A stretch of DNA of 64,000 nt, taken from assembly GCA_035913415.1 (NCBI GenBank), contig JAMIIV010000247.1, positions 16,551 to 80,550 of the forward strand. The letters are read 5' to 3'. Origin of the DNA: Fibrobacteria bacterium (GTDB taxonomy: Bacteria > Fibrobacterota > Fibrobacteria > UBA5070). Made by a program: the position numbers and the translations under genes. The notes under the pieces were generated by a model. It saw only the letters and a program-made list of their open reading frames with translations, did no database searches and was not told where the DNA came from. Shown piece after piece: positions 1 through 64,000 of the stretch. Positions within the stretch are counted from its first letter, which is position 1, and the number at the start of each line of letters is the position of its first letter.

Positions 1-992
1 ACCTTGCGGAACCCTGCCGGAGACGTCGCCAACTGGAAGGAAATCTTCGGGTTCGCCCGCGCCGCCTCCACCAACTGGGGTTTGGCGCGGAATTCGTCGC
101 GTCGGTGCACGATCTTCACGCTGCGCGCGAACTGGGCCACAAGCTGGCTCTCCTCCAGCGCCGCATCCCCTCCCCCGATGACGATCACATCCTTGTCGCC
201 CATGTATTTGGCGTCGCAGGTGGCGCAGGTGGAGAGCCCTCGTCCCAGCAGATCCTTCTCTCCCGGCACCTCCAGAGCACGAGGCGTGGTCCCCATGGCC
301 AACACGATCTTCCGGGCGTGGATGGTCTCGAGGCGATCCACCACCGCCGTTCGGTGCCCCAGGTCAAGGTGCGTGATCTCCGAAGCCAATCTCCACTGAA
401 CTCCGGCATGCGCCGCCTGCTCGCGGAAATTTTCGGCCAGTTGCCAGCCCGGTACAGCTTTCGGGAAACCCGGATAGTTGGCCACCTGGTGGGTGGAACC
501 CATCGCCCCTCCGGCGAGAGCCTGGTCGAGCACGATGACCGAGGCCTTGGCCTGGGCCGCGTAGATGGCCGCCGCCAGTCCCGCCGGCCCCGCACCCACG
601 ACCAGCACATCACAATGGGTGACCGAGGGTGATTCGCCGGAACGGATCGTTTCCGCGCGTTCCGCCCCGACCATGTGGTCGAGTTGGGCTTGCAACCCCG
701 AGCGACGGATGCCCCCGGACAGGGTGGGACCGACCCGATGGCCGTTATCGAAAAACAGCACGGAAGGCGATCCTCGAACCCCCAAAGACTCGGCCAGCTC
801 GCGATTTTTCTGGCGGAAGATCTTCACGAACACAACGTCCCGACCATACAGCGACGCCAGCGAATCGAACTTGGGGGCCAGGGCCTCGCAGGGGGGGCAC
901 TCGTCGGAATAGAAGTCGACCACGGCCAGGGGAGCCTTCAGGACGGTGTCTTCGAAACGGTCGGCGTCGATTTCGTGGATGAATTCATTCAT
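1..992 (-). CDS. trxB: Thioredoxin-domain/thioredoxin reductase fusion (FAD/NAD(P)-dependent disulfide oxidoreductase), 3' end runs off the window
   Basis: Translated by hand because it is missing from the ORF track: MNEFIHEIDADRFEDTVLKAPLAVVDFYSDECPPCEALAP (Trx fold, CPPC), then DVLVVGAGPAGLAAA (FAD), STCATCDA (TrxR CxxC) and VIVIGGGDAALEE (NADPH). AGGAG RBS upstream of the ATG at 992. Confidence 0.88.
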   Translation of the reverse strand, partial: MNEFIHEIDADRFEDTVLKAPLAVVDFYSDECPPCEALAPKFDSLASLYGRDVVFVKIFRQKNRELAESLGVRGSPSVLFFDNGHRVGPTLSGGIRRSGLQAQLDHMVGAERAETIRSGESPSVTHCDVLVVGAGPAGLAAAIYAAQAKASVIVLDQALAGGAMGSTHQVANYPGFPKAVPGWQLAENFREQAAHAGVQWRLASEITHLDLGHRTAVVDRLETIHARKIVLAMGTTPRALEVPGEKDLLGRGLSTCATCDAKYMGDKDVIVIGGGDAALEESQLVAQFARSVKIVHRRDEFRAKPQLVEAARANPKISFQLATSPAGFRK

Positions 993-1203
993 GGGGATGC
1001 GCTCTCCTGGAGGCGGTGGTGGCCATAGCGGGTGATGGGGATGAACACCCATGTTCCCATTGGATGCGTCTTGCAGGCAAAGGTTTCATGTAACCTCGCG
1101 CCCCCTCCCGACGTCCCTTCTCCATCGCCAACGCTGCCGATGAGGTGCAAGCATCCCATCACCACCCTGCGGTCCATCCTGTCCGCACACAACGGAGCCT
1201 CTC

Positions 1204-1404
1204 GTGAACAACATTGGAACCACCGATCGTCTGGTGCGCCTGGTCGCGGGCCTGGTCATGTTGCTTCTGGGCTGGAGCGGTGCCGTCGACGGCCTGTTCG
1301 GCACCATCCTGAAATTCCTGGGGTTCGTCCCCTTGGCCACGGCGCTGATCGGATTCTGTCCGGCCTATCTGCCGATGGGCATGTCCACGAGGAAGAAGGC
1401 ATGA
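1204..1404 (+). CDS. DUF2892 (YgaP-like) small membrane protein
   Basis: NIGTTDRLVR...GFCPAY.P.G.ST pattern with two hydrophobic helices. Confidence 0.85.
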   Translation: MNNIGTTDRLVRLVAGLVMLLLGWSGAVDGLFGTILKFLGFVPLATALIGFCPAYLPMGMSTRKKA

Positions 1405-1889
1405 GTCTGGCCGAACGCCTGGCGGGAACGCACCGCCCGGTCGTGGTGCAGTTCCACGCCCCCTGGTGCGGCCCTTGCAAGGCACTTTCGCCCCGCGTGG
1501 ACGCCATGGAGAAGGAATTCGAAGGCAAGGTCGATGTGGTCCGCATCGACATCGACCAGGAACCCGATCTGGCCCGGGAAGCCGGTGTGCGCGGCGTCCC
1601 GACCCTGGCGGTCTATCGCGACGGCCAGGAGATCCGCAGACACGTCGGAGCCCTGGACCCAGCCGGGCTGCGCGTGTTGTTCACCTCGGGAGCCGACCCG
1701 TCGCAGGCCAGGGCCCCCGTTGGGCGTCCCGCCTGGCACCTAGCCGCCAAATTCGGCGGGGCGGTGGCGCTGATCCTAGCGGCCGGGGCCTTTCCCTCGG
1801 CCGACTGGCTGCGTTGGCCCGGGTACGGTCTTCTTTTCTGGGCCATGACGGAAATGTGCCCCGCCTGCCGCGCTCCCGGCTCGCGCTGA
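1401..1889 (+). CDS. Thioredoxin with C-terminal hydrophobic extension
   Basis: FHAPWCGPCK active site and GVPT cis-Pro motif; ATG at 1401 overlaps the upstream stop; C-terminal ~50 aa are hydrophobic and end in MCPAC. Confidence 0.85.
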   Translation: MSLAERLAGTHRPVVVQFHAPWCGPCKALSPRVDAMEKEFEGKVDVVRIDIDQEPDLAREAGVRGVPTLAVYRDGQEIRRHVGALDPAGLRVLFTSGADPSQARAPVGRPAWHLAAKFGGAVALILAAGAFPSADWLRWPGYGLLFWAMTEMCPACRAPGSR

Positions 1890-1945
1890 ACCTGTCCCCA
1901 CAGATCCACCATCCATTCCGGCATCACACCGGACCCAAGGAAGCC

Positions 1946-2314
1946 ATGTCCATCTTTTCGCAGTTGCTTTCCCTGTTCCTCCCCGATCCCACCGCGAAGG
2001 TGGAGGCCACCGAGGCCAAGCGCCTCCTGGGGTTGGCTGCGTCCGAACGCCCCAAGTTGGTGGACGTGCGCACCACAGGAGAGTGGAAACAAGGACGCAT
2101 CCAGGGCGCCACGCACATCGACATTTCGTCTTCGGAGTTCGATCGCAAGATCGGTGGCCTGCCCCGCGAGGGAAGTTACCTCTTGTACTGCCAGTCGGGC
2201 GCCCGCTCGGGAATGGCCCGATCGCGCATGAAGGCGATGGGTTTCTCCGACGTGCGGCACGTCGCGGGCGGCATGTCCGCTTGGCGCGCGGCGCGCTTGC
2301 CGGTCGCGAAGTAG
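1946..2314 (+). CDS. Rhodanese-like domain protein
   Basis: LVDVRTTGEWKQGRIQGA...LYCQSGARS...GGMSAW; AAGGA RBS before the ATG at 1946. Confidence 0.88.
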   Translation: MSIFSQLLSLFLPDPTAKVEATEAKRLLGLAASERPKLVDVRTTGEWKQGRIQGATHIDISSSEFDRKIGGLPREGSYLLYCQSGARSGMARSRMKAMGFSDVRHVAGGMSAWRAARLPVAK

Positions 2315-2350
2315 TCTTCGCAGGCACCTACTTTCTGCCGGGAGCAAACC

Positions 2351-2977
2351 TTGCACAACACCTCCACCGACCGTTTCGATGAACTGGCCCGTTCCTGGGA
2401 CGTGGCCCCCATGCACGTCGAGCGCACCGCGGCCATCGCCTCGGCGCTGCGCGGCGTCCTTCCCTCCACCGGTCTGCGCACGCTGGAGGTGGGAGCGGGC
2501 ACGGGCCTCCTGTCGTTCGCCTTGGCCGACCACCTGGGCCCGGTGCTGGCCACCGACCCCTCGGCCGGCATGGTCACCGCGCTGGAAGACAAGATCCGAC
2601 AGACCGGATCGGCCTCCCTGTCGGCCCTGCGCTGCGGCGACGACCTGGCTGGCGTGGACGGCCCTTTCGATCTGATCCTATCCCAGATGGCCCTGCACCA
2701 CATTCCCGACGTGCCGGGATTCCTCGTGCGGGCCGCGTCGCGACTGCCTGCAGGTGGCTGGTTGGCGATCGCCGACCTCGACCTCGAAGACGGTTCCTTC
2801 CATGGCCCCACCGTCACCGACGTGCATTTCGGATTCGACCGCCAGATCCTGTCCTCCCTCCTGGAACAGGCCGGATTCGGGCAGATCACGTTTTCCACCG
2901 TACACACCATGCGCAGGAACACCGAAGCGGGTCTGCGCTACTACCCCATCTTCCTGGTGACGGCACGACGGCGTTGA
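2351..2977 (+). CDS. Class I SAM-dependent methyltransferase
   Basis: LEVGAGTG motif I, FDLI..MALHHIPD, GSFHG...HFGF. Confidence 0.85.
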   Translation: MHNTSTDRFDELARSWDVAPMHVERTAAIASALRGVLPSTGLRTLEVGAGTGLLSFALADHLGPVLATDPSAGMVTALEDKIRQTGSASLSALRCGDDLAGVDGPFDLILSQMALHHIPDVPGFLVRAASRLPAGGWLAIADLDLEDGSFHGPTVTDVHFGFDRQILSSLLEQAGFGQITFSTVHTMRRNTEAGLRYYPIFLVTARRR

Positions 2978-4413
2978 CCATGGGTACCGCAAGCGCCGCG
3001 ACACGGAGACATGCTATACTTGCCTCCATGCTCCCCGCCCTGCTTGTCTCGCTGGTCGCCGCCACCGGCGCACAGAATCCGTCCGACTCCTCGATGGCAC
3101 CACAGCCGGATTCCACCCCGACCGCGCCGACGACGGTCGCGGCCGCACCTTTCCTGCCTCGGGCGCTTTGGACCGGCGGAGGCATCCTGGGCGCAAATCT
3201 GGGGGTAGCCGGCTGGAACCGGTTCGTCGAGGACGCCGAATACGCGCGCATCGACGGCGAGACCATCTGGAACAACCTCGCGCACGAATGGGTGTGGGAC
3301 GACGACAACTTCCAGGTCAACCAGATCGGCCATCCGTTGCAGGGAAGCCTCTACTATTCGCTGGCGCGCGCCAACGGTTTCGGGTACCTGTCGGGTCTGG
3401 CCTGGACCACGGCGGGCAGCATCCACTGGGAATACTTCATGGAGACCGAGCCCCCGGCCATGAACGACCTGGTGACCACGAGTATGGGAGGCGCGATGCT
3501 GGGCGAGATGACCTGGCGCCTGGCGGAATACGTCTCCGGGGAGTCGACCGGCAAGCCGGGAGGCTGGATCCGCCGGACTGCGGCGTTCGCGATCAATCCG
3601 GTGCACGGCGGCGACCGGCTCCTGAACGGCCGCCCTCCCGTGACCAAATCGCCTTCGCGCCTGATGGGTCTGCGCATCTCCACCGGCAAAAGCTTCGGAA
3701 AAGGCCTGACGCGCACATCCGGAGACCTCCCCGCCAGCGCCCCCGAAGCGCGCGTCCCCGTGGCCTCCACCACCCTGCGCCTCTCGCACGGCGATCCGTT
3801 CGCTTCGAAGAAGCCCTTCGACCACTTCACGTTGTCGCTGGGGCTCTCCGCGCTGTCCACCCCCGTTTCCAGCGTGGGTGTCCGGGCGCAGTTGTGGCGG
3901 CTTCCCGAGATGGAATCCGACATCTCGCGACACAGCTTCCACTTCTCGCAGAATTTCGACTACCTCGACGGCGACGTCTACCGACTGTCGGCCTCCAGCT
4001 TCGGCGCCGAATGGCTCGCCGAGTTCGACCTGGGTGCCGACTGGACCCTGCGAACCCGCGGTCAACCCATCTTCATCGCGTTGGGCGCGGCCAGCACCGA
4101 ATATTACGTGGATGTGGAGCGTGACTACAACTTCGGCATCGGACCGGGCTGGAAGACCGGGCTACATCTGGGGCGTCCCGGAACCGCATCGCTGGTGGCC
4201 TTCGCCGACCGGTACTGGATCCGCACCCAGTCGGGAGCGCAGGGCGCCGAGATCGTCGATCTGCAATCGGTCGAACTGGTGAAGGACCTGTGGAAGGGTT
4301 TCGGGGTGGGGCTTTCGTGGCACCGGTACGACCGCACCGGATCGTATCGGGATTTCCCCGATGTGCGAGTGGTGAACCAGGAGTTCCGCGCCCTTGCGAC
4401 CTGGACGCACTGA
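2974..4413 (+). CDS. DUF3943-domain exported/outer-membrane protein (start may be 3028)
   Basis: Signal-like N-terminus; WVWDDDNFQVNQIGHPLQGSLYYSLARANG...WEYFMETEPPAMNDLVTT typical of DUF3943. Confidence 0.75.
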   Translation: MTMGTASAATRRHAILASMLPALLVSLVAATGAQNPSDSSMAPQPDSTPTAPTTVAAAPFLPRALWTGGGILGANLGVAGWNRFVEDAEYARIDGETIWNNLAHEWVWDDDNFQVNQIGHPLQGSLYYSLARANGFGYLSGLAWTTAGSIHWEYFMETEPPAMNDLVTTSMGGAMLGEMTWRLAEYVSGESTGKPGGWIRRTAAFAINPVHGGDRLLNGRPPVTKSPSRLMGLRISTGKSFGKGLTRTSGDLPASAPEARVPVASTTLRLSHGDPFASKKPFDHFTLSLGLSALSTPVSSVGVRAQLWRLPEMESDISRHSFHFSQNFDYLDGDVYRLSASSFGAEWLAEFDLGADWTLRTRGQPIFIALGAASTEYYVDVERDYNFGIGPGWKTGLHLGRPGTASLVAFADRYWIRTQSGAQGAEIVDLQSVELVKDLWKGFGVGLSWHRYDRTGSYRDFPDVRVVNQEFRALATWTH

Positions 4414-5224
4414 TCTCGCCGCACTGATCCTTTTCCTGGTGCCCGCTCTGGCCGTCGCCTGGGAAGCCCGCACGGCGCCTCACCTGGAGGTTCGCGGACC
4501 ATCACGCACCGCCGTCCTGGATTCCCGGATCCGGGTGGTGTCGTGGAACGTCCACAAGCGGACGGATTCCGTCTTCCTCTCCGAACTCGCGCACCTGGTC
4601 GACTCCGTCGCGGCCGACATCGTCCTGCTCCAGGAATTCGCCGCGCGCGATCCTCGACACGTCGCCGCAGCCCTGGCCGGGCGCCCTTGGGCCCTCTCGT
4701 CCAATCTCCGCACAGGCTCTCCCCCCGTCGAGACCGGCGTCTCGACGGCGTCCCGATCGATCCACCGAGCGCAGGCCCTGCTGTCCGAGGGCGCCGAACC
4801 CGTGGTCGGGTCGCGCAAACCCGCCCTGGCCACCTGGCACCCCGCATCAGGAGATACCCTGCTGGCCATCAATCTGCACGCGCTGAATTTCTCCCTCCGG
4901 ATGGACAAATTCCGGCAACAATTGGAAGAGGTCCGACGATTGGCGGCGCACCACGAAGGACCGGTCGTGGTGGCCGGCGACTTCAACACCTGGAGGGAAG
5001 GTCGCCTGCGGACCACGGACTCCCTGCTGGGAGAAGCCGGGTTGGTGCGCCTGGATTTCGGAACCGCGGAAGCCGGCAAGCGCCGGGCCTTCGGCCACAC
5101 CCTGGACCACGTGTATTATTCGCCCCGATTCCTGCGACCCGACTTGGCCCGATGCGCGGTCCCCACCAGGTACCGAACCTCCGACCACTTCCCCTTGATC
5201 GCGACCTTCGACCGGATCCCCTGA
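4394..5224 (+). CDS. Endonuclease/exonuclease/phosphatase family protein (YafD-like)
   Basis: VSWNVHK, LLQE, INLHALNF, VVAGDFNTW, LDHVYY, SDHFP motifs. Confidence 0.85.
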   Translation: MRPGRTDLAALILFLVPALAVAWEARTAPHLEVRGPSRTAVLDSRIRVVSWNVHKRTDSVFLSELAHLVDSVAADIVLLQEFAARDPRHVAAALAGRPWALSSNLRTGSPPVETGVSTASRSIHRAQALLSEGAEPVVGSRKPALATWHPASGDTLLAINLHALNFSLRMDKFRQQLEEVRRLAAHHEGPVVVAGDFNTWREGRLRTTDSLLGEAGLVRLDFGTAEAGKRRAFGHTLDHVYYSPRFLRPDLARCAVPTRYRTSDHFPLIATFDRIP

Positions 5225-5325
5225 GCCGACACGCCGCGATGGCCCCGACCGTGCGCCTCGTGCCGTCAGTGATCAGACCAAGAGAAGCGCTTGGCGATGT
5301 CACTCCCCCAGCGGCGCGGCGCCCG

Positions 5326-5553
5326 TCAGGTTCGGGCCGCCAGGGACGCACGGAAGGCGTCGGGGTCGGCCTTCCACGATCGGACACAGACCCGGCAGAT
5401 ACACGCCTTCATGACCAGATGGGGCGGCACGAGCGCCCGCAGATCCTGCGGTACACTCTCGGTGTTGCACCAGCACGCGGGGTCACCGGCCTGACACCCG
5501 TTGGGTTGGCCGCAGAAGGGACAGGTCTTCGGATCTAGGGTCGGGACGGGCAT
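5326..5553 (-). CDS. Cysteine-rich CWC family small protein
   Basis: CPFCGQPNGC...CWC...ACIC.VC pattern. Confidence 0.8.
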   Translation of the reverse strand: MPVPTLDPKTCPFCGQPNGCQAGDPACWCNTESVPQDLRALVPPHLVMKACICRVCVRSWKADPDAFRASLAART

Positions 5554-5610
5554 TCCGCAATGCTGCCTTATCTGGCAGGCCGTGGCAACACCTCACGACC
5601 CATGGCACCT

Positions 5611-5660
5611 CCGGTGGTCGAGATTGGAGCCCCACCCGGCTGGACTCGAGAGGCCACCGG
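5611..5660. repeat. Degenerate REP-like hairpin
   Basis: ccggtggtcgag...ctcgagaggccaccgg; arms are related to the hairpins at 14555 and 43111. Confidence 0.4.
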
Positions 5661-5759
5661 GAAACAGGCCCCACCACCGGGACATTTCGACGGAGATCTC
5701 GACGGTATGGACCTGGCCTCTGGAGGCTGCCTGGTGCAACGGAGGAAAGGGGCAGATAT

Positions 5760-5785
5760 TATTGCATATTCATGCAATATTGCAT
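5760..5785 (+). promoter_or_regulatory. Putative ArsR operator (overlapping AT-rich palindromes)
   Basis: TATTGCAT-attc-ATGCAATA (5760-5779) overlaps the perfect palindrome ATGCAATATTGCAT (5772-5785), immediately upstream of arsR. Confidence 0.65.
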
Positions 5786-5796
5786 AGATTGGCAAC

Positions 5797-6120
5797 ATGC
5801 CCTGCAAAACGTGTGCCCCCCTTGCCGCACCCGATCTCGCCGACAAAACCTGGTTCACCCATCGTGCGCGCATCCTGGCGGCCCTTGCCAATCCAGCGCG
5901 CCTCAAGATGATCGTGAGCCTGTCCCAAAGCGAAAAGTGCGTCTGCGAAATGGCCCAGGAAGTGGGGCTGGACATGTCGACCACCTCGCGCCACTTGGCG
6001 CAACTACGGCAAGTCGGGCTGCTGGAAGACGATCGCCGCGGCAACATGGTGTTCTATCGCCTGAAAGCCACCTGCCTGCCGGACTTCCTGCAGTGTCTGG
6101 ACGGCCTCTCCGAAACATGA
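5797..6120 (+). CDS. arsR: ArsR/SmtB family transcriptional regulator
   Basis: ALANPARLKM...EKCVCEM...STTSRHLAQLRQVGLL...VFYRL. Confidence 0.92.
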   Translation: MPCKTCAPLAAPDLADKTWFTHRARILAALANPARLKMIVSLSQSEKCVCEMAQEVGLDMSTTSRHLAQLRQVGLLEDDRRGNMVFYRLKATCLPDFLQCLDGLSET

Positions 6121-6145
6121 CGCCTATCCACACCGGGAGTTCCAT

Positions 6146-6520
6146 ATGACCTGCTCATGCACCAGCAACACCCCTGTCACCGCGATCTATGCCTGCTCGG
6201 GGGCCGCCGATGTCGGCGAGCTGGCCGACCGTGTGGCACGCACTCTCTCGACAAATGGCGTAGGGAAGATGTCCTGCGCCGTGGGCGTGGGTGCCGGAGT
6301 GCAGTCCCTGCGCAACACCGCATTGTCCGCTGGTCGAGTCCTGGCCATCGACGGCTGCGGAGTCGGATGCGTGGCAATCGCCATGAAACAAGCGGGGGTA
6401 GCAGAATTCGTCCATGTGGAGCTTGGTCAGGCAGGATTTCCCAAAGGCAATTCGCCAGCCAACGAAACGAACATTGCCGCAGCCTTGGCGATCGTGCACG
6501 AACGATTGGCCGCGGCCTAA
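6146..6520 (+). CDS. Putative zinc-binding DGC-domain protein
   Basis: IYACSGAADVGELADRVAR...MSCA...LAIDGC..GC. Confidence 0.85.
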   Translation: MTCSCTSNTPVTAIYACSGAADVGELADRVARTLSTNGVGKMSCAVGVGAGVQSLRNTALSAGRVLAIDGCGVGCVAIAMKQAGVAEFVHVELGQAGFPKGNSPANETNIAAALAIVHERLAAA

Positions 6521-6584
6521 GACACTGCAGGCAACGCGGTTCGCCCCTCCCCCCACCCACTTTCTTTGCACAGGAGAACCCATC

Positions 6585-6815
6585 ATGATCCTCGAAGTCC
6601 TCGGCACCGGCTGCACCAAATGCAAATTGCTCCACGAAGCGGTCCTCAAAGCGGTCGCGGAAGCGGGCGTGCAAGCCGAAGTCCACAAGATCGAAGACAT
6701 CGCCGCCATCTTGGAGCGCGGTGTCATGAGCACCCCCGCCCTCGTGAAAGACGGCAAGGTGCTGGTGGCCGGCAAGGTTCCCTCTCCCAAGGAGATCATG
6801 CCATGGCTCGTCTGA
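6585..6815 (+). CDS. Small redox-active disulfide protein (MTH895/ArsE family thioredoxin)
   Basis: EVLGTGCTKC...GVMSTPALV.DGKV...GKVP; AGGAG RBS. Confidence 0.88.
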   Translation: MILEVLGTGCTKCKLLHEAVLKAVAEAGVQAEVHKIEDIAAILERGVMSTPALVKDGKVLVAGKVPSPKEIMPWLV

Positions 6816-7222
6816 TCCTCGCCCTGGCTGTCGCGTTCGCGACAGCCGTGTCAAGCGCAGCCCCACAGGGGCCCAAGGCCCCGCCCACCGTGCAAGCCAC
6901 CTATTTCCACTACCAGTACCGGTGCGCCTCTTGTGTCAAGCTCGAACGCTGGGCCGCACAGGCCATCCAACTCGGACTCAAGGATTCCATCCGGACCGGG
7001 CGCCTCAAGTGGGGAACCATGGACATGGAGTCCCCCCAAGGTTCGGCTCTGGCAGACAAGATTGGCCTCATGAACAAAAACGTGGCCCTCATGGAGGTGC
7101 GCGACGGCAAGATGGTCCGCTCCAAGGAACTTGTGCAGACATGGCAGCTCCTGCGCGATTCGGTGGCCTTTTCCCAATACGTGAAGTCCGAGACGATCGC
7201 GTTCCTGAAAGCTGCTCGATGA
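6803..7222 (+). CDS. arsF: ArsF-family thioredoxin-like exported protein (nitroaromatic arsenical reductase subunit-like)
   Basis: Signal peptide; TYFH..RC.SC.KLE motif; located between ArsE-like and ArsG-like genes. Confidence 0.65.
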   Translation: MARLILALAVAFATAVSSAAPQGPKAPPTVQATYFHYQYRCASCVKLERWAAQAIQLGLKDSIRTGRLKWGTMDMESPQGSALADKIGLMNKNVALMEVRDGKMVRSKELVQTWQLLRDSVAFSQYVKSETIAFLKAAR

Positions 7223-7986
7223 TCGAATCCGACCTGCCCGTGATCGCTGCACTGGGACTGGGCATCTTGACCTCGGTCTCGCCCTGTCCCATGGCCAGCC
7301 ACGCGGCGGCAGTGTCGGTTCTTGTCCGCGGCGCAGGCTCCTGGAAAAGTGGCCTGGTTGTGGGCACGAGCTACGCGCTCGGCCGCGCCGCCGCCTACGC
7401 CGCCCTTGCCTGGATCCTTTCCGCCGGCATTTTCAAGTTGGGGCCACTGGTGCGCAAGGTCCAGTTCCACGCCGAATCCGTGTTGGGTTGGGTCTTCCTG
7501 GTGGGAGGGATCCTGCTGGCCGTCTCGCCTTGGCTGCGCCTTCCCGGTAACGGCATGAACACGTTGCGATGGAAAGAACGCTTCGATCGGATTGGCCCCA
7601 TCCCTGGCGCCTTCTTGCTGGGCGCCCTCTTGGCCCTGGCCTTCTGCCCGGTATCCGCGGGAATCTTTTTCGGATCGGTGGTCCCGTTGGCGGTCGCGAC
7701 CTCTCCCTCGTGGTCGGTCACCATTCCCTACGGCGTGGCCACGGCGTTGCCGGTATTCGTGCTGGTTGTCGCCGCCGGGTACGGAACCCACATGGTGGCG
7801 CGAACCTTCCAGGCCACGCAGAAGATCACACCTTGGCTGCACCGCATCTCGGCGACTGGCATGATCCTGGCCGGAATCTGGTTGCTGGCGCGCTCCTACG
7901 GCATCGCACTCGTGCCAGGCCCGTCCGCAGACGCTGCCGCCGAAATGTCGTCGCTTGTTCTTTTCGCGTTGGGAGGCTCGGCATGA
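7219..7986 (+). CDS. arsG: ArsG-family (DsbD_2/CcdA-like) aromatic arsenical efflux permease
   Basis: LGILTSVSPCPMA and LAFCP.SAGIFFG motifs; multiple TM segments. Confidence 0.75.
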   Translation: MIESDLPVIAALGLGILTSVSPCPMASHAAAVSVLVRGAGSWKSGLVVGTSYALGRAAAYAALAWILSAGIFKLGPLVRKVQFHAESVLGWVFLVGGILLAVSPWLRLPGNGMNTLRWKERFDRIGPIPGAFLLGALLALAFCPVSAGIFFGSVVPLAVATSPSWSVTIPYGVATALPVFVLVVAAGYGTHMVARTFQATQKITPWLHRISATGMILAGIWLLARSYGIALVPGPSADAAAEMSSLVLFALGGSA

Positions 7987-8999
7987 ACAGGCGCACAGCC
8001 AACATGCTCCTGGTGATCGGCCTGGGAGTCTGGTGGTTTGTCTACACGTCGCTCGCGCAGATATCGGCGTTCACCGTGAGAAGCATCGGCCTGGACGCCG
8101 GCACGCATCTTGCCGCATCGGTGGAATTCCTGGTGTTCGAGGTCCCCAAGGTCCTGCTCCTGCTGGTCGTGATCGTCTTCGCGGTGGGTGTGCTCCGGTC
8201 CTTCTTCAGCCCCGAGAAGACTCGACGGATTCTGTCCAAATTTCCCGAAGGCGTCGGGAACGTGATGGCCGCGCTGCTGGGAATCGCCACGCCGTTCTGT
8301 TCCTGTTCGGCCGTCCCCCTGTTCATCGGATTCCTCACCGCGGGCGTCCCCCTGGGCGTCACCTTCTCGTTTCTGATCTCGGCACCCATGGTGAACGAAG
8401 TGGCCCTGGCCTTGCTGTTCGGACTCTTCGGATGGAAGGTCGCCGGGCTGTATCTCGCCACCGGATTGGCCGTTGCGATCGTGGGCGGATGGGTCATCGG
8501 GAAACTTCGCATGGAATCCCATGTGGAAGACTGGGTCATGAAGATCCGCGCCACCGAAGCCCCCGATCTCGAGACCCTCTCCTGGACGGATCGACTCTCG
8601 GCAGGACTGGCAGCCGTCAAGGACATTGTGGGCAAGGTCTGGCCTTGGGTGGTCGCGGGCGTCGGAGTCGGTGCATTCATCCATGGATACGTCCCCACCG
8701 GATTCCTCTCGTCCTTCATGGGCAAGGACGCATGGTGGAGCGTGCCGCTTGCGGTGCTGCTGGGGATTCCCATGTACGCCAACGCGGCCGGAATCATCCC
8801 GATCGTGTCGGCCTTGCTGGAAAAGGGCGCAGCCCTGGGCACTTCGCTGGCCTTCATGATGGCCGTGATCGCCCTCTCCGCACCCGAGGCTGTGTTGCTG
8901 CGCAAGGTGCTGAAAGTCCGCCTTCTGGCGACCTTCTTCGGAATCGTGGCGGTGGGAATCCTTGTCGTGGGATGGCTTTTCAACCTGCTGCTCGGCTGA
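7983..8999 (+). CDS. arsP: ArsP (DUF318) organoarsenical permease
   Basis: LGIATPFCSCSAVPLFIG, FSFLISAPMVNE, GIPMYANAAG, ALSAPE. Confidence 0.88.
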   Translation: MNRRTANMLLVIGLGVWWFVYTSLAQISAFTVRSIGLDAGTHLAASVEFLVFEVPKVLLLLVVIVFAVGVLRSFFSPEKTRRILSKFPEGVGNVMAALLGIATPFCSCSAVPLFIGFLTAGVPLGVTFSFLISAPMVNEVALALLFGLFGWKVAGLYLATGLAVAIVGGWVIGKLRMESHVEDWVMKIRATEAPDLETLSWTDRLSAGLAAVKDIVGKVWPWVVAGVGVGAFIHGYVPTGFLSSFMGKDAWWSVPLAVLLGIPMYANAAGIIPIVSALLEKGAALGTSLAFMMAVIALSAPEAVLLRKVLKVRLLATFFGIVAVGILVVGWLFNLLLG

Positions 9000-9066
9000 G
9001 ACTCGCCCACCGCGCAACCTTCGTGAAACAGGTCCGCACTAGACTTTCAGTAAGCGACACCCTATA

Positions 9067-9084
9067 TTTCGATATATGGCGAAA
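9067..9084 (+). promoter_or_regulatory. Putative ArsR operator
   Basis: TTTCG-N8-CGAAA in an AT-rich patch overlapping the start of the second arsR. Confidence 0.5.
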
Positions 9085-9426
9085 CATGAAAATGAAGTAT
9101 CCGTCGAGACCCTCGCCGAGGTGGCCTCCGCCCTGGGAGAACCCAAGCGACTGATGGCCCTGGCCATGCTCGCCCGGGGCGAACTGTGCCTGTGCGATCT
9201 CACCGATGGGCTGGGCGTGGCGCCCTCCACGGTATCCAACCACATGGCCATCCTCAAGCGGGCCGGACTGGTGGAGGCGCGCAAGGACGGGCGCTGGATG
9301 CACTTCCGACTCGCCGATACCGATCCCTCCCCGGCGGTGGCCGAGGCCCTGCGCTGGGCCCTGGCCCATCTGCCGAATTCCGTCATTCCCTCCACCCACT
9401 GCACCACCGGAGACTGCTGCCCATGA
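9076..9426 (+). CDS. arsR: ArsR family transcriptional regulator
   Basis: ALGEPKRL...ELCLCDL...STVSNHMAILKRAGLV..RKDGRWMHFRL; C-terminal CC. Confidence 0.92.
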   Translation: MAKHENEVSVETLAEVASALGEPKRLMALAMLARGELCLCDLTDGLGVAPSTVSNHMAILKRAGLVEARKDGRWMHFRLADTDPSPAVAEALRWALAHLPNSVIPSTHCTTGDCCP

Positions 9427-9866
9427 ACCCCAAGACCAAGCTCCTGTACCTCTGCACCGGAAACTCCTGCCGCAGCCAGATGGCCGAGGCCTGGACCCGC
9501 CACCTCAAAGGCGACCTCTACGAGGTCTTCAGCGCGGGCATCGAAGCGCACGGCCTGAATCCGAACATGGTGAAGGTCATGGCCGAGGTGGGAATCGACG
9601 TCACGGGGCATACGTCGGATCTTGTCACCAAGTACTTCGACGCCGGCTTGGAAATCGTGGTGAGCGTCTGCGGCCACGCCGACCAGAATTGCCCCGTCTT
9701 TCCCGGCCAGGTGCGGCGCATCCACCAGGGATTCGACGATCCCCCGAAGCTGGCGCGGGAACTGGCGGCCCTGGGGGCCTCCGAAGAGGAGCAACTGGAG
9801 CCCTACCGCCGCGTGCGCGACGAAATCAAGGCGTGGGTGGAGACCCTTCCCGGAGCCTTGGCGTGA
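9423..9866 (+). CDS. arsC: Thioredoxin-coupled arsenate reductase (LMW-PTP fold)
   Basis: LCTGNSCRSQMAE, VSVCGHADQNCPVFPG, FDDP. Confidence 0.93.
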   Translation: MNPKTKLLYLCTGNSCRSQMAEAWTRHLKGDLYEVFSAGIEAHGLNPNMVKVMAEVGIDVTGHTSDLVTKYFDAGLEIVVSVCGHADQNCPVFPGQVRRIHQGFDDPPKLARELAALGASEEEQLEPYRRVRDEIKAWVETLPGALA

Positions 9867-10876
9867 ACAGCAGCCTCGAAGAGCAGATCCGCGCCAAGGT
9901 GCGCGAAGGGTACGGCGCCATCGCCGAATCCGACCAGACCGGCTGCTGCACCGGAGGCTCGTGCTGCGGCTCGTCACCGGAGATCGCCCGCGAACTGGCC
10001 ACCAAACTCGGGTACGATCCGGCGGTGCTGGAAACCCTGCCCGAAGGCACCAACCTGGGACTTTCGTGCGGCAATCCCCAGGCCATCGCCGACCTGAAGG
10101 CCGGTGAGACCGTCCTGGACCTGGGATCGGGAGCCGGCTTCGACGTCTTCCTGGCCGCCCAGGCCGTGGGACCTTCCGGACGCGCCATCGGGGTCGACAT
10201 GACCTCCGCGATGCTGACCAAGGCGCGCCGCAACGCAAGCGCCTTCGGCGAACGCACCGGTCTCACCAATGTCGAATTCCGTCTGGGAGAGATCGAGCAT
10301 CTTCCTGTGGCCGATTCGTCCGTGGACGTGGTGATCTCCAACTGCGTCCTGAATCTATCGCCCGACAAACCCCAGGTGTGGCGCGAGATCGCCCGCGTGC
10401 TCAAGCCCTGCGGCCGTGTGGCCATCTCGGACCTGGCGCTGGCCAAACCCCTGCCGTCGGGCGTGTTCGAGCTCGCCGAAGCCCTGGTGGGCTGTGTCGC
10501 CGGTGCGGTCCTGGTCGAAGATGTCTGGGCCGCCGCCGACGCCGCGGGACTCGCCGAAATCGCCATCACGGTCAAACACGACTACGTCGCGGTCATGGAG
10601 AACCTGCAGGATCCGCTGTACCGCGAAATCCTCGAGCTGCTTCCCACCGGAGAGCGCCTCTCCGACTACATCGTGTCGGCGACCATCTCGGCGCACAAAC
10701 CTTGCGAGGGTTGTGACGGGAATGGCGATTGTAGCGACGACGAACGCCTCGGAAACGGACCTGGCGGTGGGGACGACGCCCGCCTGACCTCGTCGACACC
10801 CGAATGGCACCAGAACAGCTCGTGCTGCGGCGCGACCGAAATGGGCGACGTGGGTGCCGGAAAGCGGTGCTGTTGA
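9863..10876 (+). CDS. arsM: Arsenite S-adenosylmethionine methyltransferase with Cys-rich C-terminal tail
   Basis: LGLSCGNP, LDLGSGAGFD, VISNCVLNLSPDK, GCVAGA; GTG start at 9863 coupled to the arsC stop. Confidence 0.92.
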   Translation: MNSSLEEQIRAKVREGYGAIAESDQTGCCTGGSCCGSSPEIARELATKLGYDPAVLETLPEGTNLGLSCGNPQAIADLKAGETVLDLGSGAGFDVFLAAQAVGPSGRAIGVDMTSAMLTKARRNASAFGERTGLTNVEFRLGEIEHLPVADSSVDVVISNCVLNLSPDKPQVWREIARVLKPCGRVAISDLALAKPLPSGVFELAEALVGCVAGAVLVEDVWAAADAAGLAEIAITVKHDYVAVMENLQDPLYREILELLPTGERLSDYIVSATISAHKPCEGCDGNGDCSDDERLGNGPGGGDDARLTSSTPEWHQNSSCCGATEMGDVGAGKRCC

Positions 10877-11919
10877 TGGCCGCGGCACGACTGTCGTTCC
10901 TGGATCGGTGGCTCACCCTCTGGATCGCCTTGGCCATGGCCTCGGGGCTCGTTCTGGGAAAGTTCGCACCCGCCCTGGTGCAAGCCTTGGCCGACGCCTC
11001 GATCGGGTCCACCTCGATCCCCATCGCCATCGGTCTGATCCTGATGATGATCCCGCCCTTCGCCCGGGTGCGTCCTCGGGAACTGCCCAAGGTGTTCACC
11101 GACCCGAAGGCGTTGTCGCTTTCCGTCGTCCTGAACTGGCTGGTCGGACCGGTACTGATGTTCGCCTTGGCCTGGATCTTCCTGTCCGACCGTCCCGACC
11201 TCTTCGCGGGACTGGTCCTGGTCGGTCTGGCGCGGTGCATCGCCATGGTGGTCGTCTGGAACCAGCTCGCTGGCGGGTCCGCCGAAGCCGCCGCAGGCCT
11301 GGTGGCCTTCAACAGCGTCTTCCAGGTGCTCACCTACGGCGGCTACGCGTGGTTCTTCCTGTCGGTGGTCGCGCCCTGGGCGGGACTTCCGGCGCAAGAC
11401 ATCGCCGTTTCCATGGGCGAAGTCGCCGGTTCGGTGCTGTTGTACCTGGGCCTTCCCTTCGCGCTGGGTCTGGGAATCCGCTGGCTTCTGGTGACCTTCC
11501 GCGGCGAGGCCGCAACCGCCAGGTTCAATGCCCGGTTCGCTCCCGTGACCCTGGTCGCGCTCTTGTTCACCATCGTCGTGCTCTTCGCCCTGCAGGGCGA
11601 CCGCATCCTGTCGAAGCCTTTCGAGGTGGTGCGGGTGGCGGCACCGCTGGCCATCTACTTCGCCGCGATGTTCGCCCTCTCGTGGTGGACGGCTCGGCGC
11701 ATCGGGATGGACTACGGCCGCACGGTCACGCAGGCATTCACGGGTGCGTCCAACAATTTCGAACTGGCCATCGCCGTGGCCATCGGATCGTTCGGGCTCA
11801 CCTCGGGCGCGGCCTTCGCCGCCACCATCGGCCCTCTGGTGGAAGTTCCCGTGATGGTGGCGCTGGTGCAAGTCGCGCTGCGGCTGCGGCCGACAACGGG
11901 CAGTCTTCAGCGCGGGTAG
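10876..11919 (+). CDS. acr3: Acr3 family arsenite efflux transporter
   Basis: LSFLDRWL..W, GLARCIAMV.VWN, SNNFELAIAVAI, IGPLVEVPVM. Confidence 0.95.
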   Translation: MAAARLSFLDRWLTLWIALAMASGLVLGKFAPALVQALADASIGSTSIPIAIGLILMMIPPFARVRPRELPKVFTDPKALSLSVVLNWLVGPVLMFALAWIFLSDRPDLFAGLVLVGLARCIAMVVVWNQLAGGSAEAAAGLVAFNSVFQVLTYGGYAWFFLSVVAPWAGLPAQDIAVSMGEVAGSVLLYLGLPFALGLGIRWLLVTFRGEAATARFNARFAPVTLVALLFTIVVLFALQGDRILSKPFEVVRVAAPLAIYFAAMFALSWWTARRIGMDYGRTVTQAFTGASNNFELAIAVAIGSFGLTSGAAFAATIGPLVEVPVMVALVQVALRLRPTTGSLQRG

Positions 11920-12662
11920 GCGGATTCGATGATTTCCGTCAGATCGACATCCCAGCGCAGACGCGGATCGGGATCGCCGATCTTCCTGGCGATCATCGAA
12001 ATCCCCAGGTAGGCGTACTCCCTCTCGACACCCACCATCGAGGATTCATTCGCCAGCGGGATGATCCTGCACGGGAGACCTTCACTGACTTCGACCACCT
12101 CGAACCCCGTGAACCGGTTGAACAGCATGCGCAACCCGTCGGACGAGAACCGGAAGAAGTCCCAAGGACGATCGTGCAGAGGCCATGCCGGATGCGTCGC
12201 CACGAATACGAGGCCGCCAGGTTTGAGGACACGATTCATCTCCAGGGCGACCTTCCAGGGCATGCCCAGGTGTTCGAAGACGGAAATGCAGAAGGCCGCG
12301 TCGAAGGTGCCCGCGTCGAAGGACTTGGACAGCGCGTGCGCATCGGCGACGACGTCCACCCCAATTCCAGGCAAGATGTCCACACCTGTCCGCCTGCAGC
12401 CTTCGCCGAAGAGATTGCCACACTGGTTTCCCGATCTCGCACGGGCACCGATCTCCAGGATCTTCCCCTCGCGCGTTTCATTCACCATCCGAACGAAGTT
12501 CCGGAAAATGGTGTGGAATGGATCATCACGGGTATCCGAGCGCATCGGCAGGAGAACAGCTCGCGCCATCCAGCAGAGTGCGGCATTGAACAAGGTCTGG
12601 CGGAGTGTCCGTCCGTCAGCATTGGCTCTGGCCTTCACATTCGCAAGTTTCTGGTAGAGCAT
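11907..12662 (-). CDS. Class I SAM-dependent methyltransferase (type 11); start uncertain (12662 has a GGAGG RBS; frame open to 12839)
   Basis: ILEIGAR, VDVVADAH, SVFEHL..PW....EM.RVLKPGG, DFFRFS. Confidence 0.75.
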   Translation of the reverse strand: MLYQKLANVKARANADGRTLRQTLFNAALCWMARAVLLPMRSDTRDDPFHTIFRNFVRMVNETREGKILEIGARARSGNQCGNLFGEGCRRTGVDILPGIGVDVVADAHALSKSFDAGTFDAAFCISVFEHLGMPWKVALEMNRVLKPGGLVFVATHPAWPLHDRPWDFFRFSSDGLRMLFNRFTGFEVVEVSEGLPCRIIPLANESSMVGVEREYAYLGISMIARKIGDPDPRLRWDVDLTEIIESAYPR

Positions 12663-12868
12663 TCCGCCATCCTCCATCCCAACGTATTCCAGCCAATTCC
12701 AGGGCGAATCGGCATCTCGGAAGGTAAACCCATGTGTTCCACGAGTCCGGGCTAAATCCATAGAACGACTGCTGCGCAACCGAAGAATCAAGTAGGGACG
12801 CATCCGGGCGTGAGCGCCGTCACGCTCCGACCATGGCAAGGTGTTCCATCACGATTAGAATTGCATCC

Positions 12869-13981
12869 ATGCCCGATTCGCCCAACTCCTCCCCCGCCAC
12901 CGGATACCGGTGGATCTGGATCGCCACTCCTGTCGGAGCCCTCTGCGGATTCGCCTACGGCCTGGTCCACCTCATCGTCTTCTTGATGGGAAGCAATTCC
13001 GGCATTCCCGCCGCCCGCAACCCCCTGGGGGCCATCCTGCTGCTCATCCCGTTGGCCGCCTGGTTTCTGGCCACCATCTCCACTGGAGCCCTGTTGGGCA
13101 TGGGTTTTTCCGCTTGGCTGGTGGCACGCGCCAACGATGCCTCCGGACACCCCACGCGCCAGGCGGCGGCATCGCACCAACTGCCGTTGGCGACTCTCAC
13201 CGCGGGCAACCTGGGCATCGCCGCGGTCGTCTGGATCCTCTGGGGCATCTTCGGCGAGCCCCTCACCCTCGGCACGGGCATCTTCCTGGGCGTGTGGCCC
13301 CCGTTCGTGGCCTGGACCTCCCTGTGGGTGCTGGTCGTCCTGTCCGCGTGGCAGAAACTGTCCGATCGCCTGGTTCCCTCCGGCGACGAGTGGTGGCAGC
13401 GCATCCCGGCAGGGCTGATGGAATCGCTCCCGGCCAACCTCTCGCGAATCCTCTGGAACGTGGTGGTCGCATCGCTTGGCACCGGCATCGCATGGGCCAT
13501 CCTGCTGATCGGAACCAGCCTTCAGAAACGCGACACGACCGGCCTGCTCGGATTGTCCCCCTTCACCAAGACCTGGGGGATCGTTTTGGCAGGAGTGGTC
13601 CTGCTGCAACTGGTCGCCCTGGCCCTGCACGCCTGGAATCTACGAGGGGTCGCCATTGGCTCCTTGAAGGCCAAAGTGGTCGACATGGCCCTGATCTGGC
13701 TTCCCCTGGAGCGGCTTCCCCAACTGCCCGAGGCCCCCCAGATGCTGCGTCGCGCCCTGGTCCCCAATGCGAACCTGCCATGGATCCTGCGATTCGTCTG
13801 GAAACGAGCGGCGTCGAAATTCGAGCCCGTGTTCACGCATTGGGATCGTTGGACGGGCGCTTCCGACCCTCGCGAAGCATTGAGGGACGTGCTGGGATCA
13901 GACACCGTGGACGACGCCCTCCTGTTCTGGACGTGCTCCCTGCAAGTCACCCTGGCGGTCCTGTGGGCGGTGGCCGCATGA
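12869..13981 (+). CDS. Hypothetical polytopic membrane protein
   Basis: Long ORF with about 7-8 hydrophobic segments and host-like GC3; no family recognised. Confidence 0.6.
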   Translation: MPDSPNSSPATGYRWIWIATPVGALCGFAYGLVHLIVFLMGSNSGIPAARNPLGAILLLIPLAAWFLATISTGALLGMGFSAWLVARANDASGHPTRQAAASHQLPLATLTAGNLGIAAVVWILWGIFGEPLTLGTGIFLGVWPPFVAWTSLWVLVVLSAWQKLSDRLVPSGDEWWQRIPAGLMESLPANLSRILWNVVVASLGTGIAWAILLIGTSLQKRDTTGLLGLSPFTKTWGIVLAGVVLLQLVALALHAWNLRGVAIGSLKAKVVDMALIWLPLERLPQLPEAPQMLRRALVPNANLPWILRFVWKRAASKFEPVFTHWDRWTGASDPREALRDVLGSDTVDDALLFWTCSLQVTLAVLWAVAA

Positions 13982-14496
13982 ACCTCCACCGCTACTCCCT
14001 GCTCATCATCCTGCTTGTTTCCCTGTTTCCCAGGAGTGCACACGTGTCGCAGGTCTTCCCCGAGTTCCAGACCCTCGAGTCGTTGTCCGCCTCGTCGTTC
14101 GTTCTTCTGGTCGAACCGGCGACTCCGGCTTTTACCAACGAGACGCTCCCCCACGGACCGGGCTCCAAAGCGGATGTGGTCAGCCGTGCGCGTTGGACCG
14201 TGCTCGAAGTCCTTCGCGCCGAAAAAACAATGGCCAAAGGCGCCGTGATCCGGGTGGCTCGATACAACGAGAGTTTCGATCTGGCGATGTCGCATTCCAT
14301 CGCCAGCGGCATGCCCACACCTTCGGTGGCCGCTCCGATGTACGAAGGCGCGGCGTCAGGTCCCGACGGGCGCCGGATCCTCTTCTTGGACGGCAATCCC
14401 GCCACAGGGCTCTTCCACGAGGTGTGCATCGGGTCGTCGGAAAGCGCCGATTCCTTGGCGCGGGTGCGCAAGCTTTTGCGCAAGCGCAAACCCTGA
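13978..14496 (+). CDS. Hypothetical exported protein
   Basis: ATG overlaps the upstream TGA; signal-peptide-like MNLHRYSLLIILLVSLFPRSAH. Confidence 0.6.
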   Translation: MNLHRYSLLIILLVSLFPRSAHVSQVFPEFQTLESLSASSFVLLVEPATPAFTNETLPHGPGSKADVVSRARWTVLEVLRAEKTMAKGAVIRVARYNESFDLAMSHSIASGMPTPSVAAPMYEGAASGPDGRRILFLDGNPATGLFHEVCIGSSESADSLARVRKLLRKRKP

Positions 14497-14554
14497 GACC
14501 AACCCCAATAGCGTTTCAATCGTCGGAATAGGCCGGATTGACATCGGAATCTCC

Positions 14555-14609
14555 CGGTGGTCGAGCTTGTCGAGACCAACCGGGTGGGTCTCGACAGGCT
14601 CGACCACCG
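14555..14609. repeat. REP-like 23-bp inverted repeat
   Basis: cggtggtcgagcttgtcgagacc-N9-ggtctcgacaggctcgaccaccg (one G:T pair), between convergent genes. Confidence 0.85.
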
Positions 14610-14637
14610 TTAGCCTAGCTCGAACACCGGGGCCAGT

Positions 14638-15579
14638 TCAGGCCTGCGAGCCCGAGTCTCCCAGGGACGCCATCATGCGTCGAAATCCGTCGATGTGGTC
14701 TCCAAGATCCGCCAGATACCGGCCCCGCAGCTCGCAAACGGCCATGCCGCGGAAGGTGGGAACGATGGGGCCCAGTACCGCTCGATAATCGATGTCTCCA
14801 CGGCCCGGGGGCATGTGCAGGTCGCCTCGACCCAACGGGATCTGGTGGGTCTGCGTCTTTTCGGTCCAGTTGGCGACACGCCCGAAGTTGTCGTGTACAT
14901 GCAGATGCAGGAGCGGTTTCCCGCCCAGCATCGCCGCGGCCTCCGTCTCCGAGTACCCGTGCAGGCGCGCGCTCATGTGCAGATGCCCCGTATCGAGGCA
15001 GATTCCGACATTCGGCCGCCCCACCCGAGCGACTTGTCCGAGCAGGTCTTCGGGGAATTCGGCGTAACAGTAGGGAGAATAGGGAAGGTACGGACGTGCG
15101 TTTTCCAAGGCGATGCGCACCCTGGGGAAGGCATCGGCGGCCACCCGCAGCAACGTGGCCTCCTCCTCCAACAAGTCTTGGCTCTCGCTGGCCTGGGGGC
15201 GCCACGGCACCGCTACTCCGAACTCCACCTCCGAGACCCAACGCCCCGGGTGCACCACCAGGACCTCGCCGCCGGCGAGATCGCAGAATTCCAGGCAGGC
15301 ATCCAGCACGGCGCGGTGCATGTCGGCATCGCGCTCGGCCATCAGGTCCAGAGAATCGGGGGCGTGCACGCTCAAGCGCAATGGGAAATCGCGGAGGATC
15401 CCCAGGAAGGCCGAGACGCGCAGACGATCCAAGCGTCCTGCCCGGATGGCATCGAGTCCGTGGATGCCGATCTCGACGGCTTGGAGTCCCAGCCGGGTCG
15501 CTTGCAGCAGGTCGCCGGGAAGTTTGGCCAGGTTGCCGTCCAAACGGGCCTCGTGGATGTTCGTGGACAGGGTCAGCAC
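14638..15579 (-). CDS. Sugar-phosphate isomerase/AP-endonuclease-2 family TIM-barrel metalloenzyme, last gene of the phn operon
   Basis: SVHAP, LVVHPG, IALEN, ICLDTGH, HLHVHDN...DLHMPPG.G.ID; GTG start overlaps the phnM stop. Confidence 0.8.
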   Translation of the reverse strand: MLTLSTNIHEARLDGNLAKLPGDLLQATRLGLQAVEIGIHGLDAIRAGRLDRLRVSAFLGILRDFPLRLSVHAPDSLDLMAERDADMHRAVLDACLEFCDLAGGEVLVVHPGRWVSEVEFGVAVPWRPQASESQDLLEEEATLLRVAADAFPRVRIALENARPYLPYSPYCYAEFPEDLLGQVARVGRPNVGICLDTGHLHMSARLHGYSETEAAAMLGGKPLLHLHVHDNFGRVANWTEKTQTHQIPLGRGDLHMPPGRGDIDYRAVLGPIVPTFRGMAVCELRGRYLADLGDHIDGFRRMMASLGDSGSQA

Positions 15580-16718
15580 GAGGCGTAGACCTCTCGGCCG
15601 CGCGACCAGGTGCGGACCACGTCGGGGATTCCCCGGTCTTGGCGCACCAGGACCAGATCGGCATTGCGTCCCACGTCGATGGATCCGGTCGTGTCCCCGA
15701 TGCCCACGCAACGGGCCGGCACGGACGAAGCCATCGCGACCGCGTCCTCCAAGGGCAGGATCCCCCACTCCGCGAGCAGGAACACGGCGTGCAGGATCGA
15801 TTGCGGCAAGTAGTCCGAACAGAGGATGTCCCCGAAACCCGCCTCGAGGGCGGACCTGGCCGACATGTTCCCGGCCTGGGATCCACCACGCACCAGATTG
15901 GGAGCCCCCAGGCAAGTACGGACCCCAGCCCGTTTCGCCTCGCGCGCGGTGTCCAGGTCGATGGGGAACTCGCTCATCGCGATGCCTTCCCGGAGACACC
16001 AGGCGATTTTCTCGGCGCAATCGTCGTCGTGGGAAGCCATCGCCACCGCCTGTTCCCGGCACCTGGCCGCCATCGCCCCGACAGCCTCGGCCACTCCTTC
16101 CTCGCGCGCCTTGCGCTTGCGGTCCAGGATGCGGTCCAGGTCCTCGTCGGACTTCGCATACACCTTGCTGTAATAGGACTTGTAGGCCGCGACATCGCGG
16201 TACTGCCCCTGCCCCGGCGAGTGGTCCATGAACGAGAGCAGGCCGAGCTTTCCCTGCTCCAGGAGCCTTTCGAGATGCGGGACAGCCGCCAGATCCGTGA
16301 CCTCGAAGCGCGCATGGATCCTTGTGTCCACCCGAAGCGCCGGCGCGAGGTCGACCACTTCGTCGATCAGGGCGGCTGCGGCGGAATTCGAGCGCAGTCC
16401 TTCTTCCAAGTCGGCGAAGGACAACGAATGGAAGATGGTCGTGATACCCCACCCCGCCAGGCAGCGATCGAGTTCCCGGACGGCCACCCCCACCGGAAAG
16501 CGCGCCTTGGGCCGGGGCTCGACGGCTTTCTCGATGGCATCGGAATGCATGTCCACGAATCCAGGAAGCAACCAGGCTCCCGCAGCGTCCAGGGCGTCGT
16601 CGGATGGCTTGCCTTGGGCGACTTCGACGATCCGACCACCCTCGATGGAGACCAGTGCATCTTCGAGCAGGCGATCGCGCAGCACCGCCGTGCAGTTGTG
16701 GATTCGGAAATTCCTCAT
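15573..16718 (-). CDS. phnM: Alpha-D-ribose 1-methylphosphonate 5-triphosphate diphosphatase
   Basis: LPGFVDMHSD, SFMDHSPGQGQY, ASHDD, GAPNLVRGGS..GN, ILCSDY.P. Confidence 0.95.
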   Translation of the reverse strand: MRNFRIHNCTAVLRDRLLEDALVSIEGGRIVEVAQGKPSDDALDAAGAWLLPGFVDMHSDAIEKAVEPRPKARFPVGVAVRELDRCLAGWGITTIFHSLSFADLEEGLRSNSAAAALIDEVVDLAPALRVDTRIHARFEVTDLAAVPHLERLLEQGKLGLLSFMDHSPGQGQYRDVAAYKSYYSKVYAKSDEDLDRILDRKRKAREEGVAEAVGAMAARCREQAVAMASHDDDCAEKIAWCLREGIAMSEFPIDLDTAREAKRAGVRTCLGAPNLVRGGSQAGNMSARSALEAGFGDILCSDYLPQSILHAVFLLAEWGILPLEDAVAMASSVPARCVGIGDTTGSIDVGRNADLVLVRQDRGIPDVVRTWSRGREVYASC

Positions 16719-17416
16719 GGTTGGTCCCCGATACGGATGGTGCGATCGGCGACTCGCTCCAGGAGCTCGGGGTCGTGGAAGATCCCCAGCAAGGTGGACC
16801 CTCCCGCCTGGAGTTCATGCAACAGCTCCACGACCACCTCCACCGAGGCTTTGTCCAACGATGCTGTGGGTTCGTCCAGAAGCAGGAGGGATGGTCTCCA
16901 GCTCACGGCGCGCGCGATGTTGACGCGTTGCTGTTCGCCACCGGAGAAGGTCGCGGGATAGGCCGAGAACAGGCGCCGCGGAATCCGCAGGCGCTCCAGC
17001 AGCCCGGCCGCCTGCTCGCGGGCCGTGGCCAGATCCACTCCCAACCGGTGAACAATCGGCTCGGCGACCAGATCCACCGCCCCCACACGAGGAATGACCC
17101 GCAGGAACTGCGACACGAAGCCGATTTCCGTCCGTCGCAGCTCCAGCACCGCGCCTTCGTCCAAGGTGGCGAGATCCACACTTCCCAGCGCAGGAGACTC
17201 GTACCAGATCGCTCCCGAACTGGCCAGGTACGTGCGGTAGACGCACTTGAGAACGGTGCTCTTTCCGGCTCCGGAGGGCCCGGCCAAACCGACGAACTCG
17301 CCTTTGGCGACCTCGAAGGAAACATCGGAGACCGCGGGCAGATCGACACCGCCCAGCATGTGCAGAAGGAAGGATTTCGAGAGATTGCGAATGGTCAGCA
17401 TGACGGGACTCCTCAT
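16715..17416 (-). CDS. phnL: C-P lyase ABC-type subunit PhnL
   Basis: LSKSFLLH...GPSGAGKST..KCVYRTY...GFVSQFLRVIPRV...ATFSGGEQQRVNIAR. Confidence 0.93.
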   Translation of the reverse strand: MRSPVMLTIRNLSKSFLLHMLGGVDLPAVSDVSFEVAKGEFVGLAGPSGAGKSTVLKCVYRTYLASSGAIWYESPALGSVDLATLDEGAVLELRRTEIGFVSQFLRVIPRVGAVDLVAEPIVHRLGVDLATAREQAAGLLERLRIPRRLFSAYPATFSGGEQQRVNIARAVSWRPSLLLLDEPTASLDKASVEVVVELLHELQAGGSTLLGIFHDPELLERVADRTIRIGDQP

Positions 17417-18288
17417 TGCAGCTGGGACGCCACCAGCAACTGGGTGTAGCGGTGCTGCGGGTCCTGCAGAATCTGGTCGGTAAGTCCCGACTCGACGACC
17501 TCGCCGTTCTTCATGACCATGGTGCGCTGGCAGAGGAGGTTGATCACCCCCAGGTCGTGCGAGACCACCAGCATGGAAAGCTTCAACTCCTCGCGCAGGG
17601 ACCGCACCATGTCCAGCACCCGCGCCTGCACCGAGAGGTCGAGTCCGGTGGTGACTTCGTCGAGAAGCAGGATGGGCGGATCTCCCGAGAGGGCCTTGGC
17701 AATCTGCACACGCTGCTGCATGCCACCGCTGAAGTTGCGGGGAGGTTCGTCCATGCGCGAAAGCGGGATCTCGGTGCGCTCCAGCAGGTGCGAGGCGCGC
17801 TCCCGCATGCGACCGATGGACCGCCATCCGGCCGAAAGCAGTCGTTCCGCCACGTTGCCGCCCGCGCTGACTCCCATGCGCAGTCCCAGATGGGGATGCT
17901 GGTAGACGATGCCCATGCTGGCATCGCGCACCTTGCGCTGGCGCCAACGGTCCAGGGCGAGGATGTTCCGACTCCATTCCGAGCCGTCTTGGTGCAGGTC
18001 GGGAACGTCCACCAGCGCGGGCAGGCGGGTGACTTCCAAAAATCCGGAAGTCGCCGCGTCGTCGAAGTGCAGCAGCTTCACCAGCGTGCTCTTGCCCGAT
18101 CCACTCTCGCCCACGATGCCCAGAGCCTCTTCGGGTCGCAGCTCGAAACTCACGTCGCGGCATGCCCAGACGGTACCGCAAGTCGGGCACCGGTTCGTGC
18201 CGGCGACCGCCCCCGTGGAATCCAGGCAACCATCGCATCCGGCCCCGAAACGGCGTGTGATGCCGTGGGCCCGCAGAAGCGCTTCCAT
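17413..18288 (-). CDS. phnK: C-P lyase ABC-type subunit PhnK
   Basis: GIVGESGSGKST, VSAGGNVAERL, FSGGMQQRVQIA, GLTDQILQDPQHRYTQLLV. Confidence 0.95.
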   Translation of the reverse strand: MEALLRAHGITRRFGAGCDGCLDSTGAVAGTNRCPTCGTVWACRDVSFELRPEEALGIVGESGSGKSTLVKLLHFDDAATSGFLEVTRLPALVDVPDLHQDGSEWSRNILALDRWRQRKVRDASMGIVYQHPHLGLRMGVSAGGNVAERLLSAGWRSIGRMRERASHLLERTEIPLSRMDEPPRNFSGGMQQRVQIAKALSGDPPILLLDEVTTGLDLSVQARVLDMVRSLREELKLSMLVVSHDLGVINLLCQRTMVMKNGEVVESGLTDQILQDPQHRYTQLLVASQLQ

Positions 18289-19146
18289 CTAGGATCTCCT
18301 CTTGTCGCAATACCCGGTGTCGGAGCAGAAGAAGGTGCGGGTGCCATCCGGCCCCAGGATCTCGTCCAGGAACGTGTCGGTGGCGCCGCAACGGGCGCAC
18401 GACTTGCCCGAGAAATCTTCCACCCGGAAGCGGTGGTCCTCGAATTCCAACGGCTCGACCCGCGTATGCGGGGGGACGGCGTAGATGCGCCGCTCGCGCC
18501 CGGCCCCGAACAGGAAGAGCGTGTCGGCCATGTGCAACTTGGGCACATCCCAGCGGGGGATCGGGCTGGGGTCCATCACGTGCCGTCCGTTGACCGTGCA
18601 GGGATACCGATAGGCCAGGCGAATCTCCCCGAACCGGACCACGTCTTCGTAGAGGTGCAGCCACATGCGGGCGTAGTCGGCCTCGGCGTGCATCCGACGG
18701 GTACTCGCTTCCGAAGGCTCCACCTCGCGCAGCGCTTCCGGGTACGGCACCTGCAGGACCAGAATCTGTCGATGGTCCATGCGCTCTTCGGGGATGCGGT
18801 GGCGCGTCTGGATCAGTGTCGCCTGCAGCGTGTCGGTGGTGACCTCGATGCCGCCGGTGCGCTCGAAGAACTTCTTGATGTTCACGGCGTTGACCGATCC
18901 GTCGCACCCCTGGTCGATCACCTTCACGATGTCGGAGGGCGTCATCAGCGACAGGGTGATCTGGATGCCCCCGGTTCCCCATCCGCGGGCCAAGGGCATC
19001 TCGCGCGAGCCGTACGGCACTTGGTAACCGGGGATCGCCACGGCCTTCAGCAGAGCTCGGCGGACGTCCTTCTTGGCCCCATCGTCCAGGAACGCGTAGG
19101 TGGAGCGGCGGCGTGTGCCGCGGGACAGCCATTCATGCGCGTGCAC
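18289..19146 (-). CDS. phnJ: C-P lyase radical SAM subunit PhnJ
   Basis: ALLKAVAIPGYQVPYGSREMP..RGWGTGG; C-x2-C-x21-C (CARC...FFCSDTGYC). Confidence 0.96.
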   Translation of the reverse strand: MHAHEWLSRGTRRRSTYAFLDDGAKKDVRRALLKAVAIPGYQVPYGSREMPLARGWGTGGIQITLSLMTPSDIVKVIDQGCDGSVNAVNIKKFFERTGGIEVTTDTLQATLIQTRHRIPEERMDHRQILVLQVPYPEALREVEPSEASTRRMHAEADYARMWLHLYEDVVRFGEIRLAYRYPCTVNGRHVMDPSPIPRWDVPKLHMADTLFLFGAGRERRIYAVPPHTRVEPLEFEDHRFRVEDFSGKSCARCGATDTFLDEILGPDGTRTFFCSDTGYCDKRRS

Positions 19147-20215
19147 GGTCGACCTCCTGGGCCTTGCGGAGGCGATCCAGATCGGAGAGGAAGTCCACGT
19201 AGTGCGGCAGCTTCCAGTGGTTGGAGAATCCCATGCTCTCGATCCCGTCGATGTGCGAAAGCACGAATTCCTGGTCTTCCGCCGGGCTGGCAGGCGCTTC
19301 GGTGCGCATGCAGCGATCGAGAACCCCCATCGAGATCGCCTTCACCTCGTTCTGGCCCAGACACATGCCGTACCCGATGTGGAATCTGGGCGTGCCGTTG
19401 GGATCGGAGAATCGAGAGACCACCTCGGCTTCCGTGGCCATGACCTCGCCGGCCACGACCTCGGCCCCGGTGATGGGGTGGCGCACCACCAGGGGAATCC
19501 ACCCCACGCGCAGTTCGGCCAAGGTGGGATGGATGTGGCCGTACCCGCGCATGCTGGAGTAGGCCAAAAACAGCAAGGCCCCCGTTTCTCCGCGGGCCAG
19601 GGATTGCAATCGCGCGCTGCGGGGCGCCGGGTACAGGATGGATTTGCGGGTGATGTCGAAGGGAGTGCCGGCATCGGGCTCGACATCCTCGACCAGGCCT
19701 TCGTGGCGCAGCAGTTCGACCACGCGCGGGAATTCGTCGGGGATGCGGAGGGTTTCAGGAAGTCCGGCGAAGAGCCGTTCCCGCACCACCTCGCGGCGTC
19801 GCACCGGATCTTCGAGGGGATCGAGCTCCAGGAGGCGCAACGTGTAGTCGCTGGTGGCACCCAGAACCTGTCCGCCGGGCACGTCCTTGAATGCCGACGA
19901 AATCCGTCGCACGACGCGCATGGTCACGCTGGAGCAGTCGGCCGATTCGCACAATCTCGGGAGCGTCGCGCGGTGCGCACGCAGAAGGAGTGCCGCTTCG
20001 AAGGTGTCGCCCGCCGCCTGGCGCAGGGCGAGGGCGGCGTGATCGGGGGCGTACAACCCGCCTTCACCCATCACGCGATCGACCGCCAGGGGAAGCTGCT
20101 CGCGGATCTGATCCAACCCAAGGGGGAGGGAACGCGAACCCGAACGACGGAATTCGTACAGGTCGCAGGCGCGTTCGATCGCCTCGCGCCCGCCTTGGAC
20201 GGCGACGTATCCCAT
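19133..20215 (-). CDS. phnI: C-P lyase subunit PhnI
   Basis: MGYVAVQGG.EAI, LAVDRVMGEG.LY, RGYG..HP..ELRVG, HWKLPHYVDF.S.L. Confidence 0.96.
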   Translation of the reverse strand: MGYVAVQGGREAIERACDLYEFRRSGSRSLPLGLDQIREQLPLAVDRVMGEGGLYAPDHAALALRQAAGDTFEAALLLRAHRATLPRLCESADCSSVTMRVVRRISSAFKDVPGGQVLGATSDYTLRLLELDPLEDPVRRREVVRERLFAGLPETLRIPDEFPRVVELLRHEGLVEDVEPDAGTPFDITRKSILYPAPRSARLQSLARGETGALLFLAYSSMRGYGHIHPTLAELRVGWIPLVVRHPITGAEVVAGEVMATEAEVVSRFSDPNGTPRFHIGYGMCLGQNEVKAISMGVLDRCMRTEAPASPAEDQEFVLSHIDGIESMGFSNHWKLPHYVDFLSDLDRLRKAQEVDRARA

Positions 20216-20781
20216 CAGAAACCTCCCTGAAGGCGTGTGGACCGGGGCAAGGCCATCACACGACCAGCCCGATCGAGGAAGAAGCAGTCCAGCCCGATGG
20301 GGTACGACGCGTTGGTCGCGCGCAGCCGTGCCCACTCTCCCGGCACGACCCCGTCCACACGAGGTGTTCGCTTATCCAGGATTCCCGGTCCGGTCCAGGT
20401 GACGTCGCCGCCATCTTCGCCGAGATTCTCGACCAGATAAACCAGGGTGGCGGATTCGTCAGGCCAGTCAGGCGACCCCATGCGCACCATGGGAAGACAT
20501 TCGGCGGCGGAACCACCACCGATCACGATCCAGCTCGCCTGTCCGAGACCCACCAGTGCGCAGCCCGACGCCCGGGCGAGGCGCGCCACCAGTTCGTCTT
20601 CCTGCGCCCGCATAGCGCACAGGGACGTCTCCGAATCCAGCACGGCACGCACCAGCATTTCGAGCGCCCCGTCGCGACCGTGCGCCTCGGGAGCCAGCTC
20701 GTGAATGGATCCGGGCCGCGCCATGGCTTGCAGCAAGGCGCGAAACGCGACGTGTTCTTCGATCGTTCTTGCGGAATCCAC
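20215..20781 (-). CDS. phnH: C-P lyase subunit PhnH
   Basis: FRALLQAMARPG...LD.ET...G....PDESATL...TGPGI...YPIGLD...ALPRST. Confidence 0.92.
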   Translation of the reverse strand: MDSARTIEEHVAFRALLQAMARPGSIHELAPEAHGRDGALEMLVRAVLDSETSLCAMRAQEDELVARLARASGCALVGLGQASWIVIGGGSAAECLPMVRMGSPDWPDESATLVYLVENLGEDGGDVTWTGPGILDKRTPRVDGVVPGEWARLRATNASYPIGLDCFFLDRAGRVMALPRSTRLQGGF

Positions 20782-20784
20782 GGT

Positions 20785-21207
20785 TCAGGCTCCCGGCATG
20801 AGGTCGAATTCGACCCGCGTGGAATCGACGAGCAGCGCCTCGTCCCGTCGGCGCTCGACGATGCGCCCCCGCGCCTGGGCCATGAGCTCCAGGACCGCCA
20901 AGGCGTCGGGATCCGTGTCGTGGTTCTCGGAGAAGACATCGACGGCCGCCGCGACCAAGGCCCGGCGCTCGTCGCCTCCCACCACCAGTCCGTACCCTTC
21001 GCGTCCACGCCAACGCACCAAGGCTTCGGCGGCGTGCACCTCGCCCAGATGGAAACGTCCCCCCAGGGATTCCAGACAGGTCATAAGGACCAGGCCTTCC
21101 CGCGGCACGCGGACCAGTTCGAGGTCTTCCGGGATCCTCTCGAGCATGCGCGAGACGATCTCCTCGTCGGCTTCGGCCAACGTTTCCCAGATTCCCGGTT
21201 CACGCAC
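20785..21207 (-). CDS. phnG: C-P lyase subunit PhnG
   Basis: GLVLM......GGRFHLGEV...EALV; C-terminal STRVEF. Confidence 0.9.
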   Translation of the reverse strand: MREPGIWETLAEADEEIVSRMLERIPEDLELVRVPREGLVLMTCLESLGGRFHLGEVHAAEALVRWRGREGYGLVVGGDERRALVAAAVDVFSENHDTDPDALAVLELMAQARGRIVERRRDEALLVDSTRVEFDLMPGA

Positions 21208-21667
21208 GATCCACCTCCCGTGGCACGAAAAAACTGACGCCGTGGGGCTGGAATCCCAGCCCTTCGTAGAAGCGATGGGCGTCCAGACGGTTGCGATTGG
21301 AATTGAGGACGAGCTTGTAACAGCCCCGCTCCGAAGCGATGACCATCGCTTCGCGCATCATGGCCGCTCCGATCCCGCATCCCCGCAGGTCTTGATCCAC
21401 CACCACGTCCTCGACCACCGCCGAAGGAGCTCCCAGGTGGGCCATGTTGTCCATCACAAGCAATGCGTAGGTACCGACGACCCGTCCCTCGCGGAGGGCC
21501 ACGCGGATCTGGTAGTCGGGATACGAAGCGATCCGTTCGAGAACCGCCAAAGCGGCCTCGTGCGTCAGGATCTGTCCGTCGTCCTGACCCAGTTGCGCGT
21601 ACAGCGGAAGCAATCCCGGAAGATCCTCCGGTCCCGCCTTGCGGAAGGTGGTCATGGGCTCGTTCAC
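21200..21667 (-). CDS. GNAT N-acetyltransferase (PhnO-like position)
   Basis: VEDVVVD..LRGCGIG..M...GCYKL.L.SN..R..AHRFYE.LGF; GTG overlaps the phnE stop. Confidence 0.85.
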   Translation of the reverse strand: MNEPMTTFRKAGPEDLPGLLPLYAQLGQDDGQILTHEAALAVLERIASYPDYQIRVALREGRVVGTYALLVMDNMAHLGAPSAVVEDVVVDQDLRGCGIGAAMMREAMVIASERGCYKLVLNSNRNRLDAHRFYEGLGFQPHGVSFFVPREVDRA

Positions 21668-22521
21668 GAAGCCTTTCCGCGCACCCAGGCGCTGACACGG
21701 TCGATCAAGGCCACGGTGGCCACGATGAGCAGGAGGATGGTGGTGACATCGCGATTCTCGTAGCTCTTGAGCTTGTCGAACAACAGCATGCCGATGCCGC
21801 CGGCGCCCGTGAATCCGAGGATGGTCGCCGATCGCAGGTCCGACTCCAGGCGATACAACGTCATGGAGACCAGGTACGGGGTGATCTGCGGCACCACGGC
21901 GTAGCGGATGATCTTCGGGGACGCCGCGCCGGTGGCGGCAAGCGCGTCGATCGGATCCCTGGAGACCCCCTCGATGCCTTCCGAGAACAACTTGATCAGG
22001 ACGCCCGAGGTGTGCAATCCCAGCGCCAGGATTCCGGGCATGGGGCCCAGTCCCACCGCCGAGACGAACAACAACGCCCAGATCACTTCGTTGATGGACC
22101 GGGTGAAGTTCGCGAACAGGCGCACCGACGAATAGAGGATCGCCCGGAGTCCCCGCCAGAACGCGGATCTTCCGGGGAAGATGATCTCCAGGGTGTTGCG
22201 GGAGGCGAAAAACGAAAGGGCGAAGGCGATGACGACCGACAGCACCAGGGCCAGCAGCGCCATCTGCACGGTCTCGACCATCGCCAGCAGGTACCTGCCC
22301 AGCATCTTCCCGTTGAGACTCGGAGGGAAGAAGCCGCTGTCGGGGATGTCGGGGTTTCCCCGCAGGTACTCGAGCATGTTCCCGGATCCCGCCCACAGCT
22401 CGCCCAACCCCATCCCCGTCTGCTGCCAGCAGACGCCGAACACCACCAATCCCGCTGCCAGAAGGCCGACGTTGACCGGGCGCAGCGGATGGGTCCGTTT
22501 CCTCAGTTCCTCGCGATCCAT
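21664..22521 (-). CDS. phnE: Phosphonate ABC transporter permease
   Basis: RSINEVIWALLFV.AVGLGP.PG.LAL, KLFSEGIE, LESDLRSATILG..GAGGIG. Confidence 0.94.
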   Translation of the reverse strand: MDREELRKRTHPLRPVNVGLLAAGLVVFGVCWQQTGMGLGELWAGSGNMLEYLRGNPDIPDSGFFPPSLNGKMLGRYLLAMVETVQMALLALVLSVVIAFALSFFASRNTLEIIFPGRSAFWRGLRAILYSSVRLFANFTRSINEVIWALLFVSAVGLGPMPGILALGLHTSGVLIKLFSEGIEGVSRDPIDALAATGAASPKIIRYAVVPQITPYLVSMTLYRLESDLRSATILGFTGAGGIGMLLFDKLKSYENRDVTTILLLIVATVALIDRVSAWVRGKAS

Positions 22522-22561
22522 CGATCGAACCTCCCGCCCGCCCGCAGGCGCGCCATGTTCG

Positions 22562-23428
22562 TCACTTCTTGTCCAGGGACTTCTTGAACTCGATCTGTTC
22601 GCGAGTGGGGTTGTACGTGGCGTCTTCGGCGCGCTCGTAGCCTGCGATCTTCAGCTTGGCCAGCACATCCTTGTCCTTCAGCCCCAGGAACGCCTCGCGC
22701 AGGGCCTTCTTCAGGCTCTCGGGGAGATCCTTGCGCCAGGCCATGGGCGATCCGGGAATCAAGGGGGAGGTCCAGATGATCTGGAAATCCTTTTCGCGGC
22801 TCCACATCTTGCCTTCACCGCGCTCCATGTCCAGGTCGTTGGTCGCCGCGATGTCGATCTTTCCCGCCTTGACCGAAAGCATGGACGCCTCGTGGGTGCC
22901 CGAGTACATCACCTTCGAGAAGTATGCGGCCGGATCGATCTTGCGCTCCTTCACCAGATAGATGGTGGGCACGAGGGTGCCGGAGGTCGAGTTGGGATCC
23001 ACGAAGGCCCAGACCTTGCCCTTGGCGGCTTCCAAGGTGTTGATCCCGCTTCCCTTCTTCGAGATGATCAGCCCGTGGTATCCAGGCTTGCCTTCAGGTC
23101 CGAGCTCCACGACGAAGCACTCGGCGTTGGCACGCGTCGCGGCCTCCACATACGACTTGGGGCCGAAATAGGCGATGTCGACGTGTTTGAACTGCATCGC
23201 CGTGATCACACCCGCGTAGTCGCTGGAATTCTGCAGCTCGACGGGAATGCCCAGGGTCTTGGTGAGGTGATCGACAAGGCCGTCCCAGCGTTCGGTCTGG
23301 TGGGACGAGGATTCCGTCGGAACGACTCCCAGCACCAGCTTCTTCGGCCAATCGGCCGGAGGGGCGCCGAAGGCGGATGAAGCGAGGACAACAAGACCGC
23401 AGGCGGCGGAAAGGATTCGGTTTCGCAT
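22562..23428 (-). CDS. phnD: Phosphonate ABC transporter substrate-binding protein
   Basis: Signal peptide; SSDYAGVITAM, YFGPKSYV, DPNSTSG.LVP, GTHE. Confidence 0.93.
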   Translation of the reverse strand: MRNRILSAACGLVVLASSAFGAPPADWPKKLVLGVVPTESSSHQTERWDGLVDHLTKTLGIPVELQNSSDYAGVITAMQFKHVDIAYFGPKSYVEAATRANAECFVVELGPEGKPGYHGLIISKKGSGINTLEAAKGKVWAFVDPNSTSGTLVPTIYLVKERKIDPAAYFSKVMYSGTHEASMLSVKAGKIDIAATNDLDMERGEGKMWSREKDFQIIWTSPLIPGSPMAWRKDLPESLKKALREAFLGLKDKDVLAKLKIAGYERAEDATYNPTREQIEFKKSLDKK

Positions 23429-23479
23429 GATGGCTCCTGGTGCGAGGGGGGGTGTGGAGGAGGGAGCGAGGAGGAGATT

Positions 23480-24346
23480 TCAGATGGCGAATGCAGGGCG
23501 GTCGGAGGCGGATTCCGGAACATCGGACAGGTCGTCTTCGTCGTCCCGGGCGCCCCGGTAGATCGCAGCCACCGCTTGGGCGTCCAACCCGGCGGGAGGG
23601 CCATCGTAGACGATGCGCCCTTCGTTGAGCCCCACGATCCGGTCCGCGTACGCGGTTGCGGCCTCGATGTGGTGCAGGTTGCACACGATGGTGATGCCGT
23701 ATTCGCGACTGGCGCGCCGGAGCGTCTCCATGACACCCCGGGCCGACTTGGGGTCCAGGGCCGAAATCGGCTCGTCGGCCAGGATCAGCGACGGCTCCTG
23801 GACGATGGCGCGCGCGATCGCCACGCGCTGCTTCTGGCCACCCGAGAGTTTGTCGCATCGGTCGAGCACGCGATCTTCCAGGCCCACCACCCGAAGGGCC
23901 TCCAGGACCCGATCGTACTGGGCGGGAGTGTACCAGCGAAGCAAGGCACGGAACAGCGGGATCCGGGACAGTTGCCCCGAGGCGACGTTGTGCAGCACCT
24001 GCATGCGCCCCACCAGATGGAACGATTGGAAGATGAACGAAATGCGTTCACGGAATCGTTCGAGCGATCGCCCGTGGAGGGAAGCTGGGCATTTCCCCAG
24101 CACCTCCAAGGTGCCGGAGACGGGAGCCAGACTTCCGTTCAGGGCCAGCATCAGGCTGGATTTCCCCGACCCCGAGGGACCAAGGATGGCCAGGAATTGT
24201 CCACACGGGACATCCAAGTCCACCTGGCGCACGACCTGCCGCTCCCCGTAGGCCAAAAGGAGGGAGCGGGCCCGGATCACGAATCCGCCGTCTTCACGGC
24301 AATCCTGGCGGGGCTGTATCGCGGTGGTCGGGATCATGGGCATCAA
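23480..24346 (-). CDS. phnC: Phosphonate ABC transporter ATP-binding protein (start 24337-24346)
   Basis: GPSGSGKSS, LSGGQKQRVAIARA, ADEPISALDP, CNLHH. Confidence 0.92.
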   Translation of the reverse strand: MMPMIPTTAIQPRQDCREDGGFVIRARSLLLAYGERQVVRQVDLDVPCGQFLAILGPSGSGKSSLMLALNGSLAPVSGTLEVLGKCPASLHGRSLERFRERISFIFQSFHLVGRMQVLHNVASGQLSRIPLFRALLRWYTPAQYDRVLEALRVVGLEDRVLDRCDKLSGGQKQRVAIARAIVQEPSLILADEPISALDPKSARGVMETLRRASREYGITIVCNLHHIEAATAYADRIVGLNEGRIVYDGPPAGLDAQAVAAIYRGARDDEDDLSDVPESASDRPAFAI

Positions 24347-24454
24347 AGATCGGGCTTGGGTGTTTCACCTTCGTTGATGGAGTGTGGCATCGATCTTTCA
24401 TTCCTCTCCGATTCCCTGTAACCTCGATGCCCCGACAGGTATCCTTCAATCATC

Positions 24455-25210
24455 ATGTGCCCCTTTTTCCACTACACCTGGCTCTCGTCGCTCCTCTTCC
24501 TGCTCTCGGGAGTCTCCCTGGGGGCCCTGGGCGCGGGAGGATCCCTCCTGGCCCTTCCCATCTTCGTGCACGTATTGGGCTTGCCTCTCCACCTCGCGAT
24601 TCCCGCCACGGCCGGAACCATCGCGGTCGCCTCGGCATCTGGGGCCTGGGATGCCTGGCGTTCAGGACGACTGGACAAAGACGTCGCCTTGCGCTTTGGG
24701 ATTCCGGGTGTGCTCTTGGCCTTGGCGGCTTCGTTCGCCGTTCCGCTGATCCCGGAAATGGTGCTTACAGGGCTTTTCGTGGCACTGCTGTTGATCGCCG
24801 GAATCCGACTGGTGGTGGGCAACGATACACCATCATCCTCCGGATCCCGCACCTGGAGGCTCCCCGTGGCCGGAGCGGTGACCGGTGCCGCCACGGGCCT
24901 CCTGGGTGTCGGCGGAGGCTTCCTCGCCACGCCGGCGCTGATCCTGGAAGGCGGGCTTTCCGCCGCCGCCGCCGCGCCGGTGTCGCTTCTGACCATGGCA
25001 TTCAACGCAAGCGCAAGTCTGGTGGGCCACATCGCGCAGGGCACCTTCCGCTGGACTCTTGTGCTGCCCGCCTTGATCGCCGTCATGCTGGGGATGGAAC
25101 TGGGAACGGTGCTGGGGCGTCGCGCCTCGCCTCGGGTGTTGCGCCTGGTGCTGGGCGCGTTGGTGCTGGGCGTCGCCCTGTTCACCACCTGGTCGACCTG
25201 GATTCGCTGA
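24455..25210 (+). CDS. Sulfite exporter TauE/SafE family protein
   Basis: LGALGAGGS.LALP and GLLGVGGGFL.TP repeats; about 8 TM segments. Confidence 0.88.
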   Translation: MCPFFHYTWLSSLLFLLSGVSLGALGAGGSLLALPIFVHVLGLPLHLAIPATAGTIAVASASGAWDAWRSGRLDKDVALRFGIPGVLLALAASFAVPLIPEMVLTGLFVALLLIAGIRLVVGNDTPSSSGSRTWRLPVAGAVTGAATGLLGVGGGFLATPALILEGGLSAAAAAPVSLLTMAFNASASLVGHIAQGTFRWTLVLPALIAVMLGMELGTVLGRRASPRVLRLVLGALVLGVALFTTWSTWIR

Positions 25211-25219
25211 CGCTTTTTG

Positions 25220-25744
25220 TCATGGACGGAGGATCACCACCGTCCCCACGCGCGTGACGCTCCAGACGGAATCGATGCCGTCGTCGGTGAGGGCGACGCA
25301 GCCCCACGTCCAATCGGTCTGGAGGGCCCGCGCTCCCCAACGTCCCATCCCCTTCGGCAGACCATGGAGCATGATGTCGCCGCCGGGCGCACAGCCTGCG
25401 GCCCTTGCCTCGCGCCTGTCGGCCGCGGAAGGATACCCGATGCGCAGGGAGCGGTGGTACTGGGACTGGTCGTTTCGGAAGTCGATCCGGTAACGCCCTT
25501 CGGGAGTCTTCCGATCTCCCTCGCATCGTTTGTCACCTCTCGGCACTTCACCCAAGGCGATCCGACTGACCTGGATCACGCGCCCGGATCGGTAGACGGA
25601 CAGTTCCCGCTTGGCCTTGTTCACCACGATCGAATCGGCTGGCTCCCCCCTTCGGGGACGCACCGACTCGCTCGGTGTTTCTGCCATCCCGAACACTCCC
25701 CACAGCAACCATACGAGCCATGCCATCGCGCTCTCCCGCATCAA
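25220..25744 (-). CDS. L,D-transpeptidase (YkuD) family protein, copy 1
   Basis: K..EGD.KTPEG.Y, GGDIMLHG, DWTWGCVAL. Confidence 0.9.
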   Translation of the reverse strand: MMRESAMAWLVWLLWGVFGMAETPSESVRPRRGEPADSIVVNKAKRELSVYRSGRVIQVSRIALGEVPRGDKRCEGDRKTPEGRYRIDFRNDQSQYHRSLRIGYPSAADRREARAAGCAPGGDIMLHGLPKGMGRWGARALQTDWTWGCVALTDDGIDSVWSVTRVGTVVILRP

Positions 25745-25871
25745 GTGAAGGGTCTTGATTCGAGGATACGCCGGTGGCGATGGCCCATGGTTCGAGAACC
25801 ATCAGGGGATTGTCAGGGTTTCGTATGCCGGAATCGCAAACCCCGGAGCGGACGCTTCGCGAGTCCAGCCG

Positions 25872-26369
25872 CTACGGATGAACGACGACGATCGTACCCA
25901 CGCGGGCAACGCTCCAGACCGAATCCATTCCCTCGTTCGTGAGAGCCACGCACCCGGCGGTCCAATCTCTCAAAACGCTTTCGACGCCCCAATCTGGCAT
26001 GCTGTTGGGCGACCCGTGGATCATGATCTCTCCACCCGGATCGCACCCCGCGGCACGGGACTCGCGACGATCGGCCGCGGAGGGATAGGAGATGCGCAAG
26101 GACAGATGGTACAGAGATTGGGGGTTGCGAAAATTGATCTTGTACCGGCCTTCCGGAGTCTTCCGATCGCCCTGGCAAAGTTTGTCCCCCTCCGCATCTC
26201 TGGCGAGGGCGATGCGACTAGCCTGGGTCACCTGTCCGCCTTTGTAGACGCGCAGCTCTCGCTGCGCCTTCCACACCACGATCGAATCGGCCAGGGCCGG
26301 AGTCACCTCCTCCTGGGCAAGAGTCGCCGCTCCCAACAGAACCAGAATCGATCCCGCGAACCGCAACAT
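25872..26369 (-). CDS. L,D-transpeptidase (YkuD) family protein, copy 2
   Basis: Signal peptide from the ATG at 26369; KTPEGRY, GGEIMIHG, DWTAGCVAL. Confidence 0.9.
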   Translation of the reverse strand: MLRFAGSILVLLGAATLAQEEVTPALADSIVVWKAQRELRVYKGGQVTQASRIALARDAEGDKLCQGDRKTPEGRYKINFRNPQSLYHLSLRISYPSAADRRESRAAGCDPGGEIMIHGSPNSMPDWGVESVLRDWTAGCVALTNEGMDSVWSVARVGTIVVVHP

Positions 26370-26506
26370 GAGCGCCTCCCGATAGGTGTGACTCCTACAG
26401 GAACCTACGGCGGGAACGAGTGTCGGGGGTGCGAATGGCATGAGAGATCTGCAAGGGATGTGTCTGGAGTGATGCAGGTCACAACCGAAACGCCCCGGTG
26501 CCATTT

Positions 26507-26523
26507 GGATGTATATTACACCC
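26507..26523. promoter_or_regulatory. GGATGY-N5-RCATCC-type operator, site A
   Basis: GGATGTATATTACACCC, 39 bp upstream of the NifB/X-like gene. Confidence 0.65.
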
Positions 26524-26561
26524 TATTAATGCTGTGCACGCCACAACCCGGGAGCTCCACC

Positions 26562-26924
26562 ATGAAAATCGCCATTCCCACCTCCGGACACGATCTCGAC
26601 GCCCCGTTGGATGGCCGCTTGGGGCGTGCCGAGCGCTTCCTGGTGATCGACGCCACCGACCTGACCTGGGAAGTGGTGGACAACACCGCCCAATCCCAGG
26701 CCAGTCAAGGTGCGGGCATCCAGGCGGCCCAGGCGCTGATCAAGGCCGGTGCCACCCGCGTGATCGCCACCCATTGCGGGCCGAAGGCATTCGCCATGTT
26801 CCAGGCCGCGGGAGTGGAGGTGTACCAAAGCGATGCGGGCCGACTACGGGGCATCCTGGAGGCATTCCTGACCGGGGGACTGCCACGTTTGAGCGGACCC
26901 GACCATCCCGGCCACGCCGCGTGA
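26562..26924 (+). CDS. NifB/NifX-family (dinitrogenase FeMo-cofactor-binding domain) protein
   Basis: MKIAIPT.G...GRLGRA..FL...N.A....GAGIQAAQ...HCGPKAF. Confidence 0.88.
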   Translation: MKIAIPTSGHDLDAPLDGRLGRAERFLVIDATDLTWEVVDNTAQSQASQGAGIQAAQALIKAGATRVIATHCGPKAFAMFQAAGVEVYQSDAGRLRGILEAFLTGGLPRLSGPDHPGHAA

Positions 26925-27781
26925 GGATCGCGGTCGCCTCCGGCAAAGGGGGAACGGGAAAGACCACCGTTTCCATCGCCTTGGCGCTGGCCAACCGCGA
27001 CCGTGTCCGCCTGGTGGACTGCGATGTCGAGGAGCCCAACGCCCATCTGTTCCTGCCCGGGCGGGAAGTCGCCACCACCGAGGTCACAGCCTCCGTCCCT
27101 CGCGTGGACCCTTCGCTTTGCACGCAATGCGGCCTCTGCGTCGATTTCTGTCAATACAACGCGCTGGCCGTGGCCGGACCCGCGGGCTTGATGGTCTTTC
27201 CCGAACTCTGCCACGACTGCGGAGGCTGCGTCCTGGTCTGCCCGCAGCATGCCTTGAGCGCATCCCCCGTCGCTCGCGGTACGGTCACGACCACCCTTCA
27301 CGATGCCACCCTTGAATTGGTCACCGGAAGACTGGCGGTGGGAAGTCCTTCGGCGCCCACGGTGATCCGCGCCACCATCCGAACCGCCCCCCTGCACGCT
27401 CGCCCCGTGGAGATCCTGGACGCTCCTCCCGGTACGGCCTGTTCCTTCGCCACCACGGTCCAAGCCGCCGACTTCTGCCTGTTCGTCACCGACCCCACTC
27501 CGTTCGGCTTGCATGACATGCGCCTGGCGCTCGAGGCCATCCGTGGCATGGGGCTTCCGTGCGCGGCGGTCGTGAATCGCTCCACCGGACTGGATGATCT
27601 GGCCGCTTCCACCTGCGCCGAGCTGGGTCTGCCCATCCTCCTGCGCATTCCCGAGAGCCGGACCATCGCCGAGGCCTACGCCCGCGGCGGAACCCTCCTG
27701 GGCACGGATCCCACCTGGAAGGACCGGCTGCGGACCCTGTTCGACACCATCGTCGCCTCGACCTCCTGGACTTCCCCATGA
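26921..27781 (+). CDS. MinD/CbiA-like P-loop ATPase with inserted 2x[4Fe-4S] ferredoxin domain
   Basis: ASGKGGTGKTT, DCDVEEPN, CTQCGLCVDFC / CHDCGGCVLVCP, DAPPGTAC. Confidence 0.9.
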   Translation: MRIAVASGKGGTGKTTVSIALALANRDRVRLVDCDVEEPNAHLFLPGREVATTEVTASVPRVDPSLCTQCGLCVDFCQYNALAVAGPAGLMVFPELCHDCGGCVLVCPQHALSASPVARGTVTTTLHDATLELVTGRLAVGSPSAPTVIRATIRTAPLHARPVEILDAPPGTACSFATTVQAADFCLFVTDPTPFGLHDMRLALEAIRGMGLPCAAVVNRSTGLDDLAASTCAELGLPILLRIPESRTIAEAYARGGTLLGTDPTWKDRLRTLFDTIVASTSWTSP

Positions 27782-28662
27782 ACGCACCCCTGGAACTCGT
27801 CGTCCTCAGTGGAAAAGGCGGCACCGGCAAGACGTCCCTCACTGCGGCCTTCGCCATGTTCGCCAACAACACCATCGTCGCCGACGGAGACGTGGACGCG
27901 GCCAACCTCCACCTGCTTCTGGATCCCACCCCTAGACGCACCGGAGAGTTCGTCGGCGGGCACGAAGCGTCCATTCGCACCGCCGACTGCACCTCGTGCG
28001 GCAAGTGCATCGAGCTGTGCCGCTTCGGCGCCATCGAGGAGGTCGACGGATGGCCGACCATCACCCATTGCGAAGGATGCGGCGTCTGTGTCGCATTCTG
28101 TCCAAGCGGAGCGATCGACTGGACACCCGCCACGACCGGATCCTGGATGGTCTCCGACAGTCGGGCGGGGATCCTGGTGCATGCGCGCTTGCGACCGGGC
28201 GCCGAAAATTCGGGAAAACTGGTCGCCATGGTCCGCGACCTGGCGCGCGAGGAAGCCACGAAGTCCCATGCCGGCACCATCCTGGTCGACGGGCCTCCCG
28301 GGATCGGCTGTCCGGCCATCGCATCCCTCTCCGGGACCCACGCCGCCGTGATCGTCACCGAGCCCACCCCTTCGGGTATCCACGACCTGCAGCGGGTACT
28401 CGACCTGTGCGCGCATTTTCGCGTACGTGCCGGGATCGTGGTCAACAAGGCCGACCTCAACAACGATGCGACCACGACCATCGGCGTGCTGGCGACCGAG
28501 CGGGGCCTTCCGCTTCTGGGAACCCTGCCGTACGACCCCCTGTTCACCGACGCGCAGAGGGCCGGACTCCCGGTGCCGCTTTTCCAACCGAACCATTCGC
28601 TGACCGCACGCCTCCAAACCCTCTGGACGGCCGTCGAAACCTGGAGCCGAACACCCCGATGA
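27778..28662 (+). CDS. Second P-loop ATPase with 4Fe-4S ferredoxin domain
   Basis: LSGKGGTGKTS, DVDAANLHL, CTSCGKCIELC, CEGCGVC..FCP, DGPPGIGCP. Confidence 0.9.
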   Translation: MNAPLELVVLSGKGGTGKTSLTAAFAMFANNTIVADGDVDAANLHLLLDPTPRRTGEFVGGHEASIRTADCTSCGKCIELCRFGAIEEVDGWPTITHCEGCGVCVAFCPSGAIDWTPATTGSWMVSDSRAGILVHARLRPGAENSGKLVAMVRDLAREEATKSHAGTILVDGPPGIGCPAIASLSGTHAAVIVTEPTPSGIHDLQRVLDLCAHFRVRAGIVVNKADLNNDATTTIGVLATERGLPLLGTLPYDPLFTDAQRAGLPVPLFQPNHSLTARLQTLWTAVETWSRTPR

Positions 28663-29558
28663 AGCACGCGCCCCTTCCTCCTGCCTGCCACCCCTGCATC
28701 TTGCGCCAGGCCCTCCGGACAGCCCAGATCACCGGACTCGACGAGGTCGACCAGTCCCGCGTTCTGCGCACCGTCCACGATGCCCTGGCATCGGAGGGCA
28801 ACCACCCCACCACAGCCCAGCACATCGGTCGCAACGTGGCAGACCAAGCCTTGCTTCTGGGAGGCCTCCCCCCCGAGCACGACCCGTACCTCGAACTGAA
28901 ACGGCGCTCCAACCGGCTGGCGCTGTCGTGTGTGCCCGCCCTGCGGCAACGCATCCGCCAGGAATCCGATCCCCTGGCCGCGGCGTTGCGCGTCGCGGCG
29001 GCGGGCAACATCATCGATTTCGGCGCCAAGGACCACGGGGACCTCGATCTGGAGCGCGAGCTGAACGGGCTGTGGACCCAGCCCTTCGGGCGCTTCGACC
29101 TCGAATCCTTCCGCCAGCGGCTCGGCTCGGCCAACGAGATGCTCTACATCTGCGACAACGCCGGCGAGATCGTGTTCGACCAGCTCCTGATGGAAACGCT
29201 TCTGGCCATCCGACCAACCCTGCGCATCCACGCCGCACTTCGCGAAATGCCGATCATCAACGACGCCACCCTGGCCGACGGCCGCGAAATCGGCCTGGAC
29301 CGGCAGGCACACCTGCTCTCCAGCGGGAGCCGGGTCGCTGGCACGTTCCTGGACGAGACCACTGCGGAATTCCAATCCCTGTTCGCCCGTGCCGACATCG
29401 TCGTGAGCAAGGGGCAGGGAAATTTCGGCACGCTTCAGCGAAACAGCGATCCTCGCGTCTTCTTCATCCTGCGCGTGAAGTGCGCCCCCGTCGCCGCGAC
29501 CACGAAACACCCCCTGGACAGCCTCCTCGTGCTCCAGGGCACAACCTCCCGGATCTGA
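28659..29558 (+). CDS. DUF89/ARMT1-like damage-control phosphatase
   Basis: C.PCILRQ, AAAGNIIDFG, CDNAGEIVFD, PIINDAT, SKGQGNF. Confidence 0.9.
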   Translation: MKHAPLPPACHPCILRQALRTAQITGLDEVDQSRVLRTVHDALASEGNHPTTAQHIGRNVADQALLLGGLPPEHDPYLELKRRSNRLALSCVPALRQRIRQESDPLAAALRVAAAGNIIDFGAKDHGDLDLERELNGLWTQPFGRFDLESFRQRLGSANEMLYICDNAGEIVFDQLLMETLLAIRPTLRIHAALREMPIINDATLADGREIGLDRQAHLLSSGSRVAGTFLDETTAEFQSLFARADIVVSKGQGNFGTLQRNSDPRVFFILRVKCAPVAATTKHPLDSLLVLQGTTSRI

Positions 29559-29561
29559 ACC

Positions 29562-30719
29562 ATGCACCAGGAATCCTCGTACTCCCCTCTGGCTCTCGAC
29601 CACGCCCGAAACCCGCGGCACATGGCGCCCCTGTCGGAATTCGACGGATACGCAAGCCTCACGGGACCTTGCGGCGACACGATGGACTTCTGGATCCGCG
29701 TCGCCGACGGCGTGGCGACGGAAGTCGGCTTCACGACCGACGGCTGCGGGTCTTCCCGGGCGGCCGGCTCCATGACCTGCACCCTGGCGCGAGGTCGCCA
29801 TCTGGCCGCGTTGGGACTGATCGGGCAACGGGATGTCCTGGAAGCCCTCGGCGATTTCCCGTCCGAATCGGAACACTGCGCGCTACTGGCCACCGAGACC
29901 TTGCACGCGGCCGTGCGGGAATGTTTCCAGACCATGCGCGTGCGGCGCATCGATCGCAAGTACCTAGTCCTGGGAGGGAAGGGAGGCGTGGGCAAAAGCA
30001 CCATCGCGGCGAACCTCGCGCTGCTGTTGCGCGATCGTGGCCTGCGCACCGGACTACTCGACGCCGACATCCACGGCCCGAGCGTCCCCGCCATGACGGG
30101 GACGGAATCCGTCGAGCCGGAGCGATCCGACGACGCGCTGCGACCGGCGGAGATCCACGGTATCCGCGCCGTATCCATCGGGATGTTCCTGCCCCAACCC
30201 GACCAGGCTCTCGCCTGGAGAGGCCCCCGCAAAAGCAACATCGTGCGCCAGTTCCTTCGCGAGGTGGATTGGGGCGACCTCGACGTCCTCGTCATCGACG
30301 CGCCCCCGGGGACGGGCGACGAACTCCTGACGATCGCCCGTTCCGCCGGTCCCCTGGACGGGGCGATCGTGGTCACCACTCCGCAACGCATCGCCGCCAT
30401 CGACGTTCGCCGCGCCGTCACGTTCTGTCGCGACATGGGGATACCCGTCCTGGGGATCCTGGTGAATATGGCGGGACTTGTCTGCCCCCATTGCGGCGAG
30501 ACCACCCGCCTGTTCCCCGACGGCCCGGGCCTTGCCATCGCCTCCGACATGGGGATCCCCTTCCTGGGTTCCCTCCCCTTCGATCCGGAACTGTCCATTG
30601 CATCCGACACGGGTTCGCCCCTGGTCGCCTCCGCGCCCGAAAGCGAGACGGCCCGAAGGCTGCGCGATCTCCTGGAGCCCATCCTTTCGCACGCTGTTGG
30701 CGGAATTCCCGCGCGCTAA
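29562..30719 (+). CDS. IscU/NifU-N domain fused to Mrp/NBP35 (ApbC) Fe-S carrier ATPase
   Basis: N-terminal GPCGDTM, DGCG and EHCA (IscU Cys); C-terminal GKGGVGKST, DAPPGTGD, NMAG..CPHC. Confidence 0.87.
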   Translation: MHQESSYSPLALDHARNPRHMAPLSEFDGYASLTGPCGDTMDFWIRVADGVATEVGFTTDGCGSSRAAGSMTCTLARGRHLAALGLIGQRDVLEALGDFPSESEHCALLATETLHAAVRECFQTMRVRRIDRKYLVLGGKGGVGKSTIAANLALLLRDRGLRTGLLDADIHGPSVPAMTGTESVEPERSDDALRPAEIHGIRAVSIGMFLPQPDQALAWRGPRKSNIVRQFLREVDWGDLDVLVIDAPPGTGDELLTIARSAGPLDGAIVVTTPQRIAAIDVRRAVTFCRDMGIPVLGILVNMAGLVCPHCGETTRLFPDGPGLAIASDMGIPFLGSLPFDPELSIASDTGSPLVASAPESETARRLRDLLEPILSHAVGGIPAR

Positions 30720-30762
30720 GCCCGTGGGAATCCTTCCCGTCCACGCGCCTATCGGGAGGGAA

Positions 30763-31314
30763 TCACTCCCGATAGAATCGTCCATCGGCGCGGATGGTCG
30801 ACTGGACGGCGCTCGGACCTTCCAGCCAGCCGCGTCCGGCTTCCCGGTAGCTGTCGTAGTCCGGGATGTAGGGCTTGATGTCGAGCAAGGGCGTCCCATC
30901 GAGGATGTCGAGTCCGGTCACATGCACGAACCTTCCCGCGATGCCGACGATGCGCAAACACGAGAGTCCGACCGGATTCGGGCGGGCGGGCGATCGGGTA
31001 GCGAAGATCCCGCGTTCGACCGTATCCCGGTAGGGTACGACCGTCGGGCGCGCCTCGATCGCCCGATCGATCCAGAACAGCGCCCAAAGGTGCGTGAATC
31101 CATCGAGATCACGCAATCCTTCCTGCCATTGCTCGGCAATTTCGAGGGAGCCGCGCCCTCCTCGGGGATCGACATGGGGAGAATCCACCATGTCGGCATT
31201 CCCCCCCGGCCAACCGCCATCTGCGAACCATGAGACGAACGACTGCACAGGGGTCCCCTGCGCTTGGTTGAAAGGGGAATGCACCACTCCCACCGGGGTC
31301 ATCTCGAGTTTCAT
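30763..31314 (-). CDS. trmO: tRNA m6t6A37 methyltransferase TrmO (TsaA/YaeB)
   Basis: GVVHSPF, GIFATRSPARPNPVGLS, GLDILDGTPLLDIKPY. Confidence 0.9.
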   Translation of the reverse strand: MKLEMTPVGVVHSPFNQAQGTPVQSFVSWFADGGWPGGNADMVDSPHVDPRGGRGSLEIAEQWQEGLRDLDGFTHLWALFWIDRAIEARPTVVPYRDTVERGIFATRSPARPNPVGLSCLRIVGIAGRFVHVTGLDILDGTPLLDIKPYIPDYDSYREAGRGWLEGPSAVQSTIRADGRFYRE

Positions 31315-32138
31315 GATTCCCCCAGGCAGGCCTGTAGCCAGACCGGCAATCCACCAAGGAACACATCGCAGTCACCACCCGATGCGGCCACCCGATGGAT
31401 GCGCCATTGCGACGACACCTCCGATGCTGCCAAGGTTTCGGCGCTCCCTCCGGCCGCGACAACATCCAATCGAACCCCGCGCCCGCTCAAGCCTTCGAGG
31501 ATCCTGCACATTCGGTCCGCCTCGGACTCGTCTTCCCCGACCAAGGCGATGGCATGACCGACGTCCTCGAGCGCCATGTATATCTCCGCGCGATCCTCCA
31601 CCGAGACATCGACCAGAACCACTTCGGCACCAAAGAGCTTCGCCTCACGCCGCCCCCTGGCACGCAGGTGGCGAACGAGGCCCGGCATCGAAAAACCTTC
31701 CGGAACACCGTCGCATCCGACCACTCGCCCGTGCGGGGTGACGAACACGGAGGTGTTCACAGAAACCATCGGCGCGATCGCGATCGCTCCGCGAAAACAG
31801 GCCCCCACACAAGCCCCGCAGGCAGTGCACACCGAGGCATCGACCAGGATCCGACGACCTTGTCGCGTCAGGGCACCCATCGGGCAGGACCTGACACATC
31901 GGCCACAACCGGTGCAGGTTGTTTCCTCCACCTGCGCGATCCGCGGCGGCACGAATCGTTCCGTCCTCGTGGCCACCGCGCAGGCGACAAGCTGTCCATC
32001 GGAGCGCTGGACATCACCATCGACCACCACGGAATGCGCAATGGCCTGCGACAGGCGCACCGTGACGGCCCTGCGCATCGCCGGATCGCCGGCACCGACG
32101 ATCGCGATTTCCCGAATCCCCGAATTCCTGGACGCCAT
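31311..32138 (-). CDS. 4Fe-4S dicluster protein resembling a degenerate paralog of the P-loop/ferredoxin ATPases
   Basis: CTGCGRCVRSCP and CTACGACVGAC; no Walker A; GGAGG RBS before the ATG at 32138. Confidence 0.7.
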   Translation of the reverse strand: MASRNSGIREIAIVGAGDPAMRRAVTVRLSQAIAHSVVVDGDVQRSDGQLVACAVATRTERFVPPRIAQVEETTCTGCGRCVRSCPMGALTRQGRRILVDASVCTACGACVGACFRGAIAIAPMVSVNTSVFVTPHGRVVGCDGVPEGFSMPGLVRHLRARGRREAKLFGAEVVLVDVSVEDRAEIYMALEDVGHAIALVGEDESEADRMCRILEGLSGRGVRLDVVAAGGSAETLAASEVSSQWRIHRVAASGGDCDVFLGGLPVWLQACLGES

Positions 32139-32189
32139 GGATCCTCCCTGATCGCATCCTGCCTCGACCGAAGCGTGGTGATTCAATAT

Positions 32190-32206
32190 AGATGTATTCT
32201 ACATCC
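32190..32206. promoter_or_regulatory. GGATGY-N5-RCATCC-type operator, site B
   Basis: AGATGTATTCTACATCC in the divergent gap between the 4Fe-4S gene and bioB. Confidence 0.7.
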
Positions 32207-32227
32207 TTTTGCTACCTTGCCTCGGTC

Positions 32228-33241
32228 ATGGATACCGCAGAAGCCTGCCACGGCGCCCACCCCAAGAGCCTTCCACGCGTACAACGCATCTCCCGCGACG
32301 AGGTGCTGGCATTGTTCGACACCCCATTGCCCAAGCTGTTGCCCATGGCCCAGGAAGCCCACCGACGCCACTTCGATCCCCTCGAGGTCCGCGCCTCCAC
32401 CCTCGTCTCGGTCCGCACGGGCGCCTGCGTCGAGGACTGCGCGTATTGCGCACAGAGCAGTCGTCACGAACAACCCGTGGAATACCAACCCCTCATGACG
32501 GTTTCCGCCGTGCTCGAAGCGGCGCGCACGGCTCGAACTGCGGGAGCGACGCGCCTTTGCATGGGGGCGTCGTGGCGCTCGCCCAGGGCTGGGTCCCAGT
32601 GGGAAAACGTCCTGGACATGGTGCGAGGGGTCAAGGCTCTGGGCCTGGAGGCGTGCGTCACCCTCGGGATGCTCTCACAGGACCAGGCGAACGACCTGAA
32701 GGCGGCTGGACTGGACTATTACAACCACAATCTCGACACCTCGCCGGAATACTACGGACGGATCGTGACCACCCGCACCTTCCAGGACCGGCTGGACACC
32801 CTAGCCCGCGTGCGGGAAGCGGGGATCATGGTGTGCTCGGGCGGCATCCTGGGAATGGGTGAATCGCGCGAAGACCGCGCAGGCCTCCTCCAGGAATTGG
32901 CCAACCTCCCCACTCCACCGGATTCCGTCCCCATCAACCGCCTGATGCCCATGCCCGGAACCCCGCTGGTCGACGCGACTCCCGTCGACGACCTGGAGAT
33001 CGTCCGCGCCATCGCCGTGACCCGCATCCTGCTCCCCTCCACCCAGATCCGCCTCTCGGCGGGAAGATCGCTGATGAGCCATGCCGTGCAATTCCTGTGC
33101 TTCCTGGCCGGGGCCAACGGCATCTTCCTGGGCGACCAGCTATTGACGGCGGGAAATCCCGGACCGGACGAAGACAAGGCGATGATCGCCTCCTTCGGCA
33201 TGCGCCTGGACACGGAATCCTCCCTCCCACCCACTCCCTGA
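32228..33241 (+). CDS. bioB: Biotin synthase
   Basis: TGACVEDCAYCAQS, YNHNLDTS, VCSGGILGMGES, VPINRL, RLSAGR, AGANGIF.G..LLT. Confidence 0.95.
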   Translation: MDTAEACHGAHPKSLPRVQRISRDEVLALFDTPLPKLLPMAQEAHRRHFDPLEVRASTLVSVRTGACVEDCAYCAQSSRHEQPVEYQPLMTVSAVLEAARTARTAGATRLCMGASWRSPRAGSQWENVLDMVRGVKALGLEACVTLGMLSQDQANDLKAAGLDYYNHNLDTSPEYYGRIVTTRTFQDRLDTLARVREAGIMVCSGGILGMGESREDRAGLLQELANLPTPPDSVPINRLMPMPGTPLVDATPVDDLEIVRAIAVTRILLPSTQIRLSAGRSLMSHAVQFLCFLAGANGIFLGDQLLTAGNPGPDEDKAMIASFGMRLDTESSLPPTP

Positions 33242-33256
33242 AGCCCTGGAGCCCCC

Positions 33257-34204
33257 ATGTACCGCGAACAGATCAAGGTCCTCGACTGCACCATCCGCGA
33301 TGGAGGCCTGGTCAACGACCACGCCTTCGACCTCGACTTCGTGCGCCGCACCTACCGCGGCATCTCCGAGGCAGGAGTGGACTATTTCGAGATTGGGTAC
33401 CGCAACCGGCCCGTCTCCGCCTCCGGTTCCTTCGGGCCCTGGAAGAGCTGTCCCGACGACGACATCCGTCGCGCCATCGAAGGCTGTCCCAATGGCGCGA
33501 AGCTCTCGGTGATGATCGACATCGGCAGAGTCGACATGGACTCGTTTCTGCCGGCCGAGCGCAGCCCGTTTTCGATGGTGCGCGTGGCGTCGTACGTGAA
33601 GGACATCGACAAGGCCATCGCGATGGGCAACGCGCTCCACGAACTCGGCTACGAGACCTGCATCAACATCATGGCGCTCTCGCGCGACAACGGCCCCGCG
33701 CTCGACGAAGCCTTTGAACAATGCGCAATGGAATCGAAGGCCGACGTGATCTATCTGGTCGACTCCTTCGGGGCATTCCACCAGGAAGACATTTCCCGTC
33801 TGGTTCGTCGGGCTCGAGCCCGGCTCCCCGGCCGCGAACTGGGCTTCCACGGGCACAACAACCAGCAACTGGCCTTTTCCAACACGGTCCAGGCGATCAT
33901 CGAGGGCGTGAACTATCTCGACGCCACGGTGTTCGGGATGGGGCGGGCCGCAGGCAACTGCACCCTGGAACTGCTGCTGGGATTCCTCAAGAACCCTCGT
34001 TACGACCTGCGCCCCGTCCTGGATCTCATATCCCGGGACTTCGCGCCCTTGAGCCGCTGCCACGAGTGGGGGTACCTCATTCCCCACATGATCGCGGGTC
34101 AACTCAACCTGCATCCCCAGCAGGCGCTGGATGTCCTGAAGGGACCCGAACGTTCCGACTACCGCCGTTTCCACGAAAGGATGGCTTCGAGCCTGCTTTC
34201 CTGA
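33257..34204 (+). CDS. HMGL-like (DRE-TIM) aldolase catalytic-domain protein
   Basis: LDCTIRDGG, YLVDSFG, GFHGHNNQQLAF.N, GMGRAAGN. Confidence 0.82.
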   Translation: MYREQIKVLDCTIRDGGLVNDHAFDLDFVRRTYRGISEAGVDYFEIGYRNRPVSASGSFGPWKSCPDDDIRRAIEGCPNGAKLSVMIDIGRVDMDSFLPAERSPFSMVRVASYVKDIDKAIAMGNALHELGYETCINIMALSRDNGPALDEAFEQCAMESKADVIYLVDSFGAFHQEDISRLVRRARARLPGRELGFHGHNNQQLAFSNTVQAIIEGVNYLDATVFGMGRAAGNCTLELLLGFLKNPRYDLRPVLDLISRDFAPLSRCHEWGYLIPHMIAGQLNLHPQQALDVLKGPERSDYRRFHERMASSLLS

Positions 34205-34221
34205 ATCCTCGGCACCAAAGC

Positions 34222-34248
34222 TGTAACCTTGCGGTGTTCTCCACATCC
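34222..34248 (+). promoter_or_regulatory. TGTAACC element plus operator site H
   Basis: TGTAACC-ttg-CGGTGTTCTCCACATCC upstream of the CoADR gene. Confidence 0.6.
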
Positions 34249-34276
34249 ATTGTGGGGACAACCAAGGAGAACAGAC

Positions 34277-36280
34277 ATGGAAACGATCCTGATCCTGGGC
34301 GGTGTCGCCGCCGGAGCCACCGCCGCCGCCCGCGCCCGCCGCTTGTCCCCCACCGCCCGGATCACGATCCTGGAAGCCGGCCCCGACATCTCGTTCGCCA
34401 ACTGCGGCCTGCCCTACTACATCGGCGGCGACATCGAGAATCGTTCCTCCCTGATCCTCCAGAGCCCGGAGAGCTTCAAGCAGCAGTACGACGTGTACGT
34501 TCACGTGCTGACCCGCGCCGAGTCCATCGACCGTGAGGCGCACGTGGTGCGCGCCCTCGACGTGCGCACCGGAGAGCACAGGCAGTTCCCCTACACCAAG
34601 CTGATCCTCGCGCAGGGCGGACGCCCCATCCTGCCGGACCTTCCCGGTGCCGATCTGCCCCACGTCTTCTCGCTGTGGACCCTCGACGACATGGATCGCA
34701 TCGATGCGTTCCTCAAGCGCAGCGGCGCCAAAGTGGCTGTGATCGGCGGCGGCGGATTCATCGGGTTGGAAATGGCCGAGGCGCTGGTGCACCGGGGGCT
34801 GGAGGTCCACGTCGTGGAGAAGCTCCCGCACGTGATGGCCGTGATGGATCCCGAAATCTCAGGCGCGGTGGAAGAGGAACTTTCCGCCCACGGTGTGCGC
34901 CTGCACAAAGGCACCGGAGTCGCCTCCATCGGCGCCGATCGCGTGACGCTGGAAGACGGCACCGTGATCTCCGCGGGTATGGTCTTGATGTCCATCGGCG
35001 TACGTCCCACCCTGCAGTTGGCTCGCGATGCTGGCCTGGAAATCGGACCGTCCGGCGGACTCCTGGTCGACCGCACCTTGCGCACCAGCGACCCGTCCAT
35101 CTGGGCCGCCGGTGACATGGTCGAGATCGAGCACCGCATCCACGGGGCGAAGGTCCGCATCCCGCTGGCCGGGCCCGCCAATCGGCAAGGGCGCATTGCC
35201 GCCGAGAACGCCCTGGGGGGAACACACCCCTACGGCGGAGCGCTGGGCACATCCATCGTACGCGTGTTCGATCTGGCCGCCGGCATGACCGGGCTCTCGC
35301 TCAAAGCGGCCCGCGCCGCGGGACTGGACGCTGTGGCCGTCACGGTGCACAAGGAGCACCACACCGCTTACTATCCCGGGGCAAAAACCGTCACGGTTCG
35401 TCTGGTCGTGGAACGTCCCAGCGGGCGCATCCTGGGCGGCCAGACCGCGGGCGAAGCCGGTGCCGATCGTCGCCTGGACGCCATCGCCGTGGCCGCCTAC
35501 TCCGGCATGACGGTGCACCAGTTGGCCGATGTCGACCTGTCCTACTCGCCTCCCCTGGGGACCGCCAACGACGCTTTGAACATGGCCGCCTTCGTGGCGG
35601 AGAATCGCCTGTCCGGATACGGCCCCTCCCTTTCCCCCGAAGAGATCGATGGCTGGGTGCGCGAACACGCACCCATGGTCGTGGATCTGCGGGACACCTT
35701 CGCCTTCGAAAAGGGCCACGTCGATGGCGCGGTGAACATCCCCCTGGAGCTTCTGGGTGAACAGGTGGCGGACCTGCCCCGCGACCGCGCTCTCCTTCTG
35801 GTGGACGGTACGGGCAAGAAGGGCCACCAAGCCTTGCGGAGTCTGGTCGCGAACCTTACCGCTCCGCTGGTGAACGTCAGCGGCGGATTCACCACTTTGC
35901 TTCGCCACGCCCGTGCGGTGGGATTCACCTCCCTGGGGCTCTCCCTGCCCGAAGTCGCCGCGAAGACCAACGCCACCAAGGAATCAGAACCTCCCAAGGC
36001 GGTTCCCGCTGTCCAGGCTCCGAAATCCGAAGGCTTGCTGGTCGTGGACGTGCGCACCCCCGGCGAATTCGCCACCGGTGCGTACCCTGGGGCCGTGAAC
36101 ATTCCCCTGGACACCCTTCCCTCCCGCCTTGGAGAACTCGGCTCCAAGGACCGCGAGATCGTCCTCTATTGTGCATCGGGCGCACGCTCCGGTTACGCCG
36201 CGGGCATCCTGCAACAGTCGGGCTTCTCAAACATCACCAACGGCGGTGGCCTGGTCCACATGATGCGCCGCCGGGGGTGA
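34277..36280 (+). CDS. CoA-disulfide/persulfide reductase-like flavoprotein with two C-terminal rhodanese domains
   Basis: GGVAAGATAA, SFANCGLPY, GGGFIGLEMAE, HTAYYPGA, YSPP; rhodanese VDLR and VDVRTPGEF...YCASGARS. Confidence 0.92.
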   Translation: METILILGGVAAGATAAARARRLSPTARITILEAGPDISFANCGLPYYIGGDIENRSSLILQSPESFKQQYDVYVHVLTRAESIDREAHVVRALDVRTGEHRQFPYTKLILAQGGRPILPDLPGADLPHVFSLWTLDDMDRIDAFLKRSGAKVAVIGGGGFIGLEMAEALVHRGLEVHVVEKLPHVMAVMDPEISGAVEEELSAHGVRLHKGTGVASIGADRVTLEDGTVISAGMVLMSIGVRPTLQLARDAGLEIGPSGGLLVDRTLRTSDPSIWAAGDMVEIEHRIHGAKVRIPLAGPANRQGRIAAENALGGTHPYGGALGTSIVRVFDLAAGMTGLSLKAARAAGLDAVAVTVHKEHHTAYYPGAKTVTVRLVVERPSGRILGGQTAGEAGADRRLDAIAVAAYSGMTVHQLADVDLSYSPPLGTANDALNMAAFVAENRLSGYGPSLSPEEIDGWVREHAPMVVDLRDTFAFEKGHVDGAVNIPLELLGEQVADLPRDRALLLVDGTGKKGHQALRSLVANLTAPLVNVSGGFTTLLRHARAVGFTSLGLSLPEVAAKTNATKESEPPKAVPAVQAPKSEGLLVVDVRTPGEFATGAYPGAVNIPLDTLPSRLGELGSKDREIVLYCASGARSGYAAGILQQSGFSNITNGGGLVHMMRRRG

Positions 36281-36339
36281 GACGTCCGATGGTACGGGTC
36301 GATCCCAAGGCCGACCCGTACCACATGGAGGCGCCTCGC

Positions 36340-37059
36340 CTACTTCTTGAGGATCGTCTTGAGGACGGTTTCCTTGTCGAGTTTCTTCGTGCAGAAGAAC
36401 CAGTCGTGGCAGGTCATCTCGTCCTTGCTCTCCATGCGTTCCTTGGCCACCCCGCACGAACCCGCGGTGGGCACGATCACGTCGTCACCCGGGCGCCAAT
36501 CGGCGGGTGTCGCGATCGAGAATGCATCCGCGGTCTGGAGCGCGATCACGATGCGGTAGATCTCGTCGAAGTTCCGACCCAGGCTCAGCGGATAATACAA
36601 CACCGTGCGGACCACCCCCTTGGGGTCGACGACAAACACCGCGCGAACCGCCTTGGTACTGCTCTCTCCCGGTTGCATCATCCCGTACATCTTGGCCACT
36701 TCCATGGTGATGTCCTCGATGAGCGGGAAATTCACCTCGACATCCTTCATCCCCTTGTACGAGATCTTCTCCTTGATGGTGCGCAACCAGGCGATGTGGC
36801 TGTACAGACCATCGACGGAAAGTCCGACCAGCTTGCAGTTGGCCTCCTCGAATTTCGGCTGGAGGGTCGCGAACGTCATGAACTCGGAGGTGCAGACGGG
36901 GGTGAAGTCCGCAGGATGCGAAAAGAGGATCACCCAACTACCGGCGTACTGGTCGGGAAAACGGATCTCTCCCTGGGTAGTGACGGCCTTGAATGCTGGG
37001 GCCTTGTCTCCGATGCGAGGGATCGCGAAGGCGGGGGCTGCTGCGCTGCTGTTGTCCAT
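36340..37059 (-). CDS. Peroxiredoxin (Prx6/TDXH type)
   Basis: LFSHPADFTPVCTSE, GRNFDE, TPADW.PG, CHDWFFC. Confidence 0.93.
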   Translation of the reverse strand: MDNSSAAAPAFAIPRIGDKAPAFKAVTTQGEIRFPDQYAGSWVILFSHPADFTPVCTSEFMTFATLQPKFEEANCKLVGLSVDGLYSHIAWLRTIKEKISYKGMKDVEVNFPLIEDITMEVAKMYGMMQPGESSTKAVRAVFVVDPKGVVRTVLYYPLSLGRNFDEIYRIVIALQTADAFSIATPADWRPGDDVIVPTAGSCGVAKERMESKDEMTCHDWFFCTKKLDKETVLKTILKK

Positions 37060-37145
37060 GGAGGCTCCTGATTGAATCTGTTCCTGCGGGTTCCATGACT
37101 CCCGATAGCCCTCCAGGGGAAAGCCTCCGACGGGGTCACGAATTT

Positions 37146-37162
37146 GGATGCTCATTGCATCC
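37146..37162. promoter_or_regulatory. GGATGY-N5-RCATCC-type operator, site C
   Basis: GGATGCTCATTGCATCC in the divergent gap between the peroxiredoxin and DUF1847 genes. Confidence 0.72.
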
Positions 37163-37219
37163 TTTTGAGAATATACCATCTGAGACGACCACCAACCACA
37201 TTCCCACGGGACGCCACCA

Positions 37220-37789
37220 ATGGACTGCACTCTCTGCAAGGGAAAAACCTGTCGAAGCCTGGTGTCGTGCGGGAACGAGGCATTCGAGGCCGCCGAAATC
37301 CTGGAGGCCTACCAGGAAACATCCATCCAGGATGGCATCCAGGCGGCCGCCCGGCTGGTCGACAACGGTCGGGCGGGAACCCTCTCGCGCATCGAGGAGA
37401 TCGCCGAATTCGCGCTGGACAGAAACTGGGCGCGCATAGGCCTGGCCTACTGCTACGGCATGGAAGCCGAAGCCACAATGGTTTCGCGCATCTTGCGCTC
37501 GCGCGGTCTGCGCATGGAAGCAGTTTCCTGCAGTACCGGAGCCCTCGCCCAGGAGGAAGTCAACGCCCAATCGCAGCTCCACAAGGTCTCGTGCAACCCG
37601 CTTGGTCAAGCCGCGCAGATTCGTTCCGCCAAGGTGGATCTGGTCGTGACGATGGGCCTGTGCCTGGGGCACGACATCCTGTTCCAGAAAGCCCTCGAAG
37701 GCACCCCCTGCACGACCCTTGTCGTGAAGGATCGAACTTCGGGACATGCACCCCTGGTGGCGATTCGCAGGATCGCGGAAGCTATGTAA
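37220..37789 (+). CDS. DUF1847 domain protein
   Basis: SRIEEIAEFA, IGLAYCYG, CNPLGQA, MGLCLGHD, LVVKDR..GH.PL. Confidence 0.88.
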   Translation: MDCTLCKGKTCRSLVSCGNEAFEAAEILEAYQETSIQDGIQAAARLVDNGRAGTLSRIEEIAEFALDRNWARIGLAYCYGMEAEATMVSRILRSRGLRMEAVSCSTGALAQEEVNAQSQLHKVSCNPLGQAAQIRSAKVDLVVTMGLCLGHDILFQKALEGTPCTTLVVKDRTSGHAPLVAIRRIAEAM

Positions 37790-37811
37790 CCATTAGGTGT
37801 TTATGACATCC
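37785..37811 (+). promoter_or_regulatory. TGTAACC element plus operator site D
   Basis: TGTAACC-att-AGGTGTTTATGACATCC upstream of the Acr3-like gene. Confidence 0.62.
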
Positions 37812-37844
37812 ATATAGAGCCAACCCTATCTCCAGAGGTGCTCC

Positions 37845-38813
37845 ATGTGGAATCTGCTCGGAATGATCCAGCGCCATCTCGCTCTCGCCATCCCTGTCGC
37901 ATTGGTCGCGGGTCTGGGCTTCGGATTGCTGGTCGACCCGTCCTTCCTGGCCGCGGGCATCCTTCCCTTGACCTTCCTGATGGTCTTTCCCATGATGGTC
38001 TCCCTGAAGGTATCGGAGCTCGCGCACCTGGGCGACCTCCGGCTGCAGGGCGCCACCCAGGCGGTGAACTTCCTCGCCATTCCCGCCCTGGGATGGATCC
38101 TGGGACTGTGGCTGTTCCCTGACAGACCCCTGGTCGCAACAGGGCTTTTGTTGACCTCCCTTCTGCCCACTTCGGGGATGACGATCACCTGGACGGGCCT
38201 TGCCAAGGGCAACGTACCGGCTGCGGTGCGGATGACCTTGCTGGGTCTGCTTCTGGGATCGCTCCTTGCCCCCTTGTACCTGAAGACCTTGATGGGCACT
38301 GCCATCGAAATTTCCATCGCCAAGGTCTTTTCGCAGATCGCGCTGACCGTGCTGCTGCCCCTTGTCGCGGGTCTTGCCACTCGCGCCTTGGTCGTGCGCA
38401 AGATCGGCCTCGAATCCTTCCAGAAGTCCGTGCAACCACGCCTAGCGCCCTTCTCCACCTTGGGAGTCCTGGGCATCGTCTTCGTCGCGATGGCATTGAA
38501 AGCGAAAGGGATCGCCGCCCATCCCGAACAACTGGTCTCCCTGTTCGCCGCCTTGGGACTGCTGTACGGAGCCAACTTCGCCTTGAGCGCCTACGTGGGA
38601 CGCACATTCTTCGCGAGGGCCGACGCCCTCGCCCTGCTGTACGGCACCGTGATGCGCAACCTTTCGATAGCGCTGGCCATCGCGATGTCCGCCTTCGGGG
38701 CCAGCGGACCCGACATCGCCCTGCTCATTTCCCTGGCCTATATCGTGCAGGTCCAGATGGCCGCGTGGTCGGTCAAGCTGGTGCCACGTTTGTTCCCGGC
38801 CCCCCAAGGCTGA
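37845..38813 (+). CDS. Acr3-like/bile acid:Na+ symporter family transporter
   Basis: MVFPMMV, LLPTSGMTITWTGLAKGN, VMRNLSIALAIA; about 10 TM segments. Confidence 0.85.
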   Translation: MWNLLGMIQRHLALAIPVALVAGLGFGLLVDPSFLAAGILPLTFLMVFPMMVSLKVSELAHLGDLRLQGATQAVNFLAIPALGWILGLWLFPDRPLVATGLLLTSLLPTSGMTITWTGLAKGNVPAAVRMTLLGLLLGSLLAPLYLKTLMGTAIEISIAKVFSQIALTVLLPLVAGLATRALVVRKIGLESFQKSVQPRLAPFSTLGVLGIVFVAMALKAKGIAAHPEQLVSLFAALGLLYGANFALSAYVGRTFFARADALALLYGTVMRNLSIALAIAMSAFGASGPDIALLISLAYIVQVQMAAWSVKLVPRLFPAPQG

Positions 38814-38839
38814 CCCGATCTCCAAAGTGCCACAACTCG

Positions 38840-39694
38840 TCAGTCGGGGAAATGCAGCACTTTCCCCACGCGCCCCGGCTCGCAACCGATCTCGCGTGAA
38901 GTCTGCTTTGTTTGCCATCCCGCCGCCGCCAGCCGCCAAGCCGCCGAAGGACCACTGCAGTGGCAGGGCACCACGCACCCGACACCTGCCGCGCCAAGCT
39001 GCTCGGCCATGAGCTTGATCTCGGTGTCCGGAGCGCTCTCCAGATGGAGTCCACCGACCAAGGAACGCAACGGGCGGCCCGGGAAGAAACGTCCCAGGAA
39101 TCCCAGCAGGTTGGCGATCCCGAAATGGGCGCAGCCCACAACCACGACCAGTCCCTCGCGAGTATCCAGGACCAGCGCCTGCTCCTCGGGAACATCGTCG
39201 GGAATGTCCATGATCTCGTTGCGCACCAGACCCTTGTGCGTCCATGCCGGACGGATTCCGCCCACCGGTCCGGTCAGCCAGATTCCGTCCGCAATCTGGA
39301 CGGGTCCGGACGTTTCCGCCCAACGCGTGCGTTCCACCACCAGCCTCTCCCGCACGGGATGCTGCAGGGCAATGTCGCGGGTACCGTCTTCCCCGCGGTG
39401 CCAGCGGGGCATCAGGGCTCCCTGCGGGATCCAGACGCGGGCCGCGGGGGCCTGGTCCATCGCGGCCAGGAGCCCTCCGCCGTGATCCCAGTGGCCATGG
39501 CTCAGGACGATGTCCGTGGCCGTCGCCAGATCGATGCCCAGTTGCTCCGTGTTGGCGCGCAGCACGAATCCTTCCGCCCCGGTGTCGAACAGGACACGGC
39601 TTCCTGCGTGTTCGCACCACACGGAAAAGCCGTGCTGCGCCAGAAGTCCGCGGTCGCGAACGGTGTTGTCGATCAGAAGCGTAAGCGTGGGCAT
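38840..39694 (-). CDS. MBL-fold metallo-hydrolase
   Basis: QHGFS, LFDTG, LSHGHWDHGGG, GCAHFG, GGLHL, PCHCSG. Confidence 0.88.
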   Translation of the reverse strand: MPTLTLLIDNTVRDRGLLAQHGFSVWCEHAGSRVLFDTGAEGFVLRANTEQLGIDLATATDIVLSHGHWDHGGGLLAAMDQAPAARVWIPQGALMPRWHRGEDGTRDIALQHPVRERLVVERTRWAETSGPVQIADGIWLTGPVGGIRPAWTHKGLVRNEIMDIPDDVPEEQALVLDTREGLVVVVGCAHFGIANLLGFLGRFFPGRPLRSLVGGLHLESAPDTEIKLMAEQLGAAGVGCVVPCHCSGPSAAWRLAAAGWQTKQTSREIGCEPGRVGKVLHFPD

Positions 39695-39701
39695 GAGGTG
39701 C

Positions 39702-40124
39702 TCAGCGACCGCAGGTGCAGACGTGGCCTTCGCCGTGGTGGTGGCCGTGTTCGTGGTCGGTGTCGTCGTCATGGCCGTGGCACAGGCTCTCACCCGGGGC
39801 GAGCTCGCGTGCTTCCGCCAGACCCGCAAGGAACAATTCCAGCACCTTGGCCGGATTTTCCTCGCGGATGCCCGCCATCACTTTCACTCCGGCCTTCCCC
39901 AGACCATTGGCGGCACCGGCACCCAGTCCACCGGCCAGCAGCACTTCGACACCCTGAGCCGCAACCCACGGAGCCGCGCTGCAGGTGCCTTCGGGGGGAA
40001 TCGACCGCAGTCCGAGGTCCGTGGCGGTGCCCGCATCAAGGTCGATGTCGTGCAGGGACAAGGCCTGGGAACGGCCATAGTGGAGGGCGAATTTTCCGTC
40101 GGCGATGGGAAGGGCGATACGCAT
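39702..40124 (-). CDS. NifB/NifX-family protein with His/Cys-rich tail
   Basis: MRIALP....FALHYGRS...GGLGAGA..L; tail CHGHDDDTDHEHGHHHGEGHVCTC. Confidence 0.82.
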   Translation of the reverse strand: MRIALPIADGKFALHYGRSQALSLHDIDLDAGTATDLGLRSIPPEGTCSAAPWVAAQGVEVLLAGGLGAGAANGLGKAGVKVMAGIREENPAKVLELFLAGLAEARELAPGESLCHGHDDDTDHEHGHHHGEGHVCTCGR

Positions 40125-40173
40125 GGAAGGCTCCGGAGTGGATGTGTCGTTCTCTCAGGAATAGGTCTCTATA

Positions 40174-40190
40174 GGATGCTATCTACATCC
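40174..40190. promoter_or_regulatory. GGATGY-N5-RCATCC-type operator, site E
   Basis: GGATGCTATCTACATCC, 50 bp upstream of the NifX-like gene. Confidence 0.7.
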
Positions 40191-40569
40191 TTTTTCGAAG
40201 AAACGCAACAGGAATGCAAACGACGAAAACCCTCCGGCCGGGCAGGTCGGAGGGGTTTGCGCCAGGGATGGAAGCCCGACAGGGCCGGGACCCCGAGGGA
40301 GGGGGCCCGGTTCACGACAGCCCGACCCTTCGCCCGGTGGGGGCGGAGGGGGCGCCTAGGCACAGTCCAGATGACGAATGGGCATCGGCTAGGAATGGGA
40401 TTCTCCGCGACGCGAAACACGCGGTGGAGAGCATTCAGAAGGCGCGACAGTGTGAGACCAAGACCGGATCGCATAGGTGACGGATTCCACCGCGAAACGC
40501 AACCTTCGAAGCGGACGCATCCCGTCGCTATCGACACTCCACCAACGCATCACACAGGAGACTCCCCAA

Positions 40570-41145
40570 ATGGCCGAACTCAAGGGTTCCCGCACCGAGA
40601 AGCATCTGCTCATGTCGTTCGCCGGCGAATCGCAGGCGCGCAACCGCTACACCATGTTCGCCGGCGCGGCGCGCAAGGAAGGTCTCGAGCAGATCGCCGG
40701 CATCTTCGAAGAGACCGCCAACCAGGAGAAGGAGCATGCCAAGCGGTTCTTCTCGTTCCTGAAGGGCGGCGACCTCGAAATCACCGCCACCTTCCCCGCC
40801 GGCAAGGTGGGCACCACCCTCGAGAACCTCGAGGCTTCGGCCATGGGCGAGGAGCACGAGTGGCAGATCGACTATCCCGAGTTCGCACGCATCGCCCGTG
40901 AAGAGGGATTCGAAGCCATCGCGCGGGTGTGGGACGCCGTCTCCGTGGCCGAGAAGCAGCACGGCAAGCGCTACCGCGACCTGTGGAAGAATCTGTCGGA
41001 AGGCAAGGTATTCAAGCGCGACGGCAAGATCGTCTGGCGCTGCATCAACTGCGGCTACCTGCACGAGGCCGAAGAAGCCCCCAAGGTCTGCCCGGCCTGC
41101 GCACACGCCCAGTCGTACTTCGAGCTGCTCGGCGAGAACTGGTAA
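40570..41145 (+). CDS. rbr: Rubrerythrin
   Basis: FAGESQARNRY, EKEHAKR, EKQH..RY, WRCINCGY.H...P..CPACAH. Confidence 0.95.
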   Translation: MAELKGSRTEKHLLMSFAGESQARNRYTMFAGAARKEGLEQIAGIFEETANQEKEHAKRFFSFLKGGDLEITATFPAGKVGTTLENLEASAMGEEHEWQIDYPEFARIAREEGFEAIARVWDAVSVAEKQHGKRYRDLWKNLSEGKVFKRDGKIVWRCINCGYLHEAEEAPKVCPACAHAQSYFELLGENW

Positions 41146-41223
41146 GAATCACGGCGCGGCGGGTTGCCGTCGCGCCGCCCCTGCGCGGAGCGGAAACCCC
41201 GCGATAGAGCTTGGCGATCGGTT

Positions 41224-41265
41224 GGTTTCGACACGCTCGACCACCGATCGACAGGCTCGATCACG
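41224..41265. repeat. Two REP half-sites in tandem
   Basis: ggtttcgacacgctcgaccaccg (41224-41246) followed by tcgacaggctcgatcacg; same unit as 14587-14609. Confidence 0.65.
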
Positions 41266-41280
41266 GATCGGATGGACCGT

Positions 41281-41706
41281 TCAGATGACGGCGCGCCCTT
41301 CGCGGACAAATTCCGTCAACCCAGACGCGAGAGATTCCAGCAGATCGACCCACTCCACCAGGTGTTCGCGGCCCCGCTCGGTGAGCCGGTACGACTTGCG
41401 CCCCGCGCCCCGGGCCGATTCGGTCCATTCCGAGACCGTCATGCCGTTGCGTTCCAGAACGCACAGGGTGCGGTAGACGGCCGCTTTGTCGATGGTGGTG
41501 CCGGTGAGGGTGTGCCCCTGCAGTCGCTGCAGGATGTCGTACCCGGAAGCCCCGGGATGCTGGCTCACGTCCAGCAGGAGCAGGGGCTCGACGAAACGGA
41601 ACAGATTCCCCATGCCGCACGCGCACGGGGTGTCGCCGTGGCGGGGGCAATGGCGCTGGGAGCGGACCTCCTCGATGGACTTCGCGACGGCTTTGGGCAT
41701 GACCAT
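41281..41706 (-). CDS. PadR-family transcriptional regulator with Cys/His-rich N-terminus
   Basis: GYDILQRL...VYRTL..LE..G.....W......G..RK.YRLT..G; N-terminal HCPRHGDTPCACG. Confidence 0.88.
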   Translation of the reverse strand: MVMPKAVAKSIEEVRSQRHCPRHGDTPCACGMGNLFRFVEPLLLLDVSQHPGASGYDILQRLQGHTLTGTTIDKAAVYRTLCVLERNGMTVSEWTESARGAGRKSYRLTERGREHLVEWVDLLESLASGLTEFVREGRAVI

Positions 41707-41763
41707 CAGAATACTACCTCACCGCCGGGGATGCGGCGACGATTCGCGCCCTGACCAAGACTC

Positions 41764-42993
41764 TCAGCCTGCGGCGGGAGACGCGCTCCGCTCGACCATC
41801 CGCGAAACGTTCCACATCAGCGGAAGGGTGATGAGCATCGCCAGGGTGACCACCATGCCCAGGGAGTCGTAGCGCTGCAGCGGCGCGTGTTCGGAGGTCT
41901 GGACCACGATCAGACCCGCCACCCAGGCCGCCACGCCGCCCGAGACCTGCTGGATGGAGGCGTTGATGGACATGTAGGCGCCGCGGTCGCGTAGCTCGGG
42001 CACACCCGAAGCGATGGCCGAGGCCGTCACGATCCGTCCGTTGATGGCCACGAACAGGAGGATGTTGATCAGCACGACTTGCCACAGGGGCGTCACGCCC
42101 AGCCGGGTGTAGAACAGCACCAGGGCGACGGTGGCCAGACTGGAGACGAAGAACACGGGGATCTTGCCGATCTGGTCGGCCAACCGCCCCAAGTAGGGGC
42201 CAGCCAGGATGGAGGCCACGCCCGTGGCGACGTACACCACCGGAAGGGATTCCAGGGGGATGCCCAGATTCTGCACACTGAAGGCGCTGCCGAAGGGCAT
42301 GAGCATGTAGCCGCCCGTGGCCAGCAGAATGGTGGCGGAAAAGCCCATCAGGTGGCGGGGTTTGGAGGCCACGCGCCACAGGTGCCGAAGCGGGTGTGTG
42401 GTGTGGGCGTGCTGGAGATGGGAGTCCAGAGGCTTTAGATGCACAAACGCCACCACCCCGCCGAGGAAGGCGATACCGGCGATGGCCAGGAACGGAACGT
42501 GCCAACCGCCATGGGTGGCCAGCACCAGGCCCAGCGGAATGCCCGCGATCTGGCTGGCCGCAAACGCCGTCTGGACGATGCCCATCGCCCGACCCCGCAT
42601 GTGCATGGGAAACACGTCGGCAAGAATGGCGAAGCTGATGGATCCCACCACGCCTCCGAACAGCCCGGTGACGATGCGGGCCACCAGCAACGTGGGGTAG
42701 TCGGGTGCAACCCCGCAGAAGATGGTGCCGGCCACAAAACCCGTGTAGAAGACCAGCAGCAGCTTCTTGCGATCGAAACGATCGGCGAATCCGGCCGTCA
42801 GGAAGCCCGACAATCCCGCGCTGAAGGCATACGCGCTGACCACCAGGCCGAACTGTTTGGTGGAGATGCTCAACTCGTGCAGGAGGATCGCCCCCAGCGG
42901 CGAGAGGATCATGAAGTCCACGACGACGCAGAACTGCAAGAACGCGAGCAGCCCTACGACGAACCACTGATAACGAGTAAACGACTGCGACAC
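41764..42993 (-). CDS. MFS transporter
   Basis: GFADRFDRKK motif A, about 12 TM segments; GTG start at 42993 with AAGGA RBS. Confidence 0.9.
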   Translation of the reverse strand: MSQSFTRYQWFVVGLLAFLQFCVVVDFMILSPLGAILLHELSISTKQFGLVVSAYAFSAGLSGFLTAGFADRFDRKKLLLVFYTGFVAGTIFCGVAPDYPTLLVARIVTGLFGGVVGSISFAILADVFPMHMRGRAMGIVQTAFAASQIAGIPLGLVLATHGGWHVPFLAIAGIAFLGGVVAFVHLKPLDSHLQHAHTTHPLRHLWRVASKPRHLMGFSATILLATGGYMLMPFGSAFSVQNLGIPLESLPVVYVATGVASILAGPYLGRLADQIGKIPVFFVSSLATVALVLFYTRLGVTPLWQVVLINILLFVAINGRIVTASAIASGVPELRDRGAYMSINASIQQVSGGVAAWVAGLIVVQTSEHAPLQRYDSLGMVVTLAMLITLPLMWNVSRMVERSASPAAG

Positions 42994-43110
42994 GAGCGAT
43001 CCTTCCGACGGATGCGCGGGGACCCTCACGATAGCTAATCCCCCGCCCCCGTGGCGCTCGGGGGGCCAAGACCTGTGCCGCTTCGACATTCATCCAGGGG
43101 TGGAGTCGGT

Positions 43111-43166
43111 CCGGTTGTCGAGCTTGTCGAGACCCACGCGGCGGTCTCGACAGGCTCGACCACCGG
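43111..43166. repeat. REP-like inverted repeat
   Basis: ccggttgtcgagcttgtcgagacc-N8-ggtctcgacaggctcgaccaccgg; near-identical to 14555-14609. Confidence 0.85.
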
Positions 43167-43216
43167 GGAGTCTGCTCGCCCCTGCAAAACAGACTCGACC
43201 ACCGGATGACCGCACA

Positions 43217-44572
43217 TCAAACGGGCAAATTCCGACTTTCTTTACGACCCTGGATCGGATCCTCCTCCAGGTACGCTCCGATGCCCAGCTCCAGGAGGTC
43301 CCGCGAGGGACGGCAGTCGGTCGAGCAGATCTCGCCGGTGCGGTTGCGCGCCACCGAAGTGCATCCGCCGCCGCAGGCCAGCGCCTGGGCGCATCCACGG
43401 CACTCCTCCATGGAGGCGGTGTCGCGCCTCTGCCATTGGTGTACCACATCTTTTTCCAGACGCACCTCGGGCCAGTAGGTGCCCAGCTCCTCGCCGGGTT
43501 TGCCCACGGTGGCCGTGCAAGCGAAGATGTTGCCCCGGTAGTCGAAGGCCCACTCCGTCTTGGTGCCCGTGCAGGCGTCGAACAGCGGCTTGGGCAGTTC
43601 GCCGTGCTCCCACAGGAACTTCGAGACCGAGAACGCCGGGCGGTGGTATTCCAGGAACTCGGGATGCTCGCGCACCAGCGTGTGGAGATCTTCGGCCAGC
43701 TCCATGCGCGAATACAGGTCGCCCCCGCCGCCGGCGGCGTGGCAGGAGTGCAGCTCGTAGTTGCGCCCCAACTGGGTCTTGAAGCGAGGATTGGCGGTCC
43801 AGCCGCGCTCGGCCGCGATGCGCGCCAGTTCCGGCAGGTGCGACAGATTCTGGCGATCGACCACCGAACGCAGGTTCACCACGTGGCCGGCCGCCAGCGC
43901 CGCGTCGATGCCGTCGGCGATGCGCGCGAAGGTGGGCGCGCCCCCCGCCAGCACACGACGACGGTCGTGGGTCTGGGGCGGGCCGTCGAGCGTGACCTGG
44001 ATCTCGCGGATACGCGCCAGCGCCAAGGTGTCCATGTACTCGACCAGGGAATGCCCGTTGGTGACCACCGCGACCTCAAGCCCCGCGGCCGCGGCCCGGC
44101 GCAGAAATCCCGCGATCCGTTCGCGTGCGGCCTCGCCGGGCAACAGCGGCTCGCCCCCGAAGAGGGTCAGGTACTTGCGCCGACCCGCGAACTCGCGGCG
44201 CACGTGTGCGAAGAACGCGTCCAGGATGTCGTCGGTCAGGCTGGCGGGCTTGACGCCGTAGTCGTCCTGGAAACAGTAGTCGCACCGGAAATTGCACCCG
44301 TACCACGGCACGAAGAAGATCTGGACCTCGTCGGACTCGCGCGCGTCGAGAAAATCCAGGTAGGCGCGTTTCCAGCGTTTCTGCTCGTCGACAGGATCCG
44401 TCCAATAGCCTTTGGCGGCCCATTCCTCGGGCTGTTCGGGCGGGATACCCGCCAGCAGCGGGGCGGCCGTGGCCTCGTCGAGGAGGTCGGCGTTGCCGGA
44501 GAGGAGGTTCACGACGAAGGGGGTCCCCGCGGGGCGCGTCCTGCCGACGATGTTGTGTTTGGACCATTCCAT
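43217..44572 (-). CDS. Radical SAM/SPASM-domain peptide maturase-like enzyme
   Basis: GCNFRCDYC (CxxxCxxC), TLFGGEPLL, VTNG; C-terminal C...AC...CRGC....ACGGGC...C...C SPASM pattern; about 80-aa N-terminal extension (SKHN...VNLLSG) like the RRE region of peptide maturases. Confidence 0.9.
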   Translation of the reverse strand: MEWSKHNIVGRTRPAGTPFVVNLLSGNADLLDEATAAPLLAGIPPEQPEEWAAKGYWTDPVDEQKRWKRAYLDFLDARESDEVQIFFVPWYGCNFRCDYCFQDDYGVKPASLTDDILDAFFAHVRREFAGRRKYLTLFGGEPLLPGEAARERIAGFLRRAAAAGLEVAVVTNGHSLVEYMDTLALARIREIQVTLDGPPQTHDRRRVLAGGAPTFARIADGIDAALAAGHVVNLRSVVDRQNLSHLPELARIAAERGWTANPRFKTQLGRNYELHSCHAAGGGGDLYSRMELAEDLHTLVREHPEFLEYHRPAFSVSKFLWEHGELPKPLFDACTGTKTEWAFDYRGNIFACTATVGKPGEELGTYWPEVRLEKDVVHQWQRRDTASMEECRGCAQALACGGGCTSVARNRTGEICSTDCRPSRDLLELGIGAYLEEDPIQGRKESRNLPV

Positions 44573-44594
44573 GTTGGCTTCGCCTTATTGTTTT

Positions 44595-45345
44595 CAGGGG
44601 CTGCCGCCCCAGGTGACCCTGCTCTTTTCTCTTGGTTGCCCAGGGGCTGTCTGCCCCTGGTAACCCCGACCGGGGCTTCTCCCAGCCCCTGGACCCCAGG
44701 GCCAAGGCGGGCCGTCTGGCCGGCCCCCTTGGAACCCCGGCCACCAGGGACGCTGCGCTCCCTGGACCCTAGGCATTTGCTTGACGAATCTTCGAGGCTT
44801 GCGGCTGTATTGGCCTTTGTGGGAGTGTCGAGGTTTCGGCCGGCTGACGGTGGCGAGGCGCCACCTGGGCCGGCATCGCGGCATCGCAGCATGGTGACAT
44901 GGTGACTTGGTGACTTGGTGACAGGGCGGTATCGTTGCGAGGGAGGTTTTGCGATTGTGGTCGGATTTTCAGGCATTCCCTCTAACCGCCGCTCTTCCCA
45001 CCTCCCCCGACACACCACGCCATTGCGCTTTGCTTCCCGGCGTGGCGGCGTTTCGCCGCCTTGGCCGGGCCCTGACCTTGGTGGCTGGCACGAACGGACA
45101 TCCGTAGCGGGACTCCGCGGCGGGGTCCCGGGGATGCCCAATCCCCGGGTGCCCGGGATCCCCAAGGGGCCGGGCACTCGGCCTCCTTGGGTCCTGGGGG
45201 TCACGGGGGCTGGAAGAAGCCCCCGTGGGAACCCAGGCCCGGGAAGGGCCAAATGGGAATCGAGGCTGGAAGCCAAAGGGGTGCAAGGGGCGGAGCCCCG
45301 TGAAACCCAAACCGGGGTCCAGGGGCGGAAAGCCCCTGGGCGCCC
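44595..45345. repeat. Hairpin-rich non-coding block bounded by inverted GGGGTCCAGGGG units
   Basis: cccctggacccc (44686-44697) versus ggggtccagggg (45314-45325); several GGGGC-N-GCCCC hairpins; internal 4x WTGGTGAC at 44891-44922. Confidence 0.6.
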
Positions 45346-45356
45346 CGGGCCGGGGG

Positions 45357-45449
45357 TCAGTCGTGGCAGCCGGCCACCAGGGTCGAGACCTTGGCGCAGC
45401 ACTGGGCCACGGGAGCGCAGCAGTTCTTCTTGTGGATCAGAGTCTTCAT
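45357..45449 (-). CDS. 30-aa Cys-rich peptide MKTLIHKKNCCAPVAQCCAKVSTLVAGCHD (candidate RiPP precursor or metalloid-binding peptide)
   Basis: AAGGA RBS 7 nt upstream of the ATG; 28/30 codons end in G/C as in host genes; lies between the ArsM-like gene and the rSAM/SPASM gene on the same strand. Confidence 0.82.
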   Translation of the reverse strand: MKTLIHKKNCCAPVAQCCAKVSTLVAGCHD

Positions 45450-45490
45450 GTCGTTTCCTTTCTGGGTTGAATGGATTGCGGGATCTAGGC

Positions 45491-46141
45491 TCATCCGCCG
45501 CAACAGCAGCGGGCCTTGGGCTTCCACCCTTGGAGGGTGAAGCTCGAGACTTCGATACGGCCCTTCGGATAGGGCTGCGAGCGTTCGAGGATGTCGAGGT
45601 CGCGCAGGCCTGCGTCGGAAACCGTCTGCAGGTAGACCTCCAGCGTGTCGGCTCCGGCCCAGCATTCGGCCACGGCCTCGGGGTCGTTGCGGAACTCCGG
45701 AGGTACGGGGGCGCTGGCGAAGATGTCCGAGACCACGAAGCGCCCACCGGGCTTGAGCACGCGGAAGACCTCGGCCCAAACCTTCGACTTGTCCGCGGCG
45801 TGGTTCAGGACGCAGTTGGAGATCACCAGATCGACCGACGCAGGCGGAATGGGAAGGTTTTCCAGAGCGGCTTTGTCGAAACGCACGTTGGTGATACCCA
45901 GCGCCTCGGCGGTGGAGCGCGCCTTGTCCAACATGCCGTCGGAGATGTCGATGCCCCAAACGAATCCGTCAGAACCCACCTCTTCGGCCATGCGCAGGCA
46001 ATCGGTACCTCGGCCCGATCCCAGGTCCAGGCAGACCTCACCGGGTTTGGGCTTGGCGTGGTCGACCGCCCCTCCGCACGAGAGGCAGCAAGCGCTTTCG
46101 GCCAATTCGGAATAGCGGTTTTCGATCGCGGTCGTATCCAT
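45491..46141 (-). CDS. ArsM-like SAM-dependent methyltransferase (compact)
   Basis: CCLSCGG, LDLGSGRG.D, VISNCVLNH..DK, AECWAGA, C-terminal CCCGG; GAGGAG RBS. Confidence 0.85.
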   Translation of the reverse strand: MDTTAIENRYSELAESACCLSCGGAVDHAKPKPGEVCLDLGSGRGTDCLRMAEEVGSDGFVWGIDISDGMLDKARSTAEALGITNVRFDKAALENLPIPPASVDLVISNCVLNHAADKSKVWAEVFRVLKPGGRFVVSDIFASAPVPPEFRNDPEAVAECWAGADTLEVYLQTVSDAGLRDLDILERSQPYPKGRIEVSSFTLQGWKPKARCCCGG

Positions 46142-46198
46142 CCGGTCTCCTCGTGCGGGGTGAGGCACTCCGGCCCTTGACCCCGTCTATGGAGAAAA

Positions 46199-46225
46199 GG
46201 ATGCCATTTTCATCCAAAGGTTACA
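46199..46225 (-). promoter_or_regulatory. Operator site F plus GGTTACA element upstream of the methyltransferase-peptide-rSAM cluster
   Basis: GGATGCCATTTTCATCC-aaa-GGTTACA. Confidence 0.65.
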
Positions 46226-46469
46226 CGCTCTGGTGGCGCATCCGGGATTTCTGCCGCGCCAAGGACACGGCACTTGCCGCCTTTGGTGTCCATGGCGCCA
46301 TCAGGGACCAGGGGGACGCTGGGACGAGCGTTTTCCGATCGGGTGACCTCCGCGTCAAAGGGCGGGGAAGGCGACAACCGAACGTCCGGGCAGGAGATCG
46401 CCAGACTCCAAACCCAACACGCTACGGCCCCGCACCCCTTCGCCTCAGCGTTCCGCCCCCGTCAGGCTC

Positions 46470-47216
46470 TCAGACCGCTCGCGACTCCAGCCATTTCGAA
46501 CGTTCTTCGGCGAGGCGTTTCAGGAGGCGAGCCAGCTCGTGGGGACCTCGAGCCTGGGGGAGGCCCCGGGGCGCCATCCAGGCCCGCTCGGACGAATGCA
46601 CGAACACGCCCAAGCCATGGTCGTGGGCCACCACGAGGGCTTCCAGGTCGGTGCGGTCGTCACCGGAGAAGAACATCCGCGTGGCGCCGCACTCGCGGGC
46701 GATGCGCTCCAAGGCGACCTCCTTGCCGGTGCCCGGAACGAGGATTTCCAGAACTTGTCTCCCGTCGAGGACTTCCAGTCCCGCGCGCTCGGCCTGCTCG
46801 CGCACGTTGCGCAGCCAGCCGACGGGCTCCCCCTCCTTGCGACCACGCCAGTGGAACGCGACCGAGAAGTCCTTGCACTCCCGACGGATTCCGCGCAACA
46901 TCGGAGCGTCGCGGAACGCGACCAGGCGGGGGTCGTCGTCCACCGTGGGGATCGGCGCTCCGGGCCTTTGCAGCAGGCGACCATGGCTTCCCGCCAACCA
47001 CATGGCCTCGTGGCCGGGAATCCTGGCGTGTAGATCCTGCAAATCACGTCCCGACAGGACCGCCAGGACGGTTTCTGGCAAACGCGCCAGCGCCTCCAGC
47101 GCTTCGGCCGCTTTCGGATCGATTACGGCGTTCTCGGGGCGCGAGACGATGGGGGCCAGCGTTCCATCGAAGTCGAGGGCAACAAGCAGGCGCTCGGCTT
47201 GGGCCACGCGTTGCAT
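46470..47216 (-). CDS. otsB: Trehalose-6-phosphate phosphatase (start may be TTG 47225)
   Basis: LDFDGTLAPIV, LSGR, GSHG, GKEVAL, FSGDDRTD. Confidence 0.92.
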   Translation of the reverse strand: MQRVAQAERLLVALDFDGTLAPIVSRPENAVIDPKAAEALEALARLPETVLAVLSGRDLQDLHARIPGHEAMWLAGSHGRLLQRPGAPIPTVDDDPRLVAFRDAPMLRGIRRECKDFSVAFHWRGRKEGEPVGWLRNVREQAERAGLEVLDGRQVLEILVPGTGKEVALERIARECGATRMFFSGDDRTDLEALVVAHDHGLGVFVHSSERAWMAPRGLPQARGPHELARLLKRLAEERSKWLESRAV

Positions 47217-47537
47217 GGAAATCAACGCGAACCTCCAAAGGCGACATGGCGGCAACCGGGTCGCTCGGACGCTTCGGCATGGGCGGTGCACGGATCCGTC
47301 GTCATCCTTAAAAGACTAGAGTCTTCGACCCCACCCCGGAAACCCCTCATTTGCACGGATCGCTCCCAGCGTCACCCTTCCGTCCGTCTTCCGGTTGCCG
47401 ATTCCGCCTTTGGGTGGTAGGTTCGGAAGACGGATCGCGGCACAAGTGCCGATCCCGGCCTCCGATCAAGCGCCAACTCCCCGGCCCCATTGCGGGCCCT
47501 CCCCTGGAACGTCGCTCACCAAACGAGCAGGAGCCGC

Positions 47538-49070
47538 ATGAATCTTCTTCGGAACCTCGTCCGCACCCTGAATGGATTGATGGGAGAAGCCCCATCCACC
47601 TCCTCGACCTCCACGGAACCCTCGCTGGAGACCATCGTCGGCGATCGCAAGCTCATCGTCGTATCCAACCGAGGCCCTATCCAGCACGATCACTCCCCGC
47701 AAGGGGACGTGGTCGCCAAGACCAGCGCCGGAGGACTGGCGACCGCGATGGAGCCCGTCCTGCGCGCCTGCGGAGGAACCTGGGTCTGCCACGGAGGAGG
47801 CAGCGCGGACTTCGAAGTCTCCGACGATCGGGGCAGGTTCGAGGCCGACGGCTACACGTTGCGGCGGGTCCGCATCGACCCAGCGGTGCACGACCGGTAT
47901 TACAACGGCTACGCCAACGGCGCGCTTTGGCCTCTCTTCCACAACGCATTCTCCGAACCGACCTTCCAGGCGTTGGACTGGGACGCCTACCTTGCCGCCA
48001 ACCGCGCCTTCTGCGAGGCGATCCTCGATGAAGCCGGCGACGATCCCTGCCTGGTGCTGGTCAACGACTACCACCTGATGCCGTTGCCGAAGATGCTGCG
48101 GGAATCCGGCAAGGATCTGGCGATCGCCATGTTCTGGCACATCCCCTGGCCCGGCAGGCGCGTCCTGCGCATCTGCCCCAACCAGGAGGAACTCTACGCC
48201 GGCATCCTCGGCGCCGACCTCATCGGCCTCCACGCCCGCGAACATGTCGTGTCCTTCCTGGAAACGATGGACCGCAGCATCGAAGCCTGCGTCGACATCG
48301 AACGGCAGACCGTCGCGCGCAGCGGCCATGTCTCCTTCGTTCGCGACTTTCCCATCAGCATCGACGTCCAGGAAGTCCGCAGCGGAGCGACGGAATCCGA
48401 CTGGAAGACCGACTTTCCCGAACTGGCTTCCGTCGTCGGAGATCGGACCCTTTTCCTGGGTGTGGACAGACTCGATTACACCAAGGGGATCCCCCATCGC
48501 ATCGCCGCCTTCGGAAAGCTTCTGGCCCTTCGCCCCGATCTGCGGGAGAACGCCGTCCTGGTGCAGATCGCCGCCCCCAGCCGCTACGAACTCCCCAGTT
48601 ACAAACGCCTGGCGGTGGAAGTGAGGGAACGCGTCGACGAGATCAACCGACAGTTCGGGACATCGTCCTGGACACCGGTGCATCTGGTGCAGCGCAACTT
48701 CGATCGCCGCCCGCTGTTTCGCCTTTACCGACGCGCCGACGTCATGCTCGTGACCTCGCTGCACGACGGCATGAACCTGGTCTGCAAGGAATACGTCGCG
48801 GCCCGATCCGGTGAGCCGGGAATCCTGGTGCTCAGCCGGTTCACGGGAGCCGCCGACGAATTTCCCGAAGCCTGCATCGTGAATCCCTTCGACATCGACG
48901 GCACGGCCCGTGCTTTGTCCGGCGCCCTGGATCGTTCCCTCGAGGTGCGCCGGGACGATCTGGCCCGCATGGCCGAGCATCTGCGCAAGGCCGATGTCTA
49001 CCACTGGGTGAGATCCTTGCTCACGGGCATGCAGGACGTTCTGGCCCGCAAACGCGCCTCGGCCCCCTGA
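47538..49070 (+). CDS. otsA: Trehalose-6-phosphate synthase (GT20)
   Basis: [61 protein letters not shown]. Confidence 0.95.
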
Positions 49071-49077
49071 CCCCACT

Positions 49078-50313
49078 GTGGACGCGAACTCCTACATCAT
49101 CGCCGGCTGCGGCCTGGTCCTGTGTTTCCATCTGGCCGACATCGTCGCACGGAAGATGCGCATTCCCTCCATTCTGTTGCTGCTGGCACTGGGAATGGCT
49201 TCGCGTGCGCTTTCCGGCACCATTCTGCCGGAATTCTCCATCCCCGACCAGCTCCTCCAGACCCTGGGACTCGTCGGACTGGCACTCATCGTCCTGGAAG
49301 GCTCGATGGCCTTGCGCTGGCGCTCGGACAGTGCCCCCACGTTCCTGCGCGCCACCATCTCGGCTGCCCTGGGAATGGTCGGATTCCTCGCACTGGCCGC
49401 CCCCATCTTCCACTGGCTGTGGGACGTCCCTTGGCGTCTGGCCCTCCTGAACGCCACACCCCTGGCGGTGATCTCCAGCGCCATCGCCATCCCCAGCGCC
49501 TCGCGATTGCCCACCGCCGAACGCGAATTCGTCTCCATCGAAAGCTCCATCTCGGACATTCTCGGGGTGATGATCTTCAACGCCCTTCTGCTTCCCACCG
49601 CGCTGGGCATCGCCACCCTGGGTCGGATCGCGTGGAGTTCGGCGCTGGTCGCCGTCGCTTCATTGGTTCTGGTCGCCATTCTGTTTCGCATCCTCAGGTC
49701 TTCCACCCACCACGTGCGCTTCATTCCCCTGTTGGCCCTGATCCTCCTCTTCTTCGCCCTGGGCAAGGAACTGCACCTGCCCTCCCTGCTGCTTGTCTTC
49801 CTGTTCGGCCTGGCCTTCGCGAACCTGAGCCACCTGGGGCCCGGCCCCCTGCGCGAATGGCTGCTGCGCGAGGAATTCGAAGACGACGCCAAGCTCCTGG
49901 AGTCCATCGTGGCCGAACTCGCCTTCCTGGTCCGGACCCTCTTCTTCTTCCTGTTCGGCTTCTCCCTCGATCTGACCACCCTCATGCACCCCACCGCCTG
50001 GGCCGCGGGTGCGGGAACGCTCTGCGTCGTCTACCTGGCGCGCCTTGTGGCGCTGCGCGTCAGCCGTTCCCCGCGCTCGCGAACCCTTCTGGTCATCGCG
50101 CCTCGCGGCTTGATCACGGTGTTGCTCATGTCGATGATCCCCGCCGCGTGGGCCATCCCGGAGCTCGCCGACGGGCCGGTGCTGATCGTGATCCTGGGCA
50201 GCACGCTCGCCCTGGCACTTGGAGGGCGCAAGGTCGCCGAGGGCGCGAGCATTCCTTCCCTCGACGAGATCCTGCCCCACGGCCCCTTCCTCCCCAAAGG
50301 ACGGACCAAGTGA
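49078..50313 (+). CDS. Cation:proton antiporter (CPA1-like)
   Basis: [44 protein letters not shown]; about 12 TM segments. Confidence 0.8.
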
Positions 50314-50330
50314 ACGGAAGGAGCGCATCC

Positions 50331-53300
50331 ATGACCATCAACGGAATCCGTCAGGCCGACGACGAGCTGTGGTACAAGGACGCCGTGATCTACGAGGTGC
50401 ACGTACGGGCCTTCCAGGACACCAACGGCGACGGCAGCGGGGACTTTCGCGGCCTGCGCAACAGGCTCCCCTGGCTGAAGGAGCTGGGCGTCACCTGCCT
50501 GTGGCTTTTGCCGTTCTACCCCTCGCCGTTGCGCGACGACGGCTACGACATCGCCGACTACACGTCCGTCCACCCCGACTACGGGACCCTCAAGGACTTC
50601 CGGGCCTTCCTGAAGGAGGCCCACCGCCTGGGGCTGAAGGTGATCACCGAGCTGGTGATCAACCACACCTCCGACCAGCACCCCTGGTTCCAGCGCGCCC
50701 GCCGCGCCGCCCCCGGATCGGCGGCCCGCAACTGGTACGTCTGGAGCGACGACCCCCAGCGCTACGACGGAACCCGGATCATCTTCACCGACACCGAACC
50801 CTCGAACTGGAGCTGGGACCCGGTGGCCGGCCAGTACTTCTGGCACCGGTTCTTCGCCCACCAGCCCGACCTCAACTTCGACCATCCCCCGGTCCTGCGG
50901 GCGGTCGAGAAGATCCTGCGGTTCTGGCTGGACATGGGAGTCGACGGGATGCGCCTGGACGCGGTCCCCTACCTGATCGAGCGCGAGGGAACCAACTGCG
51001 AGAACCTGCCGGAAACCCACGCGATCCTCCGGAGCCTCCGGGCCGTGGCAGACTCCTACACCCCGCGCCGGATCTTCCTCGCCGAAGCCAACCAATGGCC
51101 CCAGGACGTGGTCGCCTACTTCGGAAACGGCGACGAGTGCCACATGGCCTACCAGTTCCCCCTGATGCCGCGCCTGTTCATGGCCCTGGCGCAGGAGGAC
51201 GCCCACCCCGTCGCCGAGATCCTGTCCCTGACGCCGTCCGTCCCCGACGGCTGCCAGTGGGCGCTCTTCCTGCGCAACCACGACGAACTCACCCTCGAGA
51301 TGGTCACCGACCGCGAGCGCGACTACATGTACCGCGCGTACGCATCCGATCCGCGCATGCGCATCAATGTCGGAATCCGACGCCGGCTCGCGCCCCTGGT
51401 GGGCAACAGCCGACCGCGCATCGAGCTCCTCAACGCCCTGCTGCTCTCGCTCCCGGGCACCCCCGTGATCTACTACGGTGACGAGATCGGCATGGGAGAC
51501 AACATCTGGCTTGGCGACCGCAACGGCGTCCGCACGCCCATGCAGTGGTCGGGCGACCGCAACGCGGGATTCTCCAAGGCGGACTCAGCCCGTCTGTTCA
51601 GCCCCCTGGTGGCCGACGGTCCGTGGGGATGGCAGGGCCTGAACGTCGAATCCCAGGAGCGGGACATCTCGTCGCTCCTGCACTGGATGCGACGGATCCT
51701 GTCGCTGCGGGGATCGTCCCGGGCCTTCGGCCGGGGAACGCTCCGGTTCGTCGAGACCTCCAACCGCCGCATCCTGGCCTACCTGCGGGAACACGAGGGC
51801 GAGACCATCCTCGTCGTGGCCAACTTCTCGCGCCATCCCCAACCCGCCTCGCTGCAGCTTCCCGATCTGGCGGGCCGCCTTCCCGTCGAGATGTTCGGTG
51901 GGGCACGCTTCCCGCCGCTGGGTACCGACGACTGGCCGCTCTCCCTGGCCCCGCACGGGTTCTACTGGTTCCGGCTCGAGTCGGCCTCGACCGGTCCTGT
52001 GGGAGCCGTCCCCACTCGCAGGAGCGCACCCAGCCCCCAGGTGGTGGAGGTGGAAGGAGCGGCGGGAGCCTGGTGGCACGACCGCGCCGCATTGCTGCGC
52101 CTGCAGGAAGCCTCGTTGCCATCCTGGTTGCACTCCCGCCCCTGGTATGCCGGCCCCGAGGACACGTTCTCCGCCTGCATCCTGCGCGACCCTACGCCGC
52201 TACGCGGCGCCGTGGTCGCGGCCGTGATCGAGACCCGACGCCGGACGGGAGGCGAGGGCCCTCGGTTCGCGCAGATGCTGGCGATGACCTCCGGAGACGA
52301 GGCCGAAACAGTCCTGCGCCGCTCGCCGGAATCCGTCGTGGCGCGCCTGCGCGGCGCCGACGGTTCGGAGGGTCTCCTGTGCGACGCCCTGGCGGTCCCT
52401 TCGGGACTCGACGAGATCGTGTCCGCGCTGCGCGAGTCCATCGCCGCGGGCGATTTCCGGTGCGACAGCACCGATGCGGACGAGTGGAGCGCCGCGGAAG
52501 CCACGTCCGCGCAATTGTCCGGACGGCACCCCATCGCCCAACTGGGAGACAGGATCCTCAAGATCTTCCCCCGTCTCCACCCAGGTCCGCACCCGGGGGA
52601 AGAAATCCTGCGCCACTTGCAGTCGCGTGGCTTCGCCTGGACGCCCCGGGTGCTCGGATCGATCCGCTCCGGCTCCGACGGCCGCCTCTTCGGTCTGCTG
52701 ATGGAGCGTCGCGCCCATCAGGGCAAGGCCGACGAGCGTTTCCGGGAAACCTGCCAGGTCCGTTTGGAAGGTCTGCTCGCGGGAACCCAGGGCGACGAAG
52801 CCCTGCTGCCCGCGCTCGAGCAAGCTCGAAGGCTTGGACAGCGGGTCGCCGAGCTCCATGCCTGCCTCGCCGAAGGGGCCATCGAAGACGGCTTCGGCAC
52901 CCTCCCTCTGGATCCTGCCGCCGTCGCGCGCCTGGTGTCGGAACTGCACCGCCGCCTGGGCAAGTTCGACGTCCGTGGTCTCGCCAACGCAGGTTTTCAG
53001 GAAGTATTGGCCAGCAGGCGGGACGACCTGAACCTCTTGCTCTCGCGACCCGTCGTCACGCATGAGCAAGACGTACGCATCCGGTGCCATGGCGACCTCC
53101 ATCTTGGACAGATCCTCTGGGAGCGCAACGACTTCGTCTTCCTCGACTTCGAAGGCGAGCCGCTCTCGCCCCCGGAACGTCGACGCAACCATTTCCATCC
53201 GGCCAAGGATCTTTCCGCGTTGCGGGTCTCCCTGGCGATGTTGGCCTTCGACGCCCGCGCGAAGGTTTCCTCGACCCTCCAGGATGCCATCCTCGATCAA

Positions 53301-53510
53301 GGCACCCTCGAATGGATCGAACGGACATGGTCCGCCCTGCGAGACGGCTACGCCTCGGGCGAACGACCCGCCCCCCTGTCGCCCCCGGAGGCAGGTGCCC
53401 CCCTGTTCCAGTTGCACACCCTGGGACGCCTCCTGGGCCTGGCCTCGTCGGGACGTATTTCCGCCGAGCGTTTCGGGAAACTCCTGGAGCTCCTCATCCT
53501 GCACCCCTGA
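50331..53510 (+). CDS. treS: Trehalose synthase (maltose alpha-D-glucosyltransferase) fused to a maltokinase-like domain
   Basis: [43 protein letters not shown]; C-terminal [16 protein letters not shown]. Confidence 0.93.
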
Positions 53511-53585
53511 TCCGATGGTTGCACGGATCGCCGGAACCTTGTAGTTCAAGCAGTACACCTTCGCCGTCTCGACACCGGAGAATCC

Positions 53586-54839
53586 ATGACACCGTCCGCG
53601 CTGCAGCTCACAGCCCTTGTCCTCTTCGCCCTGGCCTTGGTGCACGTGTTTTCGGCCTCGAAGATCGAGCGCCTGGCCACACGTTTCCCGTCCCATTCGG
53701 GGATTCTCCATCTCCTCGGCGAGATCGAGGTCGTTTTCGGCTTCTGGGCTGCCATCCTGTTCGGCGCCCACGTCCTGCTGGTGGGATCTGGACCCGCCAT
53801 CGCCCACCTGGAGGGCCTGAACTTCCACGAACCGATGTTCGTGTTCGTCATCATGGTGGTCGCCGGATGCCGCCCCGTGCTCCACGCGGCCTCGCGGCTG
53901 GTCGAGACCCTCTCCCGTCTGCTGCCCTTGCCGGCCGGCATCTCCTTCGCATTGGTCACGCTGGGGGTGGCACCACTGCTGGGCTCGTTGATCACCGAAC
54001 CCGCCGCGATGACCGTCGCCGCATTGCTTCTGCGCGACCGCATCTTCGCCGACGCCACCTCCACGCGCCTGCGCTTCGCGGCCTTGGCGGTCCTGTTCGT
54101 CAACATCTCGATCGGTGGCGTGCTCACCAGCTACGCGGCCCCTCCGGTCCTGATGGTCGCCGGCCCCTGGGGATGGGACAGCGCCCACATGATGAGCCAC
54201 TTCGGGATTCGCGCCGTCATCGCCGTGGCCATCAACGCCACGCTCTTCGTGATCCTGTTCCGGAAGGAACTGAGCGCCCTCGGGCCCGCCGAACCCTCCA
54301 CCCGCCAAGCTCCTCCGTGGAGCCTGATTCTCACCCACCTGGCCTTGGTCGCCGCGGTGGTCGTCGCCTCGCACCACACGGTCCTGTTCGTGGCCATCTT
54401 CCTGTTCTTCCTCGGTCTGGTGCAGGCCTACAAACGCCACCACTCCCCGTTGCTTCTGCGCGAGGCGCTGCTGGTCGCGTTCTTCCTCGGAGGCCTGGTC
54501 GTGTTGGGCTCGCCGCAAGGGTGGTGGCTCTCGCCTCTGGTCTCCGGGCTGAGCGACAAACTCCTGTTCGTGGGTGCCGCGGGCCTCACCGCCGTGGTCG
54601 ACAACGCCGCACTGACCTACTTGGGCTCGCTCCTTCCGGAGACCTCCGATTCGTTCCGCTACCACCTGGTGGCCGGTGCCGTGGCGGGTGGCGGCTTGAC
54701 CGTGATCGCCAACGCCCCCAACCCCGCAGGGGCCAGCATCCTGCGCGAACGTCTCCCAGGGGGAGTGGTCGCACCGGGCAAGCTCTTTCTGGCCGCACTG
54801 CCCCCCACGATCGTCGCCCTCGTCGCCTTCGGACTCTGA
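53586..54839 (+). CDS. Putative Na+/H+ antiporter (DUF1504 family)
   Basis: LLGEIEVVFG.W, GSLITEPAAMT, NISIGG.LT.YAAPP, DNAALTY, GGGLTVIANAPNPAG. Confidence 0.85.
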   Translation: MTPSALQLTALVLFALALVHVFSASKIERLATRFPSHSGILHLLGEIEVVFGFWAAILFGAHVLLVGSGPAIAHLEGLNFHEPMFVFVIMVVAGCRPVLHAASRLVETLSRLLPLPAGISFALVTLGVAPLLGSLITEPAAMTVAALLLRDRIFADATSTRLRFAALAVLFVNISIGGVLTSYAAPPVLMVAGPWGWDSAHMMSHFGIRAVIAVAINATLFVILFRKELSALGPAEPSTRQAPPWSLILTHLALVAAVVVASHHTVLFVAIFLFFLGLVQAYKRHHSPLLLREALLVAFFLGGLVVLGSPQGWWLSPLVSGLSDKLLFVGAAGLTAVVDNAALTYLGSLLPETSDSFRYHLVAGAVAGGGLTVIANAPNPAGASILRERLPGGVVAPGKLFLAALPPTIVALVAFGL

Positions 54840-54854
54840 CCGCCCCCAACGCAA

Positions 54855-54880
54855 AAGCGCCCTGACTTAGCAGGGCGCTT
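54855..54880. terminator. Probable bidirectional terminator hairpin between convergent genes
   Basis: aagcgccctg-acttag-cagggcgctt with an A-run on the left. Confidence 0.65.
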
Positions 54881-54907
54881 GGAATACATCAGGCTCCTGA
54901 GACGAAC

Positions 54908-55333
54908 TCAGCGATTGCGGCCGCCGCCTTTGCCGCCGTGGCCTTTGCCCTGACCACCGCCCTGGCCACCTTTGCAGCCCTTGCCCTCGCCGTTGCCGGC
55001 ACCCTTGCGGGCGTGTCCCATGCCTTCACCGCGTGGGCCCTTGCCCGCGGGCAAACCGAGTTCGGTGCGCAGTCGGTCGGCTTCGGCGGTGTTGCCGGCC
55101 TTCATCGCTTCGTGCATTTGAGCGTAGGTCGTGAAATTCTCGGCGGTGACCTTGTCGCCCGCGCGGCCCTTGCCGCCCCAGGCGTCGTGTTCGGCCTTCC
55201 AGGCCTGGTAGTCGCGCGCCGAAATGGCCGACTCGATGCGAGCCCTGTGGGCATCGCGATCGGAAACGGCGGTGGTATCAGCGGCATTTGCCGAAAGAGC
55301 GGCCAGCATCAGGATCCAGGTGAGGTGTTTCAT
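54908..55333 (-). CDS. Hypothetical secreted protein with Gly/Lys-rich tail
   Basis: Signal peptide MKHLTWILMLAALSANA; helical core; G/K-rich C-terminus; AAGGA RBS. Confidence 0.75.
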   Translation of the reverse strand: MKHLTWILMLAALSANAADTTAVSDRDAHRARIESAISARDYQAWKAEHDAWGGKGRAGDKVTAENFTTYAQMHEAMKAGNTAEADRLRTELGLPAGKGPRGEGMGHARKGAGNGEGKGCKGGQGGGQGKGHGGKGGGRNR

Positions 55334-55406
55334 GGTCTGTTCCTTGGGTTGTGTGGAGTGGACCGAGGGTTCCTGCCTGTAGTACGCGACACAAACCCCG
55401 GAACTT

Positions 55407-56111
55407 TCACCAACCGCGATTTTTTCTTCCCTCGTGTGCACCCTGCCGCAACGAACCACCCGCGCCATCACCCGGAGCGGGCTTCCAGTTGCGCACCACG
55501 AAGACGGAGTCGGGCCCCACCGTTCCGTTCAGACGCACCGGCCCCATGGGAGCGAGATCCGACGAATCGTTCCAGACCAGGAGCCATCGGCGTCCGTCGA
55601 CGGCCAGGAATCCTTGGGTGTCCAGCCTGCCTGCCAATCGCCCCGCCGCCGGGTCATGCCAAGCATCCAAGGCCCGCGCCTGCCAGACCGTGCGGTACGC
55701 CGGCACCAGATGGGCCAGAGTCCGATGCACCCGCACCAGGCCATCGACCCGCTCCAGGATGAACCCGGACGCCAGCCCCGTAGACACGATGCCCAGGATC
55801 ACGATCCACGGACGCAATCGCCACGCACGCGGCAGCTCCCGAAACAGAAGCCATGCCCCCCAGATACACGCCACCGAGGTGAACGACCACACCCAGGGCG
55901 CAAGGCGCGCAAACAGCGCCCGAGCGATCCACCCGGGACCACGATGTTCGTGGAGTTCCTGGAACAGCAGGGCCGACGACACACAAAGCAACACCAGCAC
56001 GAGCACGAACAGCCCCAAGCGGAACAGCCGCCGGGCCAATACGATCCAGCGCGGAACGGGCCGGATCTTCTCGGCGTGGATGCGGCCCAGTAGACGATCG
56101 GCGTGATCCAT
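55407..56111 (-). CDS. Hypothetical membrane protein, possible anti-sigma factor
   Basis: Directly downstream of the ECF sigma gene; 3 TM segments plus a soluble C-terminal domain. Confidence 0.65.
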   Translation of the reverse strand: MDHADRLLGRIHAEKIRPVPRWIVLARRLFRLGLFVLVLVLLCVSSALLFQELHEHRGPGWIARALFARLAPWVWSFTSVACIWGAWLLFRELPRAWRLRPWIVILGIVSTGLASGFILERVDGLVRVHRTLAHLVPAYRTVWQARALDAWHDPAAGRLAGRLDTQGFLAVDGRRWLLVWNDSSDLAPMGPVRLNGTVGPDSVFVVRNWKPAPGDGAGGSLRQGAHEGRKNRGW

Positions 56112-56678
56112 TCAGTCCCCCCTGTCCAGATGCAATCCGCGGGCGCGGGCGGCCAACGCGAAGGCCTCGCGCGCACGGCGCACCTGCGTCGCGATGGTGT
56201 TGGCGTTGCGGTGCAGGATGTCACCGATCTCCTCGTAGCTCTTGTCTTCCAGAAAGCGCAGGACGAACACGTCGCGCAACACCGGAGACAACCCCTGGAG
56301 GATCTCGCGGATGGCAGTGGATTGCTCGGCGGCTTCGAGAGGGGCATCGGTGCGCAATCCGTTCGGAACGAAGAGGGCTTCGTCGAGCTCCACGGTGGGC
56401 TCCTGCCGGGCGTGGCTGCGGATTCCCGAGACCATGACATTGTGCACGATGCGGAAGATCCAGCTCGAGAACCGCAGGCCTGCGTCGAAGGAGTGAATGT
56501 TCCGGTAGACGCGTACGAAGGTCTCCTGGAGCAGGTCATCCACATCGGGAGCGCACGACCAGCAGCGCCGCAGCACGTAGCGCCGCAGCGGTTCCTGCCA
56601 ACGCCGCACCAGGACGACGAGCGCCTGCTCGTCTCCGTGTGCCACGCGCGCGGCCAGTTGTTCGTCGGTGGGATCCAT
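56112..56678 (-). CDS. ECF-family RNA polymerase sigma factor
   Basis: DEQL.....GD..A...LV, DDLLQETFVRVY, FSSWIFRIVHN, VFVLRFLEDKSYEEI..IL....TI.TQV.RA. Confidence 0.92.
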   Translation of the reverse strand: MDPTDEQLAARVAHGDEQALVVLVRRWQEPLRRYVLRRCWSCAPDVDDLLQETFVRVYRNIHSFDAGLRFSSWIFRIVHNVMVSGIRSHARQEPTVELDEALFVPNGLRTDAPLEAAEQSTAIREILQGLSPVLRDVFVLRFLEDKSYEEIGDILHRNANTIATQVRRAREAFALAARARGLHLDRGD

Positions 56679-56797
56679 CTTGTTCGTTACAGGGTACGCT
56701 TGTGGAACCACTTTTCTTTCACCAGACCCGAAATAATTCGCTCGTCCCCAGCGTATGAGTCGTTACAAGCCCCATCCGCCCTCCAAGGGAGTCCTCC

Positions 56798-57718
56798 ATG
56801 TCGCAGCTTCACCCCCGTTTTGCCTCCCTTGCCTGGCTCTCCGCTGTCGCGCTTCCCGCCTTTGGCCAGACCGACCCCCTGGTCGACCACGTACCCGCCT
56901 GGTCCAGCTCCGTCCGCCAATCCTTCTCGTGGTCGGAAACCGCCGTTCCCGACTGGGCCCACACCACTTCCCTGCACGTGAGCCGCGAAGTGGACAGCGA
57001 TCCCGACTTCCTCACCGACATCCACGCGGGGGTGGACCTGCTGGGTGCAGGATTCCAATTCGACTCGTTGTGGGGAGTCCAACCCACGGGCGGCCTCTCG
57101 GCCAGCATCGCAAGCGTCGACGCCGATCTCAACGGCTGGGTCCTCTACGGCGAGGAGGAATGGTCCGACGGCGGCGCCTCCCTGGATCTCTCCCGCGAAC
57201 TCCTCGAAGCGGGAGAGATGCGACTGGCGGGAACCGCGTTCGCTTCCGCGTCGGCGAATTCGGGTTCACAAGCCGGCGTGGGCCTGGAGTTCCGATCGTG
57301 GTCGACGTCAGTCAGCATGGACGCCAACCTCTCCGTCAGCCGACTCCAGGACGCCGACCTCTCGTCGGTCACCCGCCTGACCGGCAAACGCGCCATCACC
57401 ACCGACCTGGTGGGCGATCAATGGGCCTTCCGCTTCGAACCAGGCGCGGGGCTGCGCTTGGGCAACGGCGGCATCGGGTTCGACATACCCATGGCGGCCC
57501 TGCGCAGCGAGCTCACCACGGTGTCGATGAAAAAGGGCTCCGTTACCAAAGCCCAGTGGGCCCTGGATGCGGCTCCCTCGGCGCACGTCTACGGAGCGAT
57601 GGGCCCAATGTACCTGCGCGCCACCTACGGCCTGCAGGTCACCACCGTGCTGGGGTCGAAGTCCGAAGACTCCGACCCCGTCGGCTGGGCGACCCTGTCG
57701 GCCAGCTACCGCTTCTGA
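56798..57718 (+). CDS. Hypothetical exported protein, possibly an outer-membrane beta-barrel
   Basis: Signal peptide; alternating beta-strand-like pattern; C-terminal LSASYRF. Confidence 0.6.
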   Translation: MSQLHPRFASLAWLSAVALPAFGQTDPLVDHVPAWSSSVRQSFSWSETAVPDWAHTTSLHVSREVDSDPDFLTDIHAGVDLLGAGFQFDSLWGVQPTGGLSASIASVDADLNGWVLYGEEEWSDGGASLDLSRELLEAGEMRLAGTAFASASANSGSQAGVGLEFRSWSTSVSMDANLSVSRLQDADLSSVTRLTGKRAITTDLVGDQWAFRFEPGAGLRLGNGGIGFDIPMAALRSELTTVSMKKGSVTKAQWALDAAPSAHVYGAMGPMYLRATYGLQVTTVLGSKSEDSDPVGWATLSASYRF

Positions 57719-57734
57719 CGGGGCGCGCCGCCGA

Positions 57735-60254
57735 TCAGACGAACAGGTTGATTCCCGAGGTGCCGGCCGCTTCCAGGTAGGCCGCGACACCGCCAATCTC
57801 CACGGCCTCGATGAGCTCTTCGCGCCCCACGCCCATGAGTTCCATCGACATCTGGCAGGCGGTCATCTTCACCCCGCCGCGCACGGCATTGTCCATCATG
57901 GTCTCCAGGCGGTCCACCTGGAAGGCCTCCATGCGCTTTTTCATCAAAAGCGACCCGATGCCCCCGAAGTTCATGCGGGACAAGCCCAGGCGGTCGGCGT
58001 GGCGCGGCAGCATCAGATCGAACATGCGCCCCATCAGATCCTTGCGCACCGCAACCTTTTCGCGCCGGCGCACCACCGACAGTCCCCAGAAGGTGAAGAA
58101 CATCGTGACCTTCTTGCCCGTGGCCAAGGCGCCGTTGGCGATCACGAAACTCGCCAAGGCCCGATCCAGATCGTTGGAGAACACGATCAGCGTGACCTCG
58201 TCACCGGAGACCTGCAGTGCGTGCCCCGCGCCCGCGACCGCGGGCAGGGCCGCACGCCCCTGCCGTTTTTCGACCGTGGCCGACCAATCTCCACCCGCTT
58301 CCTTGACGCCCAGAAGATGGTGCCCCGTGATGTTGCACCAGGCCTGCACATCGCGCGCGAATCCAGGGTCGGAGGCCCGCACCACCACCCTGCCGTGCAG
58401 GGGAGCGGTATCGACGGCCTCCTTGAGTTTGAGGATGGGTCCCGGGCACTGCAGTCCGCAGGCGTCCACCCGAATCTCCACGACTTCGCCGTGCGGCAAT
58501 CCCTCCGGGGCTCCTGTCCCTTCGGAGGTGCCCGCCTCGACATCCGAGGGCTCATGGGCCCGGCGCAAGGCGGGGCGGAATTCCCCCGGGTTGTCCTGGG
58601 GGTCGGTCGCGGCCTTCCAGGTCTTCCAGCCGCCGGTGACGTTGCCCACCTTCGTCCAGCCGTTCTGGCGCAGGATGCGCTCGGCCAACCACCCGCGGAT
58701 GCCCACCCCGCAGTAGAGCACCACATCGCGGTCCTTGGGAATTTCGGCCAACCGCCCGCGCAACTCCGTATTGGAGATGTTCGTCGCGCCGGGGATGTGT
58801 CCGAGTTCGAATTCCTCGGACGTTCGCACGTCCAGGAGGAACGCGCCGGCCTCCACGCGCGGCGCGACCTCGTGCCATCGAACAATTTCCGTCAACCCTT
58901 CGCGTTCGTTGGCCGCCACGAAGGCCGCGTAGTTGGTGCCATCCTTGGCGCTGGCGAAGGGCGGCGCGTAGGCGTGCTCGAACTCGGCCAGGTCCTCGAC
59001 CGTGGCGCCCAACCCGATGTGCGCCGCCACCACGTCGATCCGTTTGTCCACGCCGTCGCGCCCCACCGCCTGGGCTCCCAGGATGCGTCCCGAAGCGGGA
59101 TCCCACACCAGTTTCAGCGCGTAGGGATGGGCTCCGGGATAGTACCCGGCATGGCTGCCCGGATGCACCACAGCCACATGGTGAGAAATGCCTTCGCGGC
59201 GGCACAACTTTTCGGACAATCCCGTGCAGGCCACCGTGAGGTCGAAGATCTTCGCCACGGCCGTGCCGATGGAACCCTTCCACGCACGCGGATGCTCCCC
59301 CACGATGTTCTCGGCGACGATGCGCGCCTGTTTGTTCGCCGGCCCGGCCAGGGGAACCGGCATGGGTTTTCCTGTCAGCGGACTGGTGGCCACGATAGCG
59401 TCGCCCACGGCCCAGATCCAAGGCACCGAGGTGCGCAGGTGGTCGTCGACCACGATGTAGCCGCGTTCATCGAGCGCGATCCCGGCCTCGCGGGCCAGGC
59501 GGGTGTCGGGTTTCACCCCGATGGACAGGATGACCAGGTCGGCGGCCAGTTTCGCCCCCGACTTCAGGTTCACCTGCAGCCGATCGGGTCCCAACGCGAC
59601 GAACTCCTGGACGCCGTCGGCCAGATGCAGCCCCACGCCTTTTTCGCGCAGATGGTGGTGCACGGGTGCGGCCATCTCGAAGTCGACCACCCCCATCACC
59701 TGATCCAGGGCCTCGACCACGGTCACGGCCAATCCGCGCTCCCATAGGTTCTCGGCCATCTCCAGGCCGATGAACCCCGCCCCCACCACCACGGCACGTT
59801 CGGGCCTGTGGGTGTCCAGGATCGCTTTCACCCGGTCGATGTCGGGCACCGACCGCACGGTCAGGATGCGGGGGTGGTCGATGCCCGCAATGGGCGGACG
59901 CAACGGTTCGGCTCCGGGCGAAAGCACCAGGGCGTCGCAGGACTCCTCCCGGATCTCCCCCGTGCGCCGGTCGAGCAGTTTCACAGTGCGCGCCGCGGCA
60001 TCGATCGCCACGGCCTCGGTTCCCACCCGCACATCGACATTGAGGGTTTCCCGGAACTTCGATGGGGTCATCAGGAACAGCTTGTCGCGCTCCTGGATGG
60101 TGCCACCGGCATAATAGGGCAGGCCGCAATTGGCGTAGCTGACGTGGTCTCCCCGCTCGACGAGCACGATCTCGGCCGTCTCATCCAACCGCCGAAGCCG
60201 GGCCGCCGTCGAGGCGCCTCCCGCCACTCCACCCACGATGACCACCTTGCGCAT
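57735..60254 (-). CDS. CoA-disulfide reductase-rhodanese-TusA(SirA)-DsrE2 multidomain flavoprotein
   Basis: GGVAGGAS, SYANCGLPY, HAGYYPG, YAPPF; LDVR...LYCGVG.RG (rhodanese); DACGLQCPGP (TusA); FFTFWG...ACQMSM (DsrE2). Confidence 0.93.
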   Translation of the reverse strand: MRKVVIVGGVAGGASTAARLRRLDETAEIVLVERGDHVSYANCGLPYYAGGTIQERDKLFLMTPSKFRETLNVDVRVGTEAVAIDAAARTVKLLDRRTGEIREESCDALVLSPGAEPLRPPIAGIDHPRILTVRSVPDIDRVKAILDTHRPERAVVVGAGFIGLEMAENLWERGLAVTVVEALDQVMGVVDFEMAAPVHHHLREKGVGLHLADGVQEFVALGPDRLQVNLKSGAKLAADLVILSIGVKPDTRLAREAGIALDERGYIVVDDHLRTSVPWIWAVGDAIVATSPLTGKPMPVPLAGPANKQARIVAENIVGEHPRAWKGSIGTAVAKIFDLTVACTGLSEKLCRREGISHHVAVVHPGSHAGYYPGAHPYALKLVWDPASGRILGAQAVGRDGVDKRIDVVAAHIGLGATVEDLAEFEHAYAPPFASAKDGTNYAAFVAANEREGLTEIVRWHEVAPRVEAGAFLLDVRTSEEFELGHIPGATNISNTELRGRLAEIPKDRDVVLYCGVGIRGWLAERILRQNGWTKVGNVTGGWKTWKAATDPQDNPGEFRPALRRAHEPSDVEAGTSEGTGAPEGLPHGEVVEIRVDACGLQCPGPILKLKEAVDTAPLHGRVVVRASDPGFARDVQAWCNITGHHLLGVKEAGGDWSATVEKRQGRAALPAVAGAGHALQVSGDEVTLIVFSNDLDRALASFVIANGALATGKKVTMFFTFWGLSVVRRREKVAVRKDLMGRMFDLMLPRHADRLGLSRMNFGGIGSLLMKKRMEAFQVDRLETMMDNAVRGGVKMTACQMSMELMGVGREELIEAVEIGGVAAYLEAAGTSGINLFV

Positions 60255-60331
60255 GCCCGCTCCTTGACGCCGAAATGAAAGGTCCATCCGCGCCAGGACC
60301 GGAAGGTCCGGGCGCTCCATTGCCCGAGATT

Positions 60332-60358
60332 GGATGTACGAGACATCGATAGGTTACA
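60332..60358 (-). promoter_or_regulatory. Operator site G plus GGTTACA element
   Basis: GGATGTACGAGACATCG-ata-GGTTACA upstream of the CoADR fusion. Confidence 0.62.
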
Positions 60359-60562
60359 CGCTTTCGCGAAGGATGGTATCCTCAGAGCTCAACTGGAGGC
60401 CCGCGCCGCCTCCCGACGCCCCCGTCCGAGAGAATGCCCGATGCCTCCCATCCCGCCGATGGTCCCGACGTCCGCCGCTCCCGAGGCTCCCCTTCGGAAC
60501 GCGCCTTCCACACTCCCCTCCCTCCACGACGCGCCATCCCGGCCGACGGCGGGGCCACGTCG

Positions 60563-62782
60563 ATGAGCCCCCACAAAACGTTCCTCTCGATCCCGGTGCT
60601 GGTGATCTCGGTGCTGGCCATCACGACCACGACCTTGCTGGGCCTGGCGGGAACGATCGGATTTTCGATGTACCGCGCCCAGGAGCGGGTGCAACTCCAG
60701 GAAGCCAACGCCTTGTTGGCCGACCTCGCCAGTTTGTCCCTGGCCGCCCCCCTTTGGAATCTCGACGATGGCCAGATCCAGCAAGCCATGAACGAGATGC
60801 TGCGATCGCACGTGATCCACTCCATCGAGATCCTCGGCCCCCCCCATGACTCCGCCCATTATGTCGCGACCCTGCCTCCGCCCCCGGAGGATGAACTCTC
60901 CCCTCCCGACACCACCTTCCGACAGGTCCGGGACATCCGGCTGGCCGGACAGTATCTGGCGAGGGTCCGCGTGCAGATGTCGACGCTCCCCCTGGAGCGC
61001 GACCTCCGCAGGGTGCTGATGCTCCTGACCACGTTCTTGCTGGTGCTGGCGGCGGCCTTGGGGACATCCTTGTATCTGGTGCTGTGGAGGGTCGTCATCC
61101 GCCCCATCCGCATGCTGGAACACACCGCCCGACAGATGAAGGACTCCGCTCCCGATCTCGGGATCATGCGTGCGATGCGTTTCCACGGCGAACTCGAATC
61201 CCTGCGCTCGGCGACCCTCGACATGCTCGTCCTTCTGGACGAACGCTTCACGGCCCTCCAAGCCGAGGCCCGGAGATTCCGCGAAAGTGAACGACGGTTC
61301 CGAATCCTGGTGGACACCATTCCCGATCTGATCTGGCTGAAGGACGAAAACGGCACCTACTTGTCGTGCAACCGGATGTTCGAGCGGTTCTTCGGTGCCC
61401 AGGAATCCGAAATCCACGGCAAGACGGATTTCGACTTCGTGCCGCGCGAGCTCGCCGAATTCTTCCGCAAGAACGACCTGCAAGCCATCGCGGCCAATGG
61501 TCCCCTCTCCAACGAGGAGTGGATCACCTTCGCCGACGACGGCCACCACGTCCTGCTGGAGACCACCAAGACCCCCATGTTCACCGACGACGGCCAACTT
61601 CTGGGGGTCCTGGGTGTCGGTCGCGACATCACCCGTCGGCACGAAGCGGAAGAAGAACGCCGACGCATGGACGAGCGCCTGTTCAACATGCAGAAACTCG
61701 AGGCCTTGGGCGTGCTGGTCGCGGGTGTGGCGCACAACATCAACAACGTGCTGGCCGCGATCATGGGAACCGCCTCGCTGCACGAATCCTCGGCCGCCAC
61801 CGAGGAAGAACGGGAAGCCTTCCGGATCATCGCGTCGGCCTCGCGGAAAGGACGCGAGGTCGTCCGCTCCCTGGTCCACTACTCCCGGCCCCAACTGGCG
61901 CGGAAGGCTCCCTTCGAGATCCAGGATCTGCTCTCCGAAGTGAAGGTCCTGCTCGAGGGAACCTCCCTCAACCGCATCACGGTCGTCTCCGAACACAGCC
62001 AATCCCCCTTGTGGATCCGCGGGGACGCCTCCAGCATCAGCCATGCCCTGCTGAACATCTGCCTCAACAGCGTCGATGCCATGCCCGACGGCGGACGACT
62101 GCTGTTGCGCACCACCCGCTCCGACGACACCATGGTCCGCATCGACATCGAAGACAACGGCGAAGGGATTCCGTCGGAAATCCTGTCCCGGGTGCTGGAG
62201 CCGTTCTTCACCACCAAGGACGTCGGCAAGGGGACCGGGCTCGGGCTCAGCATGAGCCACGGCGTATTGAAGGCACACGGCGGCACGCTGGAGATCCAAA
62301 GCCAACCCGGTCAAGGGGCCTGCGTGAGCCTCGCGCTTCCACGCATCACGCCCCCCCAGGAGCCGTCGGAAACCGCGCCCCCCAGTGTTCCCGCGGCCGG
62401 TCTGCGCGTCCTGGTGATCGACGACGACCGCGACATCCGCGACCTCATGAGGCGTGTGCTGCTGCGCCACGGGCACGTGCCGCTGCTGGCCGAAAGCGGT
62501 CAGCAAGGACTCGATCTGCTGGCAACCCCTCCTCCCCCCGACCTGATCATCCTGGACCAGAACATGCCCGGCCTCACGGGCGCCCAGACCCTCAAGCGTA
62601 TCCGGGCGCTCCACCCCACCCTCCCGGTCCTGATCGCCTCGGGCCAGCCCGACATCGAAGACATGCCGGACTTCCACTACCCGGGAGTGGGATTCGTGGC
62701 CAAACCTTGCGGCGTCGCCGAATTGATGGCGAAGATGGCGGCCGCCTCCAGCAACACCGCCCCGCGGCCTCCGGCGGACTGA
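60563..62782 (+). CDS. PAS-domain hybrid sensor histidine kinase/response regulator
   Basis: 2 TM segments plus HAMP-like region, PAS (DLIWLKD..G.Y..CN), H-box AGVAHNINN, NICLNSVDAM, FFTTK..GKGTGLGLS, receiver LVIDDD...LDQNMP. Confidence 0.92.
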   Translation: MSPHKTFLSIPVLVISVLAITTTTLLGLAGTIGFSMYRAQERVQLQEANALLADLASLSLAAPLWNLDDGQIQQAMNEMLRSHVIHSIEILGPPHDSAHYVATLPPPPEDELSPPDTTFRQVRDIRLAGQYLARVRVQMSTLPLERDLRRVLMLLTTFLLVLAAALGTSLYLVLWRVVIRPIRMLEHTARQMKDSAPDLGIMRAMRFHGELESLRSATLDMLVLLDERFTALQAEARRFRESERRFRILVDTIPDLIWLKDENGTYLSCNRMFERFFGAQESEIHGKTDFDFVPRELAEFFRKNDLQAIAANGPLSNEEWITFADDGHHVLLETTKTPMFTDDGQLLGVLGVGRDITRRHEAEEERRRMDERLFNMQKLEALGVLVAGVAHNINNVLAAIMGTASLHESSAATEEEREAFRIIASASRKGREVVRSLVHYSRPQLARKAPFEIQDLLSEVKVLLEGTSLNRITVVSEHSQSPLWIRGDASSISHALLNICLNSVDAMPDGGRLLLRTTRSDDTMVRIDIEDNGEGIPSEILSRVLEPFFTTKDVGKGTGLGLSMSHGVLKAHGGTLEIQSQPGQGACVSLALPRITPPQEPSETAPPSVPAAGLRVLVIDDDRDIRDLMRRVLLRHGHVPLLAESGQQGLDLLATPPPPDLIILDQNMPGLTGAQTLKRIRALHPTLPVLIASGQPDIEDMPDFHYPGVGFVAKPCGVAELMAKMAAASSNTAPRPPAD

Positions 62783-62800
62783 AGCCCCGGAGGCCGCCCC

Positions 62801-64000
62801 TCAGCGCATGGGCACGTCCCATCCGAAGCGATGCAGGGTGTTGGAGATCGTCCAGTCCGGCAGTTCGCCATCGGCGGCCAGATTCTGTCGCAGCACCAGA
62901 CGCAGGGTGTAGACCCCCGACGCCGCAGGGGTTCCGCCCTCGGCCACGCCGTTCCAGGCCAGGCGCACCTGGTATTGGTTGCCGCCGTCGGTTTCGATTT
63001 CCCCGGCCAGGAAGGCCTGTCCGACCAGATCGAGCTCCAACGAGGTCAGGAAGGTCCCCTGGTTGTCGTAGAGGATCGCCACACCCCGCAGCGGCTGGTT
63101 GGTCGAGATCACCGGTCCGATCTGGCGGACCTCGGAGGCGGAAACGTCGCGCCCCGTCGGGAGGTCCGACCAGCCCGCTCCGCCCTGCGGCCGGACCTGG
63201 ATCTGGAACGGAGCGAGGCCACCGAGGTCCCACCCTTCGTAGCGGCGGTAGGTGGGGTTGAACGTGATTTCCTGTCGCGGAGGACGCCTTCCGAACTCGA
63301 CCGGAACGAGCCATCCTGGGTCGGCGGCGGGTGTGCCGAAACGGTCTTCCACCGTGGCCGACGCCGCCGGAGCCAGACGCAGGGAATCGCCGCGCCGCAG
63401 GCTGGTGGACAGCACGCCTTGGGGATCCAGGAGGAACGCCGCGCCCAGGCTGTCGGAAACGATGGAGGTCGACAGTGCACGCAAGTCGAAGACCGAGTCG
63501 CCGTGGAGGCCCTTCAGCAGCGGGTCCAGACCGGTCCAGACCAGGGGCTCACTCCACCGGGCCAGAAGCGTGTCAGAATCCGTCGCTTTTGTCCCGTAGC
63601 GGACCTGGGCCCGAAGCAGCACCGGCGGCACGCGATCGTACACGGGGAACGACGACCTGCCGTCGGCGTCGAACATCGCTCCCAGATCGGTGCGTGTGGA
63701 GCTGGTGACACCGCGATCGAACGGTCCGACGGGAAGCCGCACGCGGACGGAATCCGGGGACATGGTCCACGTGTCGGCGAGGATGCGGGCCGAGTCGAAT
63801 CCGCCTTCCGCCGAAGGCCACGCCAGGCGCAGCTCCGGACGGGTCCGAGGCGTGCGCGCCCACAGAAACTCGATGGTCTCACCAGCGCCGTCGCCGTCCA
63901 GATCCATCATCCAGGCGCCCACGGGGGGGCGTTCACGTCCGGAGACGGGCACACCGGGATGGTAGAGGGCAGATCCTACTCCACCCGCATCGGTCCAACG
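62801..64000 (-). CDS. C-terminal part of a large secreted protein (FlgD-Ig-like/Fibrobacter-type C-terminus); 5' end outside the window
   Basis: Frame stays open from 63952 to 64000; ILYDNQG.F...LAWNG...G..AASGVY.LRL motif. Confidence 0.65.
   Translation of the reverse strand, partial: RWTDAGGVGSALYHPGVPVSGRERPPVGAWMMDLDGDGAGETIEFLWARTPRTRPELRLAWPSAEGGFDSARILADTWTMSPDSVRVRLPVGPFDRGVTSSTRTDLGAMFDADGRSSFPVYDRVPPVLLRAQVRYGTKATDSDTLLARWSEPLVWTGLDPLLKGLHGDSVFDLRALSTSIVSDSLGAAFLLDPQGVLSTSLRRGDSLRLAPAASATVEDRFGTPAADPGWLVPVEFGRRPPRQEITFNPTYRRYEGWDLGGLAPFQIQVRPQGGAGWSDLPTGRDVSASEVRQIGPVISTNQPLRGVAILYDNQGTFLTSLELDLVGQAFLAGEIETDGGNQYQVRLAWNGVAEGGTPAASGVYTLRLVLRQNLAADGELPDWTISNTLHRFGWDVPMR

Follow-up and report, generated by a model that had tools for sequence, protein, structure and literature searches.

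Genes for Fe-S biogenesis, peroxiredoxins and thiol-redox proteins are controlled by the Rrf2-family Fe-S sensors IscR, NsrR and RsrR and by the PerR proteins of anaerobes, which are Cys/His-ligated regulators (IscR also has a Cys3His ligand set) acting on promoter-overlapping palindromes. The canonical inverted repeat of the PadR family is ATGT/ACAT (PMC3506622), and one PadR-family member, RosR (VNG0258H) of Halobacterium salinarum, is a global oxidative-stress regulator: it represses multiple operons, leaves the DNA upon oxidant, recognizes a palindrome lying near the start codons and also controls its own gene (PMC4287449). In Desulfovibrio vulgaris, OrpR, a Cys-ligated redox sensor, exerts sigma-54 control over the orp operons encoding the orange protein complex (PMC8359166; PMC6345978).

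The window analyzed here, a stretch of 64,000 nt, belongs to an uncultured Fibrobacterota bacterium, and a first-pass annotation had proposed that it carries nine copies of one palindromic operator. All nine 17-mers are present in the window. The exact pattern GGATGYN5RCATCC matches twice (0.03 expected) and, with at most one mismatch, six times (1.16 expected), a count reached in 0 of 100 shuffles; with up to two mismatches, however, the 21 matches compare with 14.1 expected, and the loose pattern alone is unenriched. We also scanned the window with a weight matrix derived from 25 sites in related contigs, none of them from the window. This relatives-only matrix ranks seven of the nine sites at the top, in the order 32190, 26507, 40174, 37795, 37146, 46199 and 60332 (27.5 down to 12.1 bits), all seven being intergenic while 91.6% of the window is coding on a deliberately liberal gene map. 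Against 60 dinucleotide shuffles, the window holds eight matches of at least 10 bits (0.75 in shuffles) and six, all intergenic, of at least 14 bits (0.13 in shuffles). The refined motif is www-RGATGTA-N3-TACATCY-www, roughly 23 bp, with G2, T4, G5, C13, A14 and C16 invariant; the AT-rich 3-nt flanks, first described as TTT/AAA, are real and conserved, as is the AT-rich center. The operators lie 21-86 nt upstream of start codons:

26507 to 26523, no strand: operator GGATGTATATTACACCC (26.7 bits), 38 nt upstream of a NifX-like/MinD-Fer4 (two genes)/DUF89/NifU-Mrp operon (26562, plus), with a divergent YkuD gene; orthologous sites precede the NifX_a operon in L001 (13133) and L084 (9397).
32190 to 32206, no strand: operator AGATGTATTCTACATCC (27.5 bits), between divergent genes for a 4Fe-4S protein (31311-32138, minus) and BioB (32228, plus; 370 bits against a cut-off of 225); orthologous sites precede BioB in L001 (16193), L084 (6276) and L161 (19150), and the Fer4 gene in L001 (19068) and L161 (16275).
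37146 to 37162, no strand: perfect palindrome GGATGCTCATTGCATCC (exact pattern match, 15.5 bits), between divergent Prx (36340-37059, minus) and DUF1847 (37220, plus) genes; orthologous sites precede Prx in L081 (17004) and L161 (14191), and DUF1847 in L081 (14393), L103 (4341) and L162 (15070).
37795 to 37811, plus strand: composite site, operator AGGTGTTTATGACATCC (21.2 bits) right after TGTAACC (37785-37791), 33 nt upstream of an SBF-family transporter gene (37845, plus); the composite recurs before SBF in L081 (12829) and L103 (2778).
40174 to 40190, no strand: perfect palindrome GGATGCTATCTACATCC (exact pattern match, 21.2 bits), 49 nt upstream of a NifX-like/metallo-beta-lactamase operon (40124 to 38840, minus); the most widely conserved position, found in L081 (6459), L161 (10476), L162 (10509), L164 (13771), L167 (10498), L175 (4476), L177 (2624) and L181 (4595).
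46199 to 46215, minus strand: composite site, operator GGATGAAAATGGCATCC (minus-strand reading, 15.1 bits) after TGTAACC (46219-46225), 57 nt upstream of an operon encoding a SAM-methyltransferase, a 30-aa Cys-rich peptide, an rSAM-SPASM protein, an MFS protein and PadR.
60332 to 60348, minus strand: composite site, operator CGATGTCTCGTACATCC (minus-strand reading) after TGTAACC (60352-60358), the weakest of the seven (12.1 bits), 78 nt upstream of a CoADR-rhodanese-TusA-DsrE gene (60254 to 57735; Pfam).

The motif is also conserved upstream of orthologues. Approximately 36 non-redundant sites occur in L001, L081-84, L103 and L161-L177 before the same gene families, with NifX/ORP-like operons, BioB, Prx, DUF1847 and SBF transporter genes recurring downstream in many Fibrobacterota contigs. 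The core pattern reaches 10.6 per 100 kb in Fibrobacterota-like loci; among loci with a DUF1847 or CoADR orthologue from other phyla, the figure is 0.73 per 100 kb. An exception is L002, where the 20 kb searched, RiPP-like operon promoter included, hold no palindrome despite an 80%-class PadR orthologue in that operon; site 46199 is not conserved there, and the TGTAACC...CGTCC promoter alone is present. By sequence and conservation, then, seven of the nine sites are copies of a genuine operator maintained in evolution, and the functional coherence first noted for its targets is seen in its position before Fe-S, thiol-redox and persulfide genes. The RiPP-like peptide cluster belongs to the proposed regulon, with a strong site (46199) at its operon. 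The metalloid component is weak: the matrix scan finds no operator at either ars operon (5797-11919). The gene at 37845, first labelled Acr3-like, encodes an SBF-family paralogue, and the actual Acr3 gene is in the ars operon at 10867; Pfam and NCBIfam otherwise confirm the gene labels in essence. A literature search returned no description of this palindrome, and it matches no motif known to us for Rex, PerR/Fur, IscR or ArsR.

The regulator was sought among the linked genes. The first-pass annotation had suggested a single repressor, listing a PadR protein and two ArsR proteins for testing; the ArsR proteins are unlinked to the motif, and the best-supported regulator, by linkage and half-sites, is the former:

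41281 to 41706, minus strand: PadR-family gene, candidate regulator (PF03551 at 50.2 bits, cut-off 27).

Its 141-aa product bears the motif C20-x2-H23-x4-C28-x-C30 at the N terminus and has a winged helix-turn-helix as well as a long helix at the C terminus. The structure model, in which the N-terminal Cys3His region has low confidence, matches LmrR-type PadR structures in Foldseek. The Cys3His motif is invariant in 24 of 24 full-length close homologues, as in an alignment of 21 homologues, and present in 24 of 148 more distant ones; it probably senses redox state, a metal or an Fe-S cluster. This extension has no counterpart in the sequence matches from the PDB, which align only from query residue 36 or later. 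The arrangement of PadR, then the palindrome, then a NifX-like gene is shared by L161, L162/163, L167-170, L175/176 and L177 and by the distant homologues in L181 and L178 (52% identity), and covers at least five gene contexts; the window shows it on the minus strand with a rubrerythrin gene inserted. Some sites are in an autoregulatory position: in two lineages (L167/170 and L175/176) the start of PadR falls within GGATGTATCATGCATCC, in L178 a distance of 67 nt separates AGATGTAGCTCACATCT from the PadR gene downstream, and an operator heads the PadR-containing operon of the window. No other transcription factor is consistently adjacent across lineages. On this genomic evidence, the operator is most probably bound by the PadR-family protein. 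Its half-site letters are identical to those of PadR/LmrR operators (ATGT-N8-10-ACAT; the PadR-s1 and PadR-s2 repressors), the predicted fold (winged HTH plus C-terminal helix) is of LmrR type, the regulator gene likewise adjoins target and transporter genes, and autoregulation is likely. In contrast with those systems, the spacer is 5 nt rather than 8-10 nt, which requires a different PadR dimer geometry; conserved outer G/C pairs and AT-rich flanks extend the site to 23 bp; and at least seven transcription units are involved instead of one local detoxification or efflux operon. RosR differs in being archaeal, with a motif (TCGnCGACGAGnTCGnCGAC) unrelated to this operator and another target set.

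PadR could instead be a member of the regulon, with the operator read by a factor encoded outside the window (Fur/PerR-like, Rrf2, MerR-type or a sigma-54 activator), a reading we regard as unlikely though the most serious of the rivals. L081 and L171-174 have no strong operator flanking PadR itself, L161 and L162 have one downstream of PadR only, with none upstream, a more distant homologue (L179/180, 41% identity) lacks such a motif, and in L002 PadR occurs without sites; the spacer, again, is unlike that of known PadR operators, and in its 7-3-7 geometry the operator is similar to sites of the NtrC and Irr types. In L081, L164 and L171-174 a Fur-family gene diverges from the NifX site, but this gene is part of a TonB-receptor/lipoprotein cassette that has been inserted between PadR and NifX, and it is missing from L161, L162, L167, L175, L177, L178, L181 and the window although the operator is present. 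Its orthologue in L085 lies near genes that, judged from N-terminal sequence only, are Zn-ABC-transporter-like. In L081 and L103, the gene divergent from the DUF1847 site encodes an OrpR-like PAS/sigma-54 activator, yet no -24/-12 promoter follows the palindromes and the activator has its own target, TGGCAT-N5-TTGC; like a LysR gene, it is lineage-specific. That PadR alone is adjacent in every lineage, and that the half-site of its family matches, also speaks against an outside factor.

The OrpR system does share target families with the window (NifX-like ORP, MinD-Fer4 ATPases and MrpORP-type carriers), but OrpR, whose PAS domain is of the [4Fe-4S] kind, acts as a sigma-54 enhancer-binding activator on a regulon of only the two orp operons, in contrast to sites that lie on the core promoter, with no -24/-12 element, and serve a broader regulon. 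L081 and L103 contain both an OrpR-like gene and the palindrome system. IscR, NsrR, RsrR and PerR are functional analogues with unrelated folds and different motifs: NsrR GATGyAT half-sites lie about 4 bp further apart than those of this operator, and the PerR box is a 7-1-7 TTATAAT palindrome.

A single repressor does not account for all nine sites, as a second signal, TGTAACC-N15/16-C(G/A)TCC, has six matches in the window against 0.375 expected (TGTAACC alone, 6 against 0.99). SigW/SigX-type ECF promoters read TGAAAC/TGTAAC-N16-17-CGTA/CGAC, with AAC at -35 and CGT at -10 as hallmarks; TGTAACC-N15/16-CGTC(C) shows both hallmarks and the spacing, and by this likeness is an ECF-sigma-type promoter independent of the operator. 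Most of its -10 elements in the source genome are CATCC, and it overlaps three true operators (37795, 46199 and 60332). The features concerned are:

1062 to 1116, no strand: two back-to-back ECF-type promoters.
1088 to 1062, minus strand: TGAAACC-N15-CATCC before a Trx-TrxR fusion gene.
1089 to 1116, plus strand: TGTAACC-N16-CGTCC before YgaP-TM/Trx/rhodanese (gene families by Pfam).
34222 to 34248, plus strand: ECF-type promoter TGTAACC-N15-CATCC before CoADR-rhodanese (34277, plus).
24417 to 24444, plus strand: further TGTAACC-type promoter candidate, absent from the first-pass annotation, before TauE (24455, plus).
56112 to 56678, minus strand: ECF sigma factor gene (Pfam Sigma70_r2/r4_2).

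Sites 1062 and 34232 score as background for the palindrome (-2.7 and 2.5 bits) and were rejected as operators; they have in common only the right half CATCC and an upstream TG(T/A)AACC, and the ECF-type signal explains both. TGTAACC-N16-CGTC is kept before the CoADR-rhodanese orthologue in L002, L081-L084, L086, L171 and L173-L175, the left half-site being mostly absent (L085 has TGTAACT-N15-CATCC), and before the TauE orthologue in L175 (7386). Genes downstream of the signal include those for thioredoxin, thioredoxin reductase, rhodanese and CoADR, a thiol/sulfur theme like that of the SigR thiol-stress regulon. The ECF sigma factor possibly reads this signal; in L162, L167 and L175 an orthologue of the factor (62-67% identity) neighbors PadR and the regulon. 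The membrane protein encoded next to the sigma gene (55407-56111) may be the anti-sigma. The conserved motif upstream of the sigma gene itself is GGAAAG-N16/17-CGTAC, not TGTAACC.

It is very improbable that all sites are ECF-sigma promoters, with the palindrome a by-product of the CATCC -10, possibly on both strands at divergent promoters. The enrichment of the signal, its conservation without a palindrome before CoADR-Rhd, TauE and methyltransferase genes, its full account of 1062 and 34232 and the double service of CATCC as -10 and right half-site all fit such a scheme, but no TG(T/A)AAC stands at -35 in four of the seven strong sites of the window or in about 28 of the 36 sites in total, G2, T4 and G5 of the left half are invariant though unneeded by an ECF promoter, the AT-rich center and flanks are conserved, and palindromes are also seen past the stop codon of PadR and across its start codon. 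Least credible is an RNA hairpin, either a regulatory stem-loop of the 5' UTR or a weak terminator (a stem of 6-7 bp and a loop of 3-5 nt, with a T run often following), for although a terminator scan flags 46215-46199 and TTTT follows several sites, half-site deviations are compensatory in only 7 of 59 cases, so that the operator is conserved as sequence and not as pairing, the invariance concerns specific bases rather than pairs, sites are found between divergent start codons, a position with no gene end, the -35 only 3-4 nt upstream in composite sites would leave the palindrome untranscribed, and Rfam gives no match.

Taken together, these data favor, with a probability of about 0.65, a dimeric Cys3His PadR that binds the roughly 23-bp operator, represses Fe-S and thiol genes and is released by a signal. 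At composite sites, the operator occupies the gap between the -35-like TGTAACC and the -10, its right half CATCC doubling as the -10 of the ECF-type promoter; with this placement, binding should block RNA polymerase, and it is from operator position that we infer repression as the direction of regulation. We likewise infer PadR binding and the signal sensed: the C-x2-H-x4-C-x-C motif would respond to oxidant, persulfide, metal or Fe-S status, leading to release from the DNA. The genes so controlled would be those for the ORP-like NifX, MinD-Fer4 and NifU-Mrp cluster carriers, BioB, the 4Fe-4S protein, peroxiredoxin, DUF1847, the SBF transporter and the CoA-disulfide-reductase/sulfurtransferase fusion, together with the RiPP-like operon that ends in PadR itself.

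A 17-bp palindrome, GGATGY-N5-RCATCC, had been proposed in the first-pass annotation to occur nine times upstream of redox, sulfur and metal genes (at 1062, 26507, 32190, 34232, 37146, 37795, 40174, 46199 and 60332) as the operator of a single repressor, and each of the nine 17-mers was indeed present at its coordinate in the window (65% G+C). Exact GGATGYN5RCATCC was matched twice (0.03 expected), and allowing one mismatch yielded 6 matches against 1.16 expected, a count reached by none of 100 shuffles. With two mismatches there were 21 matches against 14.1 expected, so that a pattern read this loosely shows no enrichment by itself. To avoid circularity, we scanned the window with a weight matrix derived exclusively from 25 sites on related contigs. 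The seven best matches, scoring from 27.5 to 12.1 bits, were 32190, 26507, 40174, 37795, 37146, 46199 and 60332; all seven are intergenic in a window that is about 92% coding (91.6%, on a deliberately liberal gene map), and the eighth (10.2 bits) falls within coding sequence. At 14 bits or above, 6 matches were observed, compared to 0.13 in 60 dinucleotide shuffles. The same matrix scored 1062 (-2.7 bits) and 34232 (2.5 bits) as background, removing both from the set of palindromic operators. The remaining sites lie 21-86 nt from start codons and are flanked by the following genes.

Genes at the seven palindromic sites (Pfam/NCBIfam assignments)
26507: operon of NifX-like, two MinD/4Fe-4S ATPases, DUF89 and NifU-Mrp (NifX_a)
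32190: flanked by a 4Fe-4S protein gene and a BioB/HMGL-like gene
37146: flanked by peroxiredoxin (Prx) and DUF1847
37795: SBF-family transporter
40174: NifX-like/metallo-beta-lactamase (NifX_b)
46199: SAM-methyltransferase, 30-aa Cys-rich peptide, rSAM/SPASM, MFS, PadR
60332: CoADR-rhodanese-TusA-DsrE

The similarity of the NifX-like proteins to the C-terminal domain of MrpORP, together with the MinD-Fer4 ATPases, identifies these clusters as homologous to the orange-protein (orp) genes of Desulfovibrio (PMC6345978, PMC8359166). In the operon at 46199, the 30-aa Cys-rich ORF (45357-45449, minus strand; MKTLIHKKNCCAPVAQCCAKVSTLVAGCHD) lies between arsenite-methyltransferase-like and rSAM/SPASM maturase-like genes and probably encodes a RiPP precursor. 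Gene calls of 30-33 aa occupy the equivalent position, between methyltransferase and rSAM, in two related loci, on the same strand in L175 and on the opposite strand in L162. An assignment of the SAM-methyltransferase, rSAM and MFS genes to an arsinothricin (ArsM/ArsL/ArsQ) cluster was dropped, given that the rSAM protein is SPASM/RiPP-maturase-like and adjoins the Cys-rich precursor ORF. The two groups of sites are separated by a complete C-P lyase/phosphonate cluster (14638-24346; phnCDE, GNAT, phnGHIJKL, amidohydrolase), which has no relation to the motif.

An exact look-up of the window's CoADR-Rhd protein matched no database record. The nearest genomes are Fibrobacteria/Fibrobacterota metagenome-assembled genomes, sharing 50-90% identity at the amino-acid level in a rearranged gene order, and in these loci (numbered with the prefix L) the palindrome recurs upstream of orthologous genes.

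Occurrence of the palindrome in related loci, by downstream gene
NifX_a operon: L001, L084
BioB: L001, L084, L161
4Fe-4S protein gene: L001, L161
Prx: L081, L161
DUF1847: L081, L103, L162
SBF: L081, L103
NifX_b operon: L081, L161, L162, L164, L167, L175, L177
Trx-TrxR: L175
Small Cys-rich 70-aa protein genes (missing from the window): L001, L081-83

The last row refers to proteins of about 70 aa (MSECPxLPKCxFFND...YCQ...C), without a homologue in the window, whose palindrome-preceded genes lie upstream of CoADR-Rhd, often in tandem (L001 12832-13047; L081 9122-9654; also L082, L083 and L084).

The refined motif reads www-RGATGTA-N3-TACATCY-www. Across 40 half-oriented sites, G2, T4 and G5, together with C13, A14 and C16, are invariant, and positions 3-6 carry A in 32, T in 40, G in 40 and T in 33 of the 40, with a symmetrical second half. 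In Fibrobacterota-like loci, the density of a degenerate core pattern is 10.6 per 100 kb, compared to 0.73 per 100 kb across 2.2 Mb from other phyla, in loci carrying DUF1847 or CoADR-Rhd orthologues. Half-site deviations are compensated on the other arm in only 7 of 59 cases and no Rfam family matched the palindromes, which argues for a protein-binding DNA site rather than an RNA hairpin or terminator. An intrinsic terminator or structured RNA would be expected to show base-pair covariation, a GC-rich stem and a place at gene ends, a profile that these sites, which sit between divergent gene starts, do not fit. The palindrome is very probably a conserved operator.

A second signal is superimposed on this one. 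TGTAACC occurs six times in the window (0.99 expected), always oriented toward a gene and followed by C(G/A)TCC after 15-16 nt, and TG(T/A)AAC(C/T)-N14-16-C(G/A)TC likewise has 6 matches against 0.375 expected, all upstream of genes and pointing to them.

TGTAACC elements in the window
1089, plus strand: TGTAACC before YgaP-Trx-rhodanese
1088, minus strand: TGAAACC variant before the Trx-TrxR fusion
24417, plus strand: TGTAACC before TauE
34222, plus strand: TGTAACC before CoADR-Rhd
37785, plus strand: TGTAACC before SBF
46225, minus strand: TGTAACC before the RiPP-like operon
60358, minus strand: TGTAACC before CoADR-TusA-DsrE

These intergenic, gene-oriented elements combine an AAC-containing -35 with a -10 of the CGT type at 16-17 nt, the -10 being CGTC in relatives and mostly CATC in the window, a departure from CGT. 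Judged by these hallmarks, TGTAACC-N15/16-C(G/A)TCC is an ECF-sigma-type promoter. Such a promoter accounts for the reported sites 1062 and 34232, as well as for the GGTTAC beside 46199 and 60332. In relatives, TGTAACC-N16-CGTC is conserved before CoADR-Rhd in L002, L081-84, L086, L171 and L173-175, mostly without a palindrome (L085 has the variant TGTAACT-N15-CATCC), and is also conserved before TauE and methyltransferase genes. Readings of TGTAACC as a MerR-type (long-spacer) or BirA (TGTAAACC) site were rejected because the element lacks a second, inverted copy and is spaced more like an ECF promoter. A sigma-70 consensus scan of 26400-46300 returned 1 match against 2.0 expected, none at the sites, and is uninformative on promoter architecture in this phylum.

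Operator and promoter overlap in composite sites at 37795, 46199 and 60332 in the window, and in relatives before Prx and SBF in L081, Prx in L161 and CoADR in L175. In these sites the operator fills the interval from -35 to -10, with its right half serving as the -10 itself, an arrangement that predicts repression by occlusion, as an occupied operator would block the promoter. The ECF sigma factor encoded at 56112-56678 (minus strand), whose orthologues lie beside the PadR gene in L162, L167 and L175, is a possible candidate for reading the TGTAACC promoters. The sigma factor's own conserved promoter differs, however: no TGTAACC precedes the gene or its orthologues, which carry GGAAAG-N16/17-CGTAC instead. 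This element, G(G/T)GAAAG-N16/17-CGTAC, is conserved in the window (56679-56800), L162, L167 and L175, and the gene itself probably starts at MDPTDEQ (56678). A similar motif, GAAATA-N16-CGTATG, faces the divergent gene for a 306-aa secreted protein (56798, plus strand).

The window encodes two ArsR proteins, the ECF sigma factor, a hybrid kinase and a PadR protein (41281-41706) as transcription factors, and the form of the operator points to the last of these. Canonical PadR operators are inverted repeats of ATGT/ACAT (PMC3506622), and the palindrome has the same half-sites, separated by 5 nt in all of about 36 sites rather than by the canonical 8-10 nt. The protein is a PadR-family member: it matches the Pfam wHTH PF03551 at 50.2 bits (cut-off 27), its PDB sequence matches are all PadR-like, and it has the PadR-s2 architecture of a wHTH of about 110 aa and a single long C-terminal dimerisation helix. 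Its AlphaFold model (pLDDT 81) comprises helices 38-48, 54-61 and 73-85, a wing at 89-107 and a helix at 109-139, and Foldseek matched it best to PadR structures, LmrR-type and others (target TM-score up to 0.87). In addition, it carries a 35-aa N-terminal Cys3His segment, modeled with low confidence, which lies outside what defines the family.

We found 58 close homologues (63-99% identity), and all source-named hits among them are annotated as Fibrobacterota or Fibrobacteria. All full-length members carry C-x-(R/K)-H-x4-C-x-C-(G/A)-MGN, with C20, H23, C28 and C30 invariant; shorter database entries represent start-codon miscalls, gene callers often choosing the MGN as the start, since L164, L175 and L081 encode the motif further upstream in the same frame. 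An all-against-all search recovered the same Cys/His motif in 24 of 148 further relatives (35-52% identity).

The order PadR, palindrome, NifX-like gene is kept in L161, L162/163, L167-170, L175/176 and L177, and in the window on the minus strand with an inserted rubrerythrin gene. L164 and L171-174 carry an inserted TonB-receptor/lipoprotein/Fur cassette, and L081 has insertions of both this cassette and a TDT-like transporter gene. L167/170 and L175/176 have a second palindrome (GGATGTATCATGCATCC) overlapping the start of the PadR gene, an autoregulatory position. Two distant homologues with 52% identity retain the module, in the order NifX-like gene, two palindromes, PadR in L178 and PadR, AGATGCTAGTTACACCT, NifX-like gene in L181. 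Other observations speak against PadR: L002 encodes it, yet 20 kb of that locus contain no palindrome, no strong site flanks PadR in L081 and L171-174, and the L179/180 homologue (41% identity) has no motif. Taken together, this genomic linkage suggests that the PadR protein probably binds the operator; we infer that it represses, in response to a redox or Fe-S signal.

Two observations concern the surroundings of this module. Between the NifX_b operator and rubrerythrin, about 380 bp (40191-40569) contain no convincing ORF and a GC-rich hairpin near 40227-40258; this segment matches neither an Rfam family nor the Fur-like gene found at that position in some relatives. In one lineage (L171, 2778-8412, and L172), NifD/K-type nitrogenase-like genes, a NifB-like rSAM-NifX fusion and a homocitrate-synthase-like gene lie directly upstream of PadR, which hints at a possible role of the regulon's NifX-like and HMGL-like members in a nitrogenase-like cofactor pathway.

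Other regulators were considered. In L081 (14501-16414) and L103 (4447-5403), a gene divergent from DUF1847 encodes an OrpR-like PAS/sigma-54 activator whose PAS segment is Cys-rich (CGPDCS), but this activator has its own -24/-12 target and is missing from the window. As a TGGCAT-N5-TTGC promoter precedes a third NifX-like gene at these loci, Desulfovibrio-type orp control coexists with the palindrome system in some relatives. A Fur-like regulator adjoins the NifX site of L081, but as part of the inserted TonB-receptor/lipoprotein cassette and hence not as a general regulator; it is missing from the window and from most site-bearing loci, and its L085 orthologue lies near Zn-transporter-like genes. 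Neither ArsR protein qualifies, as the matrix scan placed no site at the ars operons. These form two adjoining clusters (5797-11919; ArsR, DGC-domain protein, thioredoxin-like, DsbD-like and ArsP, followed by ArsR, ArsC, ArsM and Acr3) that are conserved in L001, L003 and L081.

We tentatively propose, with a probability of about 0.35, an uncharacterised PadR subfamily whose invariant N-terminal C-x2-H-x4-C-x-C binds an Fe-S cluster or a redox-active metal, acting as master repressor of ORP-like Fe-S-carrier and thiol/persulfide genes through a compact ATGT-N5-ACAT operator interleaved with ECF promoters, as a PadR-scaffold counterpart of IscR/OrpR. The subfamily would extend beyond Fibrobacterota to other anaerobes, because homologues with 35-52% identity keep the motif and the NifX linkage. 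Rrf2-type Fe-S sensors are among the nearest functional analogues. So is OrpR, a [4Fe-4S] sigma-54 activator of orp operons (PMC8359166), and RosR, an archaeal PadR-family oxidative-stress repressor, is a functional analogue with an unrelated motif (PMC4287449). Our literature searches on DUF1847, redox-sensing PadR proteins and Fibrobacterota regulators yielded no description of the motif or of a PadR with Cys3His, and none of redox regulation in Fibrobacterota.

To our knowledge, almost nothing is known of transcriptional control in Fibrobacterota, or of how ORP-like Fe-S-cluster carriers are coordinated with peroxide and persulfide defence in anaerobes other than the model Desulfovibrio and Clostridium. 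If the assignment is true, it would provide a regulon map that covers seven units in the window and is conserved across many relatives from metagenomes, and define a new PadR sensory design, the N-terminal Cys3His module, with a new operator geometry. An operator half-site doubling as the -10 of an alternative sigma factor would place the same genes under two-layer control, and DUF1847, the SBF paralogue, the small Cys-rich proteins and the Cys-rich RiPP-like peptide operon would gain a redox/Fe-S context.

Follow-up and report, generated by a model that had tools for sequence, protein, structure and literature searches.

An N-terminal Cys3His motif in a PadR-s2 family regulator of Fibrobacteria and its predicted palindromic operators

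The signals that PadR proteins are known to sense are phenolic acids, drugs and lipophilic compounds. The list of bacterial reactive-sulfur or metal sensors is short and comprises the CsoR, ArsR, sigma-54 and Rrf2 types. In IscR of the Rrf2 family, the ZAS motif of RsrA and the C-x-C...C-x2-C motif of Hsp33, Cys3His or C-x-C-containing ligand sets serve as cluster- or zinc-based sensors, and Cys3His ligation is the signature of the [2Fe-2S] sites of IscR and mitoNEET. The orp (orange protein) clusters of Desulfovibrio combine NifX-like proteins, paired Fer4-MinD ATPases and an Mrp-type carrier, and they are under a sigma-54 promoter with an enhancer-binding protein. In the persulfide sensors CstR (CsoR family) and SqrR/BigR (ArsR family), treatment with persulfide cross-links a conserved Cys pair through di- to tetrasulfide bridges (PMC9774590). 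For the PadR family, it has been reported that the operators are ATGT/ACAT inverted repeats with a spacing of about 8-10 nt and that the wing carries the motif G(P/R)RKYYx(L/I)TxxG (PMC3506622). Here, we analyzed a PadR gene and its surroundings in a 64,000-nt stretch of DNA from a Fibrobacteria bacterium (hereafter, the window).

The product of the gene at 41281-41706 (-) is 141 aa long and belongs to the short (s2) subfamily of PadR proteins. The Pfam PadR model (PF03551) matched residues 53-116 with a score of 50.2 bits (E = 2.6e-13; model cut-off, 27), and a Foldseek search with the AF2 model gave the PadR-s2 structures 6abt, 5h20, LmrR and 2esh as the best matches, with TM-scores (target) of up to 0.88. 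The winged helix-turn-helix core (residues 35-116; 41359-41604, -) was modeled with pLDDT values above 90 and contains helices at 39-49 (35-49 in the first of two models), 55-62 and 74-86. A beta wing spans 90-108, and a single long dimerization helix at 110-140 forms the C-terminal part. Wing residues 100-112 (G-A-G-R-K-S-Y-R-L-T-E-R-G) fit the family wing motif, and G100, T109 and G112 are invariant in the alignment (A4). With the PadR-s2 repressors (LmrR, BcPadR1/2, LftR, TM0937/2esh and PhaQ-like proteins), the protein shares its Pfam family, the winged helix-turn-helix with a single C-terminal dimerization helix, the wing motif G-x-R-K-x-Y-x-L-T-x-x-G, a predicted dimeric binding to an ATGT/ACAT-type inverted repeat and the position of its gene inside its own regulon. 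We infer that it would act as a dimeric repressor rather than as an activator. The single other PadR in the same genome is of the s1 type, has no Cys and lies on another contig.

What sets this protein apart from the described repressors is its N-terminal module, which is covered by no Pfam model and no solved PadR structure. The stretch R18-H19-C20-P21-R22-H23-G24-D25-T26-P27-C28-A29-C30-G31-M32-G33, which a previous sequence-only reading had noted ahead of the winged helix, is present exactly as described at 41605-41652 (-). The motif had been written there as H-C-x2-H-x4-C-x-C; C20, H23, C28 and C30 are indeed conserved, but the first His (H19) is variable, with I, V, F, P or A at this position in orthologues. 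The conserved pattern is C20-x-R22-H23-x4-C28-x-C30-x-M-G-N (the Cys3His motif; 41605-41649, -), located directly N-terminal to helix alpha-1. It is invariant in all 10 orthologues of the Fibrobacterota family and is kept in 69 of the 73 loci of relatives from Acidobacteriota, Armatimonadota and others. The sensor proposal had been staked on conservation among close homologues, and the motif is conserved in close and distant ones alike; the regulator family as such occurs in 320 species genomes. PDB sequence matches begin at residue 36 or beyond, and AF2 runs with two different alignments gave residues 1-35 pLDDT values of 56-68, that is, an N-terminal fold of low confidence. Some members of the wider PadR clade carry a second Cys pair where the upstream Cys/His pair sits, which we read as the behavior of metal ligands. 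In addition, 32 of the 97 assessable PadRs of the same clade have no Cys at all and yet have the same core fold. Therefore, the tip appears to be an addition that goes with this subgroup and its regulon, which would be expected of a sensor.

Approximately two-thirds of the clustered database homologues are annotated as 'short' proteins of 110-120 aa starting at M32 (M-G-N), and it could be argued from them that the extension is not made, translation beginning at M32 and the motif being a chance feature of non-coding DNA. We find this hardly conceivable. In every locus read, the reading frame stays open upstream of M32 and the motif there does not vary, the codons of the eight invariant motif residues showed 28 synonymous versus 0 non-synonymous differences among nine orthologues, and the start codon in other phyla lies 4-6 codons ahead of the first Cys. 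A Shine-Dalgarno-like word, GGTGAGG, stands upstream of the PadR ATG, and in one short entry checked on its DNA (L012 = P0021), the motif was encoded in frame upstream of the annotated start. These patterns indicate that the extension is translated and that the 'short' homologues reflect the start choice of gene callers; the many database entries that start the protein at M32 lose the Cys3His motif.

The predicted operator is a 7-3-7 palindrome, GGATGYA-N3-TRCATCC, with ATGY/RCAT half-sites and an A/T-rich center. The half-sites had been called PadR-like, and they are the canonical ones; however, they are 5 nt apart in every site, not 8-10 nt as is canonical and as found for the PadR-s2 repressors (PMC3506622). 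In the window, operators were predicted at 26507-26523 (PWM score 24.1), 38 nt upstream of an orp-like operon (NifX-like, two Fer4-MinD ATPases, DUF89, IscU-Mrp); at 32190-32206 (25.3), between divergent degenerate ATPase-TrmO genes and genes for BioB-like, HMGL and CoA-disulfide-reductase-like (CoADR)-rhodanese proteins; at 37146-37162 (20.8), between peroxiredoxin (-) and DUF1847-SBF transporter (+) genes, with counterparts in two other loci (L015 and L016); at 40174-40190 (22.3), 49 nt upstream of a NifX-like-MBL operon and divergent to rubrerythrin; and at 46199-46215 (20.6), upstream of a run of ArsM-like, peptide, rSAM/SPASM, MFS and PadR genes. Weaker candidates lie at 37795-37811 (17.7), 33 nt upstream of the SBF transporter gene, and at 60332-60348 (16.5), between a CoADR-rhodanese-TusA-DsrE fusion (-) and a PAS histidine kinase gene (+).

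The five top PWM matches in the 4.77-Mb genome all fall at 26.5-46.2 kb of the window, within 20 kb around the PadR gene, and PadR is the sole classical transcription factor in this stretch. All nine family genomes have an operator upstream of the NifX-like gene adjoining PadR, and the layout of PadR, then the site, then the NifX-like and MBL genes is conserved in 9/9. Orthologues of NifX1, the NifX-like gene of the orp-like operon, were preceded by a site in all genomes that have this PadR (5/5) and in none that lack it (0/25). Since the family genomes are close kin, the PadR-site co-occurrence within Fibrobacterota counts as one evolutionary event. In 31 of the 73 loci from other phyla, a PWM trained exclusively on Fibrobacterota sites detected a palindrome 78-187 bp ahead of the codon for the PadR motif, against an expectation of approximately 1-2 at most. 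Given the clustering of sites at the gene, the autoregulatory sites in other phyla and the occurrence of sites only where PadR is present, the Cys3His PadR is very probably the protein that binds ATGY/RCAT palindromes, as had been proposed; at the level of sequence comparison, the regulator-operator link is strong. Per-genome counts of GGATGYA-N3-TRCATCC (one mismatch at most) were also tried as a co-occurrence test across the phylum and were dropped as uninformative, with 0-8 counts in PadR-less families, near the composition expectation; one of these tallies took in an unpublished genome (G254), on which none of our conclusions depends. We suspect that the 'backward' control of these counts was biased low, as words containing CTA/TAG are expected to be rare. 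Counting was replaced by tests at orthologous promoters and PadR upstream regions. Two PadR-less family genomes (G286 and G289) were rejected as an independent test, because their NifX-like and DUF1847 genes are also missing, the whole island being lost or absent.

ArsM-like, peptide, rSAM, MFS and PadR genes follow one another in the same direction, with PadR at the end and 58 bp between it and the MFS stop codon. The operator that the sequence-only reading had placed at 46199 is present, with PadR as the last gene of the run below it, and autoregulation from this site had been suggested. However, the nearest relative (G283) has the same ArsM-peptide-rSAM cluster without the site, and we therefore reject autoregulation through 46199 as a conserved or general feature. 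A PWM scan found no operator directly upstream of PadR in this genome, and a promoter and terminator scan of 41000-46400 gave results at chance level. In this strain, the ArsM-peptide-rSAM-MFS-PadR run would also belong to the regulon.

The core predicted target is a NifX-like protein with a His-rich tail ending in C-x-C, together with an MBL hydrolase of the COG1237/TM1679 type (38840-40124, -); this pair lies directly downstream of PadR in seven of the nine other family genomes. The most conserved PadR partner across all phyla is likewise a small NifX-like protein, characterized by an HFGHC motif and by Cys/His tails at the C-terminus. The orp-like operon (26562-30719) encodes NifX-like proteins, paired Fer4-MinD ATPases and an Mrp-type carrier, the same parts as the Desulfovibrio orp clusters (sigma-54/DVU2106), but a PadR palindrome stands ahead of it instead of their sigma-54 promoter. 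A BioB-like protein and rSAM enzymes share the operator with the orp-like ATPases and IscU-Mrp. Another target, annotated by Pfam, is a CoADR-like flavoprotein fused to rhodanese, TusA and DsrE (57735-60320, -), homologues of which adjoin PadR in 21 of the 73 loci from other phyla. In total, CoADR-rhodanese occurs twice, and TusA and DsrE occur, under predicted sites in the window, and the PadR neighbors conserved in three phyla are CoADR-rhodanese, DsrE, TusA and a standalone rhodanese. Sigma-54 activators were seen next to PadR in 7 of the 73 distant loci. A clear sulfide:quinone reductase (SQR) gene (PDB E = 1e-62) has an imperfect candidate site (PWM 17.8) 115 nt upstream, and the closest relative has a site at the same place. 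Of the four family genomes with SQR, only two have the site; this enzyme is probably among the targets. By these sites, the predicted targets of PadR are the NifX-like Cys/His-tailed proteins, orp-like ATPases, CoADR/rhodanese/TusA/DsrE proteins, peroxiredoxin and rubrerythrin. The MBL protein was tested for a possible role as a persulfide dioxygenase, which we dismissed, given that its relatives are TM1679, 2p4z and 7dck. The most conserved targets (NifX-like proteins and orp-like Fe-S ATPases) suggest a metal or metal-sulfur cofactor no less than they suggest persulfide stress.

The presence of CoADR-rhodanese, TusA, DsrE, peroxiredoxin and rubrerythrin, together with the SQR-upstream site, fits a thiol-reactive or persulfide signal, and comparable genes make up the regulons of known persulfide sensors (PMC9774590). 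Like CstR and SqrR/BigR, this PadR has a conserved Cys set and a gene within the cluster, and its predicted regulon holds rhodanese, TusA, DsrE, CoADR-rhodanese and probably SQR. However, its fold is unrelated, being a PadR winged helix and not of the CsoR or ArsR type, so that it is not a member of their group. Its three Cys and one His lie in a single 11-residue stretch, in contrast to the two distant Cys of those sensors. Furthermore, no persulfide dioxygenase was found among the predicted regulon genes, and the NifX-like/orp-like genes dominate the conserved core. The predicted sulfur-transfer, Fe-S and peroxide targets are also different from the phenolic-acid decarboxylase or drug pumps of the PadR-s2 repressors; the regulon shows nothing of a phenolic-acid or drug-pump signature except a single MFS gene.

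We propose that a dimeric PadR-s2 repressor would sit on 7-3-7 palindromes overlapping the promoters of a local regulon, which would comprise NifX-like carriers, orp-like Fe-S ATPases, IscU-Mrp, CoADR-rhodanese, TusA, DsrE, peroxiredoxin, rubrerythrin and transporters. The Cys3His motif, most likely a small knuckle of the metal-thiolate (Zn) type or a trithiol site, would be the sensing element. Once its Cys residues had been modified by persulfides, polysulfides or related thiol oxidants, the tip would become disordered, DNA affinity would fall and the regulon would be derepressed. Our confidence in this derepression model is slightly short of even. As to the signal, our best guess, put forward tentatively, is that reactive sulfur acts on a thiol or metal-thiolate switch. 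More broadly, the signal sensed by the Cys3His PadR is probably reactive sulfur or a metal; the metal content, the identity of the signal and the coupling of the tip to DNA are what we infer here.

A serious but rather unlikely alternative is that the tip reports metal or cluster occupancy as in IscR: Cys3His would bind Zn, Cu, Fe, or an Fe-S or Mo/W-S cluster, its loading would set DNA affinity, the NifX-like protein would perhaps be the donor, and the regulon would serve cofactor assembly or repair. This would suit the Cys/His-tailed NifX-like partner with its HFGHC motif, the gathering of orp-like Fer4-MinD ATPases, IscU-Mrp, BioB-like and rSAM enzymes under one operator type, the IscR/mitoNEET-like Cys3His ligand set and the second Cys pair at the upstream Cys/His position in related PadRs. 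IscR resembles the present case in its control of Fe-S assembly genes, which is predicted here, and IscR, RsrA and Hsp33 resemble it in their Cys3His or C-x-C-containing ligand sets; however, the folds differ (PadR, not Rrf2), and the ligand spacing, known here from sequence alone, is far more compact. The span of eleven residues from first to last ligand is tight for a single-chain Fe-S cluster, and the sulfur-transfer and peroxide genes would need a separate rationale. In addition, 'PadR' has 0 occurrences among the metal-sensor families of a metallostasis review, which is an argument from novelty only.

The conserved His and three Cys would look the same in a purely structural zinc site. 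A zinc knuckle could, with a basic N-terminal arm, aid DNA binding at the AT-rich operator center, while the effector would be a small molecule elsewhere in the dimer, as in LmrR and PadR. The strong conservation of the non-ligand residues R22, G24, M32, G33, N34, R37 and F38, the basic N-terminus (M-P-R-R...) of most family members and the non-canonical N5 spacing with its A/T-rich center are consistent with this idea. Both AF2 models also show, at low confidence, a beta-bridge at residues 20/24 and a short helix (29-32 in the first, 33-36 in the second) that can be read as knuckle-like. Nevertheless, the Cys-less clade members keep the core fold, which makes the tip a subgroup add-on, and we judge a structural role unlikely. 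The sequence-only reading had favored a metal/As(III)/persulfide-sensing subtype; the persulfide or thiol part fits the regulon, whereas As(III) is its weakest part. Three conserved Cys including a C-x-C pair, reminiscent of the ArsR CVC motif, might form an S3 site for As(III) that induces the ArsM-like methyltransferase cluster, and an ArsM-like gene with all four ArsM Cys positions does lie under operator 46199, with such genes near PadR in 5 of the 73 distant loci. However, the present protein does not have the ArsR/SmtB fold of the As(III) sensors, and a canonical ArsR (HTH_5, 8.5e-14) lies separately in the same window with thioredoxin-like and LMW-phosphatase ArsC-like genes, as an ars operon (5797-9866). 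Moreover, the ArsM cluster has no operator in G283 and is missing from most PadR loci, the core targets include no arsenic genes, and the SBF transporter scores 80 bits against the ACR3 cut-off of 283, so that it is no true ACR3. As(III) sensing by this PadR is thus unlikely, and we would call it very improbable.

In the searchable literature, which mostly excludes subscription journals, we found no relevant description of a PadR in connection with persulfide, redox sensing, rhodanese/DsrE/TusA, zinc finger, orange protein or NifX; the family with the Cys3His tip is widespread and has no description there. It is possible, at a more speculative level, that it represents a new structural class, in which the Cys3His knuckle of a PadR repressor would be the switch that responds to persulfide/polysulfide or metal-sulfur species and the flexible Cys/His tail of the NifX-like protein would relay sulfane sulfur or metal-sulfur species to it. 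Together, the two would govern genes for sulfur trafficking and Fe-S repair across Acidobacteriota, Armatimonadota and Fibrobacterota, in 320 species genomes or more. Both the operator and the four residues that may act as ligands (C20, H23, C28 and C30) are precisely defined. The operator also gives a handle on NifX-like small proteins, orp-like ATPases, DUF1847, DUF89 and the TM1679-type MBL; since these poorly characterized genes share it, they may respond to one signal. Little is known about regulation in soil Acidobacteriota, among which the family is common. If our proposal is true, this PadR branch would join the bacterial reactive-sulfur or metal sensors as a new protein family.

The palindromes in front of the regulated genes are best written as 7-3-7, GGATGYA-N3-TRCATCC, and lie approximately 20-95 nt upstream of the start codons, that is, in promoter-proximal positions. 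We trained a weight matrix (PWM) on 14 sites, six from the window and eight from genomes of the same family, and scanned the whole 4.77-Mb assembly. The top five matches (PWM 20.6-25.3) all fall in the 26.5-46.2 kb stretch of the window, and two weaker matches in the window lie at 37795 and 60332. Site 26507 precedes a NifX-like gene (hereafter NifX1) heading an orp-like operon that encodes two Fer4-containing MinD-type ATPases, DUF89 and an IscU-Mrp fusion. Divergent targets are a degenerate ATPase with TrmO against a BioB-like-HMGL-CoADR-rhodanese operon (CoADR, CoA-disulfide reductase), peroxiredoxin against DUF1847 with an SBF transporter, and a second NifX-like gene (His-rich tail ending in C-x-C) with an MBL hydrolase against rubrerythrin. 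Site 46199 precedes an ArsM-like-peptide-rSAM/SPASM-MFS-PadR run, and site 60332 a CoADR-rhodanese-TusA-DsrE fusion. The half-sites had been read from the sequence alone as PadR-type, and ATGY/RCAT indeed match the canonical ATGT/ACAT; however, the spacing is always 5 here, whereas it is 8-10 nt in canonical PadR operators (PMC3506622). The same 12-nt word, AGGTTACACGCT, follows both sites 46199 and 60332 (46216-46229 and 60349-60362), and a related word, AGGTTACAC, occurs upstream of ArsM in the nearest relative, G283, where the palindrome is missing.

Four comparative lines, namely the sole local candidate, site linkage within the family, independent phyla and specificity to PadR-bearing genomes, agree that PadR is very probably the protein bound to these palindromes, as the sequence-only reading had proposed. 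Within the 20 kb spanned by the sites, PadR is the sole classical DNA-binding regulator; elsewhere in the window are an ArsR (5797) and an ECF sigma factor (56112), and the genome contains just one further PadR, an s1 type without Cys, on a different contig. The His-tailed NifX-like gene directly follows PadR in seven of nine other family genomes, mostly together with MBL. All nine genomes that have this gene (eight relatives and the window) carry a strong site in front of it (PWM 16.7-26.0), and where the gene comes after PadR the site sits between them. In G282, a relative assembled as a single 5.8-Mb contig, the sole palindrome match at one mismatch or fewer lies 12 kb from PadR, and three of the five in another relative, G281, fall within 14 kb. 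NifX1 orthologues have a site (PWM 19.8-27.2) 38-58 nt before the ATG in 5/5 PadR-bearing family genomes, four of these sites being outside the matrix training, whereas none occurs at 25 orthologues from Fibrobacterota families that lack this PadR (best PWM in 300 bp, 9.8).

Since the family genomes are kin, co-occurrence within the phylum counts as a single evolutionary event, and independent weight is supplied by other phyla. There, with the Fibrobacterota-trained matrix, 31 of 73 loci proved to have a site 78-187 bp ahead of the motif codon, where at most about two were expected from the overall density of 71 matches per 789 kb. Among the 50 sites with PWM of at least 15, 23 precede PadR and 41 lie no more than 250 bp upstream of a gene of any kind. 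Such placement upstream of PadR across phyla is the classic signature of an autoregulated repressor.

The PadR gene (41281-41706, minus strand) encodes 141 residues, of which 53-116 form the sole Pfam domain (PF03551, 50.2 bits against a cut-off of 27). NCBIfam gave no match above threshold, only sub-threshold PadR-type models with PhaQ the best, and the public names of homologues are generic. Re-reading the ORF confirmed its previously reported coordinates and N-terminal sequence: H19, C20, P21, R22, H23, x4, C28, A29, C30, G31, M32, G33 and N34, with helix alpha-1 straight after. AF2 predicted a PadR-s2 core with a single long C-terminal helix (pLDDT >90), and the best Foldseek matches were PadR-s2 structures (LftR 6abt, 5h20, LmrR and 2esh). 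The first 40 residues have no Pfam match, and none of the solved PadR structures aligns N-terminal of residue 36. Residues 1-35 scored pLDDT 56-68 with either of two alignments, which is compatible with a metal- or partner-dependent fold. Both models contain a beta-bridge 20/24 followed by a short helix (29-32 in the first, 33-36 in the second), an arrangement that may, at low confidence, be knuckle-like.

A word-indexed search returned 58 close homologues, from Fibrobacterota wherever named, in two length classes: long proteins of approximately 140-165 aa with the motif, and short ones of 110-120 aa starting exactly at M32. The short entries are artefacts of annotation and reflect a systematic error of gene callers in choosing the start: the DNA of ten family genomes has the upstream frame open in every case, coding C-x-R-H-x4-C-x-C-x-M-G-N; locus L012 encodes the same protein as the 'short' entry P0021. 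About two-thirds of the clustered database entries (P0019-P0057; L012) start at M32 and hence lose the Cys3His motif. Compared with the window, the codons for the eight invariant residues carry 28 synonymous and no non-synonymous changes across nine orthologues; the extension is therefore translated and subject to purifying selection.

HMMER, run exhaustively against 1.84 billion representatives, returned 1084 matches, and many distant ones (33-52% identity) start M-P-R-x-x-C-x-R-H-G-x3-P-C-[TS]-C-[AG]-M-G-N. A one-genome-per-species scan, which required only C-x-C-x-M-G-N and not the upstream C-x2-H, identified 320 loci with this family, mostly in Acidobacteriota (Bryobacteraceae, Terracidiphilus, Solibacter) and also in Armatimonadota. 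The upstream C-x2-H is nevertheless kept in 69 of 73 loci outside Fibrobacterota, as in the family orthologues, and in the remaining four both a Cys and a His occur in that region. Across an alignment of 77 sequences, C20, H23, C28, C30, M32, G33 and N34 never vary, and R22 and G24 hardly do. The motif H-C-x2-H-x4-C-x-C, as originally noted, stands in its C20, H23, C28 and C30, but its first His (H19) is variable. Of 97 assessable representatives of the wider PadR clade, 65 have C-x-C just before helix alpha-1 (30 with upstream Cys and His, 11 with Cys only, four with His only and 20 with C-x-C alone) and 32 lack it. We read the second Cys pair that replaces the Cys/His pair in relatives as typical metal-ligand behaviour. 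One Bryobacteraceae MAG locus (L127) contains two Cys3His PadR copies, at 6001 and 9174, within 3 kb of each other.

Within 4.5 kb of PadR in the 73 loci of other phyla, we counted NifX-like small proteins in 25, CoADR-rhodanese, DsrE and TusA proteins in 21, 4HBT thioesterase-like proteins in 14, TrmO-like in 12, orp-like ATPases in eight, MBL and sigma-54 activators in seven each, standalone rhodanese in six, and peroxiredoxin and ArsM-like proteins in five each. The NifX-like partners in three phyla (window 39702-40124, minus strand; L059-L126) all have an HFGHC motif and short Cys/His-rich C-terminal tails, and look like metal or sulfur carriers. The MBL protein was ruled out as a persulfide dioxygenase, being of the TM1679 type. 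Outside the window, the same genome encodes a clear sulfide:quinone reductase (SQR; contig C159:158309-159646; L162:1810-3147; best PDB match Acidithiobacillus SQR, E 1e-62) with a candidate intergenic site (PWM 17.8) 115 nt upstream. The equivalent position in G283 carries a site (PWM 17.0), and G280 and G287, two relatives that also have SQR, have none there. A PAS histidine kinase/receiver hybrid (60434-62782, plus strand) and the CoADR-rhodanese-TusA-DsrE gene are divergently oriented on either side of site 60332, and similar kinases adjoin PadR in four distant loci (e.g. L073:5960-8584). PhnG and PhnH, C-P lyase components (20215-21207, minus strand), lie upstream of the regulon block.

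Autoregulation of the window's PadR through operator 46199, which had been suggested, is not a conserved design. The matrix scan of this genome found no site directly upstream of PadR; a 58-bp gap separates it from the MFS stop, making co-transcription of these two plausible, and a promoter/terminator scan of the ArsM-like-to-PadR run stayed at chance level. Because the ArsM-peptide-rSAM cluster is limited to three family genomes and lacks the operator in G283, operator 46199 is a case of strain-specific recruitment. Between the ArsM-like and rSAM/SPASM genes lies a 30-aa Cys-rich peptide (45357-45449, minus strand; 87-90% identity in G283 and G287), followed by a 784-bp non-coding stretch (44573-45356).

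The cluster's limited occurrence and its missing operator in G283 also argue against As(III), which had been listed with metals and persulfide as a possible signal. The ArsM-like enzyme has the Cys positions of ArsM and scores 198.6 bits with the arsenite methyltransferase model, below its cut-off of 263. The SBF transporter falls well short of the ACR3 threshold, and the window has a separate canonical-looking ars block (5797-9866, plus strand) with its own ArsR-type HTH (5797-6120), a thioredoxin-like protein (6414-6815), a 476-aa ORF (7569-8999) and a LMW-phosphatase/ArsC-like protein (9186-9866). As(III) is thus a highly improbable signal. The persulfide part fares better: the known persulfide sensors CstR, SqrR/BigR and FisR use Cys pairs or triads and control rhodanese, TusA, DsrE, CoADR-rhodanese and SQR genes (PMC9774590), and since the PadR regulon contains the same kinds of genes, we tentatively favour reactive sulfur or a thiol oxidant. 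Against this weigh the failure to find a persulfide dioxygenase and the most conserved targets, the NifX-like carrier, orp-like Fe-S ATPases and IscU-Mrp, which are just as consistent with a metal or metal-sulfur cofactor as the signal. A sensor of metal or metal-sulfur occupancy, to which these targets point, seems somewhat unlikely, and a purely structural zinc with the effector acting elsewhere rather unlikely.

The PadR family and fold are already known. The searchable literature, whose coverage leaves out most subscription journals, yielded no description of the conserved Cys3His N-terminal module, the short-spaced operator, or the sulfur/Fe-S/peroxide regulon common to three phyla. In the mechanism that we propose for a reactive-sulfur signal, PadR would be a repressor whose dimer binds the 7-3-7 palindrome overlapping target promoters. 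The Cys3His tip, probably the sensing element, would pack against helix alpha-1, holding a metal or serving as a trithiol; zinc would be the most likely metal because of the 11-residue span and the Cys pair found in place of the Cys/His pair in relatives. Modification of the tip cysteines by persulfides, polysulfides or related oxidants would then release PadR from DNA.
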